Notes under the pieces: generated by a model | The model's database searches: none | Told to the model about the DNA's origin: nothing | What the model saw: the letters and a program-made list of their open reading frames with translations, nothing else | Shown: piece by piece, positions 1 through 64,000 of the stretch | Layout: every line of letters starts with the position of its first letter | Numbering within the stretch: the first letter of the stretch is position 1 | Assembly (NCBI GenBank): GCA_947038405.1 | Contig: CAMQVY010000008.1 | Coordinates: forward strand, 9,247 to 73,246 | Direction: 5' to 3' | Length of the DNA: 64,000 nucleotides | Source: an uncultured Rikenellaceae bacterium | GTDB lineage: Bacteria; Bacteroidota; Bacteroidia; Bacteroidales; Rikenellaceae | Position numbers and translations under genes: made by a program

Positions 1-431
1 AAGATACAGATGGTAGTGTTGCTTATTTTATTGGTGGCGTAGGAACTGGGGGCACGATAAACGGCATTGGACGTGGACTAAAAGAACACAATCCAAACGT
101 TCAAATCATTGCTGTTGAACCTGCGGACTCTCCAGTACTATCTGGGGGAAAAGCTGGAGCACATAAAATACAAGGAATTGGAGCAGGTTTTATACCTAAA
201 ATACTAGACCTTTCGGCTATTGACGAAGTGATTTCAGTATCTACAGAGCAAGCATATAGTGCAGCAAGAGAGCTATCTCAAAATGAAGCTATTCTTGCAG
301 GCATCTCTGGTGGCGCAGCTCTCTATGCAGCAACTGTAATTGCTAAGAGAGTCGAATCTAAAGGTAAATGTATTGTTGTATTAATTCCTGATGGTGGGGA
401 GAAATACCTTTCAACAGAGCTATATCTGTAG
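1..431 (+). CDS. cysK: cysteine synthase A (O-acetylserine sulfhydrylase), C-terminal part; 5' end outside window
   Basis: The frame is open from position 3 and continuous with ORF 228..431. It translates GGVGTGGTINGIGRGLKE...HKIQGIGAGFIP...AGISGGAALYAA...PDGGEKYLST, which are typical CysK/CysM PLP-enzyme motifs. Confidence 0.85.
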   Translation, partial: DTDGSVAYFIGGVGTGGTINGIGRGLKEHNPNVQIIAVEPADSPVLSGGKAGAHKIQGIGAGFIPKILDLSAIDEVISVSTEQAYSAARELSQNEAILAGISGGAALYAATVIAKRVESKGKCIVVLIPDGGEKYLSTELYL

Positions 432-443
432 AAGTAATATAGA

Positions 444-488
444 TAAAAAAACGAGGTATTCAAAATTAATTGAATACCTCGTTTTTTC
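444..488. terminator. bidirectional intrinsic terminator between cysK and the convergent glycosyltransferase operon
   Basis: 13-bp perfect hairpin acgaggtattcaa (451-463) / ttgaatacctcgt (470-482), with an A-run on the left and a T-run on the right. Confidence 0.8.
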
Positions 489-1492
489 TATTTTAATTTA
501 AACATGACTCGATAGAGTAGATCTATTAACCAAGAGGTTTTCAGAGCTAATACTTTAACAAGTACTTTTTCCGAGCCATTGTATATATCTGCTCGTTTAA
601 GCTCTGTATAGTAACAACTATAATAGGTATTTAAAATACGACATCGCTCGGTAAATGTTTTACCTTTATAACCCCTATACATACTTTTTAACGCTCTAAA
701 TCGCCAATCTGTAACTGTATCAAAGACTTCACTACAAACTTCTCCTGTTCGACGGCTCAATTCTCTCAATTGAGTATCTGTTATATCTGCGATGTTAGTA
801 AAAGTATCATATGAGTGAGATCTCCTCGCTAAACTTACATCACAATCAAAACTATATAGATAATTAAATCTATTTATTACAGATATGTTATCGATTTTCT
901 GTATGAAACGAAAAGTTAACTCAAGGTCTTCACAAAAAGATAGACTTTGATTGAATCTCAAATTATTATCTACAAATACATCTGCTCTATATATCTTTGC
1001 CCATGTATATCCAAAAATTTTAAGTTGACGATCCAAATACGCATAGGCTTCAACAAACTCATCTTCTTGGAAGCGTCTATTTACAATCGTTTGCTCAATA
1101 CTCTCTACCCCACTCTTCAAAAGTGCAAACCCTTGAAAAATCAATCCAACATTTGAGTTAGCCTCTATCTCTGAGACATAATCCAATAACCAATCCTCCT
1201 TCACATAATCATCGCTATCCACAAATGCGATCCAATCTCCAGAAGCACGATCTAAGCCTAGATTACGAGCAGAACTTACCCCTCCATTATCTTTATGAAA
1301 CACTCTAATACGAGAATCTTTCATAGCATAGCTATCACATATATCACCTGATCTATCTGGCGTTCCATCATCAACTAATAGGAGTTCAAAGTTATCATAT
1401 CTTTGTGCCAATATACTATCAATACATCTATGGATATAGCTCTCTGTATTGTAGACAGGGACAATAATTGAGATTAAAGGTTTTAACTGCAT
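488..1492 (-). CDS. glycosyltransferase family 2 (GT-A fold), paralog 1
   Basis: 334-aa ORF with ATG start. N-terminal SIIVPVYNTESYI...LLLVDDGTPD...FVDSDD motifs match GT2 enzymes. It is the last gene of the polysaccharide operon. Confidence 0.85.
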   Translation of the reverse strand: MQLKPLISIIVPVYNTESYIHRCIDSILAQRYDNFELLLVDDGTPDRSGDICDSYAMKDSRIRVFHKDNGGVSSARNLGLDRASGDWIAFVDSDDYVKEDWLLDYVSEIEANSNVGLIFQGFALLKSGVESIEQTIVNRRFQEDEFVEAYAYLDRQLKIFGYTWAKIYRADVFVDNNLRFNQSLSFCEDLELTFRFIQKIDNISVINRFNYLYSFDCDVSLARRSHSYDTFTNIADITDTQLRELSRRTGEVCSEVFDTVTDWRFRALKSMYRGYKGKTFTERCRILNTYYSCYYTELKRADIYNGSEKVLVKVLALKTSWLIDLLYRVMFKLK

Positions 1493-1515
1493 AATGAAAA
1501 TATTTAATTATCTTT

Positions 1516-2550
1516 TTATCTCCCGGTGTTAGCTTTAAAAAGTTTAGATTTCACTTTAAACATAAGACGATAGATCAAATCTATCAATCTAGGAGCCTTC
1601 AGAGCTAAAATTTTAACTATTAATTTTTCACTACCACCATATATATCCAATCTGTTTAAATCGGAGTAATATTGTGTATAATAAGTTTTAATAATTCGAC
1701 GTCTATCTTTAGGAGTCTTATCATTTTCTAGCTCATACAACCTCTTCAACGCTCTAAATCGATGCTGTATAACTGGATCAAATATAGATTCAGAGATATC
1801 ATCTTTTCTAGTACTCAATATTTCTAATTGACTATTTGTAATATCAGCTAAATTAGAGAGAATATCATATGACTTATTAACCCAAGATAGACTACTATTT
1901 CGATCGAACGTATAAATATAATTAAATTTATTAACTACAGCTATACTATCCACTTTGTGCAGAAAACGAAGCGTAAGATCAAGGTCTTCACAAAAAGATA
2001 TATTTTCATCAAACCTGAAATTATTTTGCTGGAAAATATCTGCTCTATATATCTTAGAACATGTAAAACCAAAAATCTCAACCTTACGATCAAGGTATGT
2101 ATAAGCCTCAACAATCTCATCTTCCTTAAAAAGGATAGACTCTAAAGGTAGTCCTAAATACTCTACTCCATCTATCAATTTAATCATACCTTGATAAATC
2201 AACCCCGCATTAGGGCTCTTCTCAATCTCTCGAACATAGTCCGACAACCAACTCTCCTTTACAGAGTCATCACTATCTACAAATGCAATCCAATCTCCAC
2301 TAGCATTATCTAGAGCTAGATTACGTGCAATACTTACCCCTTCATTTTTTTTATGAAACACTCTAATACGCGAATCCTTCAGTGCATACTCATCACATAT
2401 ATCACCCGCTCTATCTGGAGTCCCATCGTCAATCAATAAGAGTTCAAAGTTTTCATAAGTTTGCGCCAATATACTATCAATACATCGATTAATATAACCC
2501 TCTGTGTTGTAGACAGGAGTAATGATTGATATTAGATTTTTTTTAGACAT
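1516..2550 (-). CDS. glycosyltransferase family 2 (GT-A fold), paralog 2
   Basis: 344-aa ORF with SIITPVYNTEGYI...LLLIDDGTPD...FVDSDD motifs. It is collinear with the neighbouring GT2 over its full length. Confidence 0.85.
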   Translation of the reverse strand: MSKKNLISIITPVYNTEGYINRCIDSILAQTYENFELLLIDDGTPDRAGDICDEYALKDSRIRVFHKKNEGVSIARNLALDNASGDWIAFVDSDDSVKESWLSDYVREIEKSPNAGLIYQGMIKLIDGVEYLGLPLESILFKEDEIVEAYTYLDRKVEIFGFTCSKIYRADIFQQNNFRFDENISFCEDLDLTLRFLHKVDSIAVVNKFNYIYTFDRNSSLSWVNKSYDILSNLADITNSQLEILSTRKDDISESIFDPVIQHRFRALKRLYELENDKTPKDRRRIIKTYYTQYYSDLNRLDIYGGSEKLIVKILALKAPRLIDLIYRLMFKVKSKLFKANTGR

Positions 2551-2560
2551 ATCTTAGTCG

Positions 2561-3724
2561 TTAATTTACTGCATTTGTTAAAAAATCGATTGATTTTTCT
2601 CTCAATTCAATTAGTTTAGTGTTTACACTATTAAAGTCAATTTGACTACTTATCATATCAATTCCGGAATAATTACTCTCATCAATGACTCTATCTTGCA
2701 GATTAAATTTAGTTAATAGTGATTCAAACCGTGATGCACCTCTACTATTATTAACAATAGTGATAAATGGTTTATTATATATCAATGAAAAAACTGTACC
2801 ATGAAAAGAGTCTGTAATTACAAAATCACAATCTCTAAATTCAGCAATCCACTTTTCAATAGGTTCAATAACGCATTCATCAATATTTCCACACGTTTTT
2901 AGGGATAATTCCTTAACCTTATTTACTTGATTTACCTCACAATTTAACTTAGATGAAATCATCTGAATAATTTCTTTTTTTCTCTCAGATTCATCTAAAA
3001 TATAGACCATAATACCCTCTTTTTTTATTTCTATTGGATATTTATCAATAATACGATTGTAATCTTCTTTATCCAAAAGCATCGTAGGGTCTAACACAAA
3101 TTCAGCATCAACATTAAAGAGATCTTTAGTTAGCTTAATTCCAGCCGTCTCTCTAACTGATACTGCGTCAAATTGTTTTAATAACCTTCCACACTTCAAT
3201 TGCAACTCTTCAGCATACTCAGATAAATCAACTCCATAAGATGCTGCATATGCAATACGCTTCACCTCTTTTTTCTTATCTATGAATTCAAAAAAATAAT
3301 TTGGCTGCCAGTCATTATATTGTGGTCGCCAAACTTGATCACTACCAACAATAAAAGTATCATATTTATTAATTTCTCTTCTATTAAGCCTATTTCTCCA
3401 AGTCAACAGCTCCGTTACTTGCATATTTTCCATTATGAAACGAGACATATGCCTATTAATATATCTCGATTTTGCTGGCATAGTACTATACTTAATAAAA
3501 GGCAATTTATGTCCGAAGATATTTATTTCTAATATTTTACCATGTATATAATCAACAATATCATTGAATATAGACCTCTTTTGGTAAAAGTTAGAGTGCT
3601 TATCTGTTGTAACATTATATCCCATTCGCCTTAGAACAGATTGCAAAGCATAAGCCTGCAATATACCACCATAATTGATGTTTAATGGTTGAGTTAGTAT
3701 TAGTATATCTCTATTTTTAATCAT
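2561..3724 (-). CDS. polysaccharide pyruvyl transferase family protein
   Basis: 387-aa ORF. The N-terminal ILILTQPLNINYGGILQAYAL and C-terminal VITDSFHGTVFSL resemble WcaK/CsaB-type pyruvyl transferases. Confidence 0.75.
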   Translation of the reverse strand: MIKNRDILILTQPLNINYGGILQAYALQSVLRRMGYNVTTDKHSNFYQKRSIFNDIVDYIHGKILEINIFGHKLPFIKYSTMPAKSRYINRHMSRFIMENMQVTELLTWRNRLNRREINKYDTFIVGSDQVWRPQYNDWQPNYFFEFIDKKKEVKRIAYAASYGVDLSEYAEELQLKCGRLLKQFDAVSVRETAGIKLTKDLFNVDAEFVLDPTMLLDKEDYNRIIDKYPIEIKKEGIMVYILDESERKKEIIQMISSKLNCEVNQVNKVKELSLKTCGNIDECVIEPIEKWIAEFRDCDFVITDSFHGTVFSLIYNKPFITIVNNSRGASRFESLLTKFNLQDRVIDESNYSGIDMISSQIDFNSVNTKLIELREKSIDFLTNAVN

Positions 3725-3758
3725 ACCTTTTTATATCCTTGACAATATATATCCTTAC

Positions 3759-4916
3759 TTAATATTTAAAGAAATTATTCAGTCTATATTTAATTTTCAT
3801 TAATAAAGTTCGCTTCAGCAAACGTGTAATAATCGAGTGAAAAGGCTCTTTTCCAAAGGCAGCAAAAAAATTTTTACGCTTCCCATGTTCAATGGCAGAG
3901 CTGTAAGCAGATTGATTATGCTCCAGTGCATCAGTCAACGCAATCTTTTTGAATTTAGTTTCCTTTTTAATTTTATTAAAATAATACTGTCCTATTTCAC
4001 TATTAATACAAATTAAAGATACACCCTGATTATCATCTAACTCTGGAGTAATATTTTCAACTCCCCATAAATCAGCAATTGTAATATCACTTCCACTCTT
4101 AAATTTTTTAGATGGACAAGCGTGACAGGATGGTCTCAAATATAAATCACGAATAAATCCTTTAAAATACAAATTTTGACTTAATGGTTGAACAATATCT
4201 GATTCTCCTAATTTGGTAACATATCTACACACAAAACGAGAGTCGTGCCACCCATTTCGTTTATCTCTGAAATTAATATTTTTTATATCCTTTATATCGA
4301 AACCTAACCTCTTACTTTGCTCACTAATATATGTTTTAAATACCGCAGGGCTTGGCACTCCATGACAAATAATATCAACACAAATTAAATTAGAGTACTC
4401 TTTTCTCAGATAACGACGTAAGCCTGCAATCTGACATGGTGTACCTGTAAAAAGCACTTTCCGCTCCTCACCAAGATATTTTTTTGCTAATTTATAACAC
4501 TCCCCAATCTCACTTTGCACATATTTTGAACCTCTCATAGAAGCTAATTCATCCACATTGTGAGCCGCAGCGTGCACGACCTCCCACCTCTTATTAAACA
4601 CAGCTCCGAACACAATACCACCATCAGCAATAACGCTCTCTGCCAAAGGGGTGAATATACCTCCAGAGCTACTTTTCCCTCTTATTTCATTATCTTGATT
4701 TACTGCTGCATAAGTGCTCAATGGCTCTCTCTCATCATCTTGAACTAAAACAGGACAAACCCTCTCACACAAGCCACAGTCAATACATTTTAGCACATCC
4801 ACAACTGGATAAAAAAACCCTTCATCATCTGCTCTTAACTCAATGCAGTTAGTTGGACACACCGAAGCACACCCATTACAACCAACACATTTACGTTTAT
4901 CTTCAATATGTATCAT
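3759..4916 (-). CDS. 4Fe-4S protein, coenzyme F420 hydrogenase/dehydrogenase beta-subunit-like
   Basis: Two ferredoxin motifs (CVGCNGCASVCP, CIDCGLCERVCP) are followed by an FrhB-like region. Such proteins usually accompany pyruvyl transferases in Bacteroidales glycan loci. The start overlaps the wzx stop by 4 nt (ATGA). Confidence 0.7.
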   Translation of the reverse strand: MIHIEDKRKCVGCNGCASVCPTNCIELRADDEGFFYPVVDVLKCIDCGLCERVCPVLVQDDEREPLSTYAAVNQDNEIRGKSSSGGIFTPLAESVIADGGIVFGAVFNKRWEVVHAAAHNVDELASMRGSKYVQSEIGECYKLAKKYLGEERKVLFTGTPCQIAGLRRYLRKEYSNLICVDIICHGVPSPAVFKTYISEQSKRLGFDIKDIKNINFRDKRNGWHDSRFVCRYVTKLGESDIVQPLSQNLYFKGFIRDLYLRPSCHACPSKKFKSGSDITIADLWGVENITPELDDNQGVSLICINSEIGQYYFNKIKKETKFKKIALTDALEHNQSAYSSAIEHGKRKNFFAAFGKEPFHSIITRLLKRTLLMKIKYRLNNFFKY

Positions 4917-6454
4917 GCAAATTTATTTTTAATTAGAGTTTTAATTTTAGAGTATACGAATTTTCGCTCATCACGATTTACCCCAATTAAAGCGACTAAA
5001 ATAACGGCTACCAATTCAACAGTAACAACACTTAGAATAAATTCAAAAAAGGTATCAACTTGTATATTCAGATATAAATATGCAGATACCGTGATTGCAC
5101 ATAGTATCAAAGGTCTCATAACAACTTGCTTAACAAATGCTCCTACACTAAACGGTAAAATCCTCTGTAACACGAATAATCTAGCCACAAATGCAATTAA
5201 AGAGATTGCAATTGATACAACAAATATGGTTTGAGGTGGATAGCCCAACCTTAGTAATATATAAGACAGTGGAAGTGAAAATAGTAATATCCCCCCTACC
5301 ACACTTTGATATAATTTAATTCTACCTGTCGCTTGTGCACCAGTCATCAAAGGTCCAGCAAAGGAGTCTATTAGAGATGTAATAAGCGTCAATTGACAGA
5401 AAATTGCTGTGTACGCTGGGGTAAACTTTAACCACAAACCCAATATATAATCTATATGAAAAATAACAGGAACAATTAGAAGAAACATAAGAAGAAAAGA
5501 CAATTTAGCACCTCTTTTCATAAGTTTTAACATTTCATCTATATGCCCCACAGCATAACTCTTAACCATTTGAGGATTCATCGCCATTTGGAATCCTCCC
5601 ACAAACTGAGCAATTGATATATTGACTTTATAGGCTAGTGCTTGCGCGGTATTTACGGCAGGGCCAAAAAATGTATTTACTAATATAACCAACCCCTGCC
5701 TTGAGGCTACTGAAGCTAGATTCCCCCATAGATTCCAGCCAGCATAACTAATCAACTCTTTAAAAAACCTCGGCTCCCATATGAATTTATACTTACTACT
5801 TGGGAAATTTCTCAAACAATACAATCTGTACATTGCACCAATAATGATACTTACAACACATAATGATCCCCCGTATAGTGTCAACTTATCCATCACGATA
5901 TACTGTAATAATATAACTATCCCCAATTTAAGTATAACCTCAACAATAGTTATATATGCAAACACTCCCATCCTCTCATGGGCTATAATCATGGCATGGT
6001 ACGGCACTTGAGTGATTGTTATCATAAAAGATAATACTGCAAATTGATATATCCAATTTGCAGCAACCACACTCTGTTCGGGGATTTCTAGCACATTATT
6101 AACCAACCATAATCCATAAGTTTCAGAGAATATGAATGCAATTATGGCAATAAGAGAGTGTATTGAGAGTGTTACACTAAAAGTTTTACTAAGCTCTGAC
6201 TCATCATTTTTTGCTATCGCAAAACTAAGATAACGTTGAGTACCAGTAGACATTGCACCACTAAGAAATGACAACATTGTAACCGCACCTGCAACAGCTT
6301 CAAAAACCCCAAAATCAACAATGCCAAGTTGACTCAATACTACGTTAGATGTGTACAAAGAAACCCCCATAGCAAATAGCATGCGGAAGTATAGTAATAT
6401 TGTATTTTTAGCTATTAGCTTGTTATTTATATGGCTTTTACCTACACTATTCAT
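4913..6454 (-). CDS. wzx: oligosaccharide flippase (Wzx / polysaccharide biosynthesis protein, MOP superfamily)
   Basis: 513-aa ORF that is strongly hydrophobic and multi-TM throughout. The N-terminal KNTILLYFRMLF...LYTSNVVL resembles Wzx family proteins. It is the first gene of the cluster. Confidence 0.75.
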   Translation of the reverse strand: MNSVGKSHINNKLIAKNTILLYFRMLFAMGVSLYTSNVVLSQLGIVDFGVFEAVAGAVTMLSFLSGAMSTGTQRYLSFAIAKNDESELSKTFSVTLSIHSLIAIIAFIFSETYGLWLVNNVLEIPEQSVVAANWIYQFAVLSFMITITQVPYHAMIIAHERMGVFAYITIVEVILKLGIVILLQYIVMDKLTLYGGSLCVVSIIIGAMYRLYCLRNFPSSKYKFIWEPRFFKELISYAGWNLWGNLASVASRQGLVILVNTFFGPAVNTAQALAYKVNISIAQFVGGFQMAMNPQMVKSYAVGHIDEMLKLMKRGAKLSFLLMFLLIVPVIFHIDYILGLWLKFTPAYTAIFCQLTLITSLIDSFAGPLMTGAQATGRIKLYQSVVGGILLFSLPLSYILLRLGYPPQTIFVVSIAISLIAFVARLFVLQRILPFSVGAFVKQVVMRPLILCAITVSAYLYLNIQVDTFFEFILSVVTVELVAVILVALIGVNRDERKFVYSKIKTLIKNKFA

Positions 6455-6517
6455 ATGTGGATTATGGAGTTTTCATCTAACTGCTATGTGTCAGCAGCGC
6501 TGCTTGCTCTAAGAGAA

Positions 6518-6544
6518 CAAATCTATAATTTATTGACAAATGTA
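6518..6544 (-). promoter_or_regulatory. candidate Bacteroidetes -7 boxes (TAnnTTTG) for the wzx operon
   Basis: CAAATCTA (6518-6525) and CAAATGTA (6537-6544) on the + strand correspond to TAGATTTG and TACATTTG on the - strand, 64-90 nt upstream of the wzx ATG. Confidence 0.4.
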
Positions 6545-6683
6545 TAAATTTATATCCTAAACTATTTAACCTTTCTTCACAAATTTCATCCACACTCAAC
6601 AAATCAACTAAATAAAATGTAAAAAATCAAAAATATAAGGTAATCTTTGGCTACATTTTTGCTATAACTCAATTATAATTTTA

Positions 6684-6691
6684 TAAATTTG
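6684..6691 (+). promoter_or_regulatory. candidate -7 box TAAATTTG for purB
   Basis: It matches the Bacteroidetes sigma-AB consensus TAnnTTTG, 36 nt upstream of the purB ATG. Confidence 0.5.
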
Positions 6692-6726
6692 CACTATATA
6701 ATAAAATCTAAATAAAAAATTAAGAG

Positions 6727-8073
6727 ATGGAATTGAATAGGATTACAGCTATTAGCCCTGTTGATGGGAGATATCGTGCAGCATCTGAGCCACTTGAGGA
6801 GTATTTTTCTGAATACGCATTAATACGTTATAGAGTGTTGGTTGAGATTAAATATTTTATAGCTCTTTGCGAACTACCACTACCTCAACTAGAAGGTGTA
6901 GATAAAAACTTATATGACAACTTAAGAGATATTTATCGTGATTTCAAAGTTGAAGATGCAATGCGCATTAAAGAGATAGAGAAGACAACAAACCATGATG
7001 TTAAAGCCGTTGAGTACTTCATAAAAGAGAAATTCGACTTAATGGGACTTAGCGCTTACAAAGAGTTTATTCACTTTGGATTGACTTCACAAGACATAAA
7101 TAACACTGCTACACCATACTCTCTAAGAGATGCGGCACATAGTGTTTACTATCCAGTACTAGAGGAGCTTGTAGATCAATTATCTTCTTTAGCCGCAGAG
7201 TGGAAAGATATTCCCCTATTAGCACGTACACATGGACAACCTGCATCTCCAACCAAATTAGGTAAAGAGATGATGGTATATGTTGAGCGTATCGAGAAAC
7301 AAGTTAATATGTTGCGTACAATTCCTGCTCCAGCAAAATTTGGTGGTGCAACAGGTAATTTTAATGCACACGTAGTAGCTTATCCTGATATCAATTGGGT
7401 TGAGTTTGCAAACTACTTTGTTAATGAGATTCTAAACTTAGATCGTTCACAAACTACAACACAAATTGAGCACTATGATAACATTGCTGCTATATTTGAC
7501 GCATTCAAACGTATCAATACAATTTTGATCGACCTTAGTCGTGATATCTGGACATATGTTTCAATGAACTACTTTAAGCAGAAAATTAAAAAAGGTGAAG
7601 TTGGATCTTCAGCTATGCCACATAAGGTTAATCCTATTGACTTTGAGAATGCTGAAGGAAATCTTGGAATTGCAAATGCAATATTTGAGCATTTATCTGC
7701 AAAACTTCCAATCTCTCGTCTACAAAGAGATCTTACAGACTCAACAGTATTAAGAAATACAGGAGTACCAATTGCACACACAATTATAGCATTCAAATCT
7801 TTAATCAAGGGTTTAAACAAACTGATTATAAATACAGATGCTATTGCAGCTGACCTAGAAGGTAACTGGGCTGTTGTTGCTGAGGGAATCCAAACAATTC
7901 TACGTAGAGAGCAGTACCCAGAGCCATATGAGGCATTGAAAGCATTAACTAGAACTAACCAAGCAATTACAAGTGACGTTATTGCTGAATTTATCAGTGG
8001 CCTTGACGTAAACGACAATGTAAAAGCAGAGTTAAGAAAAATAACTCCAACAACATATACAGGAGTATATTAA
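6727..8073 (+). CDS. purB: adenylosuccinate lyase
   Basis: 448-aa ORF. AISPVDGRYR at the N-terminus, GSSAMPHKVNP signature loop and fumarate-lyase family layout. Confidence 0.95.
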   Translation: MELNRITAISPVDGRYRAASEPLEEYFSEYALIRYRVLVEIKYFIALCELPLPQLEGVDKNLYDNLRDIYRDFKVEDAMRIKEIEKTTNHDVKAVEYFIKEKFDLMGLSAYKEFIHFGLTSQDINNTATPYSLRDAAHSVYYPVLEELVDQLSSLAAEWKDIPLLARTHGQPASPTKLGKEMMVYVERIEKQVNMLRTIPAPAKFGGATGNFNAHVVAYPDINWVEFANYFVNEILNLDRSQTTTQIEHYDNIAAIFDAFKRINTILIDLSRDIWTYVSMNYFKQKIKKGEVGSSAMPHKVNPIDFENAEGNLGIANAIFEHLSAKLPISRLQRDLTDSTVLRNTGVPIAHTIIAFKSLIKGLNKLIINTDAIAADLEGNWAVVAEGIQTILRREQYPEPYEALKALTRTNQAITSDVIAEFISGLDVNDNVKAELRKITPTTYTGVY

Positions 8074-8128
8074 TAAGCATTCACTACACCCACAAAGTGT
8101 AGTTTTAGCAAACTAAAAAAAAACTATT

Positions 8129-8287
8129 ATGAAAAAGTACAGATGTGACGTTTGTGGTTATGTATATGACCCAGCAGAGGGAGATGTTGATAATGGAGTT
8201 GCTCCAGGAACTTCATTTGAAGATATTCAAGATGATTGGGTTTGCCCACTATGTCAAGAGGGTAAAGAGGTATTTACAGAGATGTAA
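8129..8287 (+). CDS. rubredoxin (52 aa; below the ORF-track size cut-off)
   Basis: Hand translation gives [52 protein letters not shown]. It has both CxxCG / CPxC iron-binding knuckles and conserved Y/W/F residues of rubredoxins. Confidence 0.9.
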
Positions 8288-8296
8288 ATAACAAAT

Positions 8297-8332
8297 AAAA
8301 AGAGAGGAAACTGACGTTTCCTCTCTTTTTTT
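8297..8332. terminator. bidirectional terminator between rubredoxin and the anaerobic sulfatase maturase gene
   Basis: Hairpin agagaggaaac (8301-8311) / gtttcctctct (8316-8326) between an A-run and a T-run. Confidence 0.8.
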
Positions 8333-8333
8333 A

Positions 8334-9602
8334 TTACATCATAAAACCCATTCTCTGCCTTGCAAACTGCATTACCATTGATGGAGGTTGCTTTTGAGCC
8401 AACATTTCAGCCATAAATTTCATATATGGATCAACGTGAGTAAAGAATAATTTGTATCCATCGCAAAGTGTATTTAAACCTTTCTCCCCATCTTCAGTAC
8501 TATCAAATCGATGCTTAGGGCACTCGCCACGACAAGCAAAGTAGTAGTTACATTTTAGACACTGAGTCGGTAGAGTATTTCGTTTATTGATACCGAAAGC
8601 AAATTGCTTATTAGATTTAATCATATCAGCTAGGTTTCCCTCCGTAATATTTCCAACTTTATGCTCTGGATATACGAAGTGGTCACAAGAATATACATCA
8701 CCATTATGTTCCACAACTAGTGCATCACCACAAGTCTCCGTAAATGCACACAACCCTGGTTGAACTCCTACCCATTGAGCCAATGACACATCAAAAAGCT
8801 GCACATAATATCTACCAACATCACTCAATACCCAAATATCAAATATATCATTCATAAACTGTCCGAATCCTTTAGCTGATACTGACCATTCAGCTAAATA
8901 TGAACCCTCTGTATCAGGAGTAACAATGTTAGGTCTTCTGCTGCCTTGCGGTTGAGACACATATTCAACAACTGGAAGGAACTGCATATATTGACTACCT
9001 AACGATTTTAAGAATCTATACACATCTGCTCCTCTACCCTCGCTCAAAGAATTAACTGTTGAGAGAGTATTATATTTTACGGAGTGTTTCGCCATCATTT
9101 CAATAGAGGCTACAACTTTATCAAAAGTTGGCTTTCCACCCTTATCAAGACGAAAGGCATCATGAATACTCTTTGGACCATCAATAGATACACCGATAAG
9201 AAAGTCATTTTCTCTCCAAAATTCACACCACTCACTATTGACAAGTATTCCATTTGTTTGTAGTGTATTCTCAATCTGCTTATCACCTTTATACTTATTT
9301 TGTAACTCGATTGCTTTTCGATAGTAATCAATACCCGTTAAGAGAGGTTCTCCACCATGCCAAGCAAACGTTACAACAGGAACATCATTTGCTTCGATAT
9401 ATTGTTTAATATACTCTTCGAGCAACTCATCGCTCATTTTTGGCTCTTTCTTACCATATATATTCTCCTTATCTAAGTAGTAGCAGTAGTGGCAATCCAA
9501 ATTACACAAAGAACCTATCGGTTTCACCATAGTTGAGAATGCCGTTGGAGCTGCAGATTTTAAAGCATCTGAGAATTTTAATGATTTCTTACGGTTAGCC
9601 AT
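8334..9602 (-). CDS. anaerobic sulfatase-maturating enzyme (radical SAM / SPASM domain)
   Basis: 422-aa ORF. It has the CNLDCHYCYY radical-SAM cluster motif near the N-terminus and a Cys-rich C-terminal SPASM region (CLKCNYYFACRGECPKH). It resembles the Bacteroides ChuR/anSME family. Confidence 0.85.
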   Translation of the reverse strand: MANRKKSLKFSDALKSAAPTAFSTMVKPIGSLCNLDCHYCYYLDKENIYGKKEPKMSDELLEEYIKQYIEANDVPVVTFAWHGGEPLLTGIDYYRKAIELQNKYKGDKQIENTLQTNGILVNSEWCEFWRENDFLIGVSIDGPKSIHDAFRLDKGGKPTFDKVVASIEMMAKHSVKYNTLSTVNSLSEGRGADVYRFLKSLGSQYMQFLPVVEYVSQPQGSRRPNIVTPDTEGSYLAEWSVSAKGFGQFMNDIFDIWVLSDVGRYYVQLFDVSLAQWVGVQPGLCAFTETCGDALVVEHNGDVYSCDHFVYPEHKVGNITEGNLADMIKSNKQFAFGINKRNTLPTQCLKCNYYFACRGECPKHRFDSTEDGEKGLNTLCDGYKLFFTHVDPYMKFMAEMLAQKQPPSMVMQFARQRMGFMM

Positions 9603-9637
9603 TTTATTATTTCAATTAAATTTACTGAATCTATGAG

Positions 9638-9665
9638 TAGTGCGATGAATGATCGCAATGAACAT
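9638..9665 (+). repeat. degenerate 3'-half copy of intergenic repeat family 1
   Basis: tagtgcgatgaatgatcgcaatgaacat resembles ..gcgtgatcgcagtgaacaat of the 53131 copy. It lies in the 5' leader of the sulfatase maturase gene. Confidence 0.35.
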
Positions 9666-9699
9666 ATATATTTTACAACTATTTTTCTGTTTAGAGTAA

Positions 9700-9707
9700 C
9701 AAAGTTA
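9700..9707 (-). promoter_or_regulatory. candidate -7 box (TAACTTTG on - strand) for the sulfatase maturase gene
   Basis: CAAAGTTA on the + strand, about 98 nt upstream of the ATG at 9602. Confidence 0.4.
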
Positions 9708-9798
9708 TAAAAAAATACGTTATATTTACGGACGATTAAAAAATGTGGAATGACTTGTACGATTGCAACCACAATAAAAAAGTGCTAAACCGCTAGTA

Positions 9799-9850
9799 AT
9801 TATGGGCAAAGGTTTGGTATATATCAAACTTTTGCCCATAATTTATTTTA
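9799..9850 (+). terminator. terminator-like hairpin inside the metK upstream region (possible leader attenuator or sRNA end)
   Basis: 18-bp stem attatgggcaaaggtttg / caaacttttgcccataat with one G-U pair and loop gtatatat. It is followed by ttatttta. No + strand CDS ends upstream of it. Confidence 0.5.
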
Positions 9851-9945
9851 CTAACAAGAGTTCACTTAGACCATGTAACGCAATCCACATAGAGCAGTTA
9901 CATTGTACTCAGTGAAAAAAAGATAACATTTTAAAATTAAAAAGT

Positions 9946-11238
9946 ATGGGATTTTTATTTACATCAGAATCAGTATCTGAGGGACACCCAGATAAGATTT
10001 CAGACCAAATTTCGGACGCCATCTTAGATGAATTTTTGCGTCATGACGAGAACTCAAAAGTTGCTTGCGAAACTATGTGTACAACAGGACTTGTAGTAGT
10101 TGCAGGAGAGGTTCGTTCGGAAGCATACGTTGACATACAAAAGATCACAAGAGAGGTTATTAAGCGTATTGGTTACACAAAGAGTGATTACCAATTTGAC
10201 TACAACTCATGTGGTATTCTATCAGCTATACATGAGCAATCTGCGGATATCAACCAAGGTGTAGTAAGAGAGGTTGCAGAGGAGCAAGGAGCTGGAGATC
10301 AAGGAATCATGTTCGGTTACGCTTGTAACGAAACTAAGGAGTATATGCCAGCAACACTTATCCTTTCACATGTTATCCTTAAAGAGCTTGCAGTCATTCG
10401 TAGAGAAGAGAAAGTAATGACATACCTACGTCCAGACTCAAAAAGTCAAGTTACTATTGAGTATGATGACAATGGCACACCTCTAAAAGTACACACTATT
10501 GTTGTGTCAACCCAACATGACGACTTTATTGTTTCTGACGCATCAATGACAGACAAAGAGGCTGAGGTTGCGATGGGTGATAAAATAAAAGAGGATGTTA
10601 AGAATATTTTAATTCCACGAGTAAAAGCACGTTTAGAGAGAGCGCAAGATAAATTATCAAACCTAATTGGCGAAGAGTATATCCTTCACGTTAACCCAAC
10701 AGGTAAATTTGTTATCGGCGGACCTCATGGTGATACTGGACTTACTGGAAGAAAAATTATCGTAGATACTTATGGTGGACGTGGTGCACATGGTGGTGGA
10801 GCTTTTTCTGGAAAAGATTCATCTAAAGTTGACCGTTCAGCAGCTTACGCAGCAAGACACATTGCAAAAAATATGGTTGCAGCAGGTGTTGCAGATCAGA
10901 TTTTAGTACAACTTAGTTATGCTATTGGAATCGCACAGCCTCTAAGTGTATATGTAGAGACTTACGGTACATCTAAAATTACGGGGCTTACAGATGGTGA
11001 CATTGCTAGAAAAATTGAGAACCTATTTGATCTACGTCCTGCACATATTGTTAAGGATTTTGGATTGAAGAGCCCTATTTTCGAAGTAACAGCATCATAC
11101 GGACACTTCGGAAATAGACCATATAGTGACAAAGTCAAAGTTTGGGAGAACGGAGTAGAAGTATTACGCGAAATTGAATTCTTCGCATGGGAGAAACTTA
11201 ATGCCGTAGATAAAATAAAGGCTGCATTTAACTTTTAG
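9946..11238 (+). CDS. metK: S-adenosylmethionine synthetase
   Basis: 430-aa ORF with [36 protein letters not shown] and GGGAFSGKD motifs. Confidence 0.97.
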
Positions 11239-11258
11239 TAGTAGCTATTAAATATTAA

Positions 11259-11326
11259 TAAGACTACCCCTCTTGGATAGTACTGCAATCACACAGTACT
11301 ATCCAAGAGGGGTAGTCTTATTTTTT
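11259..11326 (+). terminator. metK intrinsic terminator with 27-bp perfect stem
   Basis: taagactacccctcttggatagtactg (11259-11285) pairs perfectly with cagtactatccaagaggggtagtctta (11294-11320). The loop is caatcaca, followed by TTTTTT. Confidence 0.9.
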
Positions 11327-11420
11327 ATCAATATAATAAATTATATATATCACTTTATTATTGTTTAAACACATATATAATCATATCTTTATAATCGATA
11401 AATTTCTAAAATTTAATACT

Positions 11421-13535
11421 GTGAAAATAAAATTATTATATATACTTGTAGCGTTAGTTCTATTTTCGTCATGCGATCTACTCGACAAAAAAGAATCCTA
11501 CATTGAAGGTATTAAACTTAAAGAGAACACTATCCCCAATATTTTACATAAAGGTGGTGATATTACTATTATATTTTCGGCTGGATGTGATTGGTATGCT
11601 GGACTTAAAGAGATTAATCTAAGTGGAGAGATAGTCTCTCCTCAATGGTGTCGCATCAAGAATAACCAATCTGGACGTTCTGGTGAAAACCTTAAAATAA
11701 CGATAGAAGTGGATGCCCAATATAGCAATAATTATGCGAGTCGTTATGCAGCAATAGTATTGAAGTCAAGTGACCACGATGAAGATGAGAAGAACTTAAA
11801 CATAACACAAGATGGAGTAGCAAGTATTTTAGTTAACCCAAAACAAGATAGCGACAAAAGTTTTAATCACAATGAAAACGGATTTAATGTTGATGTAACA
11901 AAGTCGATCGATGAAATAAGTATTATAATAAAAGATGGAGAAAACCCTAATCCTAATGATGATACAGAGGCAACATGGATAAAAGTAGGAGAGCCTAATC
12001 TACCACCAGATACATCAAAGAAACAAGCTGACCCAGAGGTAACAACTGACGATGTGCCCAACTATGAAACTCTAGGTTTTATTTTAGAGCCAAATAATAC
12101 TCCTTATGAACGCTATGCCACTATATTTATAACTTATAAAGATATAACCTCTAAAATAACGATTTTTCAACACTTCTCTGAAAATGAAATATCGATTCCA
12201 AAGGGGGAGTTTAAAAAGTTTCTTATCAGCTACTATGACCGTAATAATGATAGAAAACTATCTGATGTAGAGGCTGCAATTGTGTCATATATGGATTGTG
12301 CCAACATAGCGATAGGAAGCATGGAGGGCATAGAGTACTTCACAAATTTAACGAGTCTAATTTGTAGAAATAGTTCGGTAGGATATCTTGACCTCTCTAA
12401 AAATACAAAATTAACAAACCTAGATTGTAGCGAAAACAATCTAATGGAGCTTAATATAACAAACAATATCGAGTTGAAATCTCTAATATGTAATAGCAAC
12501 TCATTAAAGGATATTGACATTACAAATAACACCAAATTAGAAGAGTTTTTTTGTAATGATAATTTAATTACAAAATTTGACCTATCGAAAAATACAAACC
12601 TTAAATACTTTGACTGCTCCGCACAAAGAGACATCGAATCGGCTTTAACATCTTTAGATCTATCAAAAAACATAGAGTTAATAACCTTGAGTTGTAGCTC
12701 AACAGAACTCTTCACCCTAGACCTTAGTCAAAATGTCAATTTACAAACACTATATTGTAATCGTACCAATATGACAGAGATAGATTTAAGTAGTAACATT
12801 AATTTAATGAATTTATCAGTATCAAATATTAAATCTTTAGATTTGAGTCATAATACAAATTTAAGCTATTTTTCTGCATCAGATTTAAAAAGTTTAGACT
12901 TAAGCAACAACAAAGAGCTAAAAAATCTACATTTAAGTCTGTATGGAACTTTAAAACACCTAGATCTATCTAATAACAATAAACTCAAAAAAGTAGATTT
13001 AGATAATTACTACTTGAGAACTATTGATCTTACTGGAGCTAGCGAATTAGAAGTTTTAAAGATATGTTATACATCTTCAAATATGGTACGAGGTAAATTA
13101 TCAAAACTTGATATTCCCGACAGTCCTAAACTGGCTCAATTATGGTGTCAAAATCAATCTCTAAAGGAGCTAAATTTGTTTATTAATCCAGTATTAACCA
13201 ACTTACAGTGCCACTATAATTTGATAACTAAGCTTAATGTGTCAGAGTGTCCTCTACTAGAGGAGTTGTACTGTTGGGGTAATGTATTGTCATCACTTGA
13301 CTTATCAAACAACAGAGCATTAACGGATCTAAATTGTGCTAATAATAGGCTTAAAGAACTTAATGTATCTCGTACAAATTTATCAAATTCAAAATCGATT
13401 CAACCATTAGACTGCTCAAGGAACGACGACCTTGCGACCCTATACCTCAAAGAGGGTTGGAAGATTAACTCTATAAATATAGCACGAGATGATAGTTACA
13501 TTCCATCGCTCACTGAAATTAAGTATGAAAAATAG
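11421..13535 (+). CDS. surface lipoprotein with BACON-like N-terminal domains and a long leucine-rich-repeat region
   Basis: A GTG start at 11421 gives the lipoprotein signal VKIKLLYILVALVLFSSC; the ORF-track start 11361 is a TTG extension. The GCDWYA...WCRI... pattern is BACON-like. About 45% of the protein is 21-23-aa LDLSxNxxLxxLxCxxNxL repeats (roughly 12370-13400). Confidence 0.75.
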   Translation: MKIKLLYILVALVLFSSCDLLDKKESYIEGIKLKENTIPNILHKGGDITIIFSAGCDWYAGLKEINLSGEIVSPQWCRIKNNQSGRSGENLKITIEVDAQYSNNYASRYAAIVLKSSDHDEDEKNLNITQDGVASILVNPKQDSDKSFNHNENGFNVDVTKSIDEISIIIKDGENPNPNDDTEATWIKVGEPNLPPDTSKKQADPEVTTDDVPNYETLGFILEPNNTPYERYATIFITYKDITSKITIFQHFSENEISIPKGEFKKFLISYYDRNNDRKLSDVEAAIVSYMDCANIAIGSMEGIEYFTNLTSLICRNSSVGYLDLSKNTKLTNLDCSENNLMELNITNNIELKSLICNSNSLKDIDITNNTKLEEFFCNDNLITKFDLSKNTNLKYFDCSAQRDIESALTSLDLSKNIELITLSCSSTELFTLDLSQNVNLQTLYCNRTNMTEIDLSSNINLMNLSVSNIKSLDLSHNTNLSYFSASDLKSLDLSNNKELKNLHLSLYGTLKHLDLSNNNKLKKVDLDNYYLRTIDLTGASELEVLKICYTSSNMVRGKLSKLDIPDSPKLAQLWCQNQSLKELNLFINPVLTNLQCHYNLITKLNVSECPLLEELYCWGNVLSSLDLSNNRALTDLNCANNRLKELNVSRTNLSNSKSIQPLDCSRNDDLATLYLKEGWKINSINIARDDSYIPSLTEIKYEK

Positions 13536-13575
13536 ATCATTTTACATTACAACATATTAAAATAAAAAAGACATT

Positions 13576-14370
13576 ATGAAAATAACAGTTATAGGTGGAG
13601 GTAATATGGGTGGTGCAATTGCACAAGGCTCGGTAAGGGAGTCAATTGTCGCACCACACAATGTTACAATAGCTGATCCATCTCCAGCAGTCAATAAATT
13701 TTTCTCAGAATTTAACCCATCAATTAATCTATGTCAAGATAATGCAAAGGCAATTATTGGTGCAGATATTATTATCATTGCCGTGAAACCATGGTTAGTT
13801 GAGAGTATTTTAGAAGAAATTTGTGATGTAGTTGACAGAGAGAAGCAGATGATTGTATCGATTGCAGCTCTAGTTAGTTTTGAAAACTTAAACGAATATC
13901 TTCAATCTACACAGAAAGGGTGCTTAGCTCTATACAGAGTTATACCAAATACAGCTATATCTTTGGGTCATAGTGCCACATTTATATGCAAACACAACTC
14001 TTCGACAGAGCAAGATGATATGATTATATCACTACTAAATGGGTTGGGTAAAACGTTTGTTGTAGAAGAGTCTCAAATGTCATCGCTAACAGCTCTATCC
14101 TCATGTGGGATAGCCTATATCTATAAATATATTGATGCTTCAATCAAAGGTGGTATCGAGATGGGAATAGATTGTAACCTAGCAAGAGAGGTTGTTTTAC
14201 AAACAATAGAGGGTGCATTAAAGATGTTGAACACGAACAATACAATGCCACAAATAGAGATCGACAAGGTAACTACTCCAGGAGGTATTACGCTAAAAGG
14301 TTTAGAAGAGATGGAGCGAAATGGCTTTACATCCGCAGTAATAAAAGGTCTATCTGCAAGTAATTTATAG
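13576..14370 (+). CDS. proC: pyrroline-5-carboxylate reductase
   Basis: 264-aa ORF with MKITVIGGGNMGGAIA Rossmann N-terminus and C-terminal TTPGGITLKGLEEME motif. Confidence 0.9.
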   Translation: MKITVIGGGNMGGAIAQGSVRESIVAPHNVTIADPSPAVNKFFSEFNPSINLCQDNAKAIIGADIIIIAVKPWLVESILEEICDVVDREKQMIVSIAALVSFENLNEYLQSTQKGCLALYRVIPNTAISLGHSATFICKHNSSTEQDDMIISLLNGLGKTFVVEESQMSSLTALSSCGIAYIYKYIDASIKGGIEMGIDCNLAREVVLQTIEGALKMLNTNNTMPQIEIDKVTTPGGITLKGLEEMERNGFTSAVIKGLSASNL

Positions 14371-14373
14371 TAT

Positions 14374-14419
14374 AATACAATCACTCTACTCGTGAGTAGA
14401 GTGATTGTATTATTTTTTT
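14374..14419. terminator. bidirectional terminator between proC and the B12-uptake operon
   Basis: Hairpin aatacaatcactctac / gtagagtgattgtatt followed by a T-run. The T-run overlaps the stop codon of the convergent receptor gene. Confidence 0.8.
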
Positions 14420-16340
14420 AGAATTTAAATGTTGCTCTTATTCGATACATTCTCAAAGGCATAGGAAAGTACTGAGTACTTTCATAATATGCATCAAATA
14501 TATTATCTAACTTCAGTGACAAACTTAATAGGTTCTTGTTCCTAATTCTAATCTGCCCACCAATTTCAGCATTATGCTGTAAATAAGCATCTGTGTAATA
14601 CTCCTCATCGGCACTAGTAAACCTAATATCTGTAAAAGATAGATTATAATTAAACCATATCAAATCCTTAAACCAAACCTCATAATTTCCATTCCATTTA
14701 TTTCTTGGAATATAAGGTAATTGCTTTCCCTGCGCATCATCTCCACGATTTGAGTTATCAACAGAGTGAGCATAACAATAGTTTCCCGATAGCGTATGTT
14801 TAGTGGTTCTAGCATCATATTTAAAACTCCAATCTAACTCTATACCTTGAGACACAACCGTACTAAAATTCGCTGGTGACCATATATAACCATTCCCCTT
14901 CGGTATCCACATTATCCAATTGTCTATGTCCATATGATAATATGTAGCCTCAAACTTCATCTTCAGACCACCTATTGATGGCTCTGAGATTATCGAAGCA
15001 TCCCACGAGAAACCTGTCTCAGGTTTAAGATCAGGGTTTCCTCCAGGATTCCAATATAGATCATTTAACGTCGGAACTTTATGGTTATAGGCATTTGAAG
15101 CCTTTAAAGAGAGAAATCTATCAATCACTCTATAACTTGCAGATACTCCATAAATAGCATATTGATCTTTATCTACACTCTCTACCGTTATATCGGCATC
15201 AATATGAAGACGCTTCGTAGCTCTGAACTTCGTATACACTCTCGCTGATACAGAATTTCTCGTCTCTTTTTCAGCTTCATATGTAGATGAAGTAACCACA
15301 TCATATCTATAATTAAGCGTAGCACCCAAATCGAAGCGTTTAAGATATAATAACTCATAATCAACTCTCGAAATTATACTATTATTAACATTTTCTGATT
15401 GGTCAGAAAATGAACCGAACTCTCTAGCATAATCAAAAGAACCATTTAGATGAGCAAATGTTATTTTATATTTATGTCTCGCCTTATTAGCACTATAACT
15501 TGCAATTGTACGTATATTTTGAGACTCCATCTGCTCTTTTGCCGTTTTTACAGATAGAGTAGATTGTGGCAATGAGCGATCGTCAAATTGCCACCAGCTA
15601 ATCAAACTAAACTTACCATCTTTTAATGTGTTATAATAAAACTCCTGCATCACCCCAGCCTGCTTATAGTCTGCCTCTTTACGCCTTTCAAAGTACGAAT
15701 CCATACTATACACCTTGTTAAGATACCTATAATCATTATCTGATTGTTGATAATATAACCTAGTTGACGAGGTAAATCTATTTTTAGATACTCTAAATGT
15801 CACACCCTCTGTAATTGTATTATTAGATCCATATTCACTTAGCAAAGAGATAGATGGCTTTTTTGAAGGAGTATCGTTATTTGTAAAATTAACACTTCCA
15901 CCTAATGCTCCACTACCCGATTGCTGGTCACTTCCACCGTGATAAAGAGATACATTATCAGTAAAATATATAGGAACTTGAGAAAAATCAAAACTACCAA
16001 TTGATGCAGAATTAATAGAGATTCCGTTCCAAAGCACTTGAGTATGGCTTGAAGATGTCCCTCGAAATGATGCCGTAGACAGAGCGCCTTGCCCCATACT
16101 TTTAATATTAATTGTACTATTATTATTTAGTAATTCAGCTAAACTTTTAGTTCTATTCTGCTCTAGTATAGCACCATCAATCCTAGTAACTTTACTTCCG
16201 ACTCTACTGTTTTTCTTCACATCAACAACAGATACATCGTCAATAAGAAATAGAGAATCTTCGATTCCTTTTTGACTAAATGCACTTTTGCCAAAGGCAA
16301 AAACTAAAACAATAACTAAAATAATGACTCTACACATCAT
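14418..16340 (-). CDS. btuB: TonB-dependent receptor, BtuB-like (predicted corrinoid transporter)
   Basis: 640-aa ORF with a signal peptide, a plug region (IDDVSVV TonB-box-like, SLAELLNN, FRGTSSSHTQVLWNGISIN) and a C-terminal beta-barrel ending in an aromatic F. It is the last gene of an operon headed by a cobalamin riboswitch. Confidence 0.8.
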   Translation of the reverse strand: MMCRVIILVIVLVFAFGKSAFSQKGIEDSLFLIDDVSVVDVKKNSRVGSKVTRIDGAILEQNRTKSLAELLNNNSTINIKSMGQGALSTASFRGTSSSHTQVLWNGISINSASIGSFDFSQVPIYFTDNVSLYHGGSDQQSGSGALGGSVNFTNNDTPSKKPSISLLSEYGSNNTITEGVTFRVSKNRFTSSTRLYYQQSDNDYRYLNKVYSMDSYFERRKEADYKQAGVMQEFYYNTLKDGKFSLISWWQFDDRSLPQSTLSVKTAKEQMESQNIRTIASYSANKARHKYKITFAHLNGSFDYAREFGSFSDQSENVNNSIISRVDYELLYLKRFDLGATLNYRYDVVTSSTYEAEKETRNSVSARVYTKFRATKRLHIDADITVESVDKDQYAIYGVSASYRVIDRFLSLKASNAYNHKVPTLNDLYWNPGGNPDLKPETGFSWDASIISEPSIGGLKMKFEATYYHMDIDNWIMWIPKGNGYIWSPANFSTVVSQGIELDWSFKYDARTTKHTLSGNYCYAHSVDNSNRGDDAQGKQLPYIPRNKWNGNYEVWFKDLIWFNYNLSFTDIRFTSADEEYYTDAYLQHNAEIGGQIRIRNKNLLSLSLKLDNIFDAYYESTQYFPMPLRMYRIRATFKF

Positions 16341-16342
16341 CT

Positions 16343-17551
16343 CTACTTAGTATAATGAATAAAATGAGGGAAAATACCACCTTTAAAATATGGCTGCTCT
16401 CGACCATCACTATCTATATAATAGTTTGCAATTGATCCTTCAGTATTATATTCAAATACCCGACCCCTCGTAAGCGATCCATATAATACGCGAATTAAGA
16501 ATATTGTATTCTCATTAGATACAGACATATGATACGAAGTCCAACGATCATCATTATTACCATGGATAATAATAGGCTCTTGTGGAGCTATCGGGTTATC
16601 AATATTTACAGCATAAATTTTTGTTCCAGAATTTACATATACTGTCTCCCCTTTAGGGCAAATATCAATCGATGATGTCCAACTATTAATTCCAGGTATG
16701 TATACCTCTTTTATGGTTTTTTCAGTAATGACATCAATACAAGATGCATTATTTGGTGTCACAACCCATAAATTACCATTTTTATCTATAGTAACTTTAG
16801 AGAAACTACACGTTGAGAAAGATTTATTGTTTCTATTAAGCACATCTCGTCTTCCTTCTGCGGTAAGATTGTCTAGATCGAAAACAGAGAATTTTGACCC
16901 TCCAACAAATAATTTATTCCCGACCAATATCATCTGAAAAGATTGGATACCAATATCTATATATCTTCTTACTTGTTTTCGACTTTTTCCATGATTAATG
17001 TCAATAATCATCAATGAATTTTGCACAGATTGGTCAGAAACAGCAATAGAGTCTCCCCCCAAATGAACCGCATACATTGGTATTACATCCCCCTCTAATC
17101 TTATAGTCTCAATAGATTTAAAAGTCTTAGAGTCGATGACTTCTACTTTTTGGGAATTATTGACAGGTATGTAGTAATAATTACCAATCTCAGCTATAGA
17201 TTGAGGAACATCACCTAATGGTCTACCGTTAATGCGTCTAAAAATATCTTGAGTCACACTACTTTTAGTAGACAACGATGTTAAAGAGCCAGTTCCATAT
17301 CCAAACTGCCCCTCTCCAACAACAATCGCCCTCACTCTCTCTGGAGAAGGTGGCGGTGGCGTTACATCTGGATCTGGATCTGGATTTGGATCTGGGTCAG
17401 GGATAGTATCAATACATGTACCATCATCTGTATCAGGAATAGTATCAGTAATAAAAGGGGGTAGATCATCTTTACTTGGCTCAATCTTAGTACAAGAGAA
17501 CACATTGACTATACATATAGTCAACAACAATAATTTTATTCTATTTTTCAT
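16343..17551 (-). CDS. surface lipoprotein, beta-propeller-like (BtuG-like candidate), paralog B
   Basis: An ATG at 17551 gives the lipoprotein signal MKNRIKLLLLTICIVNVFSC. A PDPDPNPDPDPD linker is followed by a roughly 300-aa repeat-like beta-rich region. The gene lies immediately upstream of btuB and overlaps the upstream gene by 11 nt. Confidence 0.6.
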   Translation of the reverse strand: MKNRIKLLLLTICIVNVFSCTKIEPSKDDLPPFITDTIPDTDDGTCIDTIPDPDPNPDPDPDVTPPPPSPERVRAIVVGEGQFGYGTGSLTSLSTKSSVTQDIFRRINGRPLGDVPQSIAEIGNYYYIPVNNSQKVEVIDSKTFKSIETIRLEGDVIPMYAVHLGGDSIAVSDQSVQNSLMIIDINHGKSRKQVRRYIDIGIQSFQMILVGNKLFVGGSKFSVFDLDNLTAEGRRDVLNRNNKSFSTCSFSKVTIDKNGNLWVVTPNNASCIDVITEKTIKEVYIPGINSWTSSIDICPKGETVYVNSGTKIYAVNIDNPIAPQEPIIIHGNNDDRWTSYHMSVSNENTIFLIRVLYGSLTRGRVFEYNTEGSIANYYIDSDGREQPYFKGGIFPHFIHYTK

Positions 17552-18779
17552 ATTTTCCAACATATATTACAGTAGCCTTCTCTCCGATTAACACTCCATT
17601 TTCAACTAGTTTAGACCAGCTGCCATCCTCATTATTCTCTTTATATTCAAAAATTTGTCCTGGCTTACCAAGCGTTATATTTTCAGATATGAATATAAGA
17701 TTCCCATTTTTTATGACCTTTAGGTCATTAATATTCCCTCCACGCTGATAGTGGTTAAACATAGGATCAAAAAATACCTCTTCATTTGGACTATCAACAT
17801 TGATCCTATAAAAGGCTTTATATGCCCTAATATATACATACTTCCCATCTGGACAAATTGCAGCTCCAACTGAACTAGAACCATAAATTGATGTATTAGG
17901 AATATCCAAACTTAAATCTACAGTCTCTGTATTAGGATTAATACGACATAACATTGCTCCTCCATCTGAATTCTGTAGAGTAACCCATAACATACCATTT
18001 TTATCAAGTAAGAAATCAGATAATAAACTAAATAAAGCGCTACTATTTTCTATAACTCTTAGTCCAGCAAGTGTAATATTATCTATATCTAATACCCCTA
18101 TTTTAGAAGATGTCATCTCTCCCCCCACAAATATCTTATCTCCGACTTTAGTTGCTTGAGCTGGTGAAAAGCCAATATTAAATTTTGTTTTCACAAATTG
18201 CTCTGCTCCAATATCACCAATTATAACGTTAAAAGGATTCTCAATATTTTGATTCTCTATACCAACTACGAGGACAGAGTTACCATTTAGTTGCTCTGTA
18301 TCTAGAGCCAAAATACTATCTTTAAAATCAATAGTACGCACTACTTTAAAGGTATTAGGTTCAACAACCTCTATTTTACTTTGGCTACGAGACCCCATAG
18401 TAATAAGTAATTTATCAGCCACTTGAACTGCTGAACGAGGTTCTAACCCCAAGGTTCTATTATTTACATCACTAAAATAAGTTGGAATTACCGTACCACC
18501 TTTTTTTATGTAAGACACATCTGAGAAATCAACACCTTGCGAATACCCAGAATGATTTAGCGTAATATAATCAAAATCAATAGGGTAAAAACTAGGAATT
18601 TCAGGCTCTGGCTCTGGATCAGGAGTTGGTTCTGGATCAGGAATTGGTTCAGGCTCCGGTTCTGGATCAGGAATTGGATCAGGAGTTTCAATTTCAGGCT
18701 TATCCACTAGCTCTTTTTCAGAACAGGAACTTGTGACAGTCACCACGAATAATAATAAAAATAGGAATCTTTTCAACAT
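17541..18779 (-). CDS. surface lipoprotein, beta-propeller-like, paralog A
   Basis: An ATG at 18779 gives MLKRFLFLLLFVVTVTSSC. It has a PDPEPEPEPIPDPEPTPDPEPEPE linker. Motifs are collinear with paralog B: K[IL]FVGG, DKNG.LWV, VY[IV]..., [IV]FEY. Confidence 0.6.
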   Translation of the reverse strand: MLKRFLFLLLFVVTVTSSCSEKELVDKPEIETPDPIPDPEPEPEPIPDPEPTPDPEPEPEIPSFYPIDFDYITLNHSGYSQGVDFSDVSYIKKGGTVIPTYFSDVNNRTLGLEPRSAVQVADKLLITMGSRSQSKIEVVEPNTFKVVRTIDFKDSILALDTEQLNGNSVLVVGIENQNIENPFNVIIGDIGAEQFVKTKFNIGFSPAQATKVGDKIFVGGEMTSSKIGVLDIDNITLAGLRVIENSSALFSLLSDFLLDKNGMLWVTLQNSDGGAMLCRINPNTETVDLSLDIPNTSIYGSSSVGAAICPDGKYVYIRAYKAFYRINVDSPNEEVFFDPMFNHYQRGGNINDLKVIKNGNLIFISENITLGKPGQIFEYKENNEDGSWSKLVENGVLIGEKATVIYVGKYEK

Positions 18780-18924
18780 AATAGTTGGTGTTAATAAATT
18801 AATAACATAATTAATAAATAACACTTACAAAGTAAAACTAAGGAGAAATAGCGATATGCCGGGCCCAACATACATACTACTTACCATGCTTTTTTACCCG
18901 AAGCATTTTAATAAGTATAAAAGT

Positions 18925-19065
18925 ATTTTGGCAGGTCTTCTGGCTACCTCAATTTACATGCCTTCCCATTACTATTAATAACAGTGGCGATGAATATGTA
19001 AATTTTCACGAGGATTACAGCTGCGGGTACAGCTCCGAAATCAAATCGGATTCCCTATTAGTATG
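18925..19065 (-). promoter_or_regulatory. cobalamin (B12) riboswitch
   Basis: The reverse complement reads AATAGGGAATCCGATTTGATTTCGGAGCTGTACCCGCAGCTGTAATCC...CATCGCCACTG...AATGGGAAGGC...GGTAGCCAGAAGACCTGCC. This includes a B12 box (AGCCAGAAGACCTGCC, 18930-18945) and the GCCACTG and GGGAAGGC elements. Confidence 0.88.
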
Positions 19066-19099
19066 ATATGTTTTATAACATATCTACACCAAAACGTCA

Positions 19100-19107
19100 C
19101 AAAGGTA
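19100..19107 (-). promoter_or_regulatory. candidate -7 box (TACCTTTG on - strand) driving the riboswitch-led operon
   Basis: CAAAGGTA on the + strand, about 35 nt upstream of the riboswitch 5' conserved region. Confidence 0.5.
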
Positions 19108-19211
19108 GATATAAATTTTATATCTACCATACATATATACTAAAAATATTACATGCTAATATGCTACTGTTACATAAGCTACCAACCCACACTAGTATCT
19201 ATATATCAAAC

Positions 19212-19250
19212 AAAAAAGAGCACCAACCCATAGGCTAGTGCTCTTTTTTT
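19212..19250 (-). terminator. infB operon terminator
   Basis: Hairpin agagcac...gtgctct flanked by A- and T-runs, directly downstream of the infB stop at 19270. Confidence 0.7.
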
Positions 19251-19269
19251 AAATTATATGTATCTAATA

Positions 19270-22200
19270 TTATTTACGCTTAACTTCAACGATTTCGTAA
19301 CCTTCAACAATATCTCCAACCTTAATGTCATTAAAGTTATCAATATTAAGACCACACTCCATATTATTAATAACCTCTTTCACATCATCTTTGTATCTCT
19401 TCAATGAACCAAGTTTACCAGTATAAATTACGATACCATCTCTAATAATACGAATTGGTGTATTTCTTGAAATTTTTCCTTCACGAACAATACAACCTGC
19501 AATAGTACCAACTTTAGTAATTTTGAATACCTCAAGTACTTCAATTGAACAAACGATCTCCTCTTTTGTAACAGGAGCAAGCATACCTTCAATTGCATCT
19601 TTGATATCATTGATAGCGTTATATATAATTGAGTATAGACGAATTTCAATCTTCTCTTTGTCAGCTAATCTACGAGCACTAGCCGAAGGACGTACTTGGA
19701 AACCAACAATAATAGCATTTGATGCTGCAGCTAAAAGAACATCAGATTCCGATATCGGACCAACTGCTTTATGAATTACATTTACCTGTACTTCATCTTT
19801 AGACAACTTAATCAAAGAGTCAGTCATCGCCTCGATAGAGCCATCCACGTCACCTTTAATGATAATATTAAGCTCCTTAAAGTTTCCTATAGCGATACGA
19901 CGTCCAATCTCATCAAGAGTAACATGCTTCTGAGTTCTGATACCTTGCATACGTTGCAACTGCTCACGTTTGTTTGCAATCTCACGAGCACTCTTATCAT
20001 CATCCATCACATTGAATGTATCACCCGCTTGAGGTGCTCCATTAAGACCAAGTACAAGTACTGGAGTTGATGGTGGCGCAGAGGTTATTTTTTTACCATG
20101 CTCATTGAACATAGCCTTCACACGTCCTGTGTTTGTTCCCGAAAGTACAGTGTCACCAACATTTAAAGTTCCATTATTTACAAGAACAGTTGATACATAT
20201 CCTCTACCTTTATCCAACGTAGATTCAATAATAACTCCACTAGCTTTCTTATTCGGGTTTGCTTTAAGATCAAGGAACTCAGCCTCAAGAAGTACTTTTT
20301 CAAGTAACTTATCAAGATTCATACCCATCTTAGCCGATACCTCTTGCGATTGGTACTTACCACCCCAATCCTCAAGAAGATAATTCATAGCAGATAGTTG
20401 TTCACGAATACGTTCTGAATTAGCACCCGGTTTATCCATCTTATTAATTGCAAATACCATTGGAACACCAGCAGCAGCAGCATGATTTATCGCCTCAATA
20501 GTTTGTGGCATGACACTATCGTCAGCCGCAACAATTATAATTGCAACGTCAGTAACTTTAGCACCCCTTGCACGCATCGCAGTAAACGCCTCGTGACCCG
20601 GAGTATCTAGGAATGTGATCTTCTTTCCACCAAGTTCTACACTATACGCACCAATATGCTGCGTAATACCACCCGCTTCACCTTCAATTACATTAGCCTT
20701 TCTAATATTATCAAGAAGCGATGTCTTACCGTGGTCAACGTGACCCATTACAGTAACAATAGGTGGACGTGAAATTAAATCCTCCTCAGCATCAACTTCG
20801 TCAATAATTGACTCTTGAATATCAACAGAAACGAACTCAACTTTATAGTTAAACTCTTCAGCAACAACTACAAGAGCCTCTGCATCAAGTCGCTGATTTA
20901 TCGATACCATAAGACCAAGATTCATACACGCAGTAATAACTTCCGTTACCACTACATCCATCATAGCTGCCAATTCACTTACAGTAACAAACTCTGTAAC
21001 TTGTAGCGTTGATTTCTCTTGTTCATTTCTTTCAGATTGCTCTGAAGTACGAGCAGAAACAGCGTTTCTCTTATCTTTACGATATTTCGCACCTTTATTT
21101 TTTGCACCTTTTGATGTAAGACGAGCAAGAGTATCTTTAATTTGCTTCTGTACTGCCTCATCTGTTACAGCCGCCTTAACAACAGGCTTAGCTCCACCAA
21201 TTGGTTTATTCTTTTTGAAACCATCTTTATTAGGTCTATTCTGACCATTTGGTCCACCTTGAGGTCTTCCACCCTGACCCTGAGGTCTTGGTCTATTCCC
21301 AGCAGCACCAGTGTTACGTTGCTGATTCCCAGCAGCACCCGGAGTTGCAGGTTGTTTTGTTACATCAACCTTATCTTTTGTTATACGCTTACGCTTCTCT
21401 CTCTTGTGGTGATCTGTACTTGGCTTTTTAGTAAATACTTTGATATCTATCTTACCAAGTACCTTAGGGCCAGACAGCTTATTTGTCTCTGCGTTTGGTC
21501 TAAATATATTTTTGTCATCTCCAGCAGATCTCTCATCATAAGTTTGATTCTGTAAAACAGGATCACTTGTTGCAACTGGAGCTGCTACCTTAGGACTAAC
21601 AACTTTCTGCTCTGCCACCTCTTTAACCGCAGGTTTAACTTGAGCTACAGTCTTAACCTCTGGAGCTTTCGGAGTCTCTTTTACTTCTGTTTTTTTCTCT
21701 ATCACCTTTGTCTGAATATTTTCTTCTTTAGATGGAGTTATGCTTTTAGTAGCAGACTTCACCTCTTTATTATTCTCAGGTTTTGATTCTTTACGAGCTT
21801 TAGAACCATCTTTAAAGCTTTTTTTACTTTGAGGAAGCTCCATTTTACCTAAAATTTTAGGTGATTTAATAGCTCCAACCTCATCTTTAACGCTTATAAC
21901 TCCTGATTTTACACTAATTTCCTTATTAACCACATCTTCATTAGAAGGCAAAACTTTCTTATTGTCCAATGAAATGGTCTCTTGCTTTAGATTGATGCGT
22001 TCACGAATATTCACAGAACTACCTCTGTTGCCTCCATACTCTTTGTCGAGAATGGTATAGGCTTCATTTGGAATAATTGGGTTTGGAGTAGCCTCTTCTA
22101 GCTTGATTCCTTTTTCGCCCAAAAAATCCATAATCGTTGCCTGACCTACCTTAAACTCTCTTGCAACTTGATGGAGTCTAAGCCTTTTTTCATTTGACAT
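19270..22200 (-). CDS. infB: translation initiation factor IF-2
   Basis: 976-aa ORF. It has a G domain ([28 protein letters not shown]) and a long K/P/Q/G-rich N-terminal region. Confidence 0.97.
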
Positions 22201-22287
22201 ATATTACTAGTTTTCAATTTTACATCATGGTTAATTATTACGATTTTTATACATGTTCGTCATGTTCTCATAGACGTTAAGAGAATC

Positions 22288-23517
22288 TTATTCAAATTCT
22301 GATTTTAAGATACCCAAAATCTCTTTGATAGTTTCATCTTCAAGATCTGTACGTTTAGCAAGTTCAGCCGCAGGAGTTTCAATTACACTCTTAGCTGTAT
22401 CGCAACCGATAGCTTTTAGTGCATCAATGATCCAAGGATCTATCTCATCTGAGAACTCATCTAATACTACATCCTCATCCTCAGCCTCACGATACACGTC
22501 AATATCATAACCTGTAAGCATACTTGCTAACCTGATATTCAAACCACTTTTACCAATAGCCAATGATACTTCGCTAGGTTTTAAGTTAACTGCAGCAGTT
22601 TTTCTATCTTCATCAATAGTAATTGACGATATTTTAGCTGGATTAAGTGCGCGCTGCACAAAAAGCTGCGCATTACTTGTCCAGTTAACAACATCAATAT
22701 TTTCGTTTTTAAGCTCCTTTACGATTGAGTAAATACGAGAACCCTTCAGACCAACACATGCTCCAACTGGATCAATTCTCTCGTCATACGACTCAACTGC
22801 AATTTTAGCTCTTTCTCCTGGAATCCTAACGATTTTTTTGATAATGATTAGACCATCAAAAATCTCAGGTACTTCCAATTCAAATAATCTCTCAAGGAAT
22901 TCAGGAGCTGTTCTTGAAAGAATAATTACTGGTTTATTGTTTCTCATCTCTACTTTAGAGACAATAGCACGAATACTATCACCTTTTCTGTAGAAGTCAC
23001 TTGGAATCTGCTCGCTCTTAGGAAGAATAAGTTCATTCTCCTCATCATCAAGAACTAAAACCTCTTTTTTCCAAACCTGATAAACTTCACCTGTAACTAC
23101 CTCACCAACTCGCGCACTATATTTTTCAAATAAAACAGCCTTTTCTAAATCAAGGATTCTTGCCGCAAGATTCTGTCTTATAGACAATACCGATCTACGA
23201 CCAAAATCTTTCAATTTAATCTCATCTGCAACCTCTTCACCTACTTCATAAGTTTCATCAATAAGTTTAGCATCGGTTAAAGCGATCTGTTGATTTGGGT
23301 TTTCGACTTCGTCATCGTTAACGATTATACGATTTCTCCAAATTTCAAGATCTCCCTTCTCAGGATTAATGATAACATCGAAATTCTCGTCTGTTTCATA
23401 AGTTTTGATAAGCATATGACGAAAAACATCCTCTAAAACACCAATCATGGTACTTTTGTCGATATTCGTAAGCTCTTTAAACTCTGCGAAATTGCTTATT
23501 AAATTGAGATTATTCAT
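22288..23517 (-). CDS. nusA: transcription termination/antitermination factor NusA
   Basis: 409-aa ORF with S1 and KH domains (GACVGLKGSRI). It sits between rimP and infB. Confidence 0.95.
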   Translation of the reverse strand: MNNLNLISNFAEFKELTNIDKSTMIGVLEDVFRHMLIKTYETDENFDVIINPEKGDLEIWRNRIIVNDDEVENPNQQIALTDAKLIDETYEVGEEVADEIKLKDFGRRSVLSIRQNLAARILDLEKAVLFEKYSARVGEVVTGEVYQVWKKEVLVLDDEENELILPKSEQIPSDFYRKGDSIRAIVSKVEMRNNKPVIILSRTAPEFLERLFELEVPEIFDGLIIIKKIVRIPGERAKIAVESYDERIDPVGACVGLKGSRIYSIVKELKNENIDVVNWTSNAQLFVQRALNPAKISSITIDEDRKTAAVNLKPSEVSLAIGKSGLNIRLASMLTGYDIDVYREAEDEDVVLDEFSDEIDPWIIDALKAIGCDTAKSVIETPAAELAKRTDLEDETIKEILGILKSEFE

Positions 23518-23543
23518 AGTGATACACTCTGATATATTTATTA

Positions 23544-24011
23544 TTATTTAAAATCTAAGTATTCGATGGTTGATTTGATATCCTCTAGCTTATACTCGAC
23601 CTCTCTTTCAACCTCTTGTTTACGTTTTTTACCCTCTACGGCAACCTTTTCTGTATAGACAACAGTTAGACAATCTTCGGTAGCATCTTTTAACAGCGCA
23701 ACCATTTTGATTCCTGATTTGAGAACAATTTCGATCTCTTTACCAATAAGTTTTTTATACTGTCTAAAAACCTTTAATGGCTGACCTATACCCGAAGAGG
23801 CTACAGTCAACTCAAAATCTTCAAGCTCTCTATCAAACTCAGCCTCAACTTTGCGACTCAAGTCTATACATTTATCAATTGACACAACAGTGTCGCTATC
23901 AATAAGTATCTCTACTTCATTTGAAAAGCTACATTTCACATCAACTACAAATAATTCGCTGTCAACTAAGTTGCTTTCAGCGATGGTTCTAAATTTTTGA
24001 ATATCAATCAT
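23544..24011 (-). CDS. rimP: ribosome maturation factor RimP
   Basis: 155-aa ORF in the conserved position upstream of nusA. It has an RimP-like ELTVASSGIGQPLK motif. Confidence 0.85.
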   Translation of the reverse strand: MIDIQKFRTIAESNLVDSELFVVDVKCSFSNEVEILIDSDTVVSIDKCIDLSRKVEAEFDRELEDFELTVASSGIGQPLKVFRQYKKLIGKEIEIVLKSGIKMVALLKDATEDCLTVVYTEKVAVEGKKRKQEVEREVEYKLEDIKSTIEYLDFK

Positions 24012-24019
24012 TACCTATT

Positions 24020-24050
24020 AATTATTAAAATAGGGGACTAAAAGTCCCCT
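24020..24050 (-). terminator. lpxA operon terminator
   Basis: On the - strand: aggggac tttta gtcccct followed by attttaataat. Confidence 0.6.
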
Positions 24051-24070
24051 ACCTCACATATTACACGCTA

Positions 24071-24078
24071 CAAATATA
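24071..24078 (-). promoter_or_regulatory. candidate -7 box (TATATTTG on - strand) for rimP-nusA-infB
   Basis: CAAATATA on the + strand, 60 nt upstream of the rimP ATG. Confidence 0.45.
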
Positions 24079-24164
24079 CTCTTTTTTATTGGAATAACAA
24101 AAAAAAGGAAAAAATGCTATATAAACTCAAGTAATAAAACATAAGTTTATATATACATAATTAA

Positions 24165-24971
24165 TTATAACTCACTATCTTCATCTTTTTTTGTTACGTT
24201 GTATGGCTTTAAAATACCGCGCTTAGATTTACGAATAAACTCAATAACCATATCTCTCTCTACGCTTTGAGGAATCTCAGCTTCAACCATATCGCAAGCT
24301 TTGTTATAAGCGTATCCACTCTGGAATAGGATTCTGAACATATCTTGAATATGTACGAGCTGTTCTGAACTAAATTTCCTACGACGTAGTCCGATAAAGT
24401 TAGCTCCAACGAAAGAGAATGGCTGATGTGCAGCTTTAACGAATGGTGGTACATCTTTATTGACAAGAGAACCTCCACTAATCATTGCGTGAGCACCAAT
24501 ACGAGTAAATTGATGAACCGCTGCATGACCTCCAATAATAGCCCAATCATCAACCTCAACCTCTCCTGCTAAGGATACTCTATTTACGATTACACAGCAA
24601 TTACCAACAATGCAATCATGTCCAATATGCACATATGCCATTATAAGGTTATTATCTCCAATTACGGTCTTACCTTTAGCAACTGTTCCTCTATTTATTG
24701 TAACACATTCGCGTATCGTATTGTTTTCACCAATCTCAACGGTAGTATACTCTCCTTTAAACTTCAAATCCTGTGGGATTCCAGCAATAACAGCTGAGGA
24801 GTGTATTTTACAATTTTTGCCTATTCTTGCGCCATCATATATGACTGCATTTGGACCAATCCAACAATCATCTCCTATCGTTACGTCACCTGCAATATAT
24901 GCAAATGGCTCAATCGTTACATTTTCGCCTAACTTTGCATCAGGGTGAATATAAGCAAGTTTACTAATCAT
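24165..24971 (-). CDS. lpxA: acyl-ACP--UDP-N-acetylglucosamine O-acyltransferase
   Basis: 268-aa ORF with left-handed beta-helix hexapeptide repeats throughout. It lies downstream of lpxC/fabZ. Confidence 0.92.
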   Translation of the reverse strand: MISKLAYIHPDAKLGENVTIEPFAYIAGDVTIGDDCWIGPNAVIYDGARIGKNCKIHSSAVIAGIPQDLKFKGEYTTVEIGENNTIRECVTINRGTVAKGKTVIGDNNLIMAYVHIGHDCIVGNCCVIVNRVSLAGEVEVDDWAIIGGHAAVHQFTRIGAHAMISGGSLVNKDVPPFVKAAHQPFSFVGANFIGLRRRKFSSEQLVHIQDMFRILFQSGYAYNKACDMVEAEIPQSVERDMVIEFIRKSKRGILKPYNVTKKDEDSEL

Positions 24972-25006
24972 ATCTTTTTATATTCTATTTGAATATCTCC
25001 TTAATG

Positions 25007-26395
25007 TTATCGTTTCTTTGCTATTTGCGCCATCAAAACTGCCTCTGTTGCAAGCTTGTCTCCAACAAATGCTTTTGCATCCATAAGAACAATACCTCTT
25101 CTAATAGGCTCTTTCAATTTCAACTCAAATTGTAGTGTATCTCCAGGGACAACTTTATTTTTAAACTTGACTGCATCAATTTTCATAAAATAAGTAGCGT
25201 AATTTTCTGGATCTGGAATTGATTGCAACGCCAAGATTCCTCCACACTGTGCCATCGCCTCAACAATAAGTACACCTGGCATTACAGGTTCATTAGGAAA
25301 ATGTCCAACGAAAAATGGTTCATTCATCGTCACATTCTTAATTCCAGCAACACTTTCTGTATCAATATGAATTATTTTGTCAACCAATAAAAATGGTGGA
25401 CGGTGTGGCAATAGCGATTTTATTTTATTGATGTCAAATACTGGAGCTTCATTTACGTTATATCTGTATGTTGGTTTAACACCATCCTTACGCATTTGTT
25501 TTTTTAGAAGTTTTGCAACCTCTGTATTTGCGAAGTGACCTGGACGAGTTGCCATTACACGTCCTTTAATTCTAAATCCAAGAAGAGCTAAATCTCCTGT
25601 TAAATCTAGCAATTTATGTCTCGCAGCTTCATTTGAGAATCTAAGTTCAAGATTATTTAGGTAACCTCCTGTAACTTTAATATCTTTTTTATTGAAAATT
25701 TGAGATATGCGAGTTACCTCATCTGCTGTAATTTTATCTTCAACAATAACAATCGCATTATCTAAATCACCACCTTTTATTAAGTTTAGATCCAACAAAG
25801 GTTCTAATTCGTGTAGAAAAACAAAGGTTCTACATGGCGCTAATTGTGAGTTAAAATCATCTGAAGCATTTAACGTAGCATATTGATTTCCTAAAACTTT
25901 AGAATTATAGTCTATATGCGTTGTTACAGTAAATTCGTTATCTGGATATAAGCTAATATCGACACCTTTATCTTCAATTTTATAGCTTATTTTATCGGTT
26001 ATCTGATAATAGTTTATCTTAGCATCTTGCTCTAACAAACCACCATTAATAATCATTTGACTATACTCTCTTGCTGAACCATCCATAATAGGAGTTTCAG
26101 GAGCATCTATCTCGACAATACAGTTATCAACACCATTACACCACAAAGCGGCCATAATATGTTCAATTGTCGACACTCTAGCATCGCCTTTCTCTATTGT
26201 TGTACCACGAGATGTGTCGGTTACAAAGTCGCATATAGCAGGAACAGTTGGTTCGCCTTCCATATCAACTCTTTTGAATATAATTCCACTATTTATATCT
26301 GCTGGACAGATAGTCATAGTTACATTCAAACCTGTATGTAGACCCTTACCTTTGAAGGTAATAGGAGCATTTATTGTTTTCTGATTACAAGACAT
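25007..26395 (-). CDS. lpxC/fabZ: bifunctional UDP-3-O-acyl-GlcNAc deacetylase / 3-hydroxyacyl-ACP dehydratase
   Basis: 462-aa ORF. The N-terminal LpxC part (GKGLHTG, TIEHIMAAL) is fused to a C-terminal FabZ hotdog (LPHRPPFLLVD, GHFP..PVMPGVL). This fusion is typical of Bacteroidetes. Confidence 0.95.
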   Translation of the reverse strand: MSCNQKTINAPITFKGKGLHTGLNVTMTICPADINSGIIFKRVDMEGEPTVPAICDFVTDTSRGTTIEKGDARVSTIEHIMAALWCNGVDNCIVEIDAPETPIMDGSAREYSQMIINGGLLEQDAKINYYQITDKISYKIEDKGVDISLYPDNEFTVTTHIDYNSKVLGNQYATLNASDDFNSQLAPCRTFVFLHELEPLLDLNLIKGGDLDNAIVIVEDKITADEVTRISQIFNKKDIKVTGGYLNNLELRFSNEAARHKLLDLTGDLALLGFRIKGRVMATRPGHFANTEVAKLLKKQMRKDGVKPTYRYNVNEAPVFDINKIKSLLPHRPPFLLVDKIIHIDTESVAGIKNVTMNEPFFVGHFPNEPVMPGVLIVEAMAQCGGILALQSIPDPENYATYFMKIDAVKFKNKVVPGDTLQFELKLKEPIRRGIVLMDAKAFVGDKLATEAVLMAQIAKKR

Positions 26396-26423
26396 AATGT
26401 ATATATTATAAAATATTTGCGAA

Positions 26424-26431
26424 CAAAGATA
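26424..26431 (-). promoter_or_regulatory. candidate -7 box (TATCTTTG on - strand) for lpxC/fabZ-lpxA
   Basis: CAAAGATA on the + strand, 29 nt upstream of the ATG at 26395. Confidence 0.5.
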
Positions 26432-26453
26432 TTAAATTTTTAAAAGAAAGTAG

Positions 26454-26461
26454 TACTTTTG
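26454..26461 (+). promoter_or_regulatory. candidate -7 box TACTTTTG for the 26483 gene
   Basis: Matches TAnnTTTG, 22 nt upstream of the ATG at 26483. This argues against the TTG start at 26459. Confidence 0.5.
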
Positions 26462-26482
26462 TTCAACTTTGTATTTAAATTT

Positions 26483-27283
26483 ATGACAAATAAGAAGATA
26501 ACAACGAATTCTAGGAATCAGAAAATAAGACTTCCATTTGAGAAAAGACCTACAGATATAGGTTCGTGGAGCTATGACCATAGGTTTGGTCTATGTATAA
26601 CGGTAATAATTGTTCTGGTAGTTGGGATAATATTTATGTCAGCGAAGATACGTGTCAAATCAGCTCAGGTTGTAGGTTTTATTTTGAATGTAACAGAGAC
26701 ACCTGTAATTATAGATGAACCTGAAGTTAAAAAGGTAGTAAAAAAGAAGATGTCTAGTGAAGATTTTGCAGATGTAAAAAATGCGTTATCTAGTGAGCAG
26801 GCAGAAATAGAGGATGAACAAACAGAACAATCTAACTCTGAATTTGCTGAGAACATTAAAAATGAGGCTAAGAGTGTCGCAAAAGGGACAAATTCAAATA
26901 GAGCACGATATGAGCAAGGGCTTCGAGAAGAACAGGCTATTATTGACTCGATGAGAAACGGTGCTAAGAAAAAAGATAGAGTCGATGTAAAAGTTAAAGG
27001 TAACGTTACTGTTTCATTCTCATTCGTAAATCCAACAAGAAAATCGGTCGAGCACGATGTCCCAGCCTATATGTGTGAAGGTGGTGGAAGGGTTGTCATT
27101 AATGTTACGGTAGACAACAACGGAGATGTTACAGCTGCTTCAGCAGACAAAAATCGCTCAACCACAGATGAATGTATAGTATCTACGGCACTAAATGCTG
27201 CTAAAAATTTCAAATTTAATGTAAACTCTTCTGCACCTCAAAAGCATCAAGGTACAATTAGTTACATATTTATTCCACAATAG
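26483..27283 (+). CDS. membrane-anchored protein with TonB-C-terminal-like domain
   Basis: It has a single N-terminal TM (FGLCITVIIVLVVGIIFM), an E/K-rich linker and a C-terminus GRVVINVTVDNNGDVTAASADKN...IVSTALNAAKNFKFN...GTISYIF that resembles the TonB_C fold pattern. Confidence 0.5.
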   Translation: MTNKKITTNSRNQKIRLPFEKRPTDIGSWSYDHRFGLCITVIIVLVVGIIFMSAKIRVKSAQVVGFILNVTETPVIIDEPEVKKVVKKKMSSEDFADVKNALSSEQAEIEDEQTEQSNSEFAENIKNEAKSVAKGTNSNRARYEQGLREEQAIIDSMRNGAKKKDRVDVKVKGNVTVSFSFVNPTRKSVEHDVPAYMCEGGGRVVINVTVDNNGDVTAASADKNRSTTDECIVSTALNAAKNFKFNVNSSAPQKHQGTISYIFIPQ

Positions 27284-27474
27284 CATTGAAAAATGAAATA
27301 TATTTTTAAGGAATCTTGAACTGAAAAAAAAGTTAATTTTAAGTGTTATTTTTTACTTATTTTGTCATTTGATTTTATTTTTTTTGCTTATACTTGCACT
27401 AAATATCTCAACACTTAAATTGAGATTAAAGATTACCTAAACTAGATATTTTATTAATTATTTTTTATAAGACT

Positions 27475-27783
27475 ATGGCAAAAGAGATAAAATCTAAGAA
27501 ACGCTTGGTTGTTAGTGCTCAAAATCTACCCGAAGAGTTACAAGCAGAACTTAAGATTAAGTACCCTGATGGGTTTAATGAACATATGATCCGTATTGAA
27601 AAGGGATTTAATGACTTTTTCTATGCTGTTACACTTGAAACAGATGAGATCAGTTACCTTGTTAAGCTTAATGTTAAGATAGATGCTCAAGTTGAAGATG
27701 ACGACAAAGACTACTATGAAGATGACGAAATTGAGGGTGCAGATGAAATTATTGACATCCCAGATGATATGGATAACGAATAG
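27475..27783 (+). CDS. small hypothetical protein with highly acidic tail
   Basis: 102-aa ORF with ATG start and its own terminator. The C-terminal third is D/E-rich (EDDDKDYYEDDEIEGADEIIDIPDDMDNE). I recognise no family. Confidence 0.55.
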   Translation: MAKEIKSKKRLVVSAQNLPEELQAELKIKYPDGFNEHMIRIEKGFNDFFYAVTLETDEISYLVKLNVKIDAQVEDDDKDYYEDDEIEGADEIIDIPDDMDNE

Positions 27784-27812
27784 TTTGAAAATATCAGAAA
27801 ACTCAAAGTTCC

Positions 27813-27864
27813 CCAAAAAAATAGACACAAATAACTTAAAAAAGTTATTTATGTCTATTTTTTA
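27813..27864 (+). terminator. terminator of the small acidic ORF (19-bp stem)
   Basis: aaatagacacaaataactt (27819-27837) pairs with aagttatttatgtctattt (27842-27860) with one mismatch. The loop is aaaa, followed by a T-run. Confidence 0.8.
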
Positions 27865-27957
27865 GTTTATCGACAAAGGCAGTTTGTTAACTAGTTTTGT
27901 TTGTGTGACGCAGGGAACTGCCCTACGCGGGCTGCGGTGCGTGATCGCACTCAACAA
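27864..27957 (+). repeat. intergenic repeat family 1, extended 94-nt unit, tandem copy 1
   Basis: agtttatcgacaaaggcagtttgttaactagttttgtttgtgtgacgcagggaactgccctacgcgggctgcggtgcgtgatcgcactcaacaa. It is 89/94 identical to 28007-28100 by hand alignment. Confidence 0.9.
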
Positions 27958-28006
27958 AAAGTCCTAGAAAACAAAGTTTTCACGAAAGTTTGATGAAACT
28001 TTTTAA

Positions 28007-28100
28007 AGTTTATCACCAAAGGCAGTTTGTTGACTAGTTTTGTTTGTGTGACGCAGGAAACTGCCCTACGCGGGCTGCGGTACGTGATCGCACTCAACAA
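28007..28100 (+). repeat. intergenic repeat family 1, extended 94-nt unit, tandem copy 2
   Basis: Same unit with 5 substitutions and no indels. It ends on the base before the mnmA stop codon (28101-28103). Confidence 0.9.
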
Positions 28101-29282
28101 CTATTTATTTATAACTCCTGAGCCTATCAATTCATCAACATCATACCACGCAGCAAATTGACCTGCGGATATACCTCTTTGAGGCTGGTCAAATAGTATA
28201 TATGCGCCACTCTCTTCGATATTAAGAGTTGCTTTCTGCAACGGTTGACGGTATCGTATTCGCACATCAAACTCCTTTGACTCTCCCAGCCCTAATGCTA
28301 AGTCCTCTCGAATCCAATGAATTTCCTCTGGAAGTATTTGTATAGCCCTTCTCTGTAATCCAGGGTGATTGTCTCCCATTCCTACATATATTATATTACT
28401 ATCGACATCCGTACTTATAACAAACAGTGGTTCTGGCTTTCCACCCACATTCAACCCCTTACGCTGTCCAATAGTATAGAAATGAGCACCATTATGTTCT
28501 CCGACCACTTTACCATCTTCAGCACAGTATGTATATGGCATTGAAAGCAGCTCTAAATCGTCTGAAACATCACTACTATACCCACTCCAACTTGCAGGAA
28601 TCTCAACAATAACACCTTTTTTTGTCTTTAGTTTTTGCTGTAAAAACACAGGAAGATCAACTTTCCCAACAAAACATATACCTTGAGAATCTTTGCGTTT
28701 TGCTGTTGCAAGTTTATTCTCTTCAGCAATTCGCCTCACTTCTGGTTTTATTATATCACCTATTGGAAACATCGCTTTAGAGAGTTGTTCTTGAGAAAGT
28801 TGACAAAGAAAATAACTTTGATCTTTATTATTATCGGCACCAGCAATAAGCTTAAACACCTCTTTTCCATCAACCATTTCACTATCCACACGACAATAAT
28901 GTCCCGTTGCAACATAATCAGCTCCAAGTTTTAGAGCTTCTTTAAGAAACACATCAAATTTAATCTCACGATTACATAGTACATCTGGATTCGGCGTTCT
29001 CCCCTTTTCGTACTCACTGAACATATAGTCTACAACTTTAGCCCTATACTCTACACTCAAATCAATACAATGAAATGGAATATCTAATCTCTTTGCAACT
29101 AGCTCTGCAAACATCTGATCGTCGTACCAAGTACACTCTCCTGCGAGTGTTCCCGTTGTATCGTGCCAATTCCTCATAAATAGAGCAATCACTTCATACC
29201 CTTGTTCTTTCAGTAGATATGCTGCAACTGAGGAATCTACCCCACCAGACATACCTATAACAACACACTTTTTATTACTCAT
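28101..29282 (-). CDS. mnmA: tRNA 2-thiouridine(34) synthase
   Basis: [26 protein letters not shown]-loop and conserved catalytic Cys regions. The ATG at 29282 is preferred because the ORF-track start 29303 is TTG and overlaps a -7 box CAAAGATA (29301-29308). Confidence 0.93.
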
Positions 29283-29351
29283 AATATTTTGAAATTTTGA
29301 CAAAGATACTTTTTTTTCACAAAGAGGAAAACAATGTTTTACTCTTTAATT

Positions 29352-30374
29352 CTATCGTTTTTTCGTAAAAATATTAAACTTAGCTAATACTCTGTTTTTA
29401 CGACTAAGGATTGACGTCTCAATCACCAATAGTAAAATAGCAATGACAATCAATAATTGATACTTTTCACTATATGCCTCAAATTGCACACTTTTAAATC
29501 TCTTCTTTTCAGTTTTATTAACGAGGTTAATAATCTCCTGTAATCCGAGACTTTTATTTGATGATCGAATGTATGCACCACCAGTAGATAGTGCCACCTC
29601 TTCAAGCATCTTTTCATTTAACTTCGAGACTACCATCTCGCCATTTTCATCCTTAATAAACTCGCCATTAATCTCAATCGGTGCACCTTCGGGCGTACCA
29701 ATACCAATGGCATGTATAACAATCCCACTCGCCTCAGCTAATTTTGCCGCAGACAACGCATCATCTTCATGGTTCTCGCCATCAGAGACAAGAATCAATA
29801 CACGACTCCCCTCACTCTCCGAAGAGAATGATTTAGTAGCCAACGATATAGCAGACCCAAGTGCCGTGCCCTGCTTACTAATCATATTTGACGATATATG
29901 GTTAGCAAAATTTCGTGCTGCGGTATAATCACTCGTAATTGGGAGCTGTACATAAGCATCACCTGCAAAAACAATAAGTCCAATCTTATCATTTTTAAGC
30001 TCATCTAACAACCTTGTAATTGCATATTTTGTCTTCTCAAGTCTATTCGGTTCAAAATCTTGAGCGAGCATACTATTTGATACGTCAACCGCAATCATAA
30101 TCTCAATACCCTCTTTAGATACCTCCTTGAGCTTAGATCCTAGTTGTGGTCTTGCTAAAGCAACAATAATAAGAGTTAAGGATATTACATATATAATAAA
30201 CTTAGTTCTAAGTCTTCCAGGCGACGCATCAGGCATTAGCTGAGTAATGGTTTCGAGCTCTCCAAAGCTCTCCAACCGTCTCTTTCTCGCCTTAACAATG
30301 ACGATATATACAACTATTATAAGAGGTACAATAGCTAATAAATACAACATTTCTGGATTCGCAAACCTAAACAT
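29352..30374 (-). CDS. VWA domain-containing membrane protein (BatA/BatB-like)
   Basis: 340-aa ORF. It has an N-terminal TM after MFRFANPEMLYLL, a VWA MIDAS motif (AVDVSNSM) and a C-terminal TM. Confidence 0.8.
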   Translation of the reverse strand: MFRFANPEMLYLLAIVPLIIVVYIVIVKARKRRLESFGELETITQLMPDASPGRLRTKFIIYVISLTLIIVALARPQLGSKLKEVSKEGIEIMIAVDVSNSMLAQDFEPNRLEKTKYAITRLLDELKNDKIGLIVFAGDAYVQLPITSDYTAARNFANHISSNMISKQGTALGSAISLATKSFSSESEGSRVLILVSDGENHEDDALSAAKLAEASGIVIHAIGIGTPEGAPIEINGEFIKDENGEMVVSKLNEKMLEEVALSTGGAYIRSSNKSLGLQEIINLVNKTEKKRFKSVQFEAYSEKYQLLIVIAILLLVIETSILSRKNRVLAKFNIFTKKR

Positions 30375-30445
30375 ATTAAATTTAAATTTTAGTTAATACT
30401 CATGTTCTCTGCATCGCTACACGATAGCAGAGAACAAGTTATAAT

Positions 30446-32479
30446 TTAGTTCATAGTTGGCAGAACAGAGTATTTATTAGAGTACTCAAGCATCTGCGTA
30501 ACATAGTCCTGAGAGTAGTCAATCGCAATATCAACAATCTCTCCATTCTCTAAAACTGGAGTATATACTGGATTTACAAATCCATTGTATGGCTCTAAGT
30601 TAAGAGCAGCATAACGATCTAAAACCTCCTTATGAAGATCTTTATCAACCGCAATTGCATACTTCTCAACAAGCTCTTTACCAGCAATGAAGTCTCCTTC
30701 TGATTTAATGCGTTGAATCTCCTTTAAAAGATCTCCAAACAATACTCTCAGCTTCTCGAAGTCATTAACGACAAAATATGTCTTATTATTTTCAACAACC
30801 TTTATAATAACATCTTCGTTCTTTCCATTTTCATAACACCACTCAGCAACTAACTTACGATTACGCATATGAGCTTGTTCAACATCTTTTCCAAGTTGCA
30901 CTCTTGTCAACTGCGACATAATACCATTCATAATATACTTAGAGTACTCAGCTTTGTATGTCTCCTCAGATGGTACGATACCAAGCTCAATTAACTTTGC
31001 ATCTGCAAGATAGTACAGAGCAAATAAGTCTGCTCTAGCCTCTTCAAGGGTTGCACCATATTGTTTAAGTTCATCACCCTTAGTTCCCGGAGCTAATTGA
31101 CCTGAACCATGTCCAAGACACTCATGTAGATCTACATGAAGATTATCTGCCAACGTACCAAACTCTTTAAGACGATTACGATCCTCTTCTCTAAGGAAAA
31201 ACTCCTCAGTAAATCCACCACCTTTACCCGCTTCAGCATAAGCATACGTAATATTTTGTATAGTCACCGATTTAGATCCATAATCACGTCTAATCCAATC
31301 TGCATTTGGAAGGTTTACTCCGATTGGTGTTGTTGGATAGCAATCTCCACCTAACATAGCTACAGTGATAACTTTTGCAGAGACTCCTTTAACTTTCTCT
31401 TTTTTGAATTGAGTATCAACTGGAGAGTGATCCTCAAACCACTGCGCATTATCGCTTATAACTTGAGTTCGTTTAGTAGCCTCGATATTTTTGAAATTGA
31501 CAAGCGACTCCCATGAAGCCTTATATCCCATTGGATCACCATATGTCTCCGTAAATCCATTTATAAAGTCCACTGTTGATGAAGTATCCTTCACCCAAAG
31601 AGTGTTAAACTCATCAAATGTTCTAAGATCACCTGATTTATAGTATGAAATCAATTTCCCAATCAAAGGCTCTTGGCTCTCATTAGCAACTGATTTTGCC
31701 TTTTCCAACCAATATACAACTTTTTCTAGTGCCTCAGTGTACATTCCATCTACCTTCCAAACTCGCTCCACTATCTCACCATCAACTTTTGCAAGTTGAC
31801 TATTCAAGCCATAAGATACTGGACATGGATCATTTTCAACTACAATATCTGTATAAAATTTCTCAACCTCACTCTGAGTTACTCCACTATAGTAATTATT
31901 TGCAGATGTAGTAATTACATCATCACCTTCAGTTTGGTTTGATTTCTTTGCATACTCATTAGGGTTAAAAACAACACCTTTTACACACTCTAAAAGCTCT
32001 TGATTTGTTCCGAAATCTTGAGGAAATTTATCATTAGGAGTCTCTGCAATTAAAGCATCAAAATATTCCGCAGAAAATGCAGGAACAAATTTATCGTTAG
32101 AGTCATGGTTGTGTACTCCATTTGAGAACCACACTTTTTTCAAGTAAATCTCAAAAGAGTCCCACTCTGAAGATGTTTTATCTCCCTCATAATTTTGATA
32201 TATTGCCTCAAGTGTACGTCTAACCGCAAGGTTATATTTAAAATTTTGATCAAATAAAATATCCCTACCATACATTGCAGCCTCACTAAGATAGTATATA
32301 AGCAACTTTTCATTTAGAGGTAACTCCTCAAATCCTGGCACCTGGTACCTTAATATCTTGGCATCATCAAAGCGATCAACCACCCAATCAAACTCTAGTT
32401 TTTTCTCATTTGATTCGGCACACGAACCCATCAACACAACAGAACTGCATACAATCATAGTTTTGAATATTTTCATCAT
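30446..32479 (-). CDS. dipeptidyl-peptidase III family (peptidase M49) lipoprotein
   Basis: 677-aa ORF with lipobox VVLMGSC, HECLGHGSG (HExxGH) and EEARADL (second M49 zinc motif). Confidence 0.85.
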   Translation of the reverse strand: MMKIFKTMIVCSSVVLMGSCAESNEKKLEFDWVVDRFDDAKILRYQVPGFEELPLNEKLLIYYLSEAAMYGRDILFDQNFKYNLAVRRTLEAIYQNYEGDKTSSEWDSFEIYLKKVWFSNGVHNHDSNDKFVPAFSAEYFDALIAETPNDKFPQDFGTNQELLECVKGVVFNPNEYAKKSNQTEGDDVITTSANNYYSGVTQSEVEKFYTDIVVENDPCPVSYGLNSQLAKVDGEIVERVWKVDGMYTEALEKVVYWLEKAKSVANESQEPLIGKLISYYKSGDLRTFDEFNTLWVKDTSSTVDFINGFTETYGDPMGYKASWESLVNFKNIEATKRTQVISDNAQWFEDHSPVDTQFKKEKVKGVSAKVITVAMLGGDCYPTTPIGVNLPNADWIRRDYGSKSVTIQNITYAYAEAGKGGGFTEEFFLREEDRNRLKEFGTLADNLHVDLHECLGHGSGQLAPGTKGDELKQYGATLEEARADLFALYYLADAKLIELGIVPSEETYKAEYSKYIMNGIMSQLTRVQLGKDVEQAHMRNRKLVAEWCYENGKNEDVIIKVVENNKTYFVVNDFEKLRVLFGDLLKEIQRIKSEGDFIAGKELVEKYAIAVDKDLHKEVLDRYAALNLEPYNGFVNPVYTPVLENGEIVDIAIDYSQDYVTQMLEYSNKYSVLPTMN

Positions 32480-32694
32480 AATACATTATATTTATCATTT
32501 ATGCAAAGTTATAGAATTTTACGTAAAAAATTTATATTTTTGCAATCTAAATTTATAACTTTGTCGAGTTATTTATAAAAAAACTTTTAGTATAAAGTTT
32601 GATATAAACAACCCTAGAGTAGCAGCTGTGAGTGATTGCAGTTAATAAATAGAATTTATACAAAAATTATATAAATAAAATTTAGACTAAATAG

Positions 32695-33531
32695 ATGGAA
32701 ATTTCAGATAAATGCTCTAAAATTGAGCAGTTTATATCTAGTAATTCAGGGAAATGCGTAGGTTTTATCCCTACAATGGGAGCATTACACAGCGGACATA
32801 TATCTTTAGTCGAGAGTGCTCGCAAAGAGTGTGACATTGTCATTGTGAGCATTTTTGTCAATCCGACACAATTCAATGACCCGAATGATTTAAAGTGCTA
32901 TCCACGAACACTCGAAGCTGATACTAAGCTCCTCGAAAGTGCTGGTGTTGATCTGGTATTCACTCCTACTGTGAGTGAGATCTATCCAGAGAGAGATGAT
33001 AGAGTATTTGATTTTGGTGCGCTAGAGACTGTAATGGAGGGATCAACAAGACCAGGACACTTTAACGGTGTTGCACAGGTGGTTAGTAGATTATTTGACA
33101 TTGTGAAACCTCAGAAAGCCTACTTTGGCGAGAAGGATTTTCAGCAATTGACAATAATTAAAGCTATGGTTAAAGAGCTTGGGATAGCAGTTGAGATTAT
33201 TGCATCTCCAACAGTAAGAGGTAAGGATGGACTTGCTTTAAGTTCGAGGAATGCACTACTAGATGCAGAGCATAGAGAAGCTGCACCAGAGATATACTCT
33301 ACAATGAAGAGTGCAACTTTAGAGGTTAATAATATGACTCCTCAAGAGGCCAAGCAGATGGTTATCGATAAGATAAACTCTAACAGCTTATTGAAAGTAA
33401 TTTATTTCAATATTGTTGATAGTGACACGCTACAAAATATTACATCATGGGAGGGGCATAGAGCCGTTCAAGGGTGTATCGCTGTTCAGGCTGGCAACGT
33501 TCGTTTAATTGACAACATAAACTTTGTATAA
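32695..33531 (+). CDS. panC: pantoate--beta-alanine ligase
   Basis: 278-aa ORF with [14 protein letters not shown] (HIGH-like), GEKDFQQ and SSRN motifs. Confidence 0.95.
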
Positions 33532-33542
33532 TAAGTATAATA

Positions 33543-33893
33543 ATGCAAATAGAAGTATTAAAATCTAAAATTCATCGTGTAACCGTAACGCAAGCTAACC
33601 TAAACTATGTAGGTAGTATTACGATAGATGAGAACATCCTTGACGCTGCCAATATGATTGGGGGCGAGAAGGTACAAATTGTTAACGTTAACAATGGCGA
33701 GCGATTAGAGACATATATTATCAAAGGTGAGCGAGGAAGTGGATGTATCTGCCTTAATGGTCCTGCTGCACGTAAGGTTGCTGTTGGTGATGTTGTTATA
33801 ATTATATCATATGCTATTATGGATTTTGAGAAAGCTAAGATATTCTCTCCATGGGTAGTATTCCCCGACACACAGACAAATATAATTTTATAA
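33543..33893 (+). CDS. panD: aspartate 1-decarboxylase
   Basis: 116-aa ORF with [23 protein letters not shown], including the GS self-processing site. Confidence 0.95.
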
Positions 33894-33957
33894 AATATAT
33901 TGTGATGCAAATTAGAATTTGCTAGGTACATAAAATTTACTCCGTGAGTATCATTTT

Positions 33958-33975
33958 CGTGATCGTACTCAACAA
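33958..33975 (+). repeat. repeat family 1, 3'-half copy
   Basis: cgtgatcgtactcaacaa matches the 3' end of the family core (cgtgatcgcactcaacaa) with one substitution. It lies downstream of panD. Confidence 0.5.
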
Positions 33976-33981
33976 AAAACA

Positions 33982-34030
33982 TAAAAAAAGAGTCTAAGGT
34001 TAATAATTAACTTTAGACTCTCTCTTTTTA
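33982..34030. terminator. bidirectional terminator between panD and guaA
   Basis: agagtctaaggttaa / ttaactttagactct (one G-U pair) flanked by an A-run and a T-rich tract. Confidence 0.75.
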
Positions 34031-34035
34031 TTGAC

Positions 34036-35565
34036 CTACTCCCACTCGATAGTTGCAGGTGGTTTCGAGCTAATATCGTAAACTACTCTATTTACTCCTT
34101 TAACCTTATTTATAATGTCATTAGACATTTTAGCCAAGAAATCGTAAGGTAAATGTACCCAATCTGCGGTCATTCCATCAGTTGAAACAACAGCACGAAG
34201 AGCTACACAATTTTCGTATGTTCTCTCATCTCCCATAACACCAACTGATTGTACTGGCAATAACATTGCGCCTGCCTGCCAAACTTGATCGTATAGTCCA
34301 AACTCTTTAAGTCCATCAATAAATATTGCATCAACATCTTGAAGAATACGAACTTTTTCAGCTGTAACCTCTCCAATGATTCTGATACCAAGACCTGGAC
34401 CTGGGAATGGATGACGTCCTAATAGAGATGCAGAGATTCCCATCTGCTTACCAACACGTCTAACTTCATCTTTAAATAGTAAGCGTAAAGGCTCAACAAT
34501 TTTAAGATTCATTTTGTCAGGTAATCCACCTACATTATGGTGAGATTTAATTGTTGCAGATGGACCATTTACCGAGATTGACTCAATAACGTCAGGATAG
34601 ATTGTACCCTGTGCCAACCACTTAATATCTTTTAATTTTTGCGCCTCTTCGTCGAATACCTCGATAAAGTCACGACCTATAATTTTACGTTTTCCCTCAG
34701 GATCAGTAACTCCTTTTAAATCATTAAGGAATTTGTCACCAGCTCTCACACCAATAACATTTAGTCCCATATGCTCATATGACTCCAATACCGATTCAAA
34801 CTCATTCTTACGCAACAGACCCATATCAACAAAGATACATACCAAATTTGCACCAATTGCCTTATGAAGAAGAATTGCAGCAACCGTAGAGTCTACTCCA
34901 CCCGACAAACCTAAAAGAACTTTATCATCACCAAGTTTCTTTTGAAGTTCTGCTACAGTTGTATCTACGAATGAACTTGGAGTCCAATCTTGAGTACAAC
35001 CACAAACGTCTACAACAAAGTTTTTCAATAGTTGTGAACCCTCTGTTGAGTGATAAACTTCAGGGTGAAATTGAATACCCCAGCTCTCTTCACCTTCAAT
35101 ATGGTAAGCCGCTACACGTACATCCTCTGTACTAGCAATAACTTTATAAGTATCAGGAATAGTTGCAATTGTATCACCATGCGACATCCAAACTTGAGTA
35201 GTTTCAGATATACCCATCATTAATGGATCTCCAGCCTCTTTCACGCTCAACATTGCACGACCATACTCACGAGTAGCAGATGGTTTAACCTCACCACCAA
35301 AGTAGTGTGCAAGGTATTGCGCTCCGTAGCACACACCAAGTAGAGGTAATTTACCTTTTATTGCCGACAAATCGACCATTGGAGCTTTCTCATCTCTAAC
35401 AGAACAAGGGCTACCAGAAAGGATTACCCCTTTAATAGAGTCGTCAAGCTCTGGTGCGTTATTAAATGGGTGAATCTCACAGTAAATATTCAGCTCTCTG
35501 ACACGTCTAGCTATAAGCTGCGTGTATTGTGAACCGAAATCAAGTATTAAAATTTTCTCTTGCAT
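34036..35565 (-). CDS. guaA: GMP synthase (glutamine-hydrolysing)
   Basis: 509-aa ORF with GATase N-terminus (LGVCYGAQ), [10 protein letters not shown]-loop and C-terminal PPATIEWE. Confidence 0.97.
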
Positions 35566-35624
35566 ATATTATTTTCTTAATGTACTAAATTATATAATTT
35601 ATTAACTCTCATATAGTTTGAGAT

Positions 35625-35648
35625 AACTACCCTACGTGGGCGGAACAA
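35625..35648 (+). repeat. repeat family 1, 5'-half copy
   Basis: aactaccctacgtgggcggaacaa corresponds to hairpin 1 plus the terminal aacaa; the central gtgcgtgatcgcac module is missing. Confidence 0.5.
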
Positions 35649-35816
35649 TGTTAACTAAGCACTAACTATATTAAAATTGCCAACTCGACTGTTAATAACT
35701 TTGTTACAAACTTCAAGTACATCGCTGTATATTAGTTATAATATACCAATTGTACCATATCAATTTAATCCAACTAGTGAACTTAAAACAGTGTTATATT
35801 ACCTCAGAGAGCTAAT

Positions 35817-38276
35817 TTAGGCTCTAACTGTAGCACCACACTGCTTTTCAAATTGCTTAACTAGATTGTTCATAACTTTCTCTATAACACTATCTGTTAA
35901 GGTTACACTCTTATCTTCAAGGATAAAACTCAATGCGTAAGATTTTTTACCTTCAGGAAGTTTATCACCATCATACACATCAAACAGTGTTACACTCTTC
36001 AATAATTTCTTATCTGCCGATAGCGCAATGTTTTGCAATTGAGCAAATGTAACATTTTTATCAACTAACAAAGCTAAATCTCTCTTAACTTCAGGGAATT
36101 TAGATAGTTCAACAACTGATATTTTATGTTTTTTAGTCGCTTTAACCAAAAGATCAAAGTTTATTTCAGCAAAATATACATCAGTTTTACCTCCAAACAT
36201 CTTATTAATCTTAGGAGACACAACACCCATCTGCAACAACTCTTTGCCATTTATCTCGATACTCATTGCATCTGCAAATAGATCAGACTCTAACAAGTTG
36301 CTCTTTAATTTATATATGTCCAATCCAAAGCGTTTCAAAATCTTCTCAACTGCTGCTCTTAAAGTATAGAACGTAGTTGGAGCTGCTGTTTGATTCCATG
36401 AAGCACTACACTCGTTACCTGTTACAGTAATTGCAAGTCGAGACTTCTCTGTATATGAAGATAGTGGATTTTCACCAGCGTTATCATTATAATAGTAGCA
36501 ATTTCCAAATTCATACATTTTAAGGTCTGAACTACGGCGATTTCTATTAAACTCAACAGCTTCCATTGCATTAAACAATAGTGTCTGTCTCATTACATTC
36601 AAATCATTGCTTAATGGATTTACTATTTTAACAATATTTTCAAGTTTATAACTCTCCAGTCCTTCATAGTATGTAGATCTAGTCAAAGAGTTACTCATTA
36701 TCTCTGTATAACCATTTGCAGTCATAAAATCCGAAACGCTATTAATCAACCCACCCTTATCTGGACGTGGCGCATATGCCAAAGTTGAATTAACGTGCAC
36801 TGGTACTTCCACATTATTGTAACCATATATTCTCAATATATCCTCAATAAGATCCGCTTCTCTCTGAACATCAACTCTATATGGAGGGACAATCACAGAT
36901 AGTACACCATCATTTTCAGCCTCAATAACAATATCAAGTGCTGTAATAATAGCTCTTACTTTTTCTGTCTCAATCTCCTTACCAATCAGTCTATTTACTC
37001 TATCGAAAGATATTTCAAAACGGAAAGGTTCAATTTTAGTAGGATATAGATCTGTAATCTCTGAAGATATTTCACCACCAGCCAACTCTTTAACGAGTAA
37101 AGCAGCTCTTTTTAGTGCATAAATTGCATTATCAGGATCAATTCCTCTCTCAAAACGGAAAGAAGAATCTGTATTTAATCCATGTCTTTTAGCTGTTTTT
37201 CTAACCCAAACTGGGTTGAAATAAGCACTCTCTATAAATATACTTGTAGTAGAGTCACTAACACCAGAATCCATTCCACCAAATACACCTGCAATACACA
37301 TAGGTTTTTCAGCGTCACATATCATCAAGTCCTCACTAGATAACTCACGAGTAACCTCATCTAAAGTGATGAATTTAGCTCCATTATCACAAGTTCTAAC
37401 GATAATTTTATCTCCCGCAACTTTATCTGCATCAAAAGCGTGAAGCGGTTGACCAAGATCATGAAGAATGAAATTTGTTATATCTACAATATTATTTTTA
37501 GGATTAAGTCCAATTGCACGCAATCTGTTTTGCAACCACTCTGGAGATGGAGCAACTTTAATATTAGTCATAGTTACACCAGCGTATCTTACTGCGCCTT
37601 CACTAGCTAAAACTTCAACTGCAACCTCTCTACTATTATTATCAACTTTATACTCATCAACAGAAGGTAAAATCAATTCAACACGACTACTATTTGCTTT
37701 CAGATATGCTGCCAAATCTCTTGCAACACCATAATGAGATGCCGCATCAATTCTATTTGGAGTAAGACCTATTTCAAACAGATAGTCATTTTCGATATTC
37801 AATATTTCGCTCGCAGGAGATCCCACAACAGCATCTTCAGCCAATTCCATGATACCAGCGTGACTACCACCTAAACCTAGTTCGTCAGTTGCACATAGCA
37901 TACCGAAAGATTCAACACCACGAATCTTACTTTTTTTGATTTTAAAACCACTCTCTTCACCATCAGGATACAACATTGTGTTAACAGTTGCAACCATTGT
38001 TTTAAGTCCAGTTCTCACATTTGGCGCACCACACACAACTTGCAAAGGCTCACCCTCTCCAATTGACACTGTAGTTACGTGTAGTTTATCTGCATCGGGA
38101 TGCTTCTCACAAGATAACACCTCTCCAACTACAACACCTGCTAAACCACCTTTAATAGCTTCAATTTTATCAAGACCTTCAACTTCAAGTCCAATATCTG
38201 TAAGAGTTTCAGCTATTTGCTCTGGCGTCAAATCACACTTTAAATACTCTTTGAGCCAAGTATACGAAATTTTCAT
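35817..38276 (-). CDS. pheT: phenylalanine--tRNA ligase beta subunit
   Basis: 819-aa ORF with MKISYTWLKEYL N-terminus, tRNA-binding, B3/4, B5 and FDX-ACB domain order. Confidence 0.96.
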   Translation of the reverse strand: MKISYTWLKEYLKCDLTPEQIAETLTDIGLEVEGLDKIEAIKGGLAGVVVGEVLSCEKHPDADKLHVTTVSIGEGEPLQVVCGAPNVRTGLKTMVATVNTMLYPDGEESGFKIKKSKIRGVESFGMLCATDELGLGGSHAGIMELAEDAVVGSPASEILNIENDYLFEIGLTPNRIDAASHYGVARDLAAYLKANSSRVELILPSVDEYKVDNNSREVAVEVLASEGAVRYAGVTMTNIKVAPSPEWLQNRLRAIGLNPKNNIVDITNFILHDLGQPLHAFDADKVAGDKIIVRTCDNGAKFITLDEVTRELSSEDLMICDAEKPMCIAGVFGGMDSGVSDSTTSIFIESAYFNPVWVRKTAKRHGLNTDSSFRFERGIDPDNAIYALKRAALLVKELAGGEISSEITDLYPTKIEPFRFEISFDRVNRLIGKEIETEKVRAIITALDIVIEAENDGVLSVIVPPYRVDVQREADLIEDILRIYGYNNVEVPVHVNSTLAYAPRPDKGGLINSVSDFMTANGYTEIMSNSLTRSTYYEGLESYKLENIVKIVNPLSNDLNVMRQTLLFNAMEAVEFNRNRRSSDLKMYEFGNCYYYNDNAGENPLSSYTEKSRLAITVTGNECSASWNQTAAPTTFYTLRAAVEKILKRFGLDIYKLKSNLLESDLFADAMSIEINGKELLQMGVVSPKINKMFGGKTDVYFAEINFDLLVKATKKHKISVVELSKFPEVKRDLALLVDKNVTFAQLQNIALSADKKLLKSVTLFDVYDGDKLPEGKKSYALSFILEDKSVTLTDSVIEKVMNNLVKQFEKQCGATVRA

Positions 38277-38426
38277 ATGTTTTGTTTTACTTCAATTATA
38301 ACGACAAATATCACCCATATCGTCAAAAATATTTATGGGCAAAAGTTACGGATGCAACATACACCCTAAAAACTTGCGAAAGATACGAAAAACTTTGCTT
38401 TTTTTTAGGGTTTTAGCAAAAAAATA

Positions 38427-38486
38427 TTGAGTGCGATCACGTACCACTACCCACATAGGGCGGCAGTACGTGATCGCACTCAACAA
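38427..38486 (-). repeat. repeat family 1 composite: two inverted 3'-arms around a hairpin-1 module; acts as terminator of the 38495 gene
   Basis: ttgagtgcgatcacgtac (38427-38444) and gtacgtgatcgcactcaa (38466-38483) are perfect 18-nt inverted repeats around cactacccacatagggcggca. On the - strand the hairpin is followed by a T-run. Confidence 0.85.
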
Positions 38487-38494
38487 ATAAATAA

Positions 38495-39847
38495 TTAATT
38501 ATCTATATATATATTTATATAAGTATTAGGCAGCTCTTTATTTAAAAGTGGCAATAACTTTCCACCGAACAAACTCCACATAGGTACATGAAGAGTATCT
38601 ATTCTTACATTAATGTCATCAGGTAAATAGTCAATAGCTCCACCTATCACTAGGTTCTTAATATGTCCGTTTTTAAATATATCTTCAGGAATCCTCCCGT
38701 CTTTAACCTCGACGAATAATTTATCTACCTCTTGTTTAATTTGAACCTCTTCTGGTGGCACTATTTCATGTACTAGCCAACCAATCTTTGGTCTCAATGC
38801 AAATGTCTCTCTATTTTGTTCTAGCCCAATAAAACCAGCCCACAACTCAATATTATACACCTCTTTAGTTAAAGCATCAAGAGCTACAACTGGGACTTTA
38901 ACTATCTCATCGGGGAGATTATTTGATCCATACAGCTCTTTTAATCCGTTTCGTTCTCCACCCTTACTATAAGGGAAAAATTTAACAATCCAACCATCAA
39001 CAACCTCTGGCTTACCATACGTTTCTAAGGTATGATATTTAAACATGTTCATCCAAAACTCTTTATCAATACTCCCTTTTGTTGTCTCTATAATCTTTTC
39101 TATTATTGGAGTGATCTCTTTTGTCCACCACTCTAAATCGTACTGAGAAAGATATTCTGTCTTTTTCAATAACTTCTCCCAATCCTCCGTTGAACCTTCA
39201 AGTGTAATATTTGGTATTCCACAACCATCAAATGATACAATATATTCAAAATACGACTTAGCACTATTCATTATAGTAATTTGTGATGCGATTTTTTCAA
39301 TCTGCGTGGTTGTCGAGAAGTTGCACTCCAAAACATTCGAGATATCTCCTTTTGTATTCTCAGAGATCTGAGTCGAAAAACGCTCTACTATCGACTCCCA
39401 ATCACAATCCTCAAGGAATCCATCTACATAAACTACCAATTCCTCTTTCCCTTCATGATCAACTAATTTACCTCTTAAATCTTCTGCATTGAAATTGACA
39501 TGATGAGAAAATCCTTGACTAATAAGTAACCATATCATATCGGGAGATATGACGAAAGGTCGATGATTCACATAAGCATTAAACATTCCATCAAACAGTG
39601 AATGATGATCATAATTCACTAACTTATTTGGAAATTCACTATGCGCTAATACATTTAACGGGAATCCTAATGAATAAGTTTTAATATCTACTCTTTTGGA
39701 TATAATTGCCCCAAATATATCAGAGGGGCTCTTTTCATCAAGTAGCTCTTTAGGCTTAGATAACTCTTCTACCTGAAAAGTTACTGACTCTTGTGCATCT
39801 ACATTAAATGCAATTATAAGAAATAACACAATAATAAAACGTCTCAT
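38495..39847 (-). CDS. secreted hypothetical protein (possibly DUF4419-like)
   Basis: An ATG at 39847 gives the signal peptide MRRFIIVLFLIIAFNVDAQ; the ORF-track start is TTG. The segment PDMIWLLISQGFSHHVNFNAEDLRGKLVDHEGKEELVV resembles my memory of DUF4419 proteins. This assignment is unverified. Confidence 0.5.
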   Translation of the reverse strand: MRRFIIVLFLIIAFNVDAQESVTFQVEELSKPKELLDEKSPSDIFGAIISKRVDIKTYSLGFPLNVLAHSEFPNKLVNYDHHSLFDGMFNAYVNHRPFVISPDMIWLLISQGFSHHVNFNAEDLRGKLVDHEGKEELVVYVDGFLEDCDWESIVERFSTQISENTKGDISNVLECNFSTTTQIEKIASQITIMNSAKSYFEYIVSFDGCGIPNITLEGSTEDWEKLLKKTEYLSQYDLEWWTKEITPIIEKIIETTKGSIDKEFWMNMFKYHTLETYGKPEVVDGWIVKFFPYSKGGERNGLKELYGSNNLPDEIVKVPVVALDALTKEVYNIELWAGFIGLEQNRETFALRPKIGWLVHEIVPPEEVQIKQEVDKLFVEVKDGRIPEDIFKNGHIKNLVIGGAIDYLPDDINVRIDTLHVPMWSLFGGKLLPLLNKELPNTYINIYIDN

Positions 39848-39907
39848 ACGCAATATTTTTAGTTGATATATGCAATGTACACATTTAAAATCTAATTAAC
39901 AAACTAC

Positions 39908-39955
39908 TGTTGAGTACGATCACGCACTACCGCCCGCGGAGGGCAGTTCGCAGGC
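39908..39955 (-). repeat. repeat family 1 core copy (reverse orientation)
   Basis: The reverse complement reads cctgcgaactgccctccgcgggcggtagtgcgtgatcgtactcaacag. It lies upstream of the 38495-39847 gene. Confidence 0.8.
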
Positions 39956-39963
39956 TAGTTTTC

Positions 39964-40006
39964 AAAAAAAAGGTCTCCTAGAGTATTAACTCTAAGAGAC
40001 CTTTTA
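39964..40006 (-). terminator. terminator of the carboxyltransferase/BCCP operon
   Basis: aaaggtctcctagag / ctctaagagaccttt (one mismatch), followed on the - strand by TTTTTTTT. Confidence 0.8.
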
Positions 40007-40060
40007 AATATCACCAATGTTTATATGTGTAATACAAATACTACACAACATAACCGATGG

Positions 40061-40375
40061 TTAGTCAAGCTCTATCATCAAAATATTTTTTGCGATATTA
40101 ACTCCTATTTCTGCGTCTAACGACTTTACTTTTCCATCCAATGGAGCAAGCACTTTATTACTCATCTTCATAGCTTTGAAGATCAACAATAAATCACCCT
40201 TTTTAACATCATCTCCAACTTTAACTGTATACTCAACAACGCTTCCTGGCATAAATGAAACAACTCTTTTCGGATTGTTTGGCACCCATGTCTTACGATT
40301 AAGAAACGAACGATTTAACGTTGTTTTATAATCACCGCTCTCTGTTGAAATAATATCATATTTAATCTCTGACAT
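40061..40375 (-). CDS. biotin carboxyl carrier (biotin/lipoyl attachment domain) protein
   Basis: 104-aa ORF with the biotinylation motif FKAMKM and a hammerhead-type barrel pattern (GDLLLI..AMKM...APLDGKV). Confidence 0.85.
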   Translation of the reverse strand: MSEIKYDIISTESGDYKTTLNRSFLNRKTWVPNNPKRVVSFMPGSVVEYTVKVGDDVKKGDLLLIFKAMKMSNKVLAPLDGKVKSLDAEIGVNIAKNILMIELD

Positions 40376-40387
40376 AATACTTATGCT

Positions 40388-41932
40388 TTAAAATGGAGGA
40401 AGTCCATGCTTCTTACGTGGACGACCAACGCTTTTAGTTGTAGCAACTTTCAATGCGTGCTCAATACACTTACGAGTTTCAGCTGGAGCAATCACAGAGT
40501 CAATATAACCCTTAGATGCAGCAACGTAAGGATTTGCAAACTTATCACGATACTCTTGAATCTTGATTTTACGCATTTCAATTGGATCTTCAGCACCCAT
40601 TATCTCTTTTCTAAAGATAATGTTAGCAGCACCCTCAGCACCCATAACTGCAATTTCAGCTTGAGGCCAAGCAAAAACAAAGTCTGAACGAAGATGACGA
40701 GAACCCATTGCGATGTATCCACCACCATACGCCTTACGAAGAATTACAGTAACTTTAGCAACTGTACTCTCGCTGTAAGCATAAAGTAACTTAGCACCAT
40801 GACGAATAACTCCAGCATGCTCTTGGTCAATACCAGGAAGGTAACCTGGAAGATCCTCAAGAGTTATGATTGGAATGTTAAACGAATCACAGAAACGAAT
40901 AAATCTTGCTGCTTTATCTGATGAGTCACAATCAAGTACACCTGCAAGAACAAGTGGCTGATTTGCAACAAAACCAACAGTTTCACCGTTAATTCTACCA
41001 AATCCAACTACAATATTAGCTGCAAACAGCTCCATTACCTCAACAAATTCACTCTCATCAACAAGTGACTTTATAACATCACGTACGTCATATGGCTGCG
41101 ATGGATCTTGAGGAACAATTTTAGAGATATCATATTTTGCAAGCGGTGCAGATGGCTCAACTTTCGCTGCTTTAATTTCATTATTTGCAGGAAGTAGTTT
41201 AACCAATTGGCGAATCTGTCCGAAACACTCACTCTCGCTCTTCGCAAAGAAGTGTGCATTACCAGTAATCTCGCTATGTACACGAGCACCACCAAGCTCT
41301 TCACCTGTAATATCTTCACCAAGTACAGTTTTGATAACTTCTGGTCCTGTAATAAACATCTTAGAGATATTTTCTACTACAAAAACGAAGTCAGTCAAAG
41401 CAGGAGAGTAAACAGCTCCTCCAGCACATGGACCTAAGATTACAGATATTTGAGGAATAACACCACTAGACAATGTATTTCTAAAGAAAATTTCGCCATA
41501 ACCAGCCAATGCGTTCACACCCTCTTGGATACGAGCACCACCTGAGTCATTTATTCCAATTAAAGGAATACGCATATTCAACGCATAGTCCATAATTTTT
41601 GTGATTTTACGAGCGTGCATAAAGCCTAGAGAGCCTCCTGCAACAGTAAAGTCTTGGGCGAAAATAGCAACTGGGCCACCATGAATTGTTCCTGTACCGA
41701 TAATAACACCATCACTAGGAAGGTCCTTATCTAACATTCCAAAGTCCATGCTATCATGTTTCACAAAGATATCATACTCATGGAAAGTATCTTCATCAAG
41801 TAGTTCGATTACACGCTCACGAGCAGTAAGTTTACCCATTGCCTTCTGTTTTTCAACAGCTTTCATGCCTCCTCCACAGTAGATCTTCTCTTTCCTCTGT
41901 TCAAGGTCGAGAACTTTTTTATCTTCTGACAT
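40388..41932 (-). CDS. acyl-CoA carboxylase carboxyltransferase subunit (methylmalonyl-CoA decarboxylase alpha / propionyl-CoA carboxylase beta family)
   Basis: 514-aa ORF with GGGMKAVEKQKAMGKLTARER, GGARIQEG and the LRKAYGGGYIAM carboxyltransferase signature. Confidence 0.92.
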   Translation of the reverse strand: MSEDKKVLDLEQRKEKIYCGGGMKAVEKQKAMGKLTARERVIELLDEDTFHEYDIFVKHDSMDFGMLDKDLPSDGVIIGTGTIHGGPVAIFAQDFTVAGGSLGFMHARKITKIMDYALNMRIPLIGINDSGGARIQEGVNALAGYGEIFFRNTLSSGVIPQISVILGPCAGGAVYSPALTDFVFVVENISKMFITGPEVIKTVLGEDITGEELGGARVHSEITGNAHFFAKSESECFGQIRQLVKLLPANNEIKAAKVEPSAPLAKYDISKIVPQDPSQPYDVRDVIKSLVDESEFVEVMELFAANIVVGFGRINGETVGFVANQPLVLAGVLDCDSSDKAARFIRFCDSFNIPIITLEDLPGYLPGIDQEHAGVIRHGAKLLYAYSESTVAKVTVILRKAYGGGYIAMGSRHLRSDFVFAWPQAEIAVMGAEGAANIIFRKEIMGAEDPIEMRKIKIQEYRDKFANPYVAASKGYIDSVIAPAETRKCIEHALKVATTKSVGRPRKKHGLPPF

Positions 41933-42265
41933 AAATTTTTATTTAAATTAATAATAATTGTATATTTCACATAAAGATCGAAACATATAATACTACAAGG
42001 TTAATGAAAAAAAACTACACCTCCAAAAAATAACGGTGAATAAATTTCGTTGTCATATGTCCCCAAAATATAAGTTTTCAAATATATATTGGTATAAATA
42101 GCCTAAATATAGCCTTGAAAATAGAGAATACGCAAGCCTCTAACACCATAAACATTGAACGAATACAAGTTGCTAAAATAAAAATAGTTATTAACTTACA
42201 TCAACCTATAATCGTTACTTATATATGTTTGCAACCTTAAAGTACAATCAAATTTCATACCAATT

Positions 42266-43081
42266 TTAAAGAGTTGCTTCATGGATAAACATATCTTTAC
42301 AATCAAAGTTAGCCTCTGGCTTCTCATCAAAAATTCCATAAACAGATGACCCAGAACCCGACATAGAGGCATATATAGCCCCTTTTGCATACAAATCACT
42401 CTTTATTTGAGATAATTCTGGATATTTAGTAAATAGACTCTTTTCAAAATCATTTACAACAACACCTCTCCAACATGACATATCTGTAGTTATTATCTCT
42501 TTCAAAGATAATTCGGGAACACATGGAGTAACACCCGCATATGCCTCAGCTGTTGATACTGCAATATCAGGTTTTATTAACACAATGTACTTACCAGCCA
42601 AATTCAAATCCACAGCAGACAACACCTCTCCCCTACCTTCTGTTAATTGAGGTATATTTTCGACAAAAAATGCAGTATCACTACCTAATATAGCCGCAAG
42701 TTTTTTCATCATATCTACACTAAGGTTTAACTCAAATAGTGAATTTATTGCAATAATTACTGAAGTTGCATTCGCAGAACCTCCTCCAAGTCCTGCTCCA
42801 AAGGGGATATTTTTATGTAAGTGAATATCAACTCCACCAACGTGATACTCCGTCTGCATCAACTTCGCTGCCCTTACACATAAGTTTGCCTCAACGGGGC
42901 AATCAACAATAACTCCTGATTCAGAGTACCTAATCTCATTACAACTATTCCTAACCACTTCAACAACATCACATAGCGACTTCAAAGGGTACATAATACT
43001 CTCTATATCATGAAATCCATCACTACGTCTCTTTATTATATTGAGTCCAATATTAATTTTGCAGTTTGAATATACTATCAT
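42266..43081 (-). CDS. ispE: 4-diphosphocytidyl-2-C-methyl-D-erythritol kinase
   Basis: KINIGLNI..RRSDGFHDIES and PFGAGLGGGSANA GHMP-kinase motifs. The ATG at 43081 is preferred: the ORF-track start 43105 is TTG, and a -7 box CAAATATA (43103-43110) lies 22 nt upstream of 43081. Confidence 0.9.
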   Translation of the reverse strand: MIVYSNCKINIGLNIIKRRSDGFHDIESIMYPLKSLCDVVEVVRNSCNEIRYSESGVIVDCPVEANLCVRAAKLMQTEYHVGGVDIHLHKNIPFGAGLGGGSANATSVIIAINSLFELNLSVDMMKKLAAILGSDTAFFVENIPQLTEGRGEVLSAVDLNLAGKYIVLIKPDIAVSTAEAYAGVTPCVPELSLKEIITTDMSCWRGVVVNDFEKSLFTKYPELSQIKSDLYAKGAIYASMSGSGSSVYGIFDEKPEANFDCKDMFIHEATL

Positions 43082-43170
43082 CTTATAATCTATTTTATTA
43101 TGCAAATATAATAAATCAAACCCACACTACAACCATGGTAATAAAGTTTTATTACTTGAGTATTTTTTCG

Positions 43171-43178
43171 TATATTTG
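43171..43178 (+). promoter_or_regulatory. candidate -7 box TATATTTG for the GSCFA gene
   Basis: Matches TAnnTTTG, 38 nt upstream of the GTG at 43216 and downstream of the alternative in-frame ATG/TTG starts. Confidence 0.45.
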
Positions 43179-43215
43179 TATTGTTAAAGCTAACAACAAA
43201 TTATATTGTGCAATC

Positions 43216-44199
43216 GTGAATACAGAATTTAGAACCATAATAGAACCACCAAAGTTTAATCTAAAAATAGATCACTCTCAAAGAGTTTTATTTGTGGGTT
43301 CATGTTTCGCTGAAAACATTGCTCAATATATGTTAAAGGCGAAATTCAACACTACTTGCAATCCTTTCGGGGTACTATACAACCCAGCATCAATTGCAAA
43401 TATGTTTGAAACATTGCAACAAAAACGTACTTTTTTTGAGTCAGACTTAACTCCAGCAAAAGACAATTCACTATGGTGTAGTTTCTCTTTCCATGGCAGC
43501 TTTTCAGATCAAGACCCATACACAGCATTGACCAAAATGAATGATGCTGTGATGATTGGTGCAGACTCTCTGCTACGCTCAGATGTGGTTATTATTACAT
43601 TTGGAACTGCATGGATCTATCAACTCCTAGAGGGTGAGCAGACGGTTGCAAATTGTCATAAATTTTCTTCCTCAATATTTAATCGTAAATTATTATCGGT
43701 AGAGGAGATTGTTGAGACATACGATAAAATAGTATCTCAAACATTAAAAGACAAAGAAGTAATATTCACTGTCAGCCCAATTAGACACATAAAAGATGGA
43801 TTGTCAGAGAATACAATAAGTAAAGCAACACTACATCTTGCAATCAAGGAACTTACGCATAGACACCAAAATGCCTCATACTTCCCATCATATGAGATAA
43901 TGTTAGATGACCTTAGAGATTACAGATTCTATGCCGAAGATATGGTACACCCCTCAAAACTAGCGGTAGATTATATTTGGAATATTTTCAGCGACTCTCT
44001 ATTCTCCGACAAAACAAAAAATCTTGTAAAGGATGTAGAGAAGATTGCGGATGCAATGAACCATAGACCATTCAACCCAAACTCTACGGCACACTTAAAA
44101 TTCAAAGATAGTATATTTTCCAGAACACTTAAATTACAAGAGACATATCCTCAAATGGATATGAGTAGAGAATTAGCGTACTTTAAAACAAATGAATAG
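43216..44199 (+). CDS. GSCFA domain-containing protein
   Basis: It contains the eponymous VGSCFAENI motif about 30 aa from the proposed GTG start (VNTEFRTIIEPP...). The longer ORF-track version (43066) would overlap ispE and its promoter. Confidence 0.75.
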   Translation: MNTEFRTIIEPPKFNLKIDHSQRVLFVGSCFAENIAQYMLKAKFNTTCNPFGVLYNPASIANMFETLQQKRTFFESDLTPAKDNSLWCSFSFHGSFSDQDPYTALTKMNDAVMIGADSLLRSDVVIITFGTAWIYQLLEGEQTVANCHKFSSSIFNRKLLSVEEIVETYDKIVSQTLKDKEVIFTVSPIRHIKDGLSENTISKATLHLAIKELTHRHQNASYFPSYEIMLDDLRDYRFYAEDMVHPSKLAVDYIWNIFSDSLFSDKTKNLVKDVEKIADAMNHRPFNPNSTAHLKFKDSIFSRTLKLQETYPQMDMSRELAYFKTNE

Positions 44200-44533
44200 T
44201 AAAAAAATTAAATGTAAAAAATGCGGAAGCAAGGTCAATATTCCTTTTGCGTGGGTACTTGGTCTCGAGATTATCCTCCATTGTACTGAGTGCAAAACCA
44301 AATACTTGACTGGATATAAAATGGGAGCCTTTCTCTCGGCAATAGCACTAGTTATCACTTTAACTACTGCAAATATTTTTATATTCTTGACTTCGTCGAT
44401 TCTAATTCCACTTATAGCGATACTAATTATTCCAACGTGGATATATATCGGCTATAAATTTAGATTGTTTTGGCTACTAAAGAGAAAAACTAAGGTTTCA
44501 AAGAGAGCTGACGAACCCTCTTTAAAACCTTAG
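44192..44533 (+). CDS. hypothetical zinc-ribbon membrane protein
   Basis: 113-aa ORF with N-terminal CKKC...CTEC pairs, then two hydrophobic helices and a basic tail. The ATG overlaps the GSCFA stop by 8 nt. Confidence 0.5.
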   Translation: MNSKKIKCKKCGSKVNIPFAWVLGLEIILHCTECKTKYLTGYKMGAFLSAIALVITLTTANIFIFLTSSILIPLIAILIIPTWIYIGYKFRLFWLLKRKTKVSKRADEPSLKP

Positions 44534-44558
44534 TTATACTACGATGTGACTATTTAGT

Positions 44559-45029
44559 CTATCTTAAACGATCTAGGGAACGAACCAATGCTTCATCCTT
44601 AATAATACCTCTATAGCTTAACCAAATTAAGGCAACACCAATAAGAGGAAGTACAACCGTTGCCGAATATCTAATATCATTAACTGCAATATCAGCAATT
44701 GATGAATTAACTCGATATAGATAATAGCCAACAAAAAGTTGTAATCCAAGCATCAAAACCCAAGATACATAACATAGTCGGATCTGTAATATACGATTCT
44801 TATATAGAAATATTATTACCAGTGGAATAATAGCCACAAGTACGTTTAAGACTCCCATATATGTAGTTGATAAAATTAACTCTCTTGAAGCATTATCTGT
44901 AAATAACCCAAAACTAGTTAATTCATACCCCAACTCTCCTCCAACAAATGAGACCATTGGAAAAAATAACATTAAGCCGAAAATTAAAGATGCGGCAATT
45001 AAATATAACGTTTGTATTCTTTGTATCAT
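44559..45029 (-). CDS. DUF4293 family membrane protein
   Basis: 156-aa ORF. The MIQRIQTLYLIAASLIF N-terminus and four-TM layout are characteristic of Bacteroidetes DUF4293 proteins. Confidence 0.7.
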   Translation of the reverse strand: MIQRIQTLYLIAASLIFGLMLFFPMVSFVGGELGYELTSFGLFTDNASRELILSTTYMGVLNVLVAIIPLVIIFLYKNRILQIRLCYVSWVLMLGLQLFVGYYLYRVNSSIADIAVNDIRYSATVVLPLIGVALIWLSYRGIIKDEALVRSLDRLR

Positions 45030-45032
45030 AAC

Positions 45033-46001
45033 CTATCTCTTTTTTATCACTTTATCTACTAAATATTTATTTCTTTCTCCTGAATTGCGGTTTAATAATT
45101 CCCCTAAAAAGCCTGCTAAAAATAGTTGAACACCAAGTATCACCGATGCTATTGCAATGTAAAACAACGGCTGTTCCACGACTCCTCTATACCATATACC
45201 TTGACTTTGATTATACAGCTTCTCAACAATAAGCCATGTAGTTGTAAATCCACCTAAAATAAACATTAAAGTTCCCAGCCCACCGAAAAAATACATTGGA
45301 CTCTTTCCAAATCGAGAGACAAACAGAACTGTTATCAGGTCAAGATAACCTTTAATCATCCTCTCCCATCCAAACTTAGAGACTCCGTATTTACGAGCAT
45401 GGTGCTCAACAACCTTCTCTCCTATATTATTAAATCCAGCTTTTTTTGCAAGAATAGGGATATACCTGTGCATCTCACCATATACTTCGATACTCTTCAC
45501 CACTCTCTTCTTATACGCTTTTAATCCGCAATTGAAGTCATGTAGTTTTATCCCAGATGCTAAACGAGCCGTTCCATTAAAAAACTTACTAGGTAAAGTT
45601 TTACCAATTGGGTCATGTCTTAGTTGTTTCCAACCAGAGACCAAATCGTATCCATCCTCAACAATCATACGATACAGCTCTGGGATCTCATCGGGAGAGT
45701 CCTGCAAATCCGCATCCATAGTTATTACAACATCTCCATCAGCAGCCTCGAAACCGCTAAACAGTGCTGCACTCTTACCATAATTACGAGCAAAGCTAAT
45801 TGCTTTAACATTCTCATTAACCTCCGAAAGCTCCTCAATAATACTCCAAGAATTATCATTAGAACCATCGTTCACAAAGATAATTTCATAACTCAGACCA
45901 GCCTTATTCATAACACGCTGAATCCAATTTGTCAACTCTACAAGAGACTCCTCTTCATTAAATAGAGCTACAACAACCGAAATATTCAATCTACTCTTCA
46001 T
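45033..46001 (-). CDS. glycosyltransferase family 2, polyprenol-phosphate glycosyltransferase type (DPM1/ArnC-like)
   Basis: 322-aa ORF with a GT-A N-terminus (SVVVALFNEEES, VNDGSND, MDADLQD) plus two C-terminal TM helices. Confidence 0.85.
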   Translation of the reverse strand: MKSRLNISVVVALFNEEESLVELTNWIQRVMNKAGLSYEIIFVNDGSNDNSWSIIEELSEVNENVKAISFARNYGKSAALFSGFEAADGDVVITMDADLQDSPDEIPELYRMIVEDGYDLVSGWKQLRHDPIGKTLPSKFFNGTARLASGIKLHDFNCGLKAYKKRVVKSIEVYGEMHRYIPILAKKAGFNNIGEKVVEHHARKYGVSKFGWERMIKGYLDLITVLFVSRFGKSPMYFFGGLGTLMFILGGFTTTWLIVEKLYNQSQGIWYRGVVEQPLFYIAIASVILGVQLFLAGFLGELLNRNSGERNKYLVDKVIKKR

Positions 46002-46545
46002 TTTTTTCTATAAATATGTTAACATTTCTCCTTAAAAATGGCGAAACAAAAAGCCCTATAGCACCTCCATTAAGCATCATAGCTATGATACCTGAAAGAA
46101 TAAATACTATCGGATTTTTCATAAAGTCTATCATTCCCGCATCTACAGCTTCAGTAAATTTACTTACCATAGAACTCCCCTCAAATTGAGTTTGCAATTG
46201 AGCAATATACGCCAACATATTAGCTTCAAAATCCTCAGGAGCGATATGTACATTAATGAAATATTCCCCTAATCCACTTATGATACCCGCATAAAACATA
46301 GATACGAAAGCAAATCCAAATGCTTCACCAAATGTATTTCCTAAGTCCCCTTTTTTTACAGCTCTTTTTTTACCGAAGTAATATATCCCAATGATGAGTG
46401 CAACAGCAGAAAGCATTGAAATAGATGCACTAGCAGCTCCATCCATATTAAATATTACAGGAATAGCTGTAAAACCGAAATTGATTAGACCTAAAACTAA
46501 ACCCGCCTTTGCAGCATCAGCAGCAAAGTTGATATTTGTACCCAT
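45991..46545 (-). CDS. DUF4199 family membrane protein
   Basis: 184-aa multi-TM ORF that overlaps the downstream GT2 start by 11 nt. This pairing is usual in Bacteroidetes. Confidence 0.65.
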   Translation of the reverse strand: MGTNINFAADAAKAGLVLGLINFGFTAIPVIFNMDGAASASISMLSAVALIIGIYYFGKKRAVKKGDLGNTFGEAFGFAFVSMFYAGIISGLGEYFINVHIAPEDFEANMLAYIAQLQTQFEGSSMVSKFTEAVDAGMIDFMKNPIVFILSGIIAMMLNGGAIGLFVSPFLRRNVNIFIEKNEE

Positions 46546-46559
46546 ATTTAATTATTTAT

Positions 46560-47171
46560 TTAATTTAAAATTACAAAATCTACTGCCCCCTCACGAGTAA
46601 CCTCTGGCTCATCGCCCGTCAAATCGACCAAAGTTGTTGGTATCGAGCTACAAATACCACCGTCAATCACTACATCTACAAAGTTGCCAAACATCTCATC
46701 AATCAACTCTGGATCTGTTGTGTACTCTTGATCCTCATCTTCAATCTTCACAGAAGCACTCAACAGTGGTGAACCCAAAGCCTTTACAATCGACTGAGCT
46801 ATAACATTATCTGGCACCCTTACCCCGATTGTTTTCCTCTTCTCTAATACTTTAACAGGAATACTTCCTGAAGCCTTCAATATAAAAGTTATAGCTCCAG
46901 GTAGATATTTTTTCAATATTTTAAATGTCACATTATCCACCTTAGCAAACTCCGATATAGTGCTAATATCTGGACACACAAGAGTTAACTCTTTTTCACT
47001 TTTGCCTGTAATCTTTTTTAACTTCTCAACCCCTTTTGTGGATTTGAGAGAGCATCCCAAAGCGTAGACACTATCAGTTGGATAGATGATAACATCACCA
47101 TCTTTCAACGACTCGCACACACGACCAATCGCCTTTTCATTCGGATTATCTGAGTAAATTTTTATTATCAT
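46560..47171 (-). CDS. tsaC: L-threonylcarbamoyladenylate synthase (YrdC/TsaC family)
   Basis: 203-aa ORF with the YrdC-domain pattern (IIYPTDSVYALGC...LPGAITFIL...IGVRVPD). Confidence 0.85.
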   Translation of the reverse strand: MIIKIYSDNPNEKAIGRVCESLKDGDVIIYPTDSVYALGCSLKSTKGVEKLKKITGKSEKELTLVCPDISTISEFAKVDNVTFKILKKYLPGAITFILKASGSIPVKVLEKRKTIGVRVPDNVIAQSIVKALGSPLLSASVKIEDEDQEYTTDPELIDEMFGNFVDVVIDGGICSSIPTTLVDLTGDEPEVTREGAVDFVILN

Positions 47172-47242
47172 ATTAAAAACACTCTTTAATTTATTTGAGG
47201 GTTAAAGGTATAAATATTTTTTCAGTTTTCACAAACAAAAAT

Positions 47243-47299
47243 AAGAAAACGAAGTTTTCCAAAAAGTTTGAGCCACTTTTTGGAAAACTTCGTTTTCTT
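47243..47299 (-). terminator. terminator of the small OMP gene (24-bp perfect stem; nested-palindrome family 2)
   Basis: aagaaaacgaagttttccaaaaag (47243-47266) pairs perfectly with ctttttggaaaacttcgttttctt (47276-47299). On the - strand it is followed by a T-rich tract. Confidence 0.85.
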
Positions 47300-47332
47300 A
47301 TTTGAGTTGGTATAGACTAAATTATACTCCTC

Positions 47333-47779
47333 TTAGAATACATACTTTACACTCAAACCAAAATCAGTAAAGTGAAATTCTGCATCAGTTATAATGTCGA
47401 ATGCAGGCTTATAATCAAGAGAGAATGCGATAGGCACCTCAGGGATCTTGTACTCAAGTCCAACAACACCATCAATACCTAAACGAAAATTATCATCTGA
47501 ATGAGTTAAACTACCAATGTGAGCTCCACCACCATAATAGAAGTTAAATCCATTAGATATCACAGGTACATATTTCTCATACAACCCTGTAATCAAAAAT
47601 CCATTATCGTAAGGGATAGATAAAATTCCTTCAATTGCAGATGAAGCATTCATTTTATGCTTAACTGACAAACCTGAAGAGTATCCTGCAGCTCTCACTC
47701 CAACAGCCCAATTATAATCCTGTGCAAAACCTGTGTTTATTGCAAATGCCATTGCAACTAATAATAAAATCTTTTTCAT
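47333..47779 (-). CDS. small outer-membrane beta-barrel protein (OmpA-like/OMP_b-brl family)
   Basis: 148-aa ORF with signal peptide MKKILLLVAMAFAINTGFAQ, alternating beta-strand pattern and C-terminal ...SVKYVF aromatic end. Confidence 0.7.
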   Translation of the reverse strand: MKKILLLVAMAFAINTGFAQDYNWAVGVRAAGYSSGLSVKHKMNASSAIEGILSIPYDNGFLITGLYEKYVPVISNGFNFYYGGGAHIGSLTHSDDNFRLGIDGVVGLEYKIPEVPIAFSLDYKPAFDIITDAEFHFTDFGLSVKYVF

Positions 47780-48037
47780 CTTTTTAATCTTAAATTTATA
47801 ATTTATTTATGTTTACTTTATCAAATACATCTACTCTATGTGGAAAATGATATATAAAATTTCGACAGCTTGTCAAACGATATATTGTAATTATTTATTG
47901 TACTTTACTCTGTAAATATACTCGTATCTATGTATGGCAATTCTCTTGACCAAATTCATATGTGATCTCATTTGCATCAAAATATTCAGACTTATGAATA
48001 TTAATTTTCGTACATAACAAGTTAAAAAACTAAGCCA

Positions 48038-48694
48038 CTACAGCTCTAAAAGTGTACTTGCAGTTAACTCTCTAAAATCATCGACAATTAAATCGAATCG
48101 ACTTCGACTCTTCAACTCCTCTTGCGAATATGTAGTAGCCATTGCTATAACTTTCATTCCAGCAGCATTAGCAGCTTCAATACCTGCAAATGAGTCCTCA
48201 ATCACAAGACACTCTTTAGGCTTAGTATCTATCAATTTTGCTGCCAAAAGAAATACTTCAGGATCTGGTTTACATTTTGTAACCATATCTCCATTTGCAA
48301 TTGCATTAAAACAAGTTGCGATCCCACACTTCTCAAGAACAAAATTAACGTTAGCACTCTGTCCTGATGAACCAACAGCTCTTTTTATATTATTTTTTTC
48401 GAGGTCCTCTAAGAACTCAATCAACCCTGGTGTTGGTTTAATTGTCTGTTCAAAAATTTCACGATAGATCTCCTCTTTCTCATCAGCTAATGCCTCAATA
48501 CCCTTTTCATCAATAATATACTGAGGTAAAACAACTGGAAGTATCTCATCGTTTCCTTTCCCAAAGTGTTTCAACAATTCCGATTTAGATATTTCAAAAC
48601 CATATCTTCTACAGAAAACTACAAAAGCATCAATGTGTATATCTCGGTTATCAACCAATACACCATCCATGTCAAAAATTACAGATTTTATCAT
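48038..48694 (-). CDS. HAD-superfamily hydrolase (beta-phosphoglucomutase-like subfamily IA)
   Basis: 218-aa ORF with motif I VIFDMDGVLVDN, motif II VGSSG and motif IV EDSFAGIEAA. Confidence 0.85.
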   Translation of the reverse strand: MIKSVIFDMDGVLVDNRDIHIDAFVVFCRRYGFEISKSELLKHFGKGNDEILPVVLPQYIIDEKGIEALADEKEEIYREIFEQTIKPTPGLIEFLEDLEKNNIKRAVGSSGQSANVNFVLEKCGIATCFNAIANGDMVTKCKPDPEVFLLAAKLIDTKPKECLVIEDSFAGIEAANAAGMKVIAMATTYSQEELKSRSRFDLIVDDFRELTASTLLEL

Positions 48695-48865
48695 TTTTCA
48701 GTTTTTATATAACGTATATATGCGACAAAGATAACTTTTTACAACTAGATATTTATAGGTTGGTTAAATTTTTATTTAATTCTAACTCATCACTAACACT
48801 AAGTACGTAAAAGTAATATTATATTAAGTTTTAGTGTAAACTATCGGATTTTTTAAACTGTTGCG

Positions 48866-48873
48866 TATCTTTG
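48866..48873 (+). promoter_or_regulatory. candidate -7 box TATCTTTG for rex
   Basis: Matches TAnnTTTG, 32 nt upstream of the rex ATG. Confidence 0.5.
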
Positions 48874-48904
48874 TGTCATTATTTACTAAAATTATCTGAA
48901 CTTC

Positions 48905-49552
48905 ATGTCGAGCAACATACCCGAAAAAACAATTGAAAGACTAAGCGAATACCGCAGAACATTACTATCATGTCAAGATCAAGGAATTAAACATATGTTT
49001 TCTCATGTACTAGCAGGTATACATTGTATTACAGCCGTACAGGTGAGACGAGATCTTATGCTAATAGGGTTTTCAAGCGACACTAAAAAGGGATATGATG
49101 TAGATGTTTTAATTGAGTTTATTAACTCAATACTAGACAATGACACCATTTTAAATGTTGCTGTCATCGGAATGGGACACTTAGGTCAAGCTGTTACAAA
49201 GTACTTTAATGGCAAAGCAATAAAATTACGAATTAATGCAGCTTTCGATGTCGATAAAAAGAAGGTCGGAGAGACTCTCGATGACATACACTGCTACAAT
49301 ATGTCGGACTTTGAACAAGTAGTCGAAAAGTTAGATATTAATATAGTTATATTATCATGCCCAACTGAAATTGCATCAGAATTAATAATCCCTATTATAA
49401 ATGCAGGGATTAAAGGTGTGCTAAACTTCACTTCTAAACCCCTAAACTTTCCCAAAGGAATTGTTGTTGAAAACTACGATATAACTACACTTCTTGAGAA
49501 AGTAGCGTACTTCGTAAAGGCGAATGAAGATACAAATATGGAATCTATATAG
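48905..49552 (+). CDS. rex: redox-sensing transcriptional repressor Rex
   Basis: 215-aa ORF with an N-terminal winged helix (IPEKTIERLSEYRRTL) plus a Rossmann NADH domain (VAVIGMGHLGQA). Confidence 0.85.
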   Translation: MSSNIPEKTIERLSEYRRTLLSCQDQGIKHMFSHVLAGIHCITAVQVRRDLMLIGFSSDTKKGYDVDVLIEFINSILDNDTILNVAVIGMGHLGQAVTKYFNGKAIKLRINAAFDVDKKKVGETLDDIHCYNMSDFEQVVEKLDINIVILSCPTEIASELIIPIINAGIKGVLNFTSKPLNFPKGIVVENYDITTLLEKVAYFVKANEDTNMESI

Positions 49553-49562
49553 GGTATAACTT

Positions 49563-50330
49563 ATGAACGTTTACTACGACTTCGACTCTCTACGAAAAAT
49601 TACAAACCCAGTTATCACGATGGGTTCGTATGATGGCGTGCATGCAGGTCATAAAGAGATTATTAGGCAGATAAACACAATAGCAAAAGAGATAGGTGGT
49701 GAGAGCGTAATAATCACATTCTCGCCCCACCCCAGAGAGATCCTATTTGGTACTCCACAAAAAATAATCAACACTCTTGATGAAAAGATAAATCTTCTGG
49801 AACAACAAGGTGTAGACGTTTTGATCATTATTCCATTTACACTAGAGTTCGGAGATATTGAGCCATATGACTTTGTCAAAGAGTACTTATTTGACAAAAT
49901 AGGAGTTAGTAAATTAGTTATTGGTTTCAATCATCACTTTGGCAAAAAAAATAAAGGTGACATACATCTCCTCAGGTCTCTCCAAGATGAATTCAACTTT
50001 GAGGTGATACAAATTCCACAACATAGTGTCGGCTCACAGAGTGTGAGCTCTACAATTGTACGCAACGCACTCTCAAATGGACACATATCTGACGTAAATA
50101 AATACATTGGGTATCAATATTTTATTAATGGAACTATATCTTCTGACGGAGCAATTTATATAGATAACAAAAATAAAATACTCCCTCCCACTGGAGCGTA
50201 TAATGTAATCTTAAATTACATGAATACACCAACAAAAACAACACTACACATTGCAGATAATGGCGATTTAAAAGTGGATAATATCGACTGTAAATATATC
50301 ACAAGTAGCGTAATTATAAATTTTATTTAA
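49563..50330 (+). CDS. FAD synthetase (FMN adenylyltransferase) domain protein with short, degenerate riboflavin-kinase-like tail
   Basis: 255-aa ORF. It has an N-terminal nucleotidyltransferase (TMGSYDGVHAGHKEII, ITFSPHPRE, SSTIVRNAL). Only about 75 aa follow, and these lack the GFPTAN-type kinase motif. Confidence 0.7.
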   Translation: MNVYYDFDSLRKITNPVITMGSYDGVHAGHKEIIRQINTIAKEIGGESVIITFSPHPREILFGTPQKIINTLDEKINLLEQQGVDVLIIIPFTLEFGDIEPYDFVKEYLFDKIGVSKLVIGFNHHFGKKNKGDIHLLRSLQDEFNFEVIQIPQHSVGSQSVSSTIVRNALSNGHISDVNKYIGYQYFINGTISSDGAIYIDNKNKILPPTGAYNVILNYMNTPTKTTLHIADNGDLKVDNIDCKYITSSVIINFI

Positions 50331-50371
50331 AAAAACAGCCTTAAAGTTGCCTTTTTTTGATATAAAAACCC

Positions 50372-50379
50372 TACCTTTG
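50372..50379 (+). promoter_or_regulatory. candidate -7 box TACCTTTG for guaB
   Basis: Matches TAnnTTTG, 27 nt upstream of the guaB ATG. Confidence 0.5.
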
Positions 50380-50405
50380 TACAAATATAATTTAATCAAA
50401 ATACT

Positions 50406-51875
50406 ATGTCTTTTATTAATGATAAGATTGTTTCAGAGGGACTTACGTTCGACGATGTACTTCTGATTCCAGCATACTCGGATGTTTTACCGCGTAGTGT
50501 AGATGTTTCATCTCGTTTCACTCGTAACATTACTCTTAATATACCTATCGTATCTGCTGCTATGGATACTGTAACTGAAGCAGATTTATCTATCGCATTA
50601 GCTCGTGAAGGTGGTATTGGTGTTATTCACAAGAATATGTCAATCGAAAAACAAGCATCTGAAGTACGCAAAGTTAAACGTGCGGAAAATGGAATGATTT
50701 ATGATCCAATTACAATCTGCAAAGAGAATACTGTTGGTGATGCTCTAACATTGATGAAAGAGCACAAGATTGGTGGTATTCCTGTTATCTCAAAAGAGAA
50801 CATCCTTGTAGGTATCGTAACAAATAGAGATCTTCGTTTCCAAAGAGATATGTCTAAGAAAATTGAGGAGATAATGACTAAAGAGGGGTTGATTACAACT
50901 TACAATCCTGACTTACAACACGCTGCTGATATTCTTCTTCAAAACAAAATAGAAAAACTTCCTGTAATTAATGAAACAGGTGAATTAGTAGGTCTATTGA
51001 CATATAAAGATATAACAAAAGTAAAAGATAACCCTAATGCTTGTAAAGACTCTAAAGGTCGTTTGAGAGTAGCGGCTGGTATCGGAGTAACTGGAGACAC
51101 AATGGAACGTGTAAAGGCTCTATATGAGGCGCACGTTGATGCTGTTGTTATTGATACTGCACACGGTCACCATCAAGGTGTTATCTCTGTATTGAAAGCA
51201 GTAAAAGCTACATATCCGGATCTAGATGTTGTGGTTGGAAATATTGCAACTGCTGAAGCTGCAAAGTATCTAATTGAGGCTGGTGCTGATGGTATCAAAA
51301 TTGGTATCGGACCTGGTTCTATATGTACAACACGTATTATCGCAGGTGTTGGAGTTCCTCAACTTAACGCTATATATGAAGCAGCTCAAGCGGCTAAAGG
51401 TAGCGGAGTTCCTGTGATTGCTGATGGTGGACTAAGATATTCTGGAGATATTGTTAAAGCTCTTGCTGCGGGTGCAGACTCGATTATGGCTGGATCAATG
51501 TTTGCAGGAGTTGAAGAGTCTCCAGGTGAAGCTATAATATACAATGGTCGTAAATTCAAATCATACAGAGGTATGGGATCTGTAGAAGCTATGCAAAATG
51601 GCTCTAAAGATAGATACTTCCAAGGTATTGAAGATGATATTAAGAAACTTGTTCCTGAAGGTATCGCAGCTAGAGTCCCTTACAAAGGGCTACTTAAAGA
51701 GGTTGTATATCAAATTATCGGCGGTCTAAGAGCTGGTATGGGATATTGTGGTGCTAAAGATATTGAGACACTTAAAAGTGCTAGATTTATTAGAATTACA
51801 AACTCTGGAATGAATGAGAGCCATCCACACGATGTAGATATTACTCGTGAAGCTCCTAACTACAGCAGAGGATAG
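50406..51875 (+). CDS. guaB: IMP dehydrogenase
   Basis: 489-aa ORF with tandem CBS domains inserted in a TIM barrel and the catalytic loop [11 protein letters not shown]. Confidence 0.97.
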
Positions 51876-51896
51876 TAATCTACACACTTCAAGTCA

Positions 51897-51957
51897 AACA
51901 AAAACAGAAAACTAAGTTTTCAACAAATTCTGTTGAAAACTTAGTTTTCTGTTTTTA
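51897..51957 (+). terminator. guaB terminator (25-bp perfect stem; nested-palindrome family 2)
   Basis: aaaacagaaaactaagttttcaaca (51901-51925) pairs perfectly with tgttgaaaacttagttttctgtttt (51931-51955). The loop is aattc. Confidence 0.85.
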
Positions 51958-51983
51958 ATTTATCATTTAATAATTTTAAGATT

Positions 51984-52394
51984 ATGCTTACAAGAGTTAT
52001 TGATTTAAGAGTTCGCTACTACGAGACAGATATGATGGGTGTTGTTCACCACTCAAACTATATACGTTTCTACGAGATGGCTAGAACTGAGATGATGAGG
52101 GGAATTAGTGGGACATACAAAGCATTAGAAGACGAAGGTATTATGATGCCAGTGATAGAGGTCTCTTCTAAGTATCATGCACCTGCATATTATGATGATG
52201 TGTTGAGTATAAAAACTACGCTGACTAAAATACCTACTGTTCGAATGATATTCGAATACGAGATAACAAATCAGAACGGGGAGTTATTAAATACGGGAAC
52301 AGTTCAACTTGCATATATGCACACCGATACCCGCAAGGCGTGTAGAGCTCCGAAGTGGTTTATTGATTTAATTACTAGTAAGTGGGAGGAGTAA
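51984..52394 (+). CDS. acyl-CoA thioesterase (YbgC/4HBT hotdog family)
   Basis: 136-aa ORF with VRYYETDMMGVVHHSNYIRFYE, the typical 4HBT N-terminal catalytic region. Confidence 0.85.
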   Translation: MLTRVIDLRVRYYETDMMGVVHHSNYIRFYEMARTEMMRGISGTYKALEDEGIMMPVIEVSSKYHAPAYYDDVLSIKTTLTKIPTVRMIFEYEITNQNGELLNTGTVQLAYMHTDTRKACRAPKWFIDLITSKWEE

Positions 52395-52431
52395 ACCACT
52401 CTTAACACTCAAAAATATAAACAGTTCAAAT

Positions 52432-52497
52432 AACTTATAATCGCCATATAAACTCTCAATTCTGAGATTTTATATGGCGATTATAAGTTTATTTTAA
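52432..52497 (+). terminator. terminator of the thioesterase gene (21-bp stem with nested apical hairpin)
   Basis: aacttataatcgccatataaa (52432-52452) pairs with tttatatggcgattataagtt (52469-52489). The loop contains tctca attc tgaga. It is followed by tatttta. Confidence 0.8.
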
Positions 52498-52563
52498 ATT
52501 GACTGTAACGTTTGGTATATCTAAAACGTCTTAGTTATAAGACTAACTAAAAATCAATCAACT

Positions 52564-53121
52564 ATGAGGGCATTAACTATGATTAAATTTGTACTACTCC
52601 TCGCAGGAGTAATTACAATGAACCCAATCACAACAGCAGCTCCTTCTTCTCTTAGAAAAAGCAAATCTGCTAGGGTTACACTAAATACTTTCGGTTCAAA
52701 GGAAATGGAAAAAAAACTAGAAGGAGTAGGATATGATTGGACAAAACTAAGTACTGAAGATCAAAAAATATTTAAAGAGTCACTTTCCCATCTAGACAAT
52801 AAATTAAAACAAGCCAATAAAGTATTTAAACTATCAATAAAAATATTTAGAAAAGGAGGGCTAAAACTACAATGGTTCAACAAAAAAGTGTTTAGCAACA
52901 AATTCATACGAGATGCACGTAAAGTTGCAAAAAAACCAGAAACACTGACTCCAAAAAAGGCTGAAAAATACCAATCAGAAATACTTGAAATAATATATAA
53001 TCGATATAGATTACTATTTAAAGAGATTGGGACAGAGTTTCCAAAATTCAACCCAGATTCTGACATTGATTTTAACTTTAACTTTAATACAAATATTACT
53101 AAAGAGAGTACTATTGTATAG
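52564..53121 (+). CDS. hypothetical secreted Lys-rich protein
   Basis: 185-aa ORF with an N-terminal hydrophobic signal-like segment (alternative start at 52579), K-rich helical sequence and a C-terminal DIDFNFNFNTN tract. I recognise no family. Confidence 0.45.
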   Translation: MRALTMIKFVLLLAGVITMNPITTAAPSSLRKSKSARVTLNTFGSKEMEKKLEGVGYDWTKLSTEDQKIFKESLSHLDNKLKQANKVFKLSIKIFRKGGLKLQWFNKKVFSNKFIRDARKVAKKPETLTPKKAEKYQSEILEIIYNRYRLLFKEIGTEFPKFNPDSDIDFNFNFNTNITKESTIV

Positions 53122-53130
53122 TTTTGATTG

Positions 53131-53172
53131 AACTGCCCTATGTGGGCGGCACTGCGTGATCGCAGTGAACAA
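53131..53172 (+). repeat. repeat family 1 core copy
   Basis: aactgccctatgtgggcggcactgcgtgatcgcagtgaacaa, starting 10 nt after the stop of the 52564 gene. Both hairpin modules are intact (cactgcg tgat cgcagtg is a perfect 7-bp stem). Confidence 0.8.
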
Positions 53173-53212
53173 TGTGATTATATTACATACTATATGACGA
53201 ATTGACAACACG

Positions 53213-53260
53213 ATAGGTGATATTTTGGCTGATAACTTGCCAAAATGTCACCTATTTTAC
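53213..53260 (+). terminator. terminator-like hairpin downstream of the 52564 gene
   Basis: ataggtgatattttggc / gccaaaatgtcacctat form 17 bp with one G-U pair, followed by ttta. Confidence 0.6.
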
Positions 53261-53345
53261 GTTGGCACATAAATTGTTAATTAATAGCTCACTGCAAGCA
53301 CGCAGGACAGTCAAAGAAAACTAATTAAATAAAAAAATAAAAGAG

Positions 53346-55409
53346 ATGCAAAACGGTAAAATTGGTGTTACAACGGAAAATATCTTTCCAATTATTAAAA
53401 AATTCTTATACTCAGATCACGAAATTTTCTTGAGAGAGTTGGTTTCAAACGCTGTCGATGCAACGCAGAAGTTAAAAACATACTCTTCAATCGGAGAGTT
53501 CAAAGGAGAGCTAGGAGATATATCTGTTGAAGTATCTTTAGACAAAGAGAAAAAAATACTAACAATCTCGGATCATGGTATTGGTATGACTGCTGATGAG
53601 GTTGAAAAATATATCAATCAAATTGCATTTTCAGGAGCTGAAGAGTTCATGGAGAAGTACCAAAACCAATCTATCATTGGACACTTTGGACTTGGATTCT
53701 ACTCATCATTCATGGTATCTGACAAAGTTGAACTTCGTACAAAATCATTTAGAGATGGTGCGAAAACTATGCTATGGAGCTGTGATGGTACACCTGAGTA
53801 CACATTAGTTGAGTGCGAAGAGCAGAGAGAGACTAGAGGTACCGATATTATTCTATACTTGAGCGAAGAGTCTGCGGAGTTTGCTGATGAGACTAGAATT
53901 GGTGAGATGTTAAAAAAATATTGTCGTTTCCTTCCTGTTCCAATCAAGTTCGGAAAACAAACTGAATGGAAAGATGGAAAAGATGTAGAGACTGGGGAAG
54001 ATAATGTTATCAATAGCGTTGCGCCACTTTGGACACGCACTCCATCAACAGTAAAAGAGGGTGAATATAATGATTTCTACACAACTCTATATCCTATGAG
54101 CGAAGAGTCTCTATTCCATATCCACTTGAATATAGACTATCCATTTAACCTTACAGGTATTTTGTACTTCCCTAAAATCAATAACAACTTCGAGGTTCAG
54201 AAGAATAAGATTCAACTATATTCAAACCAAGTATATGTTACTGATTCTGTTGAAGGTATTGTTCCTGAGTTCTTGACTCTACTACATGGTGTGATTGACT
54301 CTCCAGATATTCCATTGAACGTTTCGAGAAGTTACCTACAAAGCGATAGTAATGTAAAGAAAATATCTGGATATATAACTCGTAAGGTTGCAGATAGACT
54401 TCAGGAGTTATTCAACTCGATGAGAGGTGAGTATGAGAGCAAGTGGGATGATTTGAAAGTATTTATACAATATGGTACAGTTACAGATGAGAAGTTTGCT
54501 GAAAAAGCAAACAACTTTATGCTATTAAAAAATACTGAAGGTAAATATTTCACTCTTGAGGAGTACAACACTCTAGTAAAAGAGAACCAAACAGACAACA
54601 AAAATTCTCTTATCTATCTATACACTACTGATGTAGATGGACAGTACCGCTTCATTGAAGCTGCAAAGAGAAAGGGATATGATGTTCTAGTTATGAATGG
54701 TCAACTAGACAACCACTATATCAATTGGTTTGAGAGTAAAAATCAAGATATACACTTTGTCAGAGTTGACTCAGATGTAATTGACAAATTGATTCAAAAA
54801 GATAGCAACAACTCTATCTCATTGAGTAGTTCTCAACAAGATGTACTATCTCCAGTTTTTGAGGCTCAACTTGCAAGCGATAGTAAATCTCAGTATAATA
54901 TCAAATTCGAGGCTATGGATAGTACAGATGCACCAGTTGTGATTACACAGCAGGAGAATATGCGTCGTATGAAAGAGATGGCTGCTATGGGTAATGGTGG
55001 AATGTATCAGTTCTACGGACAGATGCCAGATAGTTTCAATGTATCTGTTAACGGAAACCACCCATTAGTTATTGAGATCTTTGGTGATGTTGAGAAGGCT
55101 TATGGTGAAGGATTGAAGAGCGACAATAGCAATATTGAGGCTGCAATCAAAAAACAAAGCTCTCTTAATGAGGTTCTAGCAGGCAAAAAAGAGGAGGAAA
55201 TAACTACTGAGGAGAAGGATATGCGCACTGAGTTAGAGGAGAACGTAGCGAAACTTAAAGGAGAGAAAACTTCTAAACTTAAAGAGCTTGGTTCTGAGAA
55301 TAAATTGGTTAAGCAGATTGTTGATTTGGCTCTGCTATCTAACGGAATGCTTAAAGGAGAACAGCTTGATAGCTTCATACGAAGAAGTGTTGAGCTTATA
55401 AAAAAATAA
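53346..55409 (+). CDS. htpG: molecular chaperone HtpG (Hsp90)
   Basis: 687-aa ORF with the GHKL ATPase N-terminus (FLRELVSNAVDA, GIGMT, GHFGLGFYS). Confidence 0.96.
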   Translation: MQNGKIGVTTENIFPIIKKFLYSDHEIFLRELVSNAVDATQKLKTYSSIGEFKGELGDISVEVSLDKEKKILTISDHGIGMTADEVEKYINQIAFSGAEEFMEKYQNQSIIGHFGLGFYSSFMVSDKVELRTKSFRDGAKTMLWSCDGTPEYTLVECEEQRETRGTDIILYLSEESAEFADETRIGEMLKKYCRFLPVPIKFGKQTEWKDGKDVETGEDNVINSVAPLWTRTPSTVKEGEYNDFYTTLYPMSEESLFHIHLNIDYPFNLTGILYFPKINNNFEVQKNKIQLYSNQVYVTDSVEGIVPEFLTLLHGVIDSPDIPLNVSRSYLQSDSNVKKISGYITRKVADRLQELFNSMRGEYESKWDDLKVFIQYGTVTDEKFAEKANNFMLLKNTEGKYFTLEEYNTLVKENQTDNKNSLIYLYTTDVDGQYRFIEAAKRKGYDVLVMNGQLDNHYINWFESKNQDIHFVRVDSDVIDKLIQKDSNNSISLSSSQQDVLSPVFEAQLASDSKSQYNIKFEAMDSTDAPVVITQQENMRRMKEMAAMGNGGMYQFYGQMPDSFNVSVNGNHPLVIEIFGDVEKAYGEGLKSDNSNIEAAIKKQSSLNEVLAGKKEEEITTEEKDMRTELEENVAKLKGEKTSKLKELGSENKLVKQIVDLALLSNGMLKGEQLDSFIRRSVELIKK

Positions 55410-55428
55410 TTTTTTTATAGTTTTATAT

Positions 55429-55475
55429 AACTGCCCACCTCAGACACTGTTGTTCGAGGTGGGCAGTTTTTTTTG
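55429..55475 (+). terminator. htpG terminator
   Basis: aactgcccacctc (55429-55441) / gaggtgggcagtt (55456-55468) followed by TTTTTTTT. Confidence 0.85.
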
Positions 55476-55496
55476 TAATATCTCAAAACAATTGTC

Positions 55497-55504
55497 TATA
55501 TTTG
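55497..55504 (+). promoter_or_regulatory. candidate -7 box TATATTTG for the creatininase-family gene
   Basis: Matches TAnnTTTG, 24 nt upstream of the ATG at 55528. Confidence 0.5.
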
Positions 55505-55527
55505 CAAAACAGTAAATTCATTTTTTT

Positions 55528-56295
55528 ATGATTGAGAACAGATTTATAGACTTAGCGAATATCTCTTACGGAGATGTAAAAGATAATAGATACGATATGG
55601 CTATTTTACCATGGGGAGCAACAGAACCACATAACTACCATCTGCCATATCTAACTGATTCAATTCTTTCGCATGACATCGCTGTTGAAGCTTCAATTAA
55701 GGCAAACAAAGCAGAAGGTATAAATGCAATGGTACTTCCTGCAATCAATTGTGGGTCTCAAAACCCTGGACAGCATAACTTGCCATTCTGCATACATTAT
55801 AGGTATGAGACACAAAAAGCAATCCTAAATGATACAGTAGCAGCACTAAACAGACAGGGAATTACCAAACTTCTAATTATAAATGGACATGGTGGGAATA
55901 CATTCAAAAATATGATTCGAGACCTCTATTTAGAGTATCCAAACTTTTTGATTGCGACAACAGAGTGGTTTAACATAGTGCCTGTTGAGTGTTACTTTGA
56001 CGAAGATGATGATCATGCAGGTGAAATAGAGACCTCTGTAATGATGCACTACCACCCTGAATATGTAACCATATCTAATGCAGGAAGTGGAGAGTATACT
56101 CCTTTCTCGATGCAAAGTTTGAATAGTAAGATTGCATGGGTACCAAGACATTGGGATAAAGCGACAAAAGATACTGGAATAGGGAATCCAAAATATTCTA
56201 CAGCAGAAAAAGGTAAAAGATATACACACGCTGTTAGTGATAAATTATCCGAACTAATCATAGATTTATCTAAAAATAATCTATATGAAAAATAA
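55528..56295 (+). CDS. creatininase family amidohydrolase
   Basis: 255-aa ORF. AILPWGATEPHNYHLPYLTD and INGHGGN motifs are typical of creatinine amidohydrolase-family proteins. Confidence 0.8.
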   Translation: MIENRFIDLANISYGDVKDNRYDMAILPWGATEPHNYHLPYLTDSILSHDIAVEASIKANKAEGINAMVLPAINCGSQNPGQHNLPFCIHYRYETQKAILNDTVAALNRQGITKLLIINGHGGNTFKNMIRDLYLEYPNFLIATTEWFNIVPVECYFDEDDDHAGEIETSVMMHYHPEYVTISNAGSGEYTPFSMQSLNSKIAWVPRHWDKATKDTGIGNPKYSTAEKGKRYTHAVSDKLSELIIDLSKNNLYEK

Positions 56296-56689
56296 AAATT
56301 TCTTAACTTCATCTGTTTTATGGGGTTATATCGGTGTTGTACTATTTTTGATTTTATACGATTTTTCAGATCATAGTATGACTAAAGTTCCAACTACAAT
56401 TCTAGGAATACCATTAGATAAAATTGTTCATTTTATGATGTTTTTTTCATTTCCTGTTATTATAGATATTTATCGTAAGTCCCACCCTAAAATTAAATGG
56501 CTACAACGTAGTATCGTAATATTAATACTTGGCACTGCATTCGCGATAACAACCGAATTACTACAATTATTACTAACATCTTATCGAAGTTTTGATATTT
56601 CAGATATTATTGCTGATATTTGTGGCGTAATAATAGGAATAGTTGTTATTAAGATTAAACTGCGATACACACGCGACACTGCATTATAG
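56285..56689 (+). CDS. VanZ family membrane protein
   Basis: 134-aa four-TM ORF with a DKIVHFMMF... and ...D.IAD..G pattern typical of VanZ-like proteins. It overlaps the upstream gene by 11 nt. Confidence 0.65.
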   Translation: MKNKNFLTSSVLWGYIGVVLFLILYDFSDHSMTKVPTTILGIPLDKIVHFMMFFSFPVIIDIYRKSHPKIKWLQRSIVILILGTAFAITTELLQLLLTSYRSFDISDIIADICGVIIGIVVIKIKLRYTRDTAL

Positions 56690-56699
56690 CAGTGAACAT
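56673..56699 (+). repeat. repeat family 1, 3'-half-like hairpin straddling the VanZ stop codon
   Basis: gcgacactgcattatagcagtgaacat resembles gcggcactgcgtgatcgcagtgaacaat of the 53131 copy. It contains the hairpin cactgc attata gcagtg. Confidence 0.45.
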
Positions 56700-56753
56700 T
56701 TAAATTATTAGTTGTCTGTAACCACGCAGTGCAATTACATCAAATTAAGAAAT

Positions 56754-57986
56754 ATGAAAATTGCTATAATTGGCGCAGGTGCTGCGGGATTTTTCACAGC
56801 CATCAATCTAAAGGAACTAACTTTAAATGCAGATATAACTATCTATGAAAGCTCATCGAGAGTACTATCTAAAGTATCTGTATCTGGTGGTGGAAGGTGT
56901 AACTTGACCAACTCATTTGAGGAGATAAAGAGTCTATCAACAGTATATCCACGTGGTGAAAAGTTAATGAAAGGTATATTTAAAACATTTAACCACAACG
57001 ACACAATCAATTGGTTTGAAGATAACGGCGTAAAATTAGTTACCCAAAATGACTGCTGTGTATTTCCTGAGTCGCAAGATTCTCAAGAGATAATAGATAC
57101 TTTCTTAGACCTATCGGATGAATTAGGTATCAAAATTAAAACTTCATCTCAAATTCGCTCTATCGAAAGAGATGGTGAGGGATTTAGATTACTACTAGAT
57201 AACACAGAACTCCCTAGCGACATATATGATGCTGTTGTTATAACAACAGGTGGCAGCCCTAAACGCGAAGGCTTTAATATGTTAAGCTCTCTTCCACTAG
57301 ATATAATCGACCCAGTACCTTCATTATTCAGCTTCAATGTCACAAACGATCCTATTACAGATCTTATGGGTACAGTAGTTGAGAATGTCTCTGTAAAATT
57401 ACAAGGATTTAAACCAAAAGCTACGGGAGCACTACTAATAACACATTGGGGGGTAAGTGGTCCTGCGATATTAAAACTTTCATCGTATGCTGCACGTATT
57501 TTAAAAAATAGTGATTACACTGCAAAGTTATCTATAAATTGGATCGCTGAATATATAGAAAAGAGAGTCCATTCTGAATTAGCATATATAATTGAACATA
57601 ATAGTCAAAAACTGCTATCATCCATTAGACCTTACAATCTGCCATCTCGACTATGGCTTGCACTTCTTAAACGCGCAAATGTCTCTGAAGAGAGACGCTG
57701 GGCTGAACTCGGAAGTAAAGGTATAAACCGCATTGTAAATGTACTTACCAACGACGAGTATGATATTCGTGGCAAAAGTAGATTCAAAGATGAATTTGTG
57801 ACCTGCGGAGGAGTATCGCTAGAGAGTATTAACCCTGTAACGATGGAGAGTAAAGAGTGCCCGAACCTATATCTAGCAGGAGAAGTACTAGATATTGATG
57901 CGATTACAGGTGGATTTAATCTACAAGCGGCATGGAGTACTGGATATATTGTTGCACAATCCATTGCAGATAAAATAGAGAATTAA
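56754..57986 (+). CDS. NAD(P)/FAD-dependent oxidoreductase (HI0933 / BaiN-like flavoprotein family)
   Basis: An ATG at 56754 gives the MKIAIIGAGAAGFF dinucleotide-binding N-terminus. SGGGRCNLTN and C-terminal GGFNLQAAWSTG motifs match this family. Confidence 0.85.
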   Translation: MKIAIIGAGAAGFFTAINLKELTLNADITIYESSSRVLSKVSVSGGGRCNLTNSFEEIKSLSTVYPRGEKLMKGIFKTFNHNDTINWFEDNGVKLVTQNDCCVFPESQDSQEIIDTFLDLSDELGIKIKTSSQIRSIERDGEGFRLLLDNTELPSDIYDAVVITTGGSPKREGFNMLSSLPLDIIDPVPSLFSFNVTNDPITDLMGTVVENVSVKLQGFKPKATGALLITHWGVSGPAILKLSSYAARILKNSDYTAKLSINWIAEYIEKRVHSELAYIIEHNSQKLLSSIRPYNLPSRLWLALLKRANVSEERRWAELGSKGINRIVNVLTNDEYDIRGKSRFKDEFVTCGGVSLESINPVTMESKECPNLYLAGEVLDIDAITGGFNLQAAWSTGYIVAQSIADKIEN

Positions 57987-58002
57987 TTTTTTAGGTTGAT
58001 GA

Positions 58003-58043
58003 AACTGCCCTACTCGGGCAGTGCTTTGCGATCATAGCAAACA
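58003..58043 (+). repeat. repeat family 1 copy (diverged 3' half)
   Basis: aactgccctactcgggcagtgctttgcgatcatagcaaaca. Hairpin 1 is perfect (ctgccc tactc gggcag). The copy fills the convergent gap between the oxidoreductase and the 58044 lipoprotein gene. Confidence 0.6.
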
Positions 58044-58475
58044 TTAGAGAATATCTAGTACGAAGCCTATGTGAGTTTTTTCATCCCACAACCAAATTTT
58101 ATTATCCCTCTGCTGTATCATAACCATAGTATATACGGCAGGCTTTAAGACATCTATCCCAACACTTTTAAGTTTTACATTTACAGTTGTAAATAGTCTT
58201 GGAGTTGTTGTCGTAGATAATGAATAAAACTCTGTCTGCTCCATATTTGTTACCATATACATCCTCTTATCTGTTGTATATACAACCTGATGACGACTCT
58301 CGTCAAACTCATATATAATTGCACCCTCCTTATGAACTGAAGCGTTATTTGTGAGTTTAAAAGTAGTTAATTCGTCGTCAAAAAGTATAGTTGGTGCCTT
58401 TTCACACGAAGTTATTACTGTCGATATTATAAATATTAACATAAATAACGTAACTAATTTAGGTATCCTTTTCAT
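58044..58475 (-). CDS. hypothetical small lipoprotein
   Basis: 143-aa ORF with lipoprotein signal MKRIPKLVTLFMLIFIISTVITSC. It lies 19 nt downstream of the M6 protease gene. I recognise no family. Confidence 0.5.
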   Translation of the reverse strand: MKRIPKLVTLFMLIFIISTVITSCEKAPTILFDDELTTFKLTNNASVHKEGAIIYEFDESRHQVVYTTDKRMYMVTNMEQTEFYSLSTTTTPRLFTTVNVKLKSVGIDVLKPAVYTMVMIQQRDNKIWLWDEKTHIGFVLDIL

Positions 58476-58494
58476 AACCTTTATTTTCTTTAAA

Positions 58495-60606
58495 TTATTT
58501 TACTACAATCTTTTTAACCACAACATATTTTAAATACTTATTACGAGAAACTTCTGCCTTAATCGTGTGCTCTCCCTTCTTAAAAGAGGTTACAAGATCA
58601 GTTACCAATGCCCCATCAACATACCATTTAATTACATCCTCTGGGTTAATGTGAAGGAGCTTTAGTTGCACAGGAATATCTGGCTTATACTCGTAATCAG
58701 AGAGTGAAATTGACGGAATAGTACTGCTTTCATAACTCTCCTTTACTAGTGTAGCATCTAATTTGTATACTCCATCCTCAATTACAATAGAGTCCTCATA
58801 TATATTATATCCAGACTTAGATACACTCATTTTATAATAACCAGATATAACCTCAGCATAGTACTCTCCACGATAGTTAGAGGTTGTCGTCACTGAAACC
58901 CCAGTCGCATCACCCTCCTCTGAGATATTATTAAATTTAACCACTGCATTCTCAACTAGATCTCCATCTGAACTGTAAATCACACCATTCACAATTTTTT
59001 GTTCCACCAAAGGCGACACACTAAATTTAGCATCTAAACCCTCAATAGATATATCTTCTATGTTGTACGGAATATAAGCTCCTGCCCAACTAACAGCTCT
59101 AGGGTGCGATATTGCTGTGAATGAGTTTGTTCGACCATACGGATATGGGACTTTATCCCAATTAGAGTTACCCGCCAAAGAGGCATCTCCTGCAACTACA
59201 AACTTGAAACACTCGTGACTAACATTTGCGTTAGGCATATTATAGTGCCAAAGAACACCAGCACCAGAGGATTTATCAATATGAGTAATAATCAACCCAC
59301 TTGCAGGAATATATCTATCCCAAATATTGTCAGGGTCATTTTTTTGCCTATTCTCAACCATAAAATACTCTCCCTCAACATTCGTAGGAATCTTATAAGC
59401 CTCAAGATGGTCAATAGTTTTAAGTGTAATATCTCCAGAGTTATTTGCAAACAATTTTGGTACTAACCACCCTACAACCTCAAGTTCAAAGGCGTTGAAC
59501 ATTGGAGGCGTATTACCATAATTATTATAACTTCCAGATGTCATAATATCATAATAACCTAACCCATGCGATAGCCCTCCTTGATAACCATCTGTATCGT
59601 AGTGGTCATTCAAGCCAAAGACATGACTAAACTCGTGACAAAACGTACCAATACCAGCCATATATTGACCTCCATACCCTCTCAGTTCCGAAGTACATGC
59701 ATATCCATCTAATCTAACACCATTAAAAACTAGACTATTTTCAACACTCCATTTATGAGGCCATATAGCATCCACAACAGCAGACTCAGCCTCATTATGT
59801 CCTGCATAGTATATAATAACATTATCAATCACTCCATCTCCATCATAATCATACTGCGAAAAATCAACCTCTCGACTAGCTAAAGTAGCAGCCTCCTCAA
59901 TCATCTCTCTTGGTCTTATATCGTTTCCACCACCATCATTCCCACCATAATAAGCTCTCTGTTCTTTGAGTGTATATGGTCCTGCAACATCAAATTGCCC
60001 AATAAACTTTCCTCCTGAGACTTTTAAGAAATAATCTCGAGCACTACCTGTTGCACCATTACGAGAATAACCCTCTTTATTCAATAGGTCTGTAAAATCA
60101 GCATTTGGATTTGCCCCAACAAAACGAACATCCTGGTACTCGACTAAAATTACAATTGATTTAATCGTACCCTCATTCGGGAAACGTGCAGTTTTTTCAC
60201 CTGAAAATATTGACCTACGTCTACTGTCTGAAGCATATGAAGCTATGGCTGTCATATTTTGAGGTACGAAAGATGTTAAGAATGATCTCTCGCTACTATT
60301 AGTCCTATTTTGGGACACTCTCTGATTTGTAAATTTAACCGTACCATCACCATTATACGTTACATAGTAATAGTAACCACTCTTCTGCATTATGGTGTGT
60401 CCACTCATATTTGTAGTCCAATTGAAAAATTCATCTCCATGCTTTTTTATCGTAAGCTCCGTGCCATCAGGCAACACAACCACTATAGGTCTTGTATCAG
60501 CAGGAACTGCATTTGCGATCTCTATTGTAAATGTACAAATAAAGAGCATAACTAAACTTAACATAAATTTAGTCGAAGTTTTAGATTCTATTATTCTATC
60601 TCTCAT
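58495..60606 (-). CDS. secreted M6-family (immune inhibitor A-like) metalloprotease with carboxypeptidase-regulatory-like and C-terminal sorting-like domains
   Basis: 703-aa ORF with a signal peptide and the zinc motif HEFSHVFGLNDHYD. It has a later beta-sandwich region (VNGVIYSSDGDLVENAVVKF...YYKMSVSKSGY). The C-terminus, ending ...KYLKYVVVKKIVVK, resembles T9SS sorting tails. Confidence 0.7.
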   Translation of the reverse strand: MRDRIIESKTSTKFMLSLVMLFICTFTIEIANAVPADTRPIVVVLPDGTELTIKKHGDEFFNWTTNMSGHTIMQKSGYYYYVTYNGDGTVKFTNQRVSQNRTNSSERSFLTSFVPQNMTAIASYASDSRRRSIFSGEKTARFPNEGTIKSIVILVEYQDVRFVGANPNADFTDLLNKEGYSRNGATGSARDYFLKVSGGKFIGQFDVAGPYTLKEQRAYYGGNDGGGNDIRPREMIEEAATLASREVDFSQYDYDGDGVIDNVIIYYAGHNEAESAVVDAIWPHKWSVENSLVFNGVRLDGYACTSELRGYGGQYMAGIGTFCHEFSHVFGLNDHYDTDGYQGGLSHGLGYYDIMTSGSYNNYGNTPPMFNAFELEVVGWLVPKLFANNSGDITLKTIDHLEAYKIPTNVEGEYFMVENRQKNDPDNIWDRYIPASGLIITHIDKSSGAGVLWHYNMPNANVSHECFKFVVAGDASLAGNSNWDKVPYPYGRTNSFTAISHPRAVSWAGAYIPYNIEDISIEGLDAKFSVSPLVEQKIVNGVIYSSDGDLVENAVVKFNNISEEGDATGVSVTTTSNYRGEYYAEVISGYYKMSVSKSGYNIYEDSIVIEDGVYKLDATLVKESYESSTIPSISLSDYEYKPDIPVQLKLLHINPEDVIKWYVDGALVTDLVTSFKKGEHTIKAEVSRNKYLKYVVVKKIVVK

Positions 60607-60848
60607 ATCGGTGTTGTAATTTAAATTTTGCTTTTAAATTGTATGGCAAAAATCGCGCAAATCATCGAAAATTGATTAAAAAAATTATTATCTTTGAGCG
60701 AAAGAAATATTAATAAACAATAAATTCATAGAACAAAATAACGCTTTCAAAGAAATTTGATCTACTAACTATCTATTATAAAATATTTTAGCAAATTTCT
60801 CTGAAAACTAAATTTTCCTCTTTGAGTACGATTAACGATAGAATCACA

Positions 60849-62066
60849 ATGAAATTAAAAGATAGATTTTTAAAGTATGTGTCACTTGATACTCAAAGTG
60901 ATCCAAACAGTGAAACATACCCATCAACAGCAAAACAACTAACACTTTTAAACCATCTTCTTGAAGAGATGATCCAAATTGGTGTAAGCGATGTAGACAT
61001 TGATGCTAACGGATATGTAACAGGTACAATTCCAGCAAGTGAAGGTATGGAACATATGCCCACTATTGGATTCATAGCACACGTGGATACAAGTCCAGAT
61101 ATGTGTGGTAAAGACGTTAAGCCTCAAATAATTGAGAACTATAATGGAGAGGTTATAACTCTAGGAGATAGCGGCTTATCAATATGCCCAATCAAATTCC
61201 CTGAGATTACCCACTACATTGGTCATACACTAATAACAACGGATGGAACAACACTTCTTGGAGCAGATGATAAAGCGGGAATCGCAGAGATTATATGTGC
61301 TGCTGAGTGGTTACTAAACCATCCTGAGGTTAAACATGGAAAGATACGCATTGGATTCACTCCCGACGAAGAGATTGGTAGAGGAGTAGATTATTTTAAC
61401 GTAGAATCATTCGGAGCTGACTTTGCATACACTATGGATGGCGGATTTGAAGGCGAATTAGAGTATGAAAACTTTAATGCGGCAAGTGCTAAAATATCGA
61501 TCCAAGGCAGAAACATACACCCTGGATATGCCAAAGATAAGATGGTAAATTCACTTGATATTGGCTGTGAACTCAACTCACTACTCCCAGTAAATCAAAG
61601 ACCACAACATACAGAGCACTATGATGGATTCTACCATCTAGTTGGAATGAGTGGAGTTGTTGAAAACACAACACTTGAATATATAGTTAGAGATCACTCA
61701 AACACTAAATTTGAGTCAAAAAAGAGCTATTTAGAAGATGTAGTTGCTCTACTAAACAGGAAATATGGAGAGGGTACAATAACACTTGTTATGACCGATC
61801 AATATTATAATATGAAAAAGATGGTTGAACCACATCCACATATTATTGAACTTGCATACAATGCGATAGAAAATGTTGGCATTACACCGATAATAAAACC
61901 TATTAGAGGTGGTACTGATGGATCACGTCTATCTTATATGGGACTTCCTTGTCCAAATATATTTACTGGCGGAATGAATTTTCATGGCAAACATGAGTAC
62001 TGCTCATTAACAACTATGCAAAAAAGTGTTGATGTAATTATAAATATTGTAACAGTCATTCAATAA
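60849..62066 (+). CDS. pepT: peptidase T (tripeptide aminopeptidase, M20B)
   Basis: An ATG at 60849 gives MKLKDRFLKYVSLDTQS. IAHVDTSPD, GADDKAG and TPDEEIGRG motifs are present. Confidence 0.93.
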   Translation: MKLKDRFLKYVSLDTQSDPNSETYPSTAKQLTLLNHLLEEMIQIGVSDVDIDANGYVTGTIPASEGMEHMPTIGFIAHVDTSPDMCGKDVKPQIIENYNGEVITLGDSGLSICPIKFPEITHYIGHTLITTDGTTLLGADDKAGIAEIICAAEWLLNHPEVKHGKIRIGFTPDEEIGRGVDYFNVESFGADFAYTMDGGFEGELEYENFNAASAKISIQGRNIHPGYAKDKMVNSLDIGCELNSLLPVNQRPQHTEHYDGFYHLVGMSGVVENTTLEYIVRDHSNTKFESKKSYLEDVVALLNRKYGEGTITLVMTDQYYNMKKMVEPHPHIIELAYNAIENVGITPIIKPIRGGTDGSRLSYMGLPCPNIFTGGMNFHGKHEYCSLTTMQKSVDVIINIVTVIQ

Positions 62067-62072
62067 ATAGAA

Positions 62073-62128
62073 TAAAAAAATCCCTGCAATCACACAGTAT
62101 AGCTCTTGTGATTGCAGGGATTTTTTTA
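62073..62128. terminator. bidirectional terminator between pepT and manC
   Basis: atccctgcaatcaca (62080-62094) / tgtgattgcagggat (62107-62121) between an A-run and a T-run. Confidence 0.85.
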
Positions 62129-62136
62129 TTTATTAT

Positions 62137-63219
62137 TTAGACGAATTGCTGTTTATTATTAAATTTCACATCGTCAATAAACTTCTTTATGTTCTGTTCA
62201 TTGCTTTTTGGACAAACCATTAGAACATCATCCGTATCAACAACAATATAATCATCAAGTCCCTCGATCACTGTTAATTTATCTTTAGAACTCTTTACAA
62301 TTGAATTAGTGGTGTTGTACAACAATGTATTCTCTGACACAACATTTCCACTCTCATCCTTTGGCGCATATTGATATAATGACCCCCAAGTCCCTATATC
62401 AGACCATCCGAAATCACTAGTACGTACATATACATTACTAACCTTCTCCATTACACCAAAATCTATAGATACAGCTTTACACTCTGGATATATTTTATCA
62501 ATATACTCGCTTTCACTTGGAGTATTATAGTGCTCCGATATCGAACTAAAGAGTGAATACAACTCAGGCAAATAGGTCTCAAAGGCCTCTAATATTGTCT
62601 CTACATTCCAAATAAATATTCCAGAATTCCACATAAACTCACCACTCTCTAAGAAGACTTTAGCAACGTCGAGAGTTGGTTTCTCTGTGAATGTTTTCAC
62701 TCTATTAATACAAGAGTACTTCTCATCACCTTTACCTATCTGGATATATCCATATCCAGTATCAGGTCTACTCGGCTTAATACCTATCGTCATTAGAGAT
62801 TTATTCTCACGTATAAAGTCAACAGCGTCATTAATTACAGATTGAAACTCTGATGTATTTAATATGAAGTGATCACTCGGTGTAATAATCATATCAGCAT
62901 TAGGATTCATTGCTCTCTGTCTCATTGCTGCATATGCGATACATGGCGCAGTATTACGACCTATCGGCTCACAAAGAACTTGATCCTCAGCAAGCTCAGG
63001 GATGTGATCCAAAACAAGGTCTTTGTACTCACGATTTGTTACAACAAGAAAGTTCTCACGAGGTACTATCGCCTCAAATCTCTCATAAGTAGCTCTGATA
63101 AACGATTTTCCAGTATCTAAGATATCAAGAAATTGTTTTGGTTTTGCATTTCTACTAATAGGCCAAAAGCGACTACCAATCCCTCCCGCCATTATTATAC
63201 AATACTTATTTTTATCCAT
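62137..63219 (-). CDS. manC: mannose-1-phosphate guanylyltransferase
   Basis: An ATG at 63219 gives MDKNKYCIIMAGGIGSRFWPISR, the nucleotidyltransferase signature. The longer ORF-track N-terminus looks like an extension. Confidence 0.88.
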   Translation of the reverse strand: MDKNKYCIIMAGGIGSRFWPISRNAKPKQFLDILDTGKSFIRATYERFEAIVPRENFLVVTNREYKDLVLDHIPELAEDQVLCEPIGRNTAPCIAYAAMRQRAMNPNADMIITPSDHFILNTSEFQSVINDAVDFIRENKSLMTIGIKPSRPDTGYGYIQIGKGDEKYSCINRVKTFTEKPTLDVAKVFLESGEFMWNSGIFIWNVETILEAFETYLPELYSLFSSISEHYNTPSESEYIDKIYPECKAVSIDFGVMEKVSNVYVRTSDFGWSDIGTWGSLYQYAPKDESGNVVSENTLLYNTTNSIVKSSKDKLTVIEGLDDYIVVDTDDVLMVCPKSNEQNIKKFIDDVKFNNKQQFV

Positions 63220-63421
63220 TTTTGAAGTTATTAATTTTAATATTTTTAGTCCGCTAGGGCTCACAATATACACCATTTTTAGATATATCGTGATATAAAT
63301 ATACAATAAAATCTACGAAACTAATCGATATGACACTTCTGCGGGTGACTACGTACTATCACAGACGATAAAATTTCATGTTAACTCTACATTAATATGA
63401 TAAATTTTAACATAAAAATAT

Positions 63422-63429
63422 TACCTTTG
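63422..63429 (+). promoter_or_regulatory. candidate -7 box TACCTTTG for pssA
   Basis: Matches TAnnTTTG, 21 nt upstream of the ATG at 63450. Confidence 0.5.
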
Positions 63430-63449
63430 TAGGATAAAACAACTCTATT

Positions 63450-64000
63450 ATGAAGATAAAATTATTTACAATACCCAATATCTTAACACTTCTAAACCTT
63501 GCGTGTGGGTTTGCAGCAATATCAGTAACTCTACTAGATAAAAATATTGAGCTAGCGTTTATATTTATTATTATAGCTACTGTATTTGATTTCCTTGATG
63601 GATTTGCCGCAAGATTATTAAAGGCCTACTCTCTACTCGGGAAAGAACTTGACTCACTAGCTGACATGGTTAGTTTCGGGGTTGCCCCAGCGACAATTGT
63701 AATGGTTATGTTTATGGAGATGGATAGCAAACTAGCTCCTTTAGCTGTTATAATTGCACTATTCTCTGCCCTGAGACTTGCTAAATTTAATATCGATGAG
63801 AATCAAACCTCAGAATTTATAGGTCTACCAACTCCTGCAAATGCAATATTTTTTGCATCGTGCGGATGGATGTTTCAAAACGAACTAATATTCACAACTC
63901 ACAACGAATGGACATTAGCTCTAATTACTGTTGTGATGTCTTTCTGGCTGATATCAAACATAAAAATGTTCTCCCTGAAGTTCAAAAGCTATGCTATAAA
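63450..64000 (+). CDS. pssA: CDP-diacylglycerol--serine O-phosphatidyltransferase (CDP-alcohol phosphatidyltransferase family), 3' end outside window
   Basis: Hand translation is open to the window end: MKIKLFTIPNILTLLNLACGF...DFLDGFAARLLKAYSLLGKELDSLADMVSFG, which carries the D-x2-DG-x2-AR-x8-G-x3-D-x3-D motif. It is absent from the ORF track because no stop codon falls in the window. Confidence 0.85.
   Translation, partial: MKIKLFTIPNILTLLNLACGFAAISVTLLDKNIELAFIFIIIATVFDFLDGFAARLLKAYSLLGKELDSLADMVSFGVAPATIVMVMFMEMDSKLAPLAVIIALFSALRLAKFNIDENQTSEFIGLPTPANAIFFASCGWMFQNELIFTTHNEWTLALITVVMSFWLISNIKMFSLKFKSYAI

Follow-up and report, generated by a model that had tools for sequence, protein, structure and literature searches.

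Repeats of the REP type that go with a tyrosine transposase, TnpA_REP subclass 2.6, have been found in Bacteroidetes, including Bacteroides xylanisolvens (PMC6006769). The cognate repeats of this subclass lack GTAG and have atypical, weak structures, and in B. xylanisolvens GTTC is followed by a hairpin (PMC6006769). Classical REPs occur mainly as inverted dimers, and head-to-tail dimers are rare (PMC3733652). In this study we analysed a window of 64,000 nucleotides from an uncultured Rikenellaceae bacterium (contig CAMQVY010000008.1), for which an earlier note had proposed a dispersed, REP-like family of structured intergenic repeats. We confirmed that the family is real: it belongs to the REP/BIME/BOX kind, being made up of small, structured, GC-rich repeats outside genes, and is lineage-restricted, its carriers being a small group of Rikenellaceae that probably live in fish guts. 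The note knew of no such family in Bacteroidales. The 42-nt hairpin family itself is indeed previously undescribed, but subclass 2.6 REPs exist in Bacteroidetes (PMC6006769); it is a relative of REP-type intergenic repeats and not a new kind of system.

The core element is 42 nt long (AACTGCCCTnnnCGGGCGGnnCTGCGTGATCGCAGTGAAC) and has a GC content of 64%, compared with 35% in the genome. It contains long invariant blocks (AACTGCCCT, GGGC and TGCGTGATCGCA) and its ends, AAC... and ...(G/C)AAC, are direct and not inverted. Pattern searches of the window, each allowing up to 3 mismatches, gave 7 matches to the 3' half and 6 to the 5' half, where shuffles expect 0 for either. The family at the proposed sites is thus far beyond chance. 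A profile HMM built from six copies was run on the window sites with nhmmer, from which the E-values below are taken. The window tally was 6-7 full copies, 2 solid half copies and several decayed relics.

9638-9665, plus strand: possible 3' half relic with enlarged loop, weak (E = 0.41)
9860-9899, minus strand: decayed full-length copy, seen by eye, weak (E = 1.5, model positions 1-40)
27863-27915, plus strand: partial spacer before copy A (its final ~53 nt), from sequence and alignment
27916-27957, plus strand: full core copy A, first unit of a long-type tandem array (E = 1.3e-13)
27958-28058, plus strand: 101-nt spacer module of the long (143-nt) unit, conserved at non-orthologous loci
28059-28100, plus strand: full core copy B (E = 1.4e-13)
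33955-33975, plus strand: 3' half copy H (E = 0.0015 at 33956-33975)
35625-35648, plus strand: 5' half copy G (E = 0.006 at 35625-35644)
38424-38486, both strands: composite, a deletion derivative of a head-to-head dimer, from alignment with the intact dimer L031 5672-5781
38426-38461, minus strand: overlapping inverted copy in the composite (E = 2e-8)
38446-38486, plus strand: plus-strand copy in the composite (E = 8e-11)
39907-39962, minus strand: full copy C with 5' extension AAAACTAGCCTGCG (E = 5e-13 at 39908-39948)
53131-53172, plus strand: full copy D (E = 1.7e-12)
56673-56699, plus strand: hairpin-2-like sequence, CACTGC...GCAGTGAAC (E = 12)
58003-58043, plus strand: decayed copy F (E = 2.2e-10)

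Several of these sites had been described differently. Copies A and B, taken for a tandem pair, are two copies, but they belong to two units of 143 nt, in each of which a 42-nt core is joined to a 101-nt spacer. Two AT-rich hairpins lie in this spacer, as does a GGCAGTT segment that is the complement of AACTGCC at the start of the core, and the spacer is kept at the non-orthologous loci L118, L007, L066 and L068 in two species. Overall the core stands alone, with short spacers (13-31 nt) or within a 131-143-nt unit with conserved spacer. The region 38427-38486, called a composite, goes back to a head-to-head dimer, intact in the sister species, from which 47 nt have been deleted. The proposed half copies at 35625 and 33958 stood, but those at 9638 and 56673 are weak, the latter being only a candidate member in a segment absent from the sister species. 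In copy G positions 1-19 are joined straight to AACAA, so hairpin 2 has been deleted. A supposed 11-nt relic at 60822 scored at chance level (E = 31) and shares bases with the TTG start codon of a peptidase gene. The decayed copy at 9860-9899, between a SAM-II riboswitch and metK, had been missed.

Hairpin 2 is a 5-bp stem (positions 22-26/31-35) with a TGAT loop overlapping GATC. It had been drawn with 7 bp and centred on GATC; the outer two pairs were unpaired in 23-29 of 70 copies, and GATC, although present in 68 of 76 copies (positions 28-31), lies one base off the dyad. Upstream lie two mutually exclusive helices, the conserved, imperfect 6-bp helix 3-8/14-19 (hairpin 1, CTGCCC/GGGCRG) and a 3-bp helix, 11-13/19-21, backed by covariation and missed earlier; its pairs 11:21, 12:20 and 13:19 cannot coexist with hairpin 1 and thus exclude it. 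Within the core, the three pairs with the highest mutual information, 22:35 (51 C-G, 19 G-C, 0 unpaired), 11:21 (43 CG, 20 UA) and 12:20 (51 GC, 9 UA, 1 AU), are all Watson-Crick and nested. The observed covariation score, of a kind that shared descent within subfamilies can inflate among repeat copies, was reached by 0 of 500 shuffles and slid controls were far lower. The compensatory change that had been suspected was therefore detected in hairpin 2 (22:35), but not in hairpin 1, which is near-invariant with almost no covariation and whose pair 4:18 is a T.G wobble or mismatched in 61 of 70 copies; the T.G wobble (52 of 70) pairs on the top strand only. Substitutions in conserved columns comprised 42 transitions and 22 transversions. 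Many C/T and G/A changes had been placed at CpG positions, but the enrichment there was only mild (15 of 42 transitions, in the 7 of 30 columns that are CpG).

Inverted or collapsed derivatives with T-runs appear, from their sequence, to act now as intrinsic terminators at several genes; the T-run is absent from canonical copies. On the minus strand 38424-38486 forms a perfect 18-bp stem (TTGAGTGCGATCACGTAC/GTACGTGATCGCACTCAA) followed by T7, and is probably the intrinsic terminator of the DUF4419 gene. Three further element-derived sites were absent from the earlier note.

11262-11317, plus strand: metK terminator hairpin (nhmmer E = 0.031; pattern match)
55429-55468, plus strand: htpG terminator, element-derived, starting with AACTGCCC and ending with GGGCAGTT and T8
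62081-62120, no strand assigned: bidirectional terminator (pattern matches at 62084 and 62107)

At the apex of the metK terminator stands hairpin 2, in which both CpG have become TpG, above the foot ACTACCCC/GGGGTAGT. The orthologue of the htpG terminator (L082 4529-4585) consists of element positions 1-26, a loop and the reverse complement of 1-26, and at 62081-62120 both arms are TGTGATTGCAGGGA, a CpG-decayed 3' half as an inverted pair. YGTGATYGCAS matched 9 times in the whole window, compared with 0.17 expected.

No intragenic copies were found, and the median distance to the nearest stop codon was 9 nt. Arrays occupied 15 of 29 convergent spacers compared with 2 of 23 divergent ones (Fisher p = 0.001). 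The partial spacer before copy A directly follows a bidirectional terminator hairpin (~27818-27866), and the 3' end of copy B adjoins the mnmA stop codon (28101, minus strand; ENA gene calls, L092). Copy D, whose orthologue in L082 is 40/42 identical, lies in sense orientation 9 nt past a stop codon and before that gene's terminator (gene calls), copy H follows the panD stop codon and precedes a bidirectional terminator, and copy F takes up the whole space separating two convergent stop codons. Sites D, H and A/B, falling between stop codon and terminator, together with the short median distance, the top-strand 4:18 wobble and the likeness of the inverted derivatives with T-runs to working terminators, would suit a host-serving 3'-UTR RNA module. 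Such a module would be transcribed with the upstream gene, its hairpins would protect the mRNA 3' end or aid termination, and its upkeep by selection and not by mobility would parallel some E. coli REPs. We consider this unlikely. Array orientation relative to the genes was unbiased (11 sense, 8 antisense, 3 mixed), which argues against a strand-specific RNA role, and the canonical copies have no T-run. Copy C (orthologue L031 4209-4250) lies past the upstream gene's terminator and 60 nt before the next start codon (gene calls), and sites C and G exemplify copies past a terminator or 60 nt before start codons. The copy number per site also varies, site F having 1 copy in the window species and 3 in tandem in the sister species (L082 7079-7236). 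In a third species only decayed relics were found at two orthologous sites (that of copy H at L096 6376-6419), while neighbouring terminators were retained; the ~210-nt part of the pheT-guaA spacer that holds copy G is missing there (L096 comparison).

The repeats had been put forward as a family with copies beyond the window and not as fragments of a known IS or prophage end, and both points held. In the MAG of the sister species (uncultured Rikenellaceae, CAMRBL01) we found at least 77 copies (profile hits) at 32 loci. In the window species a further 3-unit array lies 4 kb past the window end, and three assemblies break inside this array. No copies were detected in a sister genus, JGI metagenomes, IMG/VR, plasmids, phages or Rfam. 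Among larger repeats, the loci had in common only the family's own 131-143-nt long unit. The loci analysed held 47 separate sites (25 singletons and 22 clusters), with mostly head-to-tail arrays: among 37 adjacent pairs 33 were head-to-tail, 3 head-to-head and 1 tail-to-tail. This predominance, the occupation in both species of all five sites that could be compared between window species and MAG, and the recurrence of AACTGCCC...GGGCAGTT and TGTGATTGCAG in several terminators would also be expected of non-mobile repeats, arisen from ordinary terminator hairpins and multiplied only through local duplication in tandem and, occasionally, through ectopic recombination or gene conversion. The number of separate sites and the presence of the long unit, spacer included, at five or more non-orthologous loci in two species make this quite improbable, and identical subfamily variants recur on many contigs, so some copy-and-paste process is needed.

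Alternatively, a host protein, for instance a factor linked to the nucleoid, topology or methylation, could use the repeats as an array of double-stranded DNA binding sites, with the invariant blocks and the frequent GATC as its recognition sequence; in E. coli, IHF and gyrase are bound by REP/BIMEs. We regard such a role as very doubtful here: three column pairs change freely while staying complementary, which points to strand folding rather than a fixed protein-DNA code, GATC is replaced by GGTC in eight copies that are otherwise intact, and copies have decayed in a related species. Descent from a DDE-type insertion sequence that would also move the repeats as a MITE is highly improbable, since the family, although small, dispersed and intergenic and with a long unit within the MITE size range, has direct ends without terminal inverted repeats, no target-site duplication, no larger related element in the loci analysed and nothing similar in plasmid, phage or IMG/VR sequences.

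Our preferred reading, to which we give about an even chance, is that of a selfish, structured, REP-like repeat whose single-stranded DNA form is probably processed by an enzyme that recognises hairpins. Units would be copied to many non-orthologous sites, be amplified locally head-to-tail by slippage or unequal exchange, and survive only where they do little harm, in the few bases that separate a stop codon from the terminator, convergent gene pairs being the commonest setting. Spreading would most likely involve recognition of a folded single-stranded form by a hairpin-specific HUH/Y1 enzyme, the obvious candidate being a REP-associated tyrosine transposase (RAYT), of which subclass 2.6 is the Bacteroidetes form. 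Enzymes of this type leave no target duplication. The absence of terminal inverted repeats from the element and of a target-site duplication (longest shared flank word 6.0, compared with 5.65 in mismatched flanks) fits handling of the Y1/HUH type. A motif scan and phmmer with E. coli RayT revealed no Y1/HUH transposase in 358 kb, a fraction of these genomes, and no clean filled-versus-empty site was recovered among the five compared. As neither a transposase, a target duplication nor a clean insertion polymorphism was found, mobility is inferred here; with all five sites filled and no occupancy differences among strains 99.4-100% identical, any recent transposition is hypothetical. Head-to-tail dominance (33/37 pairs) and the absence of a GTAG or CGTC tag from the element count against the REP-like reading.

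Among known systems, BOX of Streptococcus pneumoniae likewise consists of modular intergenic repeats in a low-GC genome with a ~45-nt module head-to-tail, but sequence and host are unrelated and its A and C end modules form a long hairpin. To our knowledge BOX, too, has no known transposase. The BrickBuilt MITE/minisatellite of Porphyromonas gingivalis (Klein et al. 2015, PMC4596501) is also from Bacteroidales, species-specific, strictly intergenic and head-to-tail. In contrast to our family, its units are 23 nt long and lack spacers, its leader and tail modules have inverted ends, it occurs in only 19 copies, 49-591 nt from genes, it carries promoters, and it lacks a GC-rich hairpin core (PMC4596501). 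The CGTC-tagged REPs (Di Nocera et al. 2013, PMC3733652) are REP-like with 4-5 nt loops and no dedicated transposase identified, and occur in Bacteroidetes among other phyla, but they have the tag, 8-9 bp stems and mainly head-to-head dimers. With subclass 2.6 REPs (Bertels group 5, mostly Bacteroidetes; Quentin et al. 2018, PMC6006769) the family has in common the phylum, the lack of a GTAG tag, weak or atypical secondary structure and species-specific sequences. The bottom strand of the core, GTT(C/G) followed by hairpin 2, resembles the B. xylanisolvens REP with GTTC and a hairpin, a four-base likeness that may be coincidence. None of the sequences read from the subclass 2.6 rows in parts 5 and 6 of the supplementary REP table resembles the core, and those REPs are defined by a flanking transposase gene (PMC6006769). 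Compared with REP/REPIN/BIME and RAYT of Enterobacteria and Pseudomonas, it lacks the GT[AG]G foot, has two small adjacent hairpins and an alternative helix instead of one long stem, has head-to-tail pairs (33, with 3 head-to-head and 1 tail-to-tail) where those form mostly inverted dimers (PMC3733652), and has a RAYT partner only as a candidate. Alike are the short, GC-rich, imperfectly palindromic, extragenic and lineage-specific units in high copy number, enriched after genes and between convergent genes without target duplication, the subfamilies that hold pairing as stems change, and the occurrence of singlets and of deletion derivatives of inverted dimers.

The dispersed family of short intergenic repeats in the window, described in the earlier note as REP-like, was confirmed as an observation, and the interpretation placed on it held in part. 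Allowing up to 3 mismatches, the 3' half of the 42-nt core matched the window at 7 positions and the 5' half at 6, and neither half matched in dinucleotide-preserving shuffles. The window was also scored with a profile HMM made from six copies. All the full copies listed previously were retrieved, with E from 1e-13 to 2e-8, and two of the half copies were backed as well. Two further half copies proposed in the earlier note, at 9638-9664 (E = 0.4) and 56673-56698 (E = 12), were indistinguishable from chance, and an 11-nt "relic" at 60822 was likewise at chance level (E = 31). The last four entries of the following list had not been noticed before.

Full copies, half copies and derivatives of the core in the window.
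27916-27957: full copy A, profile HMM
28059-28100: full copy B, profile HMM
39908-39948, minus strand: full copy C, profile HMM
53131-53172: full copy D, profile HMM
38446-38486: full copy within the composite site E, profile HMM, with an overlapping inverted match
58003-58043: full copy F, profile HMM
33956-33975: half copy H, profile HMM E = 0.0015
35625-35644: half copy G, profile HMM E = 0.006
9860-9899, minus strand: decayed full-length copy separating the SAM-II aptamer from the metK start codon
11262-11317: relic inside a predicted terminator hairpin
62081-62120: relic inside a predicted terminator hairpin
55429-55468: predicted terminator derived from the element

The word YGTGATYGCAS occurred 9 times in the window, against 0.17 expected, and four of these occurrences lay outside canonical copies. 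Many of the differences between copies had also been described as changes at CpG positions; a mild enrichment of such changes was seen, and a strong CpG-decay signature was rejected. Rfam models run on the whole window gave just two features that reached the threshold, and a permissive scan of 27800-28150 returned nothing near the gathering threshold. Also in the window, two neighbouring minus-strand genes (490-1484 and 1548-2542), both for glycosyltransferases of family 2, share 72% DNA identity and are thus tandem paralogues.

Riboswitches in the window.
9739-9798, plus strand: SAM-II riboswitch, above the Rfam gathering threshold, upstream of the S-adenosylmethionine synthetase gene (9946-11238)
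18913-19108, minus strand: cobalamin riboswitch, above the Rfam gathering threshold

The consensus of 76 ungapped copies was AACTGCCCTACGCGGGCGGCGCTGCGTGATCGCAGTGAACAA. The core is 64% GC in a genome of 35% GC, and in the column profile of the 76 copies it starts with AACTGCCC and finishes with (G/C)AAC. The highest mutual information within the core was found for the column pairs 22:35, 11:21 and 12:20. Pairs were counted on an alignment of 70 sequences.

Helices of the core, in core positions.
22-26/31-35: hairpin 2, loop TGAT, 97% of cells paired; 22:35 is C-G in 51 copies, G-C in 19 and unpaired in 0
11:21, 12:20 and 13:19: helix X, new, 91% paired over 11:21 and 12:20
3-8/14-19: hairpin 1 of the earlier note, 96% paired, nearly invariant
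20:37 and 21:36: outer pairs of a 7-bp hairpin 2, poor, unpaired in 29/70 and 23/70 copies

The compensatory change that had been suspected in hairpin 2 was borne out by the exchange at 22:35, and the counts for the outer pairs led us to reject the 7-bp version of this hairpin. In helix X, 11:21 was C-G in 43 copies and U-A in 20, 12:20 was G-C in 51, U-A in 9 and A-U in 1, and 13:19 was C-G in 65. Pair 4:18 of hairpin 1 was a T.G wobble in 52 of the 70 sequences and a mismatch in 9. The observed covariation score was matched by none of 500 shuffles and fell sharply when the partners were slid by one to three columns; since the copies share descent, these statistics are inflated. Even with shared descent, the four Watson-Crick combinations seen at 11-12/20-21 over many contigs, with few intermediates, would be hard to obtain without constraint.

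Hairpin 1 and helix X have positions 14-19 in common. A pseudoknot of the two was rejected on geometry, because its connecting loops would have zero length, and we concluded that they are alternatives. The fold that combines hairpin 1 with hairpin 2 was clearly the stabler under RNA parameters. With DNA parameters the alternative fold, in which the common 5' flank GCAG pairs with CTGC and is followed by helix X and then hairpin 2, came within approx. 1 kcal/mol of it and was the minimum-energy fold in two of the four subfamilies. Folding of the whole 146-nt unit gave z from -1.4 to -3.5 and no consistent fold.

Adjacent copies were predominantly arranged head-to-tail (33 pairs, against 3 head-to-head and 1 tail-to-tail), and the head-to-tail gaps fell into two classes, 13-31 nt and 83-117 nt. 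The long-gap class corresponds to a unit of 131-143 nt in which the spacer itself is conserved, and this long unit was found at no fewer than 5 unrelated loci in two species, namely that of the window and its sister.

Arrays of the long unit.
27863-28100 of the window: long-unit array
16953-17280 of L118, a locus of the window species: three 143-nt units between an SLT-domain gene and rnhA, approx. 4 kb past the right end of the window
L007, L066 and L068, loci of the sister species: long-unit arrays

Contigs of three independent assemblies, the window's own contig included, end inside the L118 array, and therefore the repeats fragment assemblies of the window organism. The 101-nt spacer of the window array (27958-28058) contains the AT-rich palindromes GAAAAC/GTTTTC and AAAGTTT/AAACTTT, with equivalents in L118, L007, L066 and L068, as well as a GGCAGTT segment complementary to the start of the core. 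Approx. 20 nt upstream of the core it also carries TAGTTTTG, which we take from its sequence to fit the Bacteroidetes -7 promoter box TAnnTTTG and thus to be a putative promoter. A CRISPR array was dismissed, the spacers within and between arrays being themselves repeated and not unique. The spacer was also considered as a decayed inverted core copy, and local alignment was no better than for shuffles (p = 0.1-0.4). Most of the long-unit arrays stop exactly at the core 3' end, and their starts vary within the spacer. Among the half copies listed for the window, 3' halves (33955-33975 and the chance-level 9638-9665) outnumber 5' halves (35625-35648). Together these observations could reflect copying anchored at the core 3' end, though the cases are too few for a judgement.

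No copy was located inside a gene, and contact with stop codons was seen, in agreement with the intergenic placement reported earlier. Counted per array, 15 contexts were convergent, 22 co-directional and 2 divergent; arrays occupied 15/29 convergent spacers vs 2/23 divergent ones (p = 0.001). The median distance from an array edge to the nearest stop codon was 9 nt, and where the core 3' end faced the gene the distance was mostly -3 to +9 nt; genes of the loci in the sister-species MAG were simple ORF calls made here, so stop-codon distances are more reliable there than starts. In some copies the terminal CTA doubles as a TAG stop codon for a gene read on the opposite strand. Of the window sites, three (D, H and the A/B array) have a stop codon on one side and a terminator on the other, C lies past a terminator, and F occupies the 57 nt separating two convergent stop codons. 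A check of strand bias relative to the flanking genes revealed none, the co-directional arrays being sense in 11 cases, antisense in 8 and mixed in 3. That the family exists to perform a strand-specific RNA function is thereby disfavoured. A plain double-stranded protein-binding site is disfavoured as well, because paired positions vary freely.

Canonical copies lack a 3' T-run and continue with AACAA or AACTA, unlike intrinsic terminators. A hairpin followed by a T-run was found only in inverted or collapsed derivatives, at 38424-38486, 55429-55468, 11262-11317 and 62081-62120, and these four terminator hairpins appear to be made of repeat-derived sequence. They are situated at metK, a DUF4419 gene, htpG and a convergent peptidase/ManC pair, and some show CpG changed to TpG. 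Site 38424-38486 had been regarded as a composite copy; it derives, by a deletion of 47 nt, from a head-to-head dimer whose two copies are 26 nt apart, and the sister species still has the intact dimer at the orthologous site. Read on the gene strand, the derivative forms a perfect hairpin of 18 bp with T7 after it, plausibly a terminator. At 55429-55468 the predicted terminator of htpG starts with AACTGCCC and finishes with GGGCAGTT and T8; its ortholog in the sister species is built of element positions 1-26, then a loop and the reverse complement of those positions. Elsewhere at this locus, the non-coding stretch from D to htpG (53173-53345) contains a hairpin and T-run terminator and was by eye approx. 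97% identical to the sister species, vs approx. 92% for the locus over 5.8 kb.

A pattern with the variable stem positions left free was run over 185,579 species-representative genomes and gave at least 90 stretches among the matches listed. One MAG, "uncultured Rikenellaceae bacterium ERR3139993_bin.5" (CAMRBL01, 35-40% GC), contained at least 77 profile matches at at least 32 loci, which verified that the copy number extends beyond the window. Among the matches listed, those outside this MAG came mostly from high-GC taxa and no such locus produced a profile match; four of them (L017, L026, L048 and L054) proved to be chance matches on detailed check. Two loci of the MAG align with the window at only approx. 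85% and approx. 92% nucleotide identity, and the MAG was therefore regarded as a sister species distinct from that of the window. Exact protein matches place the window within ENA ERZ28620936 "RIIS20-1_SAMEA5316449_METAG-scaffold_115", whose study code name suggests that it belongs to the gut metagenomes of codfish published by Riiser et al. 2020 (PMC7054092).

A third species (locus L096, PheT 88% identical) carried decayed relics only, and the next relatives (PheT approx. 70% identical, 49% GC) had no copies in 3 x 22 kb. Searches of IMG/VR, plasmids and phages gave no match to the family, so the copies are not fragments of a known IS or prophage end, an origin that the earlier note had raised. 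The strict pattern gave 0 matches in the JGI metagenomes, and the 19 isolated matches of a relaxed hairpin-2 pattern there were on high-GC contigs and were set aside as chance. With many copies in the MAG and empty wider searches, we concluded that this abundant family is real and that a narrow clade is all it occupies. No description of it was found in the literature searched, nor did it appear among the subclass 2.6 REP sequences read in supplement parts 5 and 6 of PMC6006769.

Between the window species and the sister species all 5/5 comparable sites (C, D, E, F and the htpG terminator) were occupied in both, and the only changes were the copy number at F (1 vs 3), the deletion at E and point decay. 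Orthologous copies were conserved no better than the adjacent non-coding DNA. At sites E and H of the third species the copies are heavily decayed. The pheT-guaA spacer measures 251 nt in the window (35566-35816) vs 41 nt in L096 (4753-4793), the extra approx. 210 nt being half copy G and AT-rich sequence. A check for presence/absence polymorphism between strains came out negative: strains 99.4-100% identical to the window had the same occupancy at all sites covered. No target-site duplication was detected, the longest shared flank word averaging 6.0 nt vs 5.65 nt for mismatched flanks, and the alignments revealed no terminal inverted repeats, the ends being direct (AAC..., ...AAC).

The most likely route of spreading would be that a Y1/HUH enzyme recognises the single strand once folded, as suggested by the lack of duplications and inverted termini, by the imperfect conserved hairpin and by the existence of a TnpA_REP subclass 2.6 in Bacteroidetes. 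It seems rather unlikely to us that the core instead works as a two-state element (3-8/14-19 vs 11-13/19-21), with a spread unlike that of REPIN/RAYT systems or as an RNA or ssDNA switch after stop codons. For such a switch, 11-13/19-21 could be favoured once an upstream GCAG or GGCAGTT captures the 5' arm; the exact 3' ends of arrays, their variable starts and the mostly 5'-truncated half copies would suggest a spread other than by REPIN/RAYT.

The family offers a concrete substrate for testing what the Bacteroidetes-specific RAYTs of subclass 2.6, or another enzyme, recognise. In the Bacteroidales, where such repeats are barely characterised, it is a well-defined addition of the REP-like type and is unusual in its head-to-tail arrays, the missing tag and an alternative helix backed by covariation. 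Across the three related species the family ranges from many intact copies, through intact copies mixed with decayed ones, to nothing but relics, a natural series in which to study the life and death of a repeat population. The family is a tidy case of repeat birth, exaptation and decay and a handle on REP biology in Bacteroidales. In practical terms its arrays break metagenome assemblies of the clade, and its derivatives would supply terminators to the housekeeping genes metK and htpG.

Compared with known systems, the family is unlike MITEs in having neither terminal inverted repeats nor a target-site duplication. With REPs in the strict sense it shares a short GC-rich palindromic unit, an extragenic position, many copies (at least 77 in the MAG) and a preference for the 3' ends of genes and for spacers between convergent genes. 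It differs from them in having no unpaired GT[AG]G or CGTC tag at the hairpin foot and in its dominant head-to-tail order; REPs typically form inverted dimers (PMC3733652), mostly HH/TT (REPINs, BIMEs). RAYT-associated REPs flank a single-copy RAYT. In the 358 kb examined here, a fraction of the genomes concerned, none was found: a regular-expression scan for HUH/Y motifs over all ORFs of at least 80 aa in 358 kb of these genomes revealed no RAYT, and the sole phmmer match of these ORFs to E. coli RayT (L062, E = 0.055) was a low-complexity junk ORF. Full REP membership is disfavoured by the missing tag, by the head-to-tail arrays and by the failure to find a transposase in these 358 kb. A TnpA_REP subclass of its own, 2.6, is on record for the Bacteroidetes, with cognate repeats that are without GTAG and of atypical and weak structure (PMC6006769). 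The REP of B. xylanisolvens given there is GTTC followed by a hairpin, and the bottom strand of our element similarly reads GTT(C/G) followed by hairpin 2. More generally the family fits the REP/BIME/BOX kind of structured extragenic repeats: small, GC-rich, folded, lineage-specific, individually dispensable, tolerated only just downstream of genes and sometimes recruited as terminators. Rather than a new type of system, it is a member of a kind already known, with an unusual organisation and an unexpected alternative helix.

Follow-up and report, generated by a model that had tools for sequence, protein, structure and literature searches.

A probable head-to-tail mini-array of a lineage-specific REP-like repeat at the 3′ end of mnmA in an uncultured Rikenellaceae bacterium

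To our knowledge, small dispersed repeats have been studied well in Proteobacteria, whereas little has been described in Bacteroidota and nothing in Rikenellaceae. In the pneumococcal BOX element, a 45-nt boxB module is tandemly repeated in variable number and accompanied by fixed boxA and boxC end modules. The system nearest to the repeats reported here (PMC6006769; PMC3116915; PMC2817692) consists of REP/REPIN elements and RAYT (TnpA-REP) transposases, with the 'atypical secondary structures' flanking subclass 2.6 RAYT genes of Bacteroidetes as the closest sub-case. A REP is one imperfect palindrome of 20-40 nt with a GT[AG]G/GTAG foot by its stem, and typically more than 100 copies are present per genome; head-to-tail arrays are rare or negligible in described REP families (PMC3733652), and 'double-foot' forms have been proposed to arise by central deletion of a dimer (PMC6006769). 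The BIMEs of Enterobacteria are mosaic clusters of a hairpin repeat and other motifs that are amplified as blocks to variable unit numbers, and their REPs alternate in orientation (PMC2817692). Copies of the Rickettsia palindromic elements (RPE, CGTC-tagged REPs; PMC3733652), which have a CGTC-stem-CCA architecture, may recode the end of a coding region.

Here, we analysed a pair of repeat units at the 3′ end of mnmA in the window, by which we mean the whole stretch of 64,000 nucleotides of Rikenellaceae DNA under study. We consider it fairly probable that two units of a non-coding, lineage-specific REP/REPIN/BIME-like repeat here form a head-to-tail mini-array. The locus is composed of the following features.

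27475..27783, plus strand: small acidic ORF of 102 aa from the ORF list, the upstream neighbour, outside the repeat
27816..27863, no strand: AT-rich inverted repeat between an A-run and a T-run, its arms 22 nt long (z = -7.3 for a DNA fold of -15.9 kcal/mol)
27864..27913, plus strand: 5′ module of unit 1, consisting of AGTTTATCGACAAAGGCAGTTT ('mod5'), an AACTAG linker and then GACGCAGG
27914..27957, plus strand: core copy 1, consisting of GGAAC, hairpin 1 CTGCCC-TACGC-GGGCTG, hairpin 2 GTGCG-TGAT-CGCAC and TCAACAA
27958..28006, plus strand: spacer with two small AT-rich hairpins, GAAAAC-AAA-GTTTTC and AAAGTTT-GATG-AAACTTT, then T-rich sequence
28007..28056, plus strand: 5′ module of unit 2, with the same make-up as 27864-27913
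28057..28100, plus strand: core copy 2
28101..29282, minus strand: mnmA (tRNA 2-thiouridylase), 393-aa product with Pfam PF03054/PF20259/PF20258 (tRNA_Me_trans domains)

The direct repeat extends over 27858-27957 and 28001-28100, with 93% identity over 100 nt, no gaps and a start-to-start spacing of 143. Our recomputed alignment of the 94-nt units 27864-27957 and 28007-28100 bore out what an initial annotation of this DNA had reported from a hand alignment, namely five mismatches (89/94), no indels and a 49-nt spacer. Its placement of the units was likewise correct, since copy 1 comes directly after the inverted repeat 27816-27863 and core copy 2 ends at 28100, on the base before the mnmA ORF, which begins at 28101 with its stop codon included. 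That inverted repeat is likely to be a bidirectional terminator common to the acidic ORF and mnmA, and it is kept in sister species that lack the repeat units. A terminator consensus scan of 27400-28300 reported zero terminator-like sites; because the inverted repeat has fewer than three G-C pairs, it was not flagged. The acidic ORF had no match in a Pfam search, and its counterpart in the sister species is a conserved 103-aa gene. Judging from this geometry, both units probably sit in the mnmA 3′ UTR, antisense to the element's defined strand, and the copies here would merely lengthen that UTR from the stop codon to the shared terminator, any effect on the stability of mRNA 3′ ends being secondary. 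A search for tRNA or tmRNA genes found none. Overlapping ORFs of 44-49 aa were considered as small proteins and rejected because the one-copy alleles described below would break them.

Both cores were matched by our covariance model R1 (27910-27960 with 72.4 bits and 28053-28103 with 68.7 bits), and no chance match to the 44-nt core is expected (0 in 100 shuffles). Since the GGCAGTT of the 5′ module is complementary to the AACTGCC of the core, as the initial annotation had pointed out, the two can pair, and this complementarity was seen again in related composite units. We read the 5′ module 27864-27913 as the probable decayed left half of a head-to-head dimer, by comparison with the intact dimers of the sister species at L016 5669-5784 and L022 366-481 (L numbers denote loci outside the window). 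The mod5 sequence was found again at L012 (3 copies), L018, L019 and L029. The spacer 27958-28006 belongs to a second, AT-rich palindromic repeat family that was co-amplified with the core, and it has a homologue in the L012 array of the sister species.

Because the pair covers just 1.7 periods and was not reported by Tandem Repeats Finder, it could be taken for a one-off local duplication or an assembly artefact unrelated to any repeat family. This reading has next to no chance of being right and is already refuted. Because seven independent metagenome contigs from different samples show the two-unit state, the pair is no assembly artefact; furthermore, the window holds nine strong core copies, and the whole 143-nt period aligns with the 131-nt period of L012, which is a different locus in a different species.

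In total, the window contains nine strong copies of the family and three remnants, all of them extragenic or touching the 3′ end of a gene, which substantiates the earlier proposal that the 3′ ~45 nt of the unit is the core of a dispersed family. These 12 copies and remnants occupy 10 of 51 gaps, and the intergenic share of the window is 9%. Beyond the mnmA pair, the following copies and derivatives were found.

32601..32651, plus strand: decayed copy in the divergent gap upstream of panC (R1 38 bits)
33928..33978, plus strand: remnant with the 3′ half of hairpin 2 and CAACAA in the panD/guaA convergent gap (R1 15.6 bits)
35619..35651, plus strand: remnant with hairpin 1 only, AACTACCC-TACGT-GGGCGG-AACAATG (R1 23.9 bits)
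38421..38489, no strand: collapsed head-to-head dimer that forms one long hairpin (-23.4 kcal/mol, z = -9.7)
39904..39954, minus strand: single copy between a terminator and the start of a DUF4419 gene, also in species B (R1 63.4 bits)
53125..53175, plus strand: single copy 4 nt past a stop codon (R1 68.7 bits)
55415..55474, no strand: long palindrome from hairpin-1 arms (AACTGCCCACCTC...GAGGTGGGCAGTT) followed by T8, downstream of htpG (-16.2 kcal/mol, z = -9.0)
56652..56702, plus strand: diverged copy over the 3′ end of a VanZ-like gene at 56285-56689 (R1 55.5 bits)
57997..58047, plus strand: decayed single copy filling a convergent gap (R1 match)

The VanZ-like gene takes its stop codon and the 8 codons before it from the copy at 56652-56702. 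The DUF4419 gene, which has copies on both sides, was considered as an associated gene and rejected, as it shows no nuclease or transposase signature and has no PDB relative; because ~20% of the gaps are occupied and ~2 such genes are expected by chance in the window, its flanking by copies is unremarkable. The independent sites were too few for any claim on orientation bias with respect to replication or transcription. If the window density alone is extrapolated, nine strong copies per 64 kb would correspond to hundreds per genome.

The conserved core of 41-45 nt consists of RAAC, hairpin 1 (CTGCCC-N5-GGGCRG, 6 bp with a variable 5-nt loop), hairpin 2 (GYGCG-TGAT-CGCRC, 5-7 bp with the loop TGAT) and SAAC, and thus of two separate adjacent hairpins rather than a single palindrome. 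Its GC content is 56%, compared to 28% in intergenic DNA. The initial annotation had proposed a covariation test of its stems, and an alignment of 26 copies supported them: 88.8% of the cells are paired, 5 pairs show compensatory change, and the covariation score was reached in 0 of 500 shuffles. Of the five complementarities that it had listed, gccc/gggc and gtgcg/cgcac therefore hold family-wide and ggcagtt/aactgcc holds in the composite units, whereas cgcag/ctgcg and ttgttga/tcaacaa are unconserved. The fold of the whole 94-nt unit is not better than that of shuffles (z = -0.25 to -2.2); therefore, the pseudoknot or alternative folds suggested earlier are unsupported, as they also are by the pair counts across copies. 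A canonical GTAG foot adjoining the stem is absent from the 26 copies, in which the conserved feet are RAAC at the 5′ side and SAAC at the 3′ side; in 10 of 26 copies, G[CT]AG stands 4 nt (RGAA) before the stem, where the others have CCTG, GTAT, TGAT and so on.

Some E. coli REPs have been described as protecting transcripts from 3′ exonucleases or as modulating termination. The Rikenellaceae copies might act at the RNA level, either as small RNA genes or as 3′-UTR hairpins that block 3′ exonucleases or modulate termination, and the family would then be kept for its function. We regard this explanation as unlikely, even though most copies occupy 3′ UTR positions no more than a few nucleotides away from stop codons, and the compensatory changes preserve both hairpins. 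Because most copies carry G.T pairs at two stem positions (17/26 and 15/26), which would be G.U in RNA, the fold is better on one strand; the copies, however, occur in both orientations relative to the abutted gene, with ~7 antisense at a stop codon (SAAC end proximal) and the others sense. The palindrome at 55415-55474, with its T-run tail, looks like a family derivative that resembles a terminator and may act as one, but core copy 2 lacks a terminator and runs into mnmA. The consensus of the Bacteroidetes -7 promoter element is TAnnTTTG, and it is matched by the TAGTTTTG box in the 5′ module of both units. Nevertheless, we rejected a promoter reading of this box, which the homologous units of L012 and L018 lack and which has no properly spaced -33 element. 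Further points against a function in RNA are the lack of a fold in the 94-nt unit beyond that of shuffles, the dispensability of single copies (one site has 1, 2 or 0 among strains and sister species) and the possibility that orthologous copies decay faster than their flanks, as at 32601-32651, where the species B orthologue has diverged far more than the surrounding sequence. At 53125-53175, a copy also present in species B, conservation equals that of the flanks. No known Rfam family was matched either: at the gathering threshold, the whole window gave only Cobalamin and SAM-II riboswitches, both elsewhere, the mnmA-pair region gave only chance-level matches at E <= 10, and 19 copies in four sister-species loci gave 0 matches at E <= 0.01.

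The loop of hairpin 2 and its closing pair (T33 G34 A35 T36 C37, with GATC within) show no variation or a conservation of at least 90%, in contrast to the freely variable loop of hairpin 1. Together with the regular placement of copies in extragenic DNA, this pattern could mean that a host protein, for example a nucleoid-associated one, a topoisomerase or a factor linked to methylation, binds DNA at the GTGATCG loop region and that the repeats serve to organise the chromosome. E. coli REP/BIME elements bind gyrase and IHF (PMC2817692). We consider such a role quite improbable because confinement to a narrow lineage is unexpected for a general chromosome function, the copies are freely lost and decaying, the loop is TTAT in diverged copies (56652; L027 14963), and no candidate protein was identified. 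The G.T stem pairs and the invariant TGAT loop would suit either an RNA-level role or protein recognition.

The turnover of the family is evident from comparisons of the window's species (species A) with two sister species, B and C. At the mnmA site, the seven contigs carry two units and two further loci of the same species, L005 and L008, carry one, so the array varies between one and two units among strains; the single units of L005 and L008 are distinct mosaics of unit-1 and unit-2 diagnostic bases with different crossover points. In species B (MnmA 93% identical) and species C (87%), the stretch from the same terminator to the stop codon holds no unit and is unrelated in sequence. The pair is thus not the fixed, well-conserved two-copy unit for which it had been taken. 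Compared with species B, only species A has the copies at 35.6 kb and 56.6 kb, and only species B has copies in the gaps orthologous to window positions 24.0 kb and 19 kb. At 38.4 kb, a full dimer in species B corresponds to a form with a 47-nt central deletion in the window, and at 58.0 kb one copy in species A corresponds to three tandem copies in species B that recur every 56-62 nt. At 32.6 kb and 33.9 kb, decay has affected the copies of both species. Copies have therefore been gained, lost, collapsed and decayed between two sister species. A clean empty site was not recovered, as the gains or losses at 27.9, 35.6, 24 and 19 kb are accompanied by other sequence differences. At 56.6 kb, the last 8 codons of the VanZ-like gene differ between the window and species B, and because the filled and the empty site both contain ACTGC, the junction is ambiguous.

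In the sister species, copies stand singly, as head-to-head dimers or in head-to-tail arrays whose periods range from 56 to 131 nt. The dimer in L016 has a DNA fold of -45.7 kcal/mol (z = -11.6). As for head-to-tail arrays, L012 has 3 copies with a period of 131 nt, in L018 2 copies repeat every 83 nt and 3-4 copies every 70 nt, and L031 has 3 copies that repeat every 56-62 nt. The spacers inside the arrays are themselves repeated and were amplified along with the core, and the array phase differs between the window and L012. The 94-nt boundaries drawn initially thus gave way to a mobile core of ~41-45 nt and a true period of 143 nt, spacer included, that is homologous to the 131-nt period of L012.

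These arrangements also bear on other classes of element. The earlier view that the pair is neither a simple terminator nor a CRISPR array proved sound: the core is followed by variable A/T-rich sequence without a consistent T-run, only the derived palindromes (55415-55474) having T8, and the spacers of the arrays are repeated, with periods of 56-143 nt and no cas genes among the annotated genes of the window. An integron attC site was ruled out on anatomy. As regards a MITE, no terminal inverted repeats were found, the ends being direct (RAAC...SAAC), and the sole usable filled/empty pair, at 56.6 kb, is ambiguous at its junction. Among the four options offered initially (small RNA, REP/BIME-like element, MITE and protein-binding module), the REP/BIME-like element is the one supported by the dispersed, extragenic copies in both orientations, the dimers and arrays, the turnover and the lack of an Rfam match.

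An exact-motif scan of 185,579 species genomes found the family in one MAG only, an uncultured Rikenellaceae bacterium (ERR3139993_bin.5) with ~87% DNA identity to the window in syntenic stretches. Five non-Rikenellaceae matches were dismissed as chance, L014 having 58% GC and L011, L013, L015 and L017 matching at ~20-24 hairpin 2 positions only. The family was absent from 21 kb of a relative with a 76% identical MnmA. JGI metagenomes (24-base structured pattern) and viral contigs gave 0 matches each, plasmids gave no match by blastn, and a full-text literature search did not find the repeat sequence. From these scans, the family appears to be lineage-specific and confined to one narrow uncultured Rikenellaceae lineage.

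Compared with REPs and REPINs, the family shares short GC-rich hairpin-forming repeats, which are extragenic, numerous per segment and in both orientations, as well as lineage-specific sequence and fast turnover. Like REPINs, it forms head-to-head dimers that fold into long hairpins (L016 and L022; collapsed at window 38421-38489), and the collapsed form, when set against L016, resembles a 'double-foot' REP derived by central dimer deletion. In contrast to REPs, its monomer of 41-45 nt has two different adjacent hairpins, its termini are RAAC and SAAC instead of a GT[AG]G/GTAG foot by the stem, head-to-tail arrays are common, and no RAYT gene is linked to it in the window or ~250 kb of related loci. 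It resembles BIMEs in its mosaic clusters, here with mod5 and AT-rich GAAAAC/GTTTTC palindromes, and in block amplification with variable unit number, but differs in the head-to-tail order and has no sequence similarity. By its description, BOX is likewise a modular intergenic non-coding element with a ~45-nt structured head-to-tail module whose copy number varies by locus and strain; it belongs to another phylum, differs in sequence and has fixed end modules, which were not found here. As in RPEs, a copy may recode a coding-region end (56652-56702), although this is a single case at the extreme 3′ end and the CGTC-stem-CCA architecture is lacking.

The pair is a strain-variable tandem duplication of a small GC-rich double-hairpin repeat, probably a selfish one, and not a dedicated, locus-specific structured gene. 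We picture a composite unit, with a period of ~131-143 nt, that combines AT-rich hairpins and the decayed remains of a left monomer with an intact core; it would have reached its place downstream of mnmA once the lineage had separated from the sister species. Contraction of the array, and probably its expansion, may occur via recombination or replication slippage between direct repeats. For spread to new sites, a HUH/Y1 (RAYT-type) transposase encoded elsewhere in the genome could act in trans on the hairpins as single-stranded DNA. Because the window and ~250 kb of related loci hold no RAYT or other transposase gene, we infer this mobilising enzyme entirely; a six-frame scan of the window and the fetched loci gave no ORF with HUH plus Y...NP motifs, and Pfam searches of unannotated window ORFs gave housekeeping genes only and no transposase.

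More tentatively, and with a rather small chance of being right, a Bacteroidota-type REP system (RAYT subclass 2.6 or another enzyme) could carry the family as its cargo, with a double-hairpin recognition unit that is bounded by RAAC/SAAC and seeds head-to-tail arrays, or the copies could be dual-strand 3′-UTR regulators co-opted by the host. Such head-to-tail seeding is conceivable because the 3′ end of the element resembles its 5′ target/foot and, if true, it would be a mode of spread undescribed for REPINs.

The family is new but of an ordinary kind, that of REP/BIME-like selfish repeats, and alone it opens no new biological question. It offers an alignable example with a covariance model that comprises singletons, head-to-head dimers, collapsed dimers and head-to-tail arrays. 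For annotation, it cautions that hairpins and local conservation alone are insufficient to call sRNA genes or regulatory motifs. Strain-level copy-number variation, together with species-level gain and loss, may make the family a marker for strain typing, and it may become a test case for the spread of REP-like elements in Bacteroidota.

The tandem pair of 94-nt units that the initial annotation placed between a small acidic ORF and mnmA is real. Units 27864-27957 and 28007-28100 differ by 5 mismatches (89/94 identical) across a 49-nt spacer and lie within a direct repeat without gaps, 27858-27957 and 28001-28100 (100 nt, 93% identity, 143 nt from start to start). Because the two-unit structure recurs in seven independent metagenome contigs encoding an identical acidic ORF, it is no assembly artefact. 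Directly ahead of copy 1 lies an AT-rich inverted repeat with 22-nt arms (27816-27863), preceded by an A-run and followed by a T-run. The last base of copy 2 is 28100, and the reading frame of mnmA, whose product contains tRNA_Me_trans domains, begins, stop codon included, at 28101 on the minus strand. Both units are thereby probably located in the mnmA 3′ UTR, downstream of its stop codon and ahead of the likely bidirectional terminator that it shares with the acidic ORF, and would extend it from about 85 nt in the one-less state (compare the sister species, species B) to about 240 nt. The acidic ORF (27475-27783, + strand, 102 aa) and its upstream neighbour (26459-27283, + strand, 274 aa) are without a Pfam family, and their position is kept in three related species.

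Profile and covariance-model searches for the core, the double-hairpin 3′ part of the unit (41-45 nt), returned nine strong matches in the window (38-72 bits) and three remnants, confirming that the 3′ ~45 nt is dispersed; the chance expectation of the 44-nt core pattern in the window is zero.

27910-27960, + strand: strong core copy
28053-28103, + strand: strong core copy
32601-32651, + strand: strong core copy
38421-38471 (- strand) and 38439-38489 (+ strand): overlapping inverted pair of core copies, among the nine strong matches
39904-39954, - strand: strong core copy
53125-53175, + strand: strong core copy
56652-56702, + strand: strong core copy
57997-58047, + strand: strong core copy
35619-35651, + strand: core remnant
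33928-33978, + strand: core remnant
55415-55474: palindromic core remnant, matched on the - strand by R1, the covariance model of the core

The core consensus reads RAAC, CTGCCC-N5-GGGCRG, (C)RSTGCG-TGAT-CGCASY(G), AAC. Among 26 copies from two species its two hairpins were 88.8% paired, with compensatory changes at five pairs, the clearest being a G-C to C-G exchange at columns 28/41 in nine copies. The covariation score was reached by 0 of 500 shuffles, and every slid control was far lower. The whole 94-nt unit folded no better than shuffles; the pseudoknotted, well-conserved two-copy structure envisaged at first is unsupported, also in view of the one-unit strains described below. Of the two loops, that of hairpin 1 is freely variable and that of hairpin 2, TGAT, almost invariant. 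Every window copy lies in the intergenic 9% of the window or overlaps the last codons of a gene; 10 of the 51 intergenic gaps are occupied, and many copies adjoin a stop codon, at most a few bases away, whichever way they face. The core is richer in GC (56%) than intergenic DNA (28%) or the window overall (35%).

We scanned the exact 20-nt hairpin 2 motif against 185,579 species, one genome each. Meaningful matches (12, at seven loci) occurred in one organism only, the MAG 'uncultured Rikenellaceae bacterium ERR3139993_bin.5'; the remaining five were rejected as chance. Because this MAG shares about 87% DNA identity with the window in syntenic stretches, and its MnmA and HtpG are 93% and 97% identical, it represents a sister species, species B. 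The next nearest relatives show 70-76% protein identity, and 21 kb of one of them contained no core copy and no comparable repeat. The core had no match in JGI metagenomes, viral contigs or plasmids, and a full-text literature search found no paper with its sequence. In the Rfam search suggested by the initial annotation, no family matched the window, mnmA-region or 19 sister-species copies.

In species B, the core occurs as single copies, head-to-head dimers and head-to-tail arrays, in which the spacers are repeated along with the core:

L016 5669-5784: head-to-head dimer, one long ssDNA hairpin (-45.7 kcal/mol, z = -11.6)
L022 366-481: head-to-head dimer
L012: head-to-tail array, three units, 131 nt
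L018: head-to-tail arrays, one with two 83-nt units and one with three to four 70-nt units
L031: head-to-tail array, three units, 56-62 nt

The 131-nt period of L012, a different locus, aligns over its full length with the 143-nt period of the window, spanning core, AT-rich double-hairpin spacer and 5′ module. The 5′ part 'mod5' (AAGTTTAnCGnCnnAGrCAGT) is repeated at L018, L019 and L029. Because GGCAGTT in the 5′ module is complementary to AACTGCC in the core, and the module looks like the interior of a head-to-head dimer that is still intact (L016, for example: ...GGGCAGTTTAGTTTGTTTCGAAAACTAGCCTGCGAACTGCCC...), the 94-nt unit may combine a complete right monomer with what is left of a decayed left one. 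AT-rich palindromes (GAAAAC-NNN-GTTTTC and AAAGTTT..AAACTTT) also recur elsewhere. They constitute a second repeat family, with long palindromes of GAAAAC-NNN-GTTTTC and AAAAGTTT..AAACTTTT, in the window at 47221-47321, 51900-51956 and 27967-28005 and in other loci at L012 3596-3649, L019 6007-6060, L029 3687-3701 and L031 2542 and 8561. Most resemble bidirectional terminators, and the family is wider than the GC-rich core, being found also in the L029 species (MnmA 82% identical).

In two contigs of the window's species, L005 and L008, there is only a single unit, and the gap measures 174 nt rather than 317 nt. The L005 copy has unit-2 diagnostic bases almost throughout, and the L008 copy starts out like unit 1 at its 5′ end but matches unit 2 from GGAAAC onwards. 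Such differing crossover points would be expected if a two-unit array had collapsed twice independently, which could proceed through recombination or slippage between the direct repeats. The homologue of the spacer in L012 likewise suggests that the two-unit array preceded the single copy at this site. The same terminator hairpin and stop codon are kept in species B (five contigs) and in a third species (MnmA 87% identical), and the 70-120 nt between them are unrelated sequence; the composite therefore appears to have been gained after the split, in the lineage of the window. This replacement was no clean insertion.

A comparison of individual gaps between the window and species B showed these states:

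39.9 kb and 53.1 kb: copies common to both species, conserved about as well as their flanks
38.4 kb: full dimer in species B; 47-nt central deletion in the window, leaving a single long hairpin, a 'double-foot' form (PMC6006769)
58.0 kb: a single copy, decayed, in the window; three copies in tandem in species B
35.6 kb and 56.6 kb: copies in the window only
Orthologues of the gaps at window 24.0 kb and 19 kb: copies in species B only
32.6 kb and 33.9 kb: remnants in both, their mutual divergence far exceeding that of the surrounding promoter DNA

Given these gains, losses, collapse and decay, single copies are dispensable and mobile, or at least copyable. They are occasionally co-opted: in the window's species only, as an alignment of 56600-56760 with L031 13299-13441 shows, the 56.6 kb copy lies within the 3′ end of a VanZ-like gene, where it has replaced the final 8 codons and contributes the stop. 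Downstream of htpG, long palindromes of hairpin 1 arms followed by a T-run look like terminators in both species.

An RNA-level role, as sRNA or 3′-UTR stabiliser, is conceivable from the 3′ UTR positions, the G.U at two stem positions in most copies and the terminator-like derivatives. A dedicated RNA gene, however, fits poorly with copies that occur in both orientations relative to adjoining genes and are gained and lost, with the unremarkable unit fold, and with a promoter-like TAGTTTTG box that is not kept in homologous units. For protein binding, the sole pointer is the invariant GTGATCG loop region; against it stand the restricted distribution and the free decay of copies.

Several other loci were recorded. 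The DUF4419 gene (38495-39853, - strand, 452 aa, without PDB relative) has repeat copies on both sides (39904-39954 and 38421-38489) in both species; we rejected it as repeat-associated, as such bracketing is within chance (about 20% of gaps occupied) and it has no transposase-like features. Species B has an extra BACON-domain gene (L031 3210-4658, 482 aa) between orthologues of window 47333-47779 and 48038-48694, where the window has just a 258-nt gap (~47780-48040). A cobalamin riboswitch (18913-19108, - strand, 93 bits) precedes an operon with two DUF5074 genes (17541-18824, 16343-17563) and a TonB-dependent receptor gene (14418-16340), probably a B12-uptake locus; short in-frame tandem repeats at 17348-17414 and 18600-18696 (periods 6 and 18 nt) give both DUF5074 genes Gly/Ser/Pro-type linkers in their N-terminal regions. 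A SAM-II (long-loop) riboswitch (9739-9798, + strand, 57 bits) lies ~150 nt upstream of metK, for S-adenosylmethionine synthetase (9946-11238). At 488-2550 (- strand), two adjacent paralogous family-2 glycosyltransferase genes (DNA 70-81% identical, offset 1058 nt) adjoin genes for a polysaccharide pyruvyl transferase and an FrhB/FdhB-like Fe-S protein; the locus appears to serve surface-polysaccharide synthesis.

The core family is a lineage-restricted, extragenic, hairpin-forming repeat with dimers and arrays that undergoes gain, loss, collapse and decay. Copy number would change locally through recombination or slippage, and spread to new loci would involve an enzyme acting in trans that recognises the hairpins when the DNA is single-stranded, the leading candidate being a RAYT-type HUH/Y1 transposase. 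RAYT genes of subclass 2.6 occur mainly in Bacteroidetes, and neither the window nor the related loci examined contained an ORF with an HUH/Y1 motif or a transposase domain. Speculatively, the direct ends RAAC and SAAC might be cleavage or target motifs, and their mutual resemblance might favour head-to-tail arrays, which recall the modular head-to-tail arrays of pneumococcal BOX elements. Of the alternatives initially proposed, a REP/BIME-like element is the one supported, and the family works in like manner to REPs, REPINs and BIMEs. It differs from strict REPs in lacking a GTAG foot at the stem and in its double-hairpin monomer, and from BIMEs, which are defined by alternating orientation. 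Because neither definition applies and the RAYT link is putative, we file it outside any named family, as a new, lineage-specific member of the small dispersed palindromic repeats.
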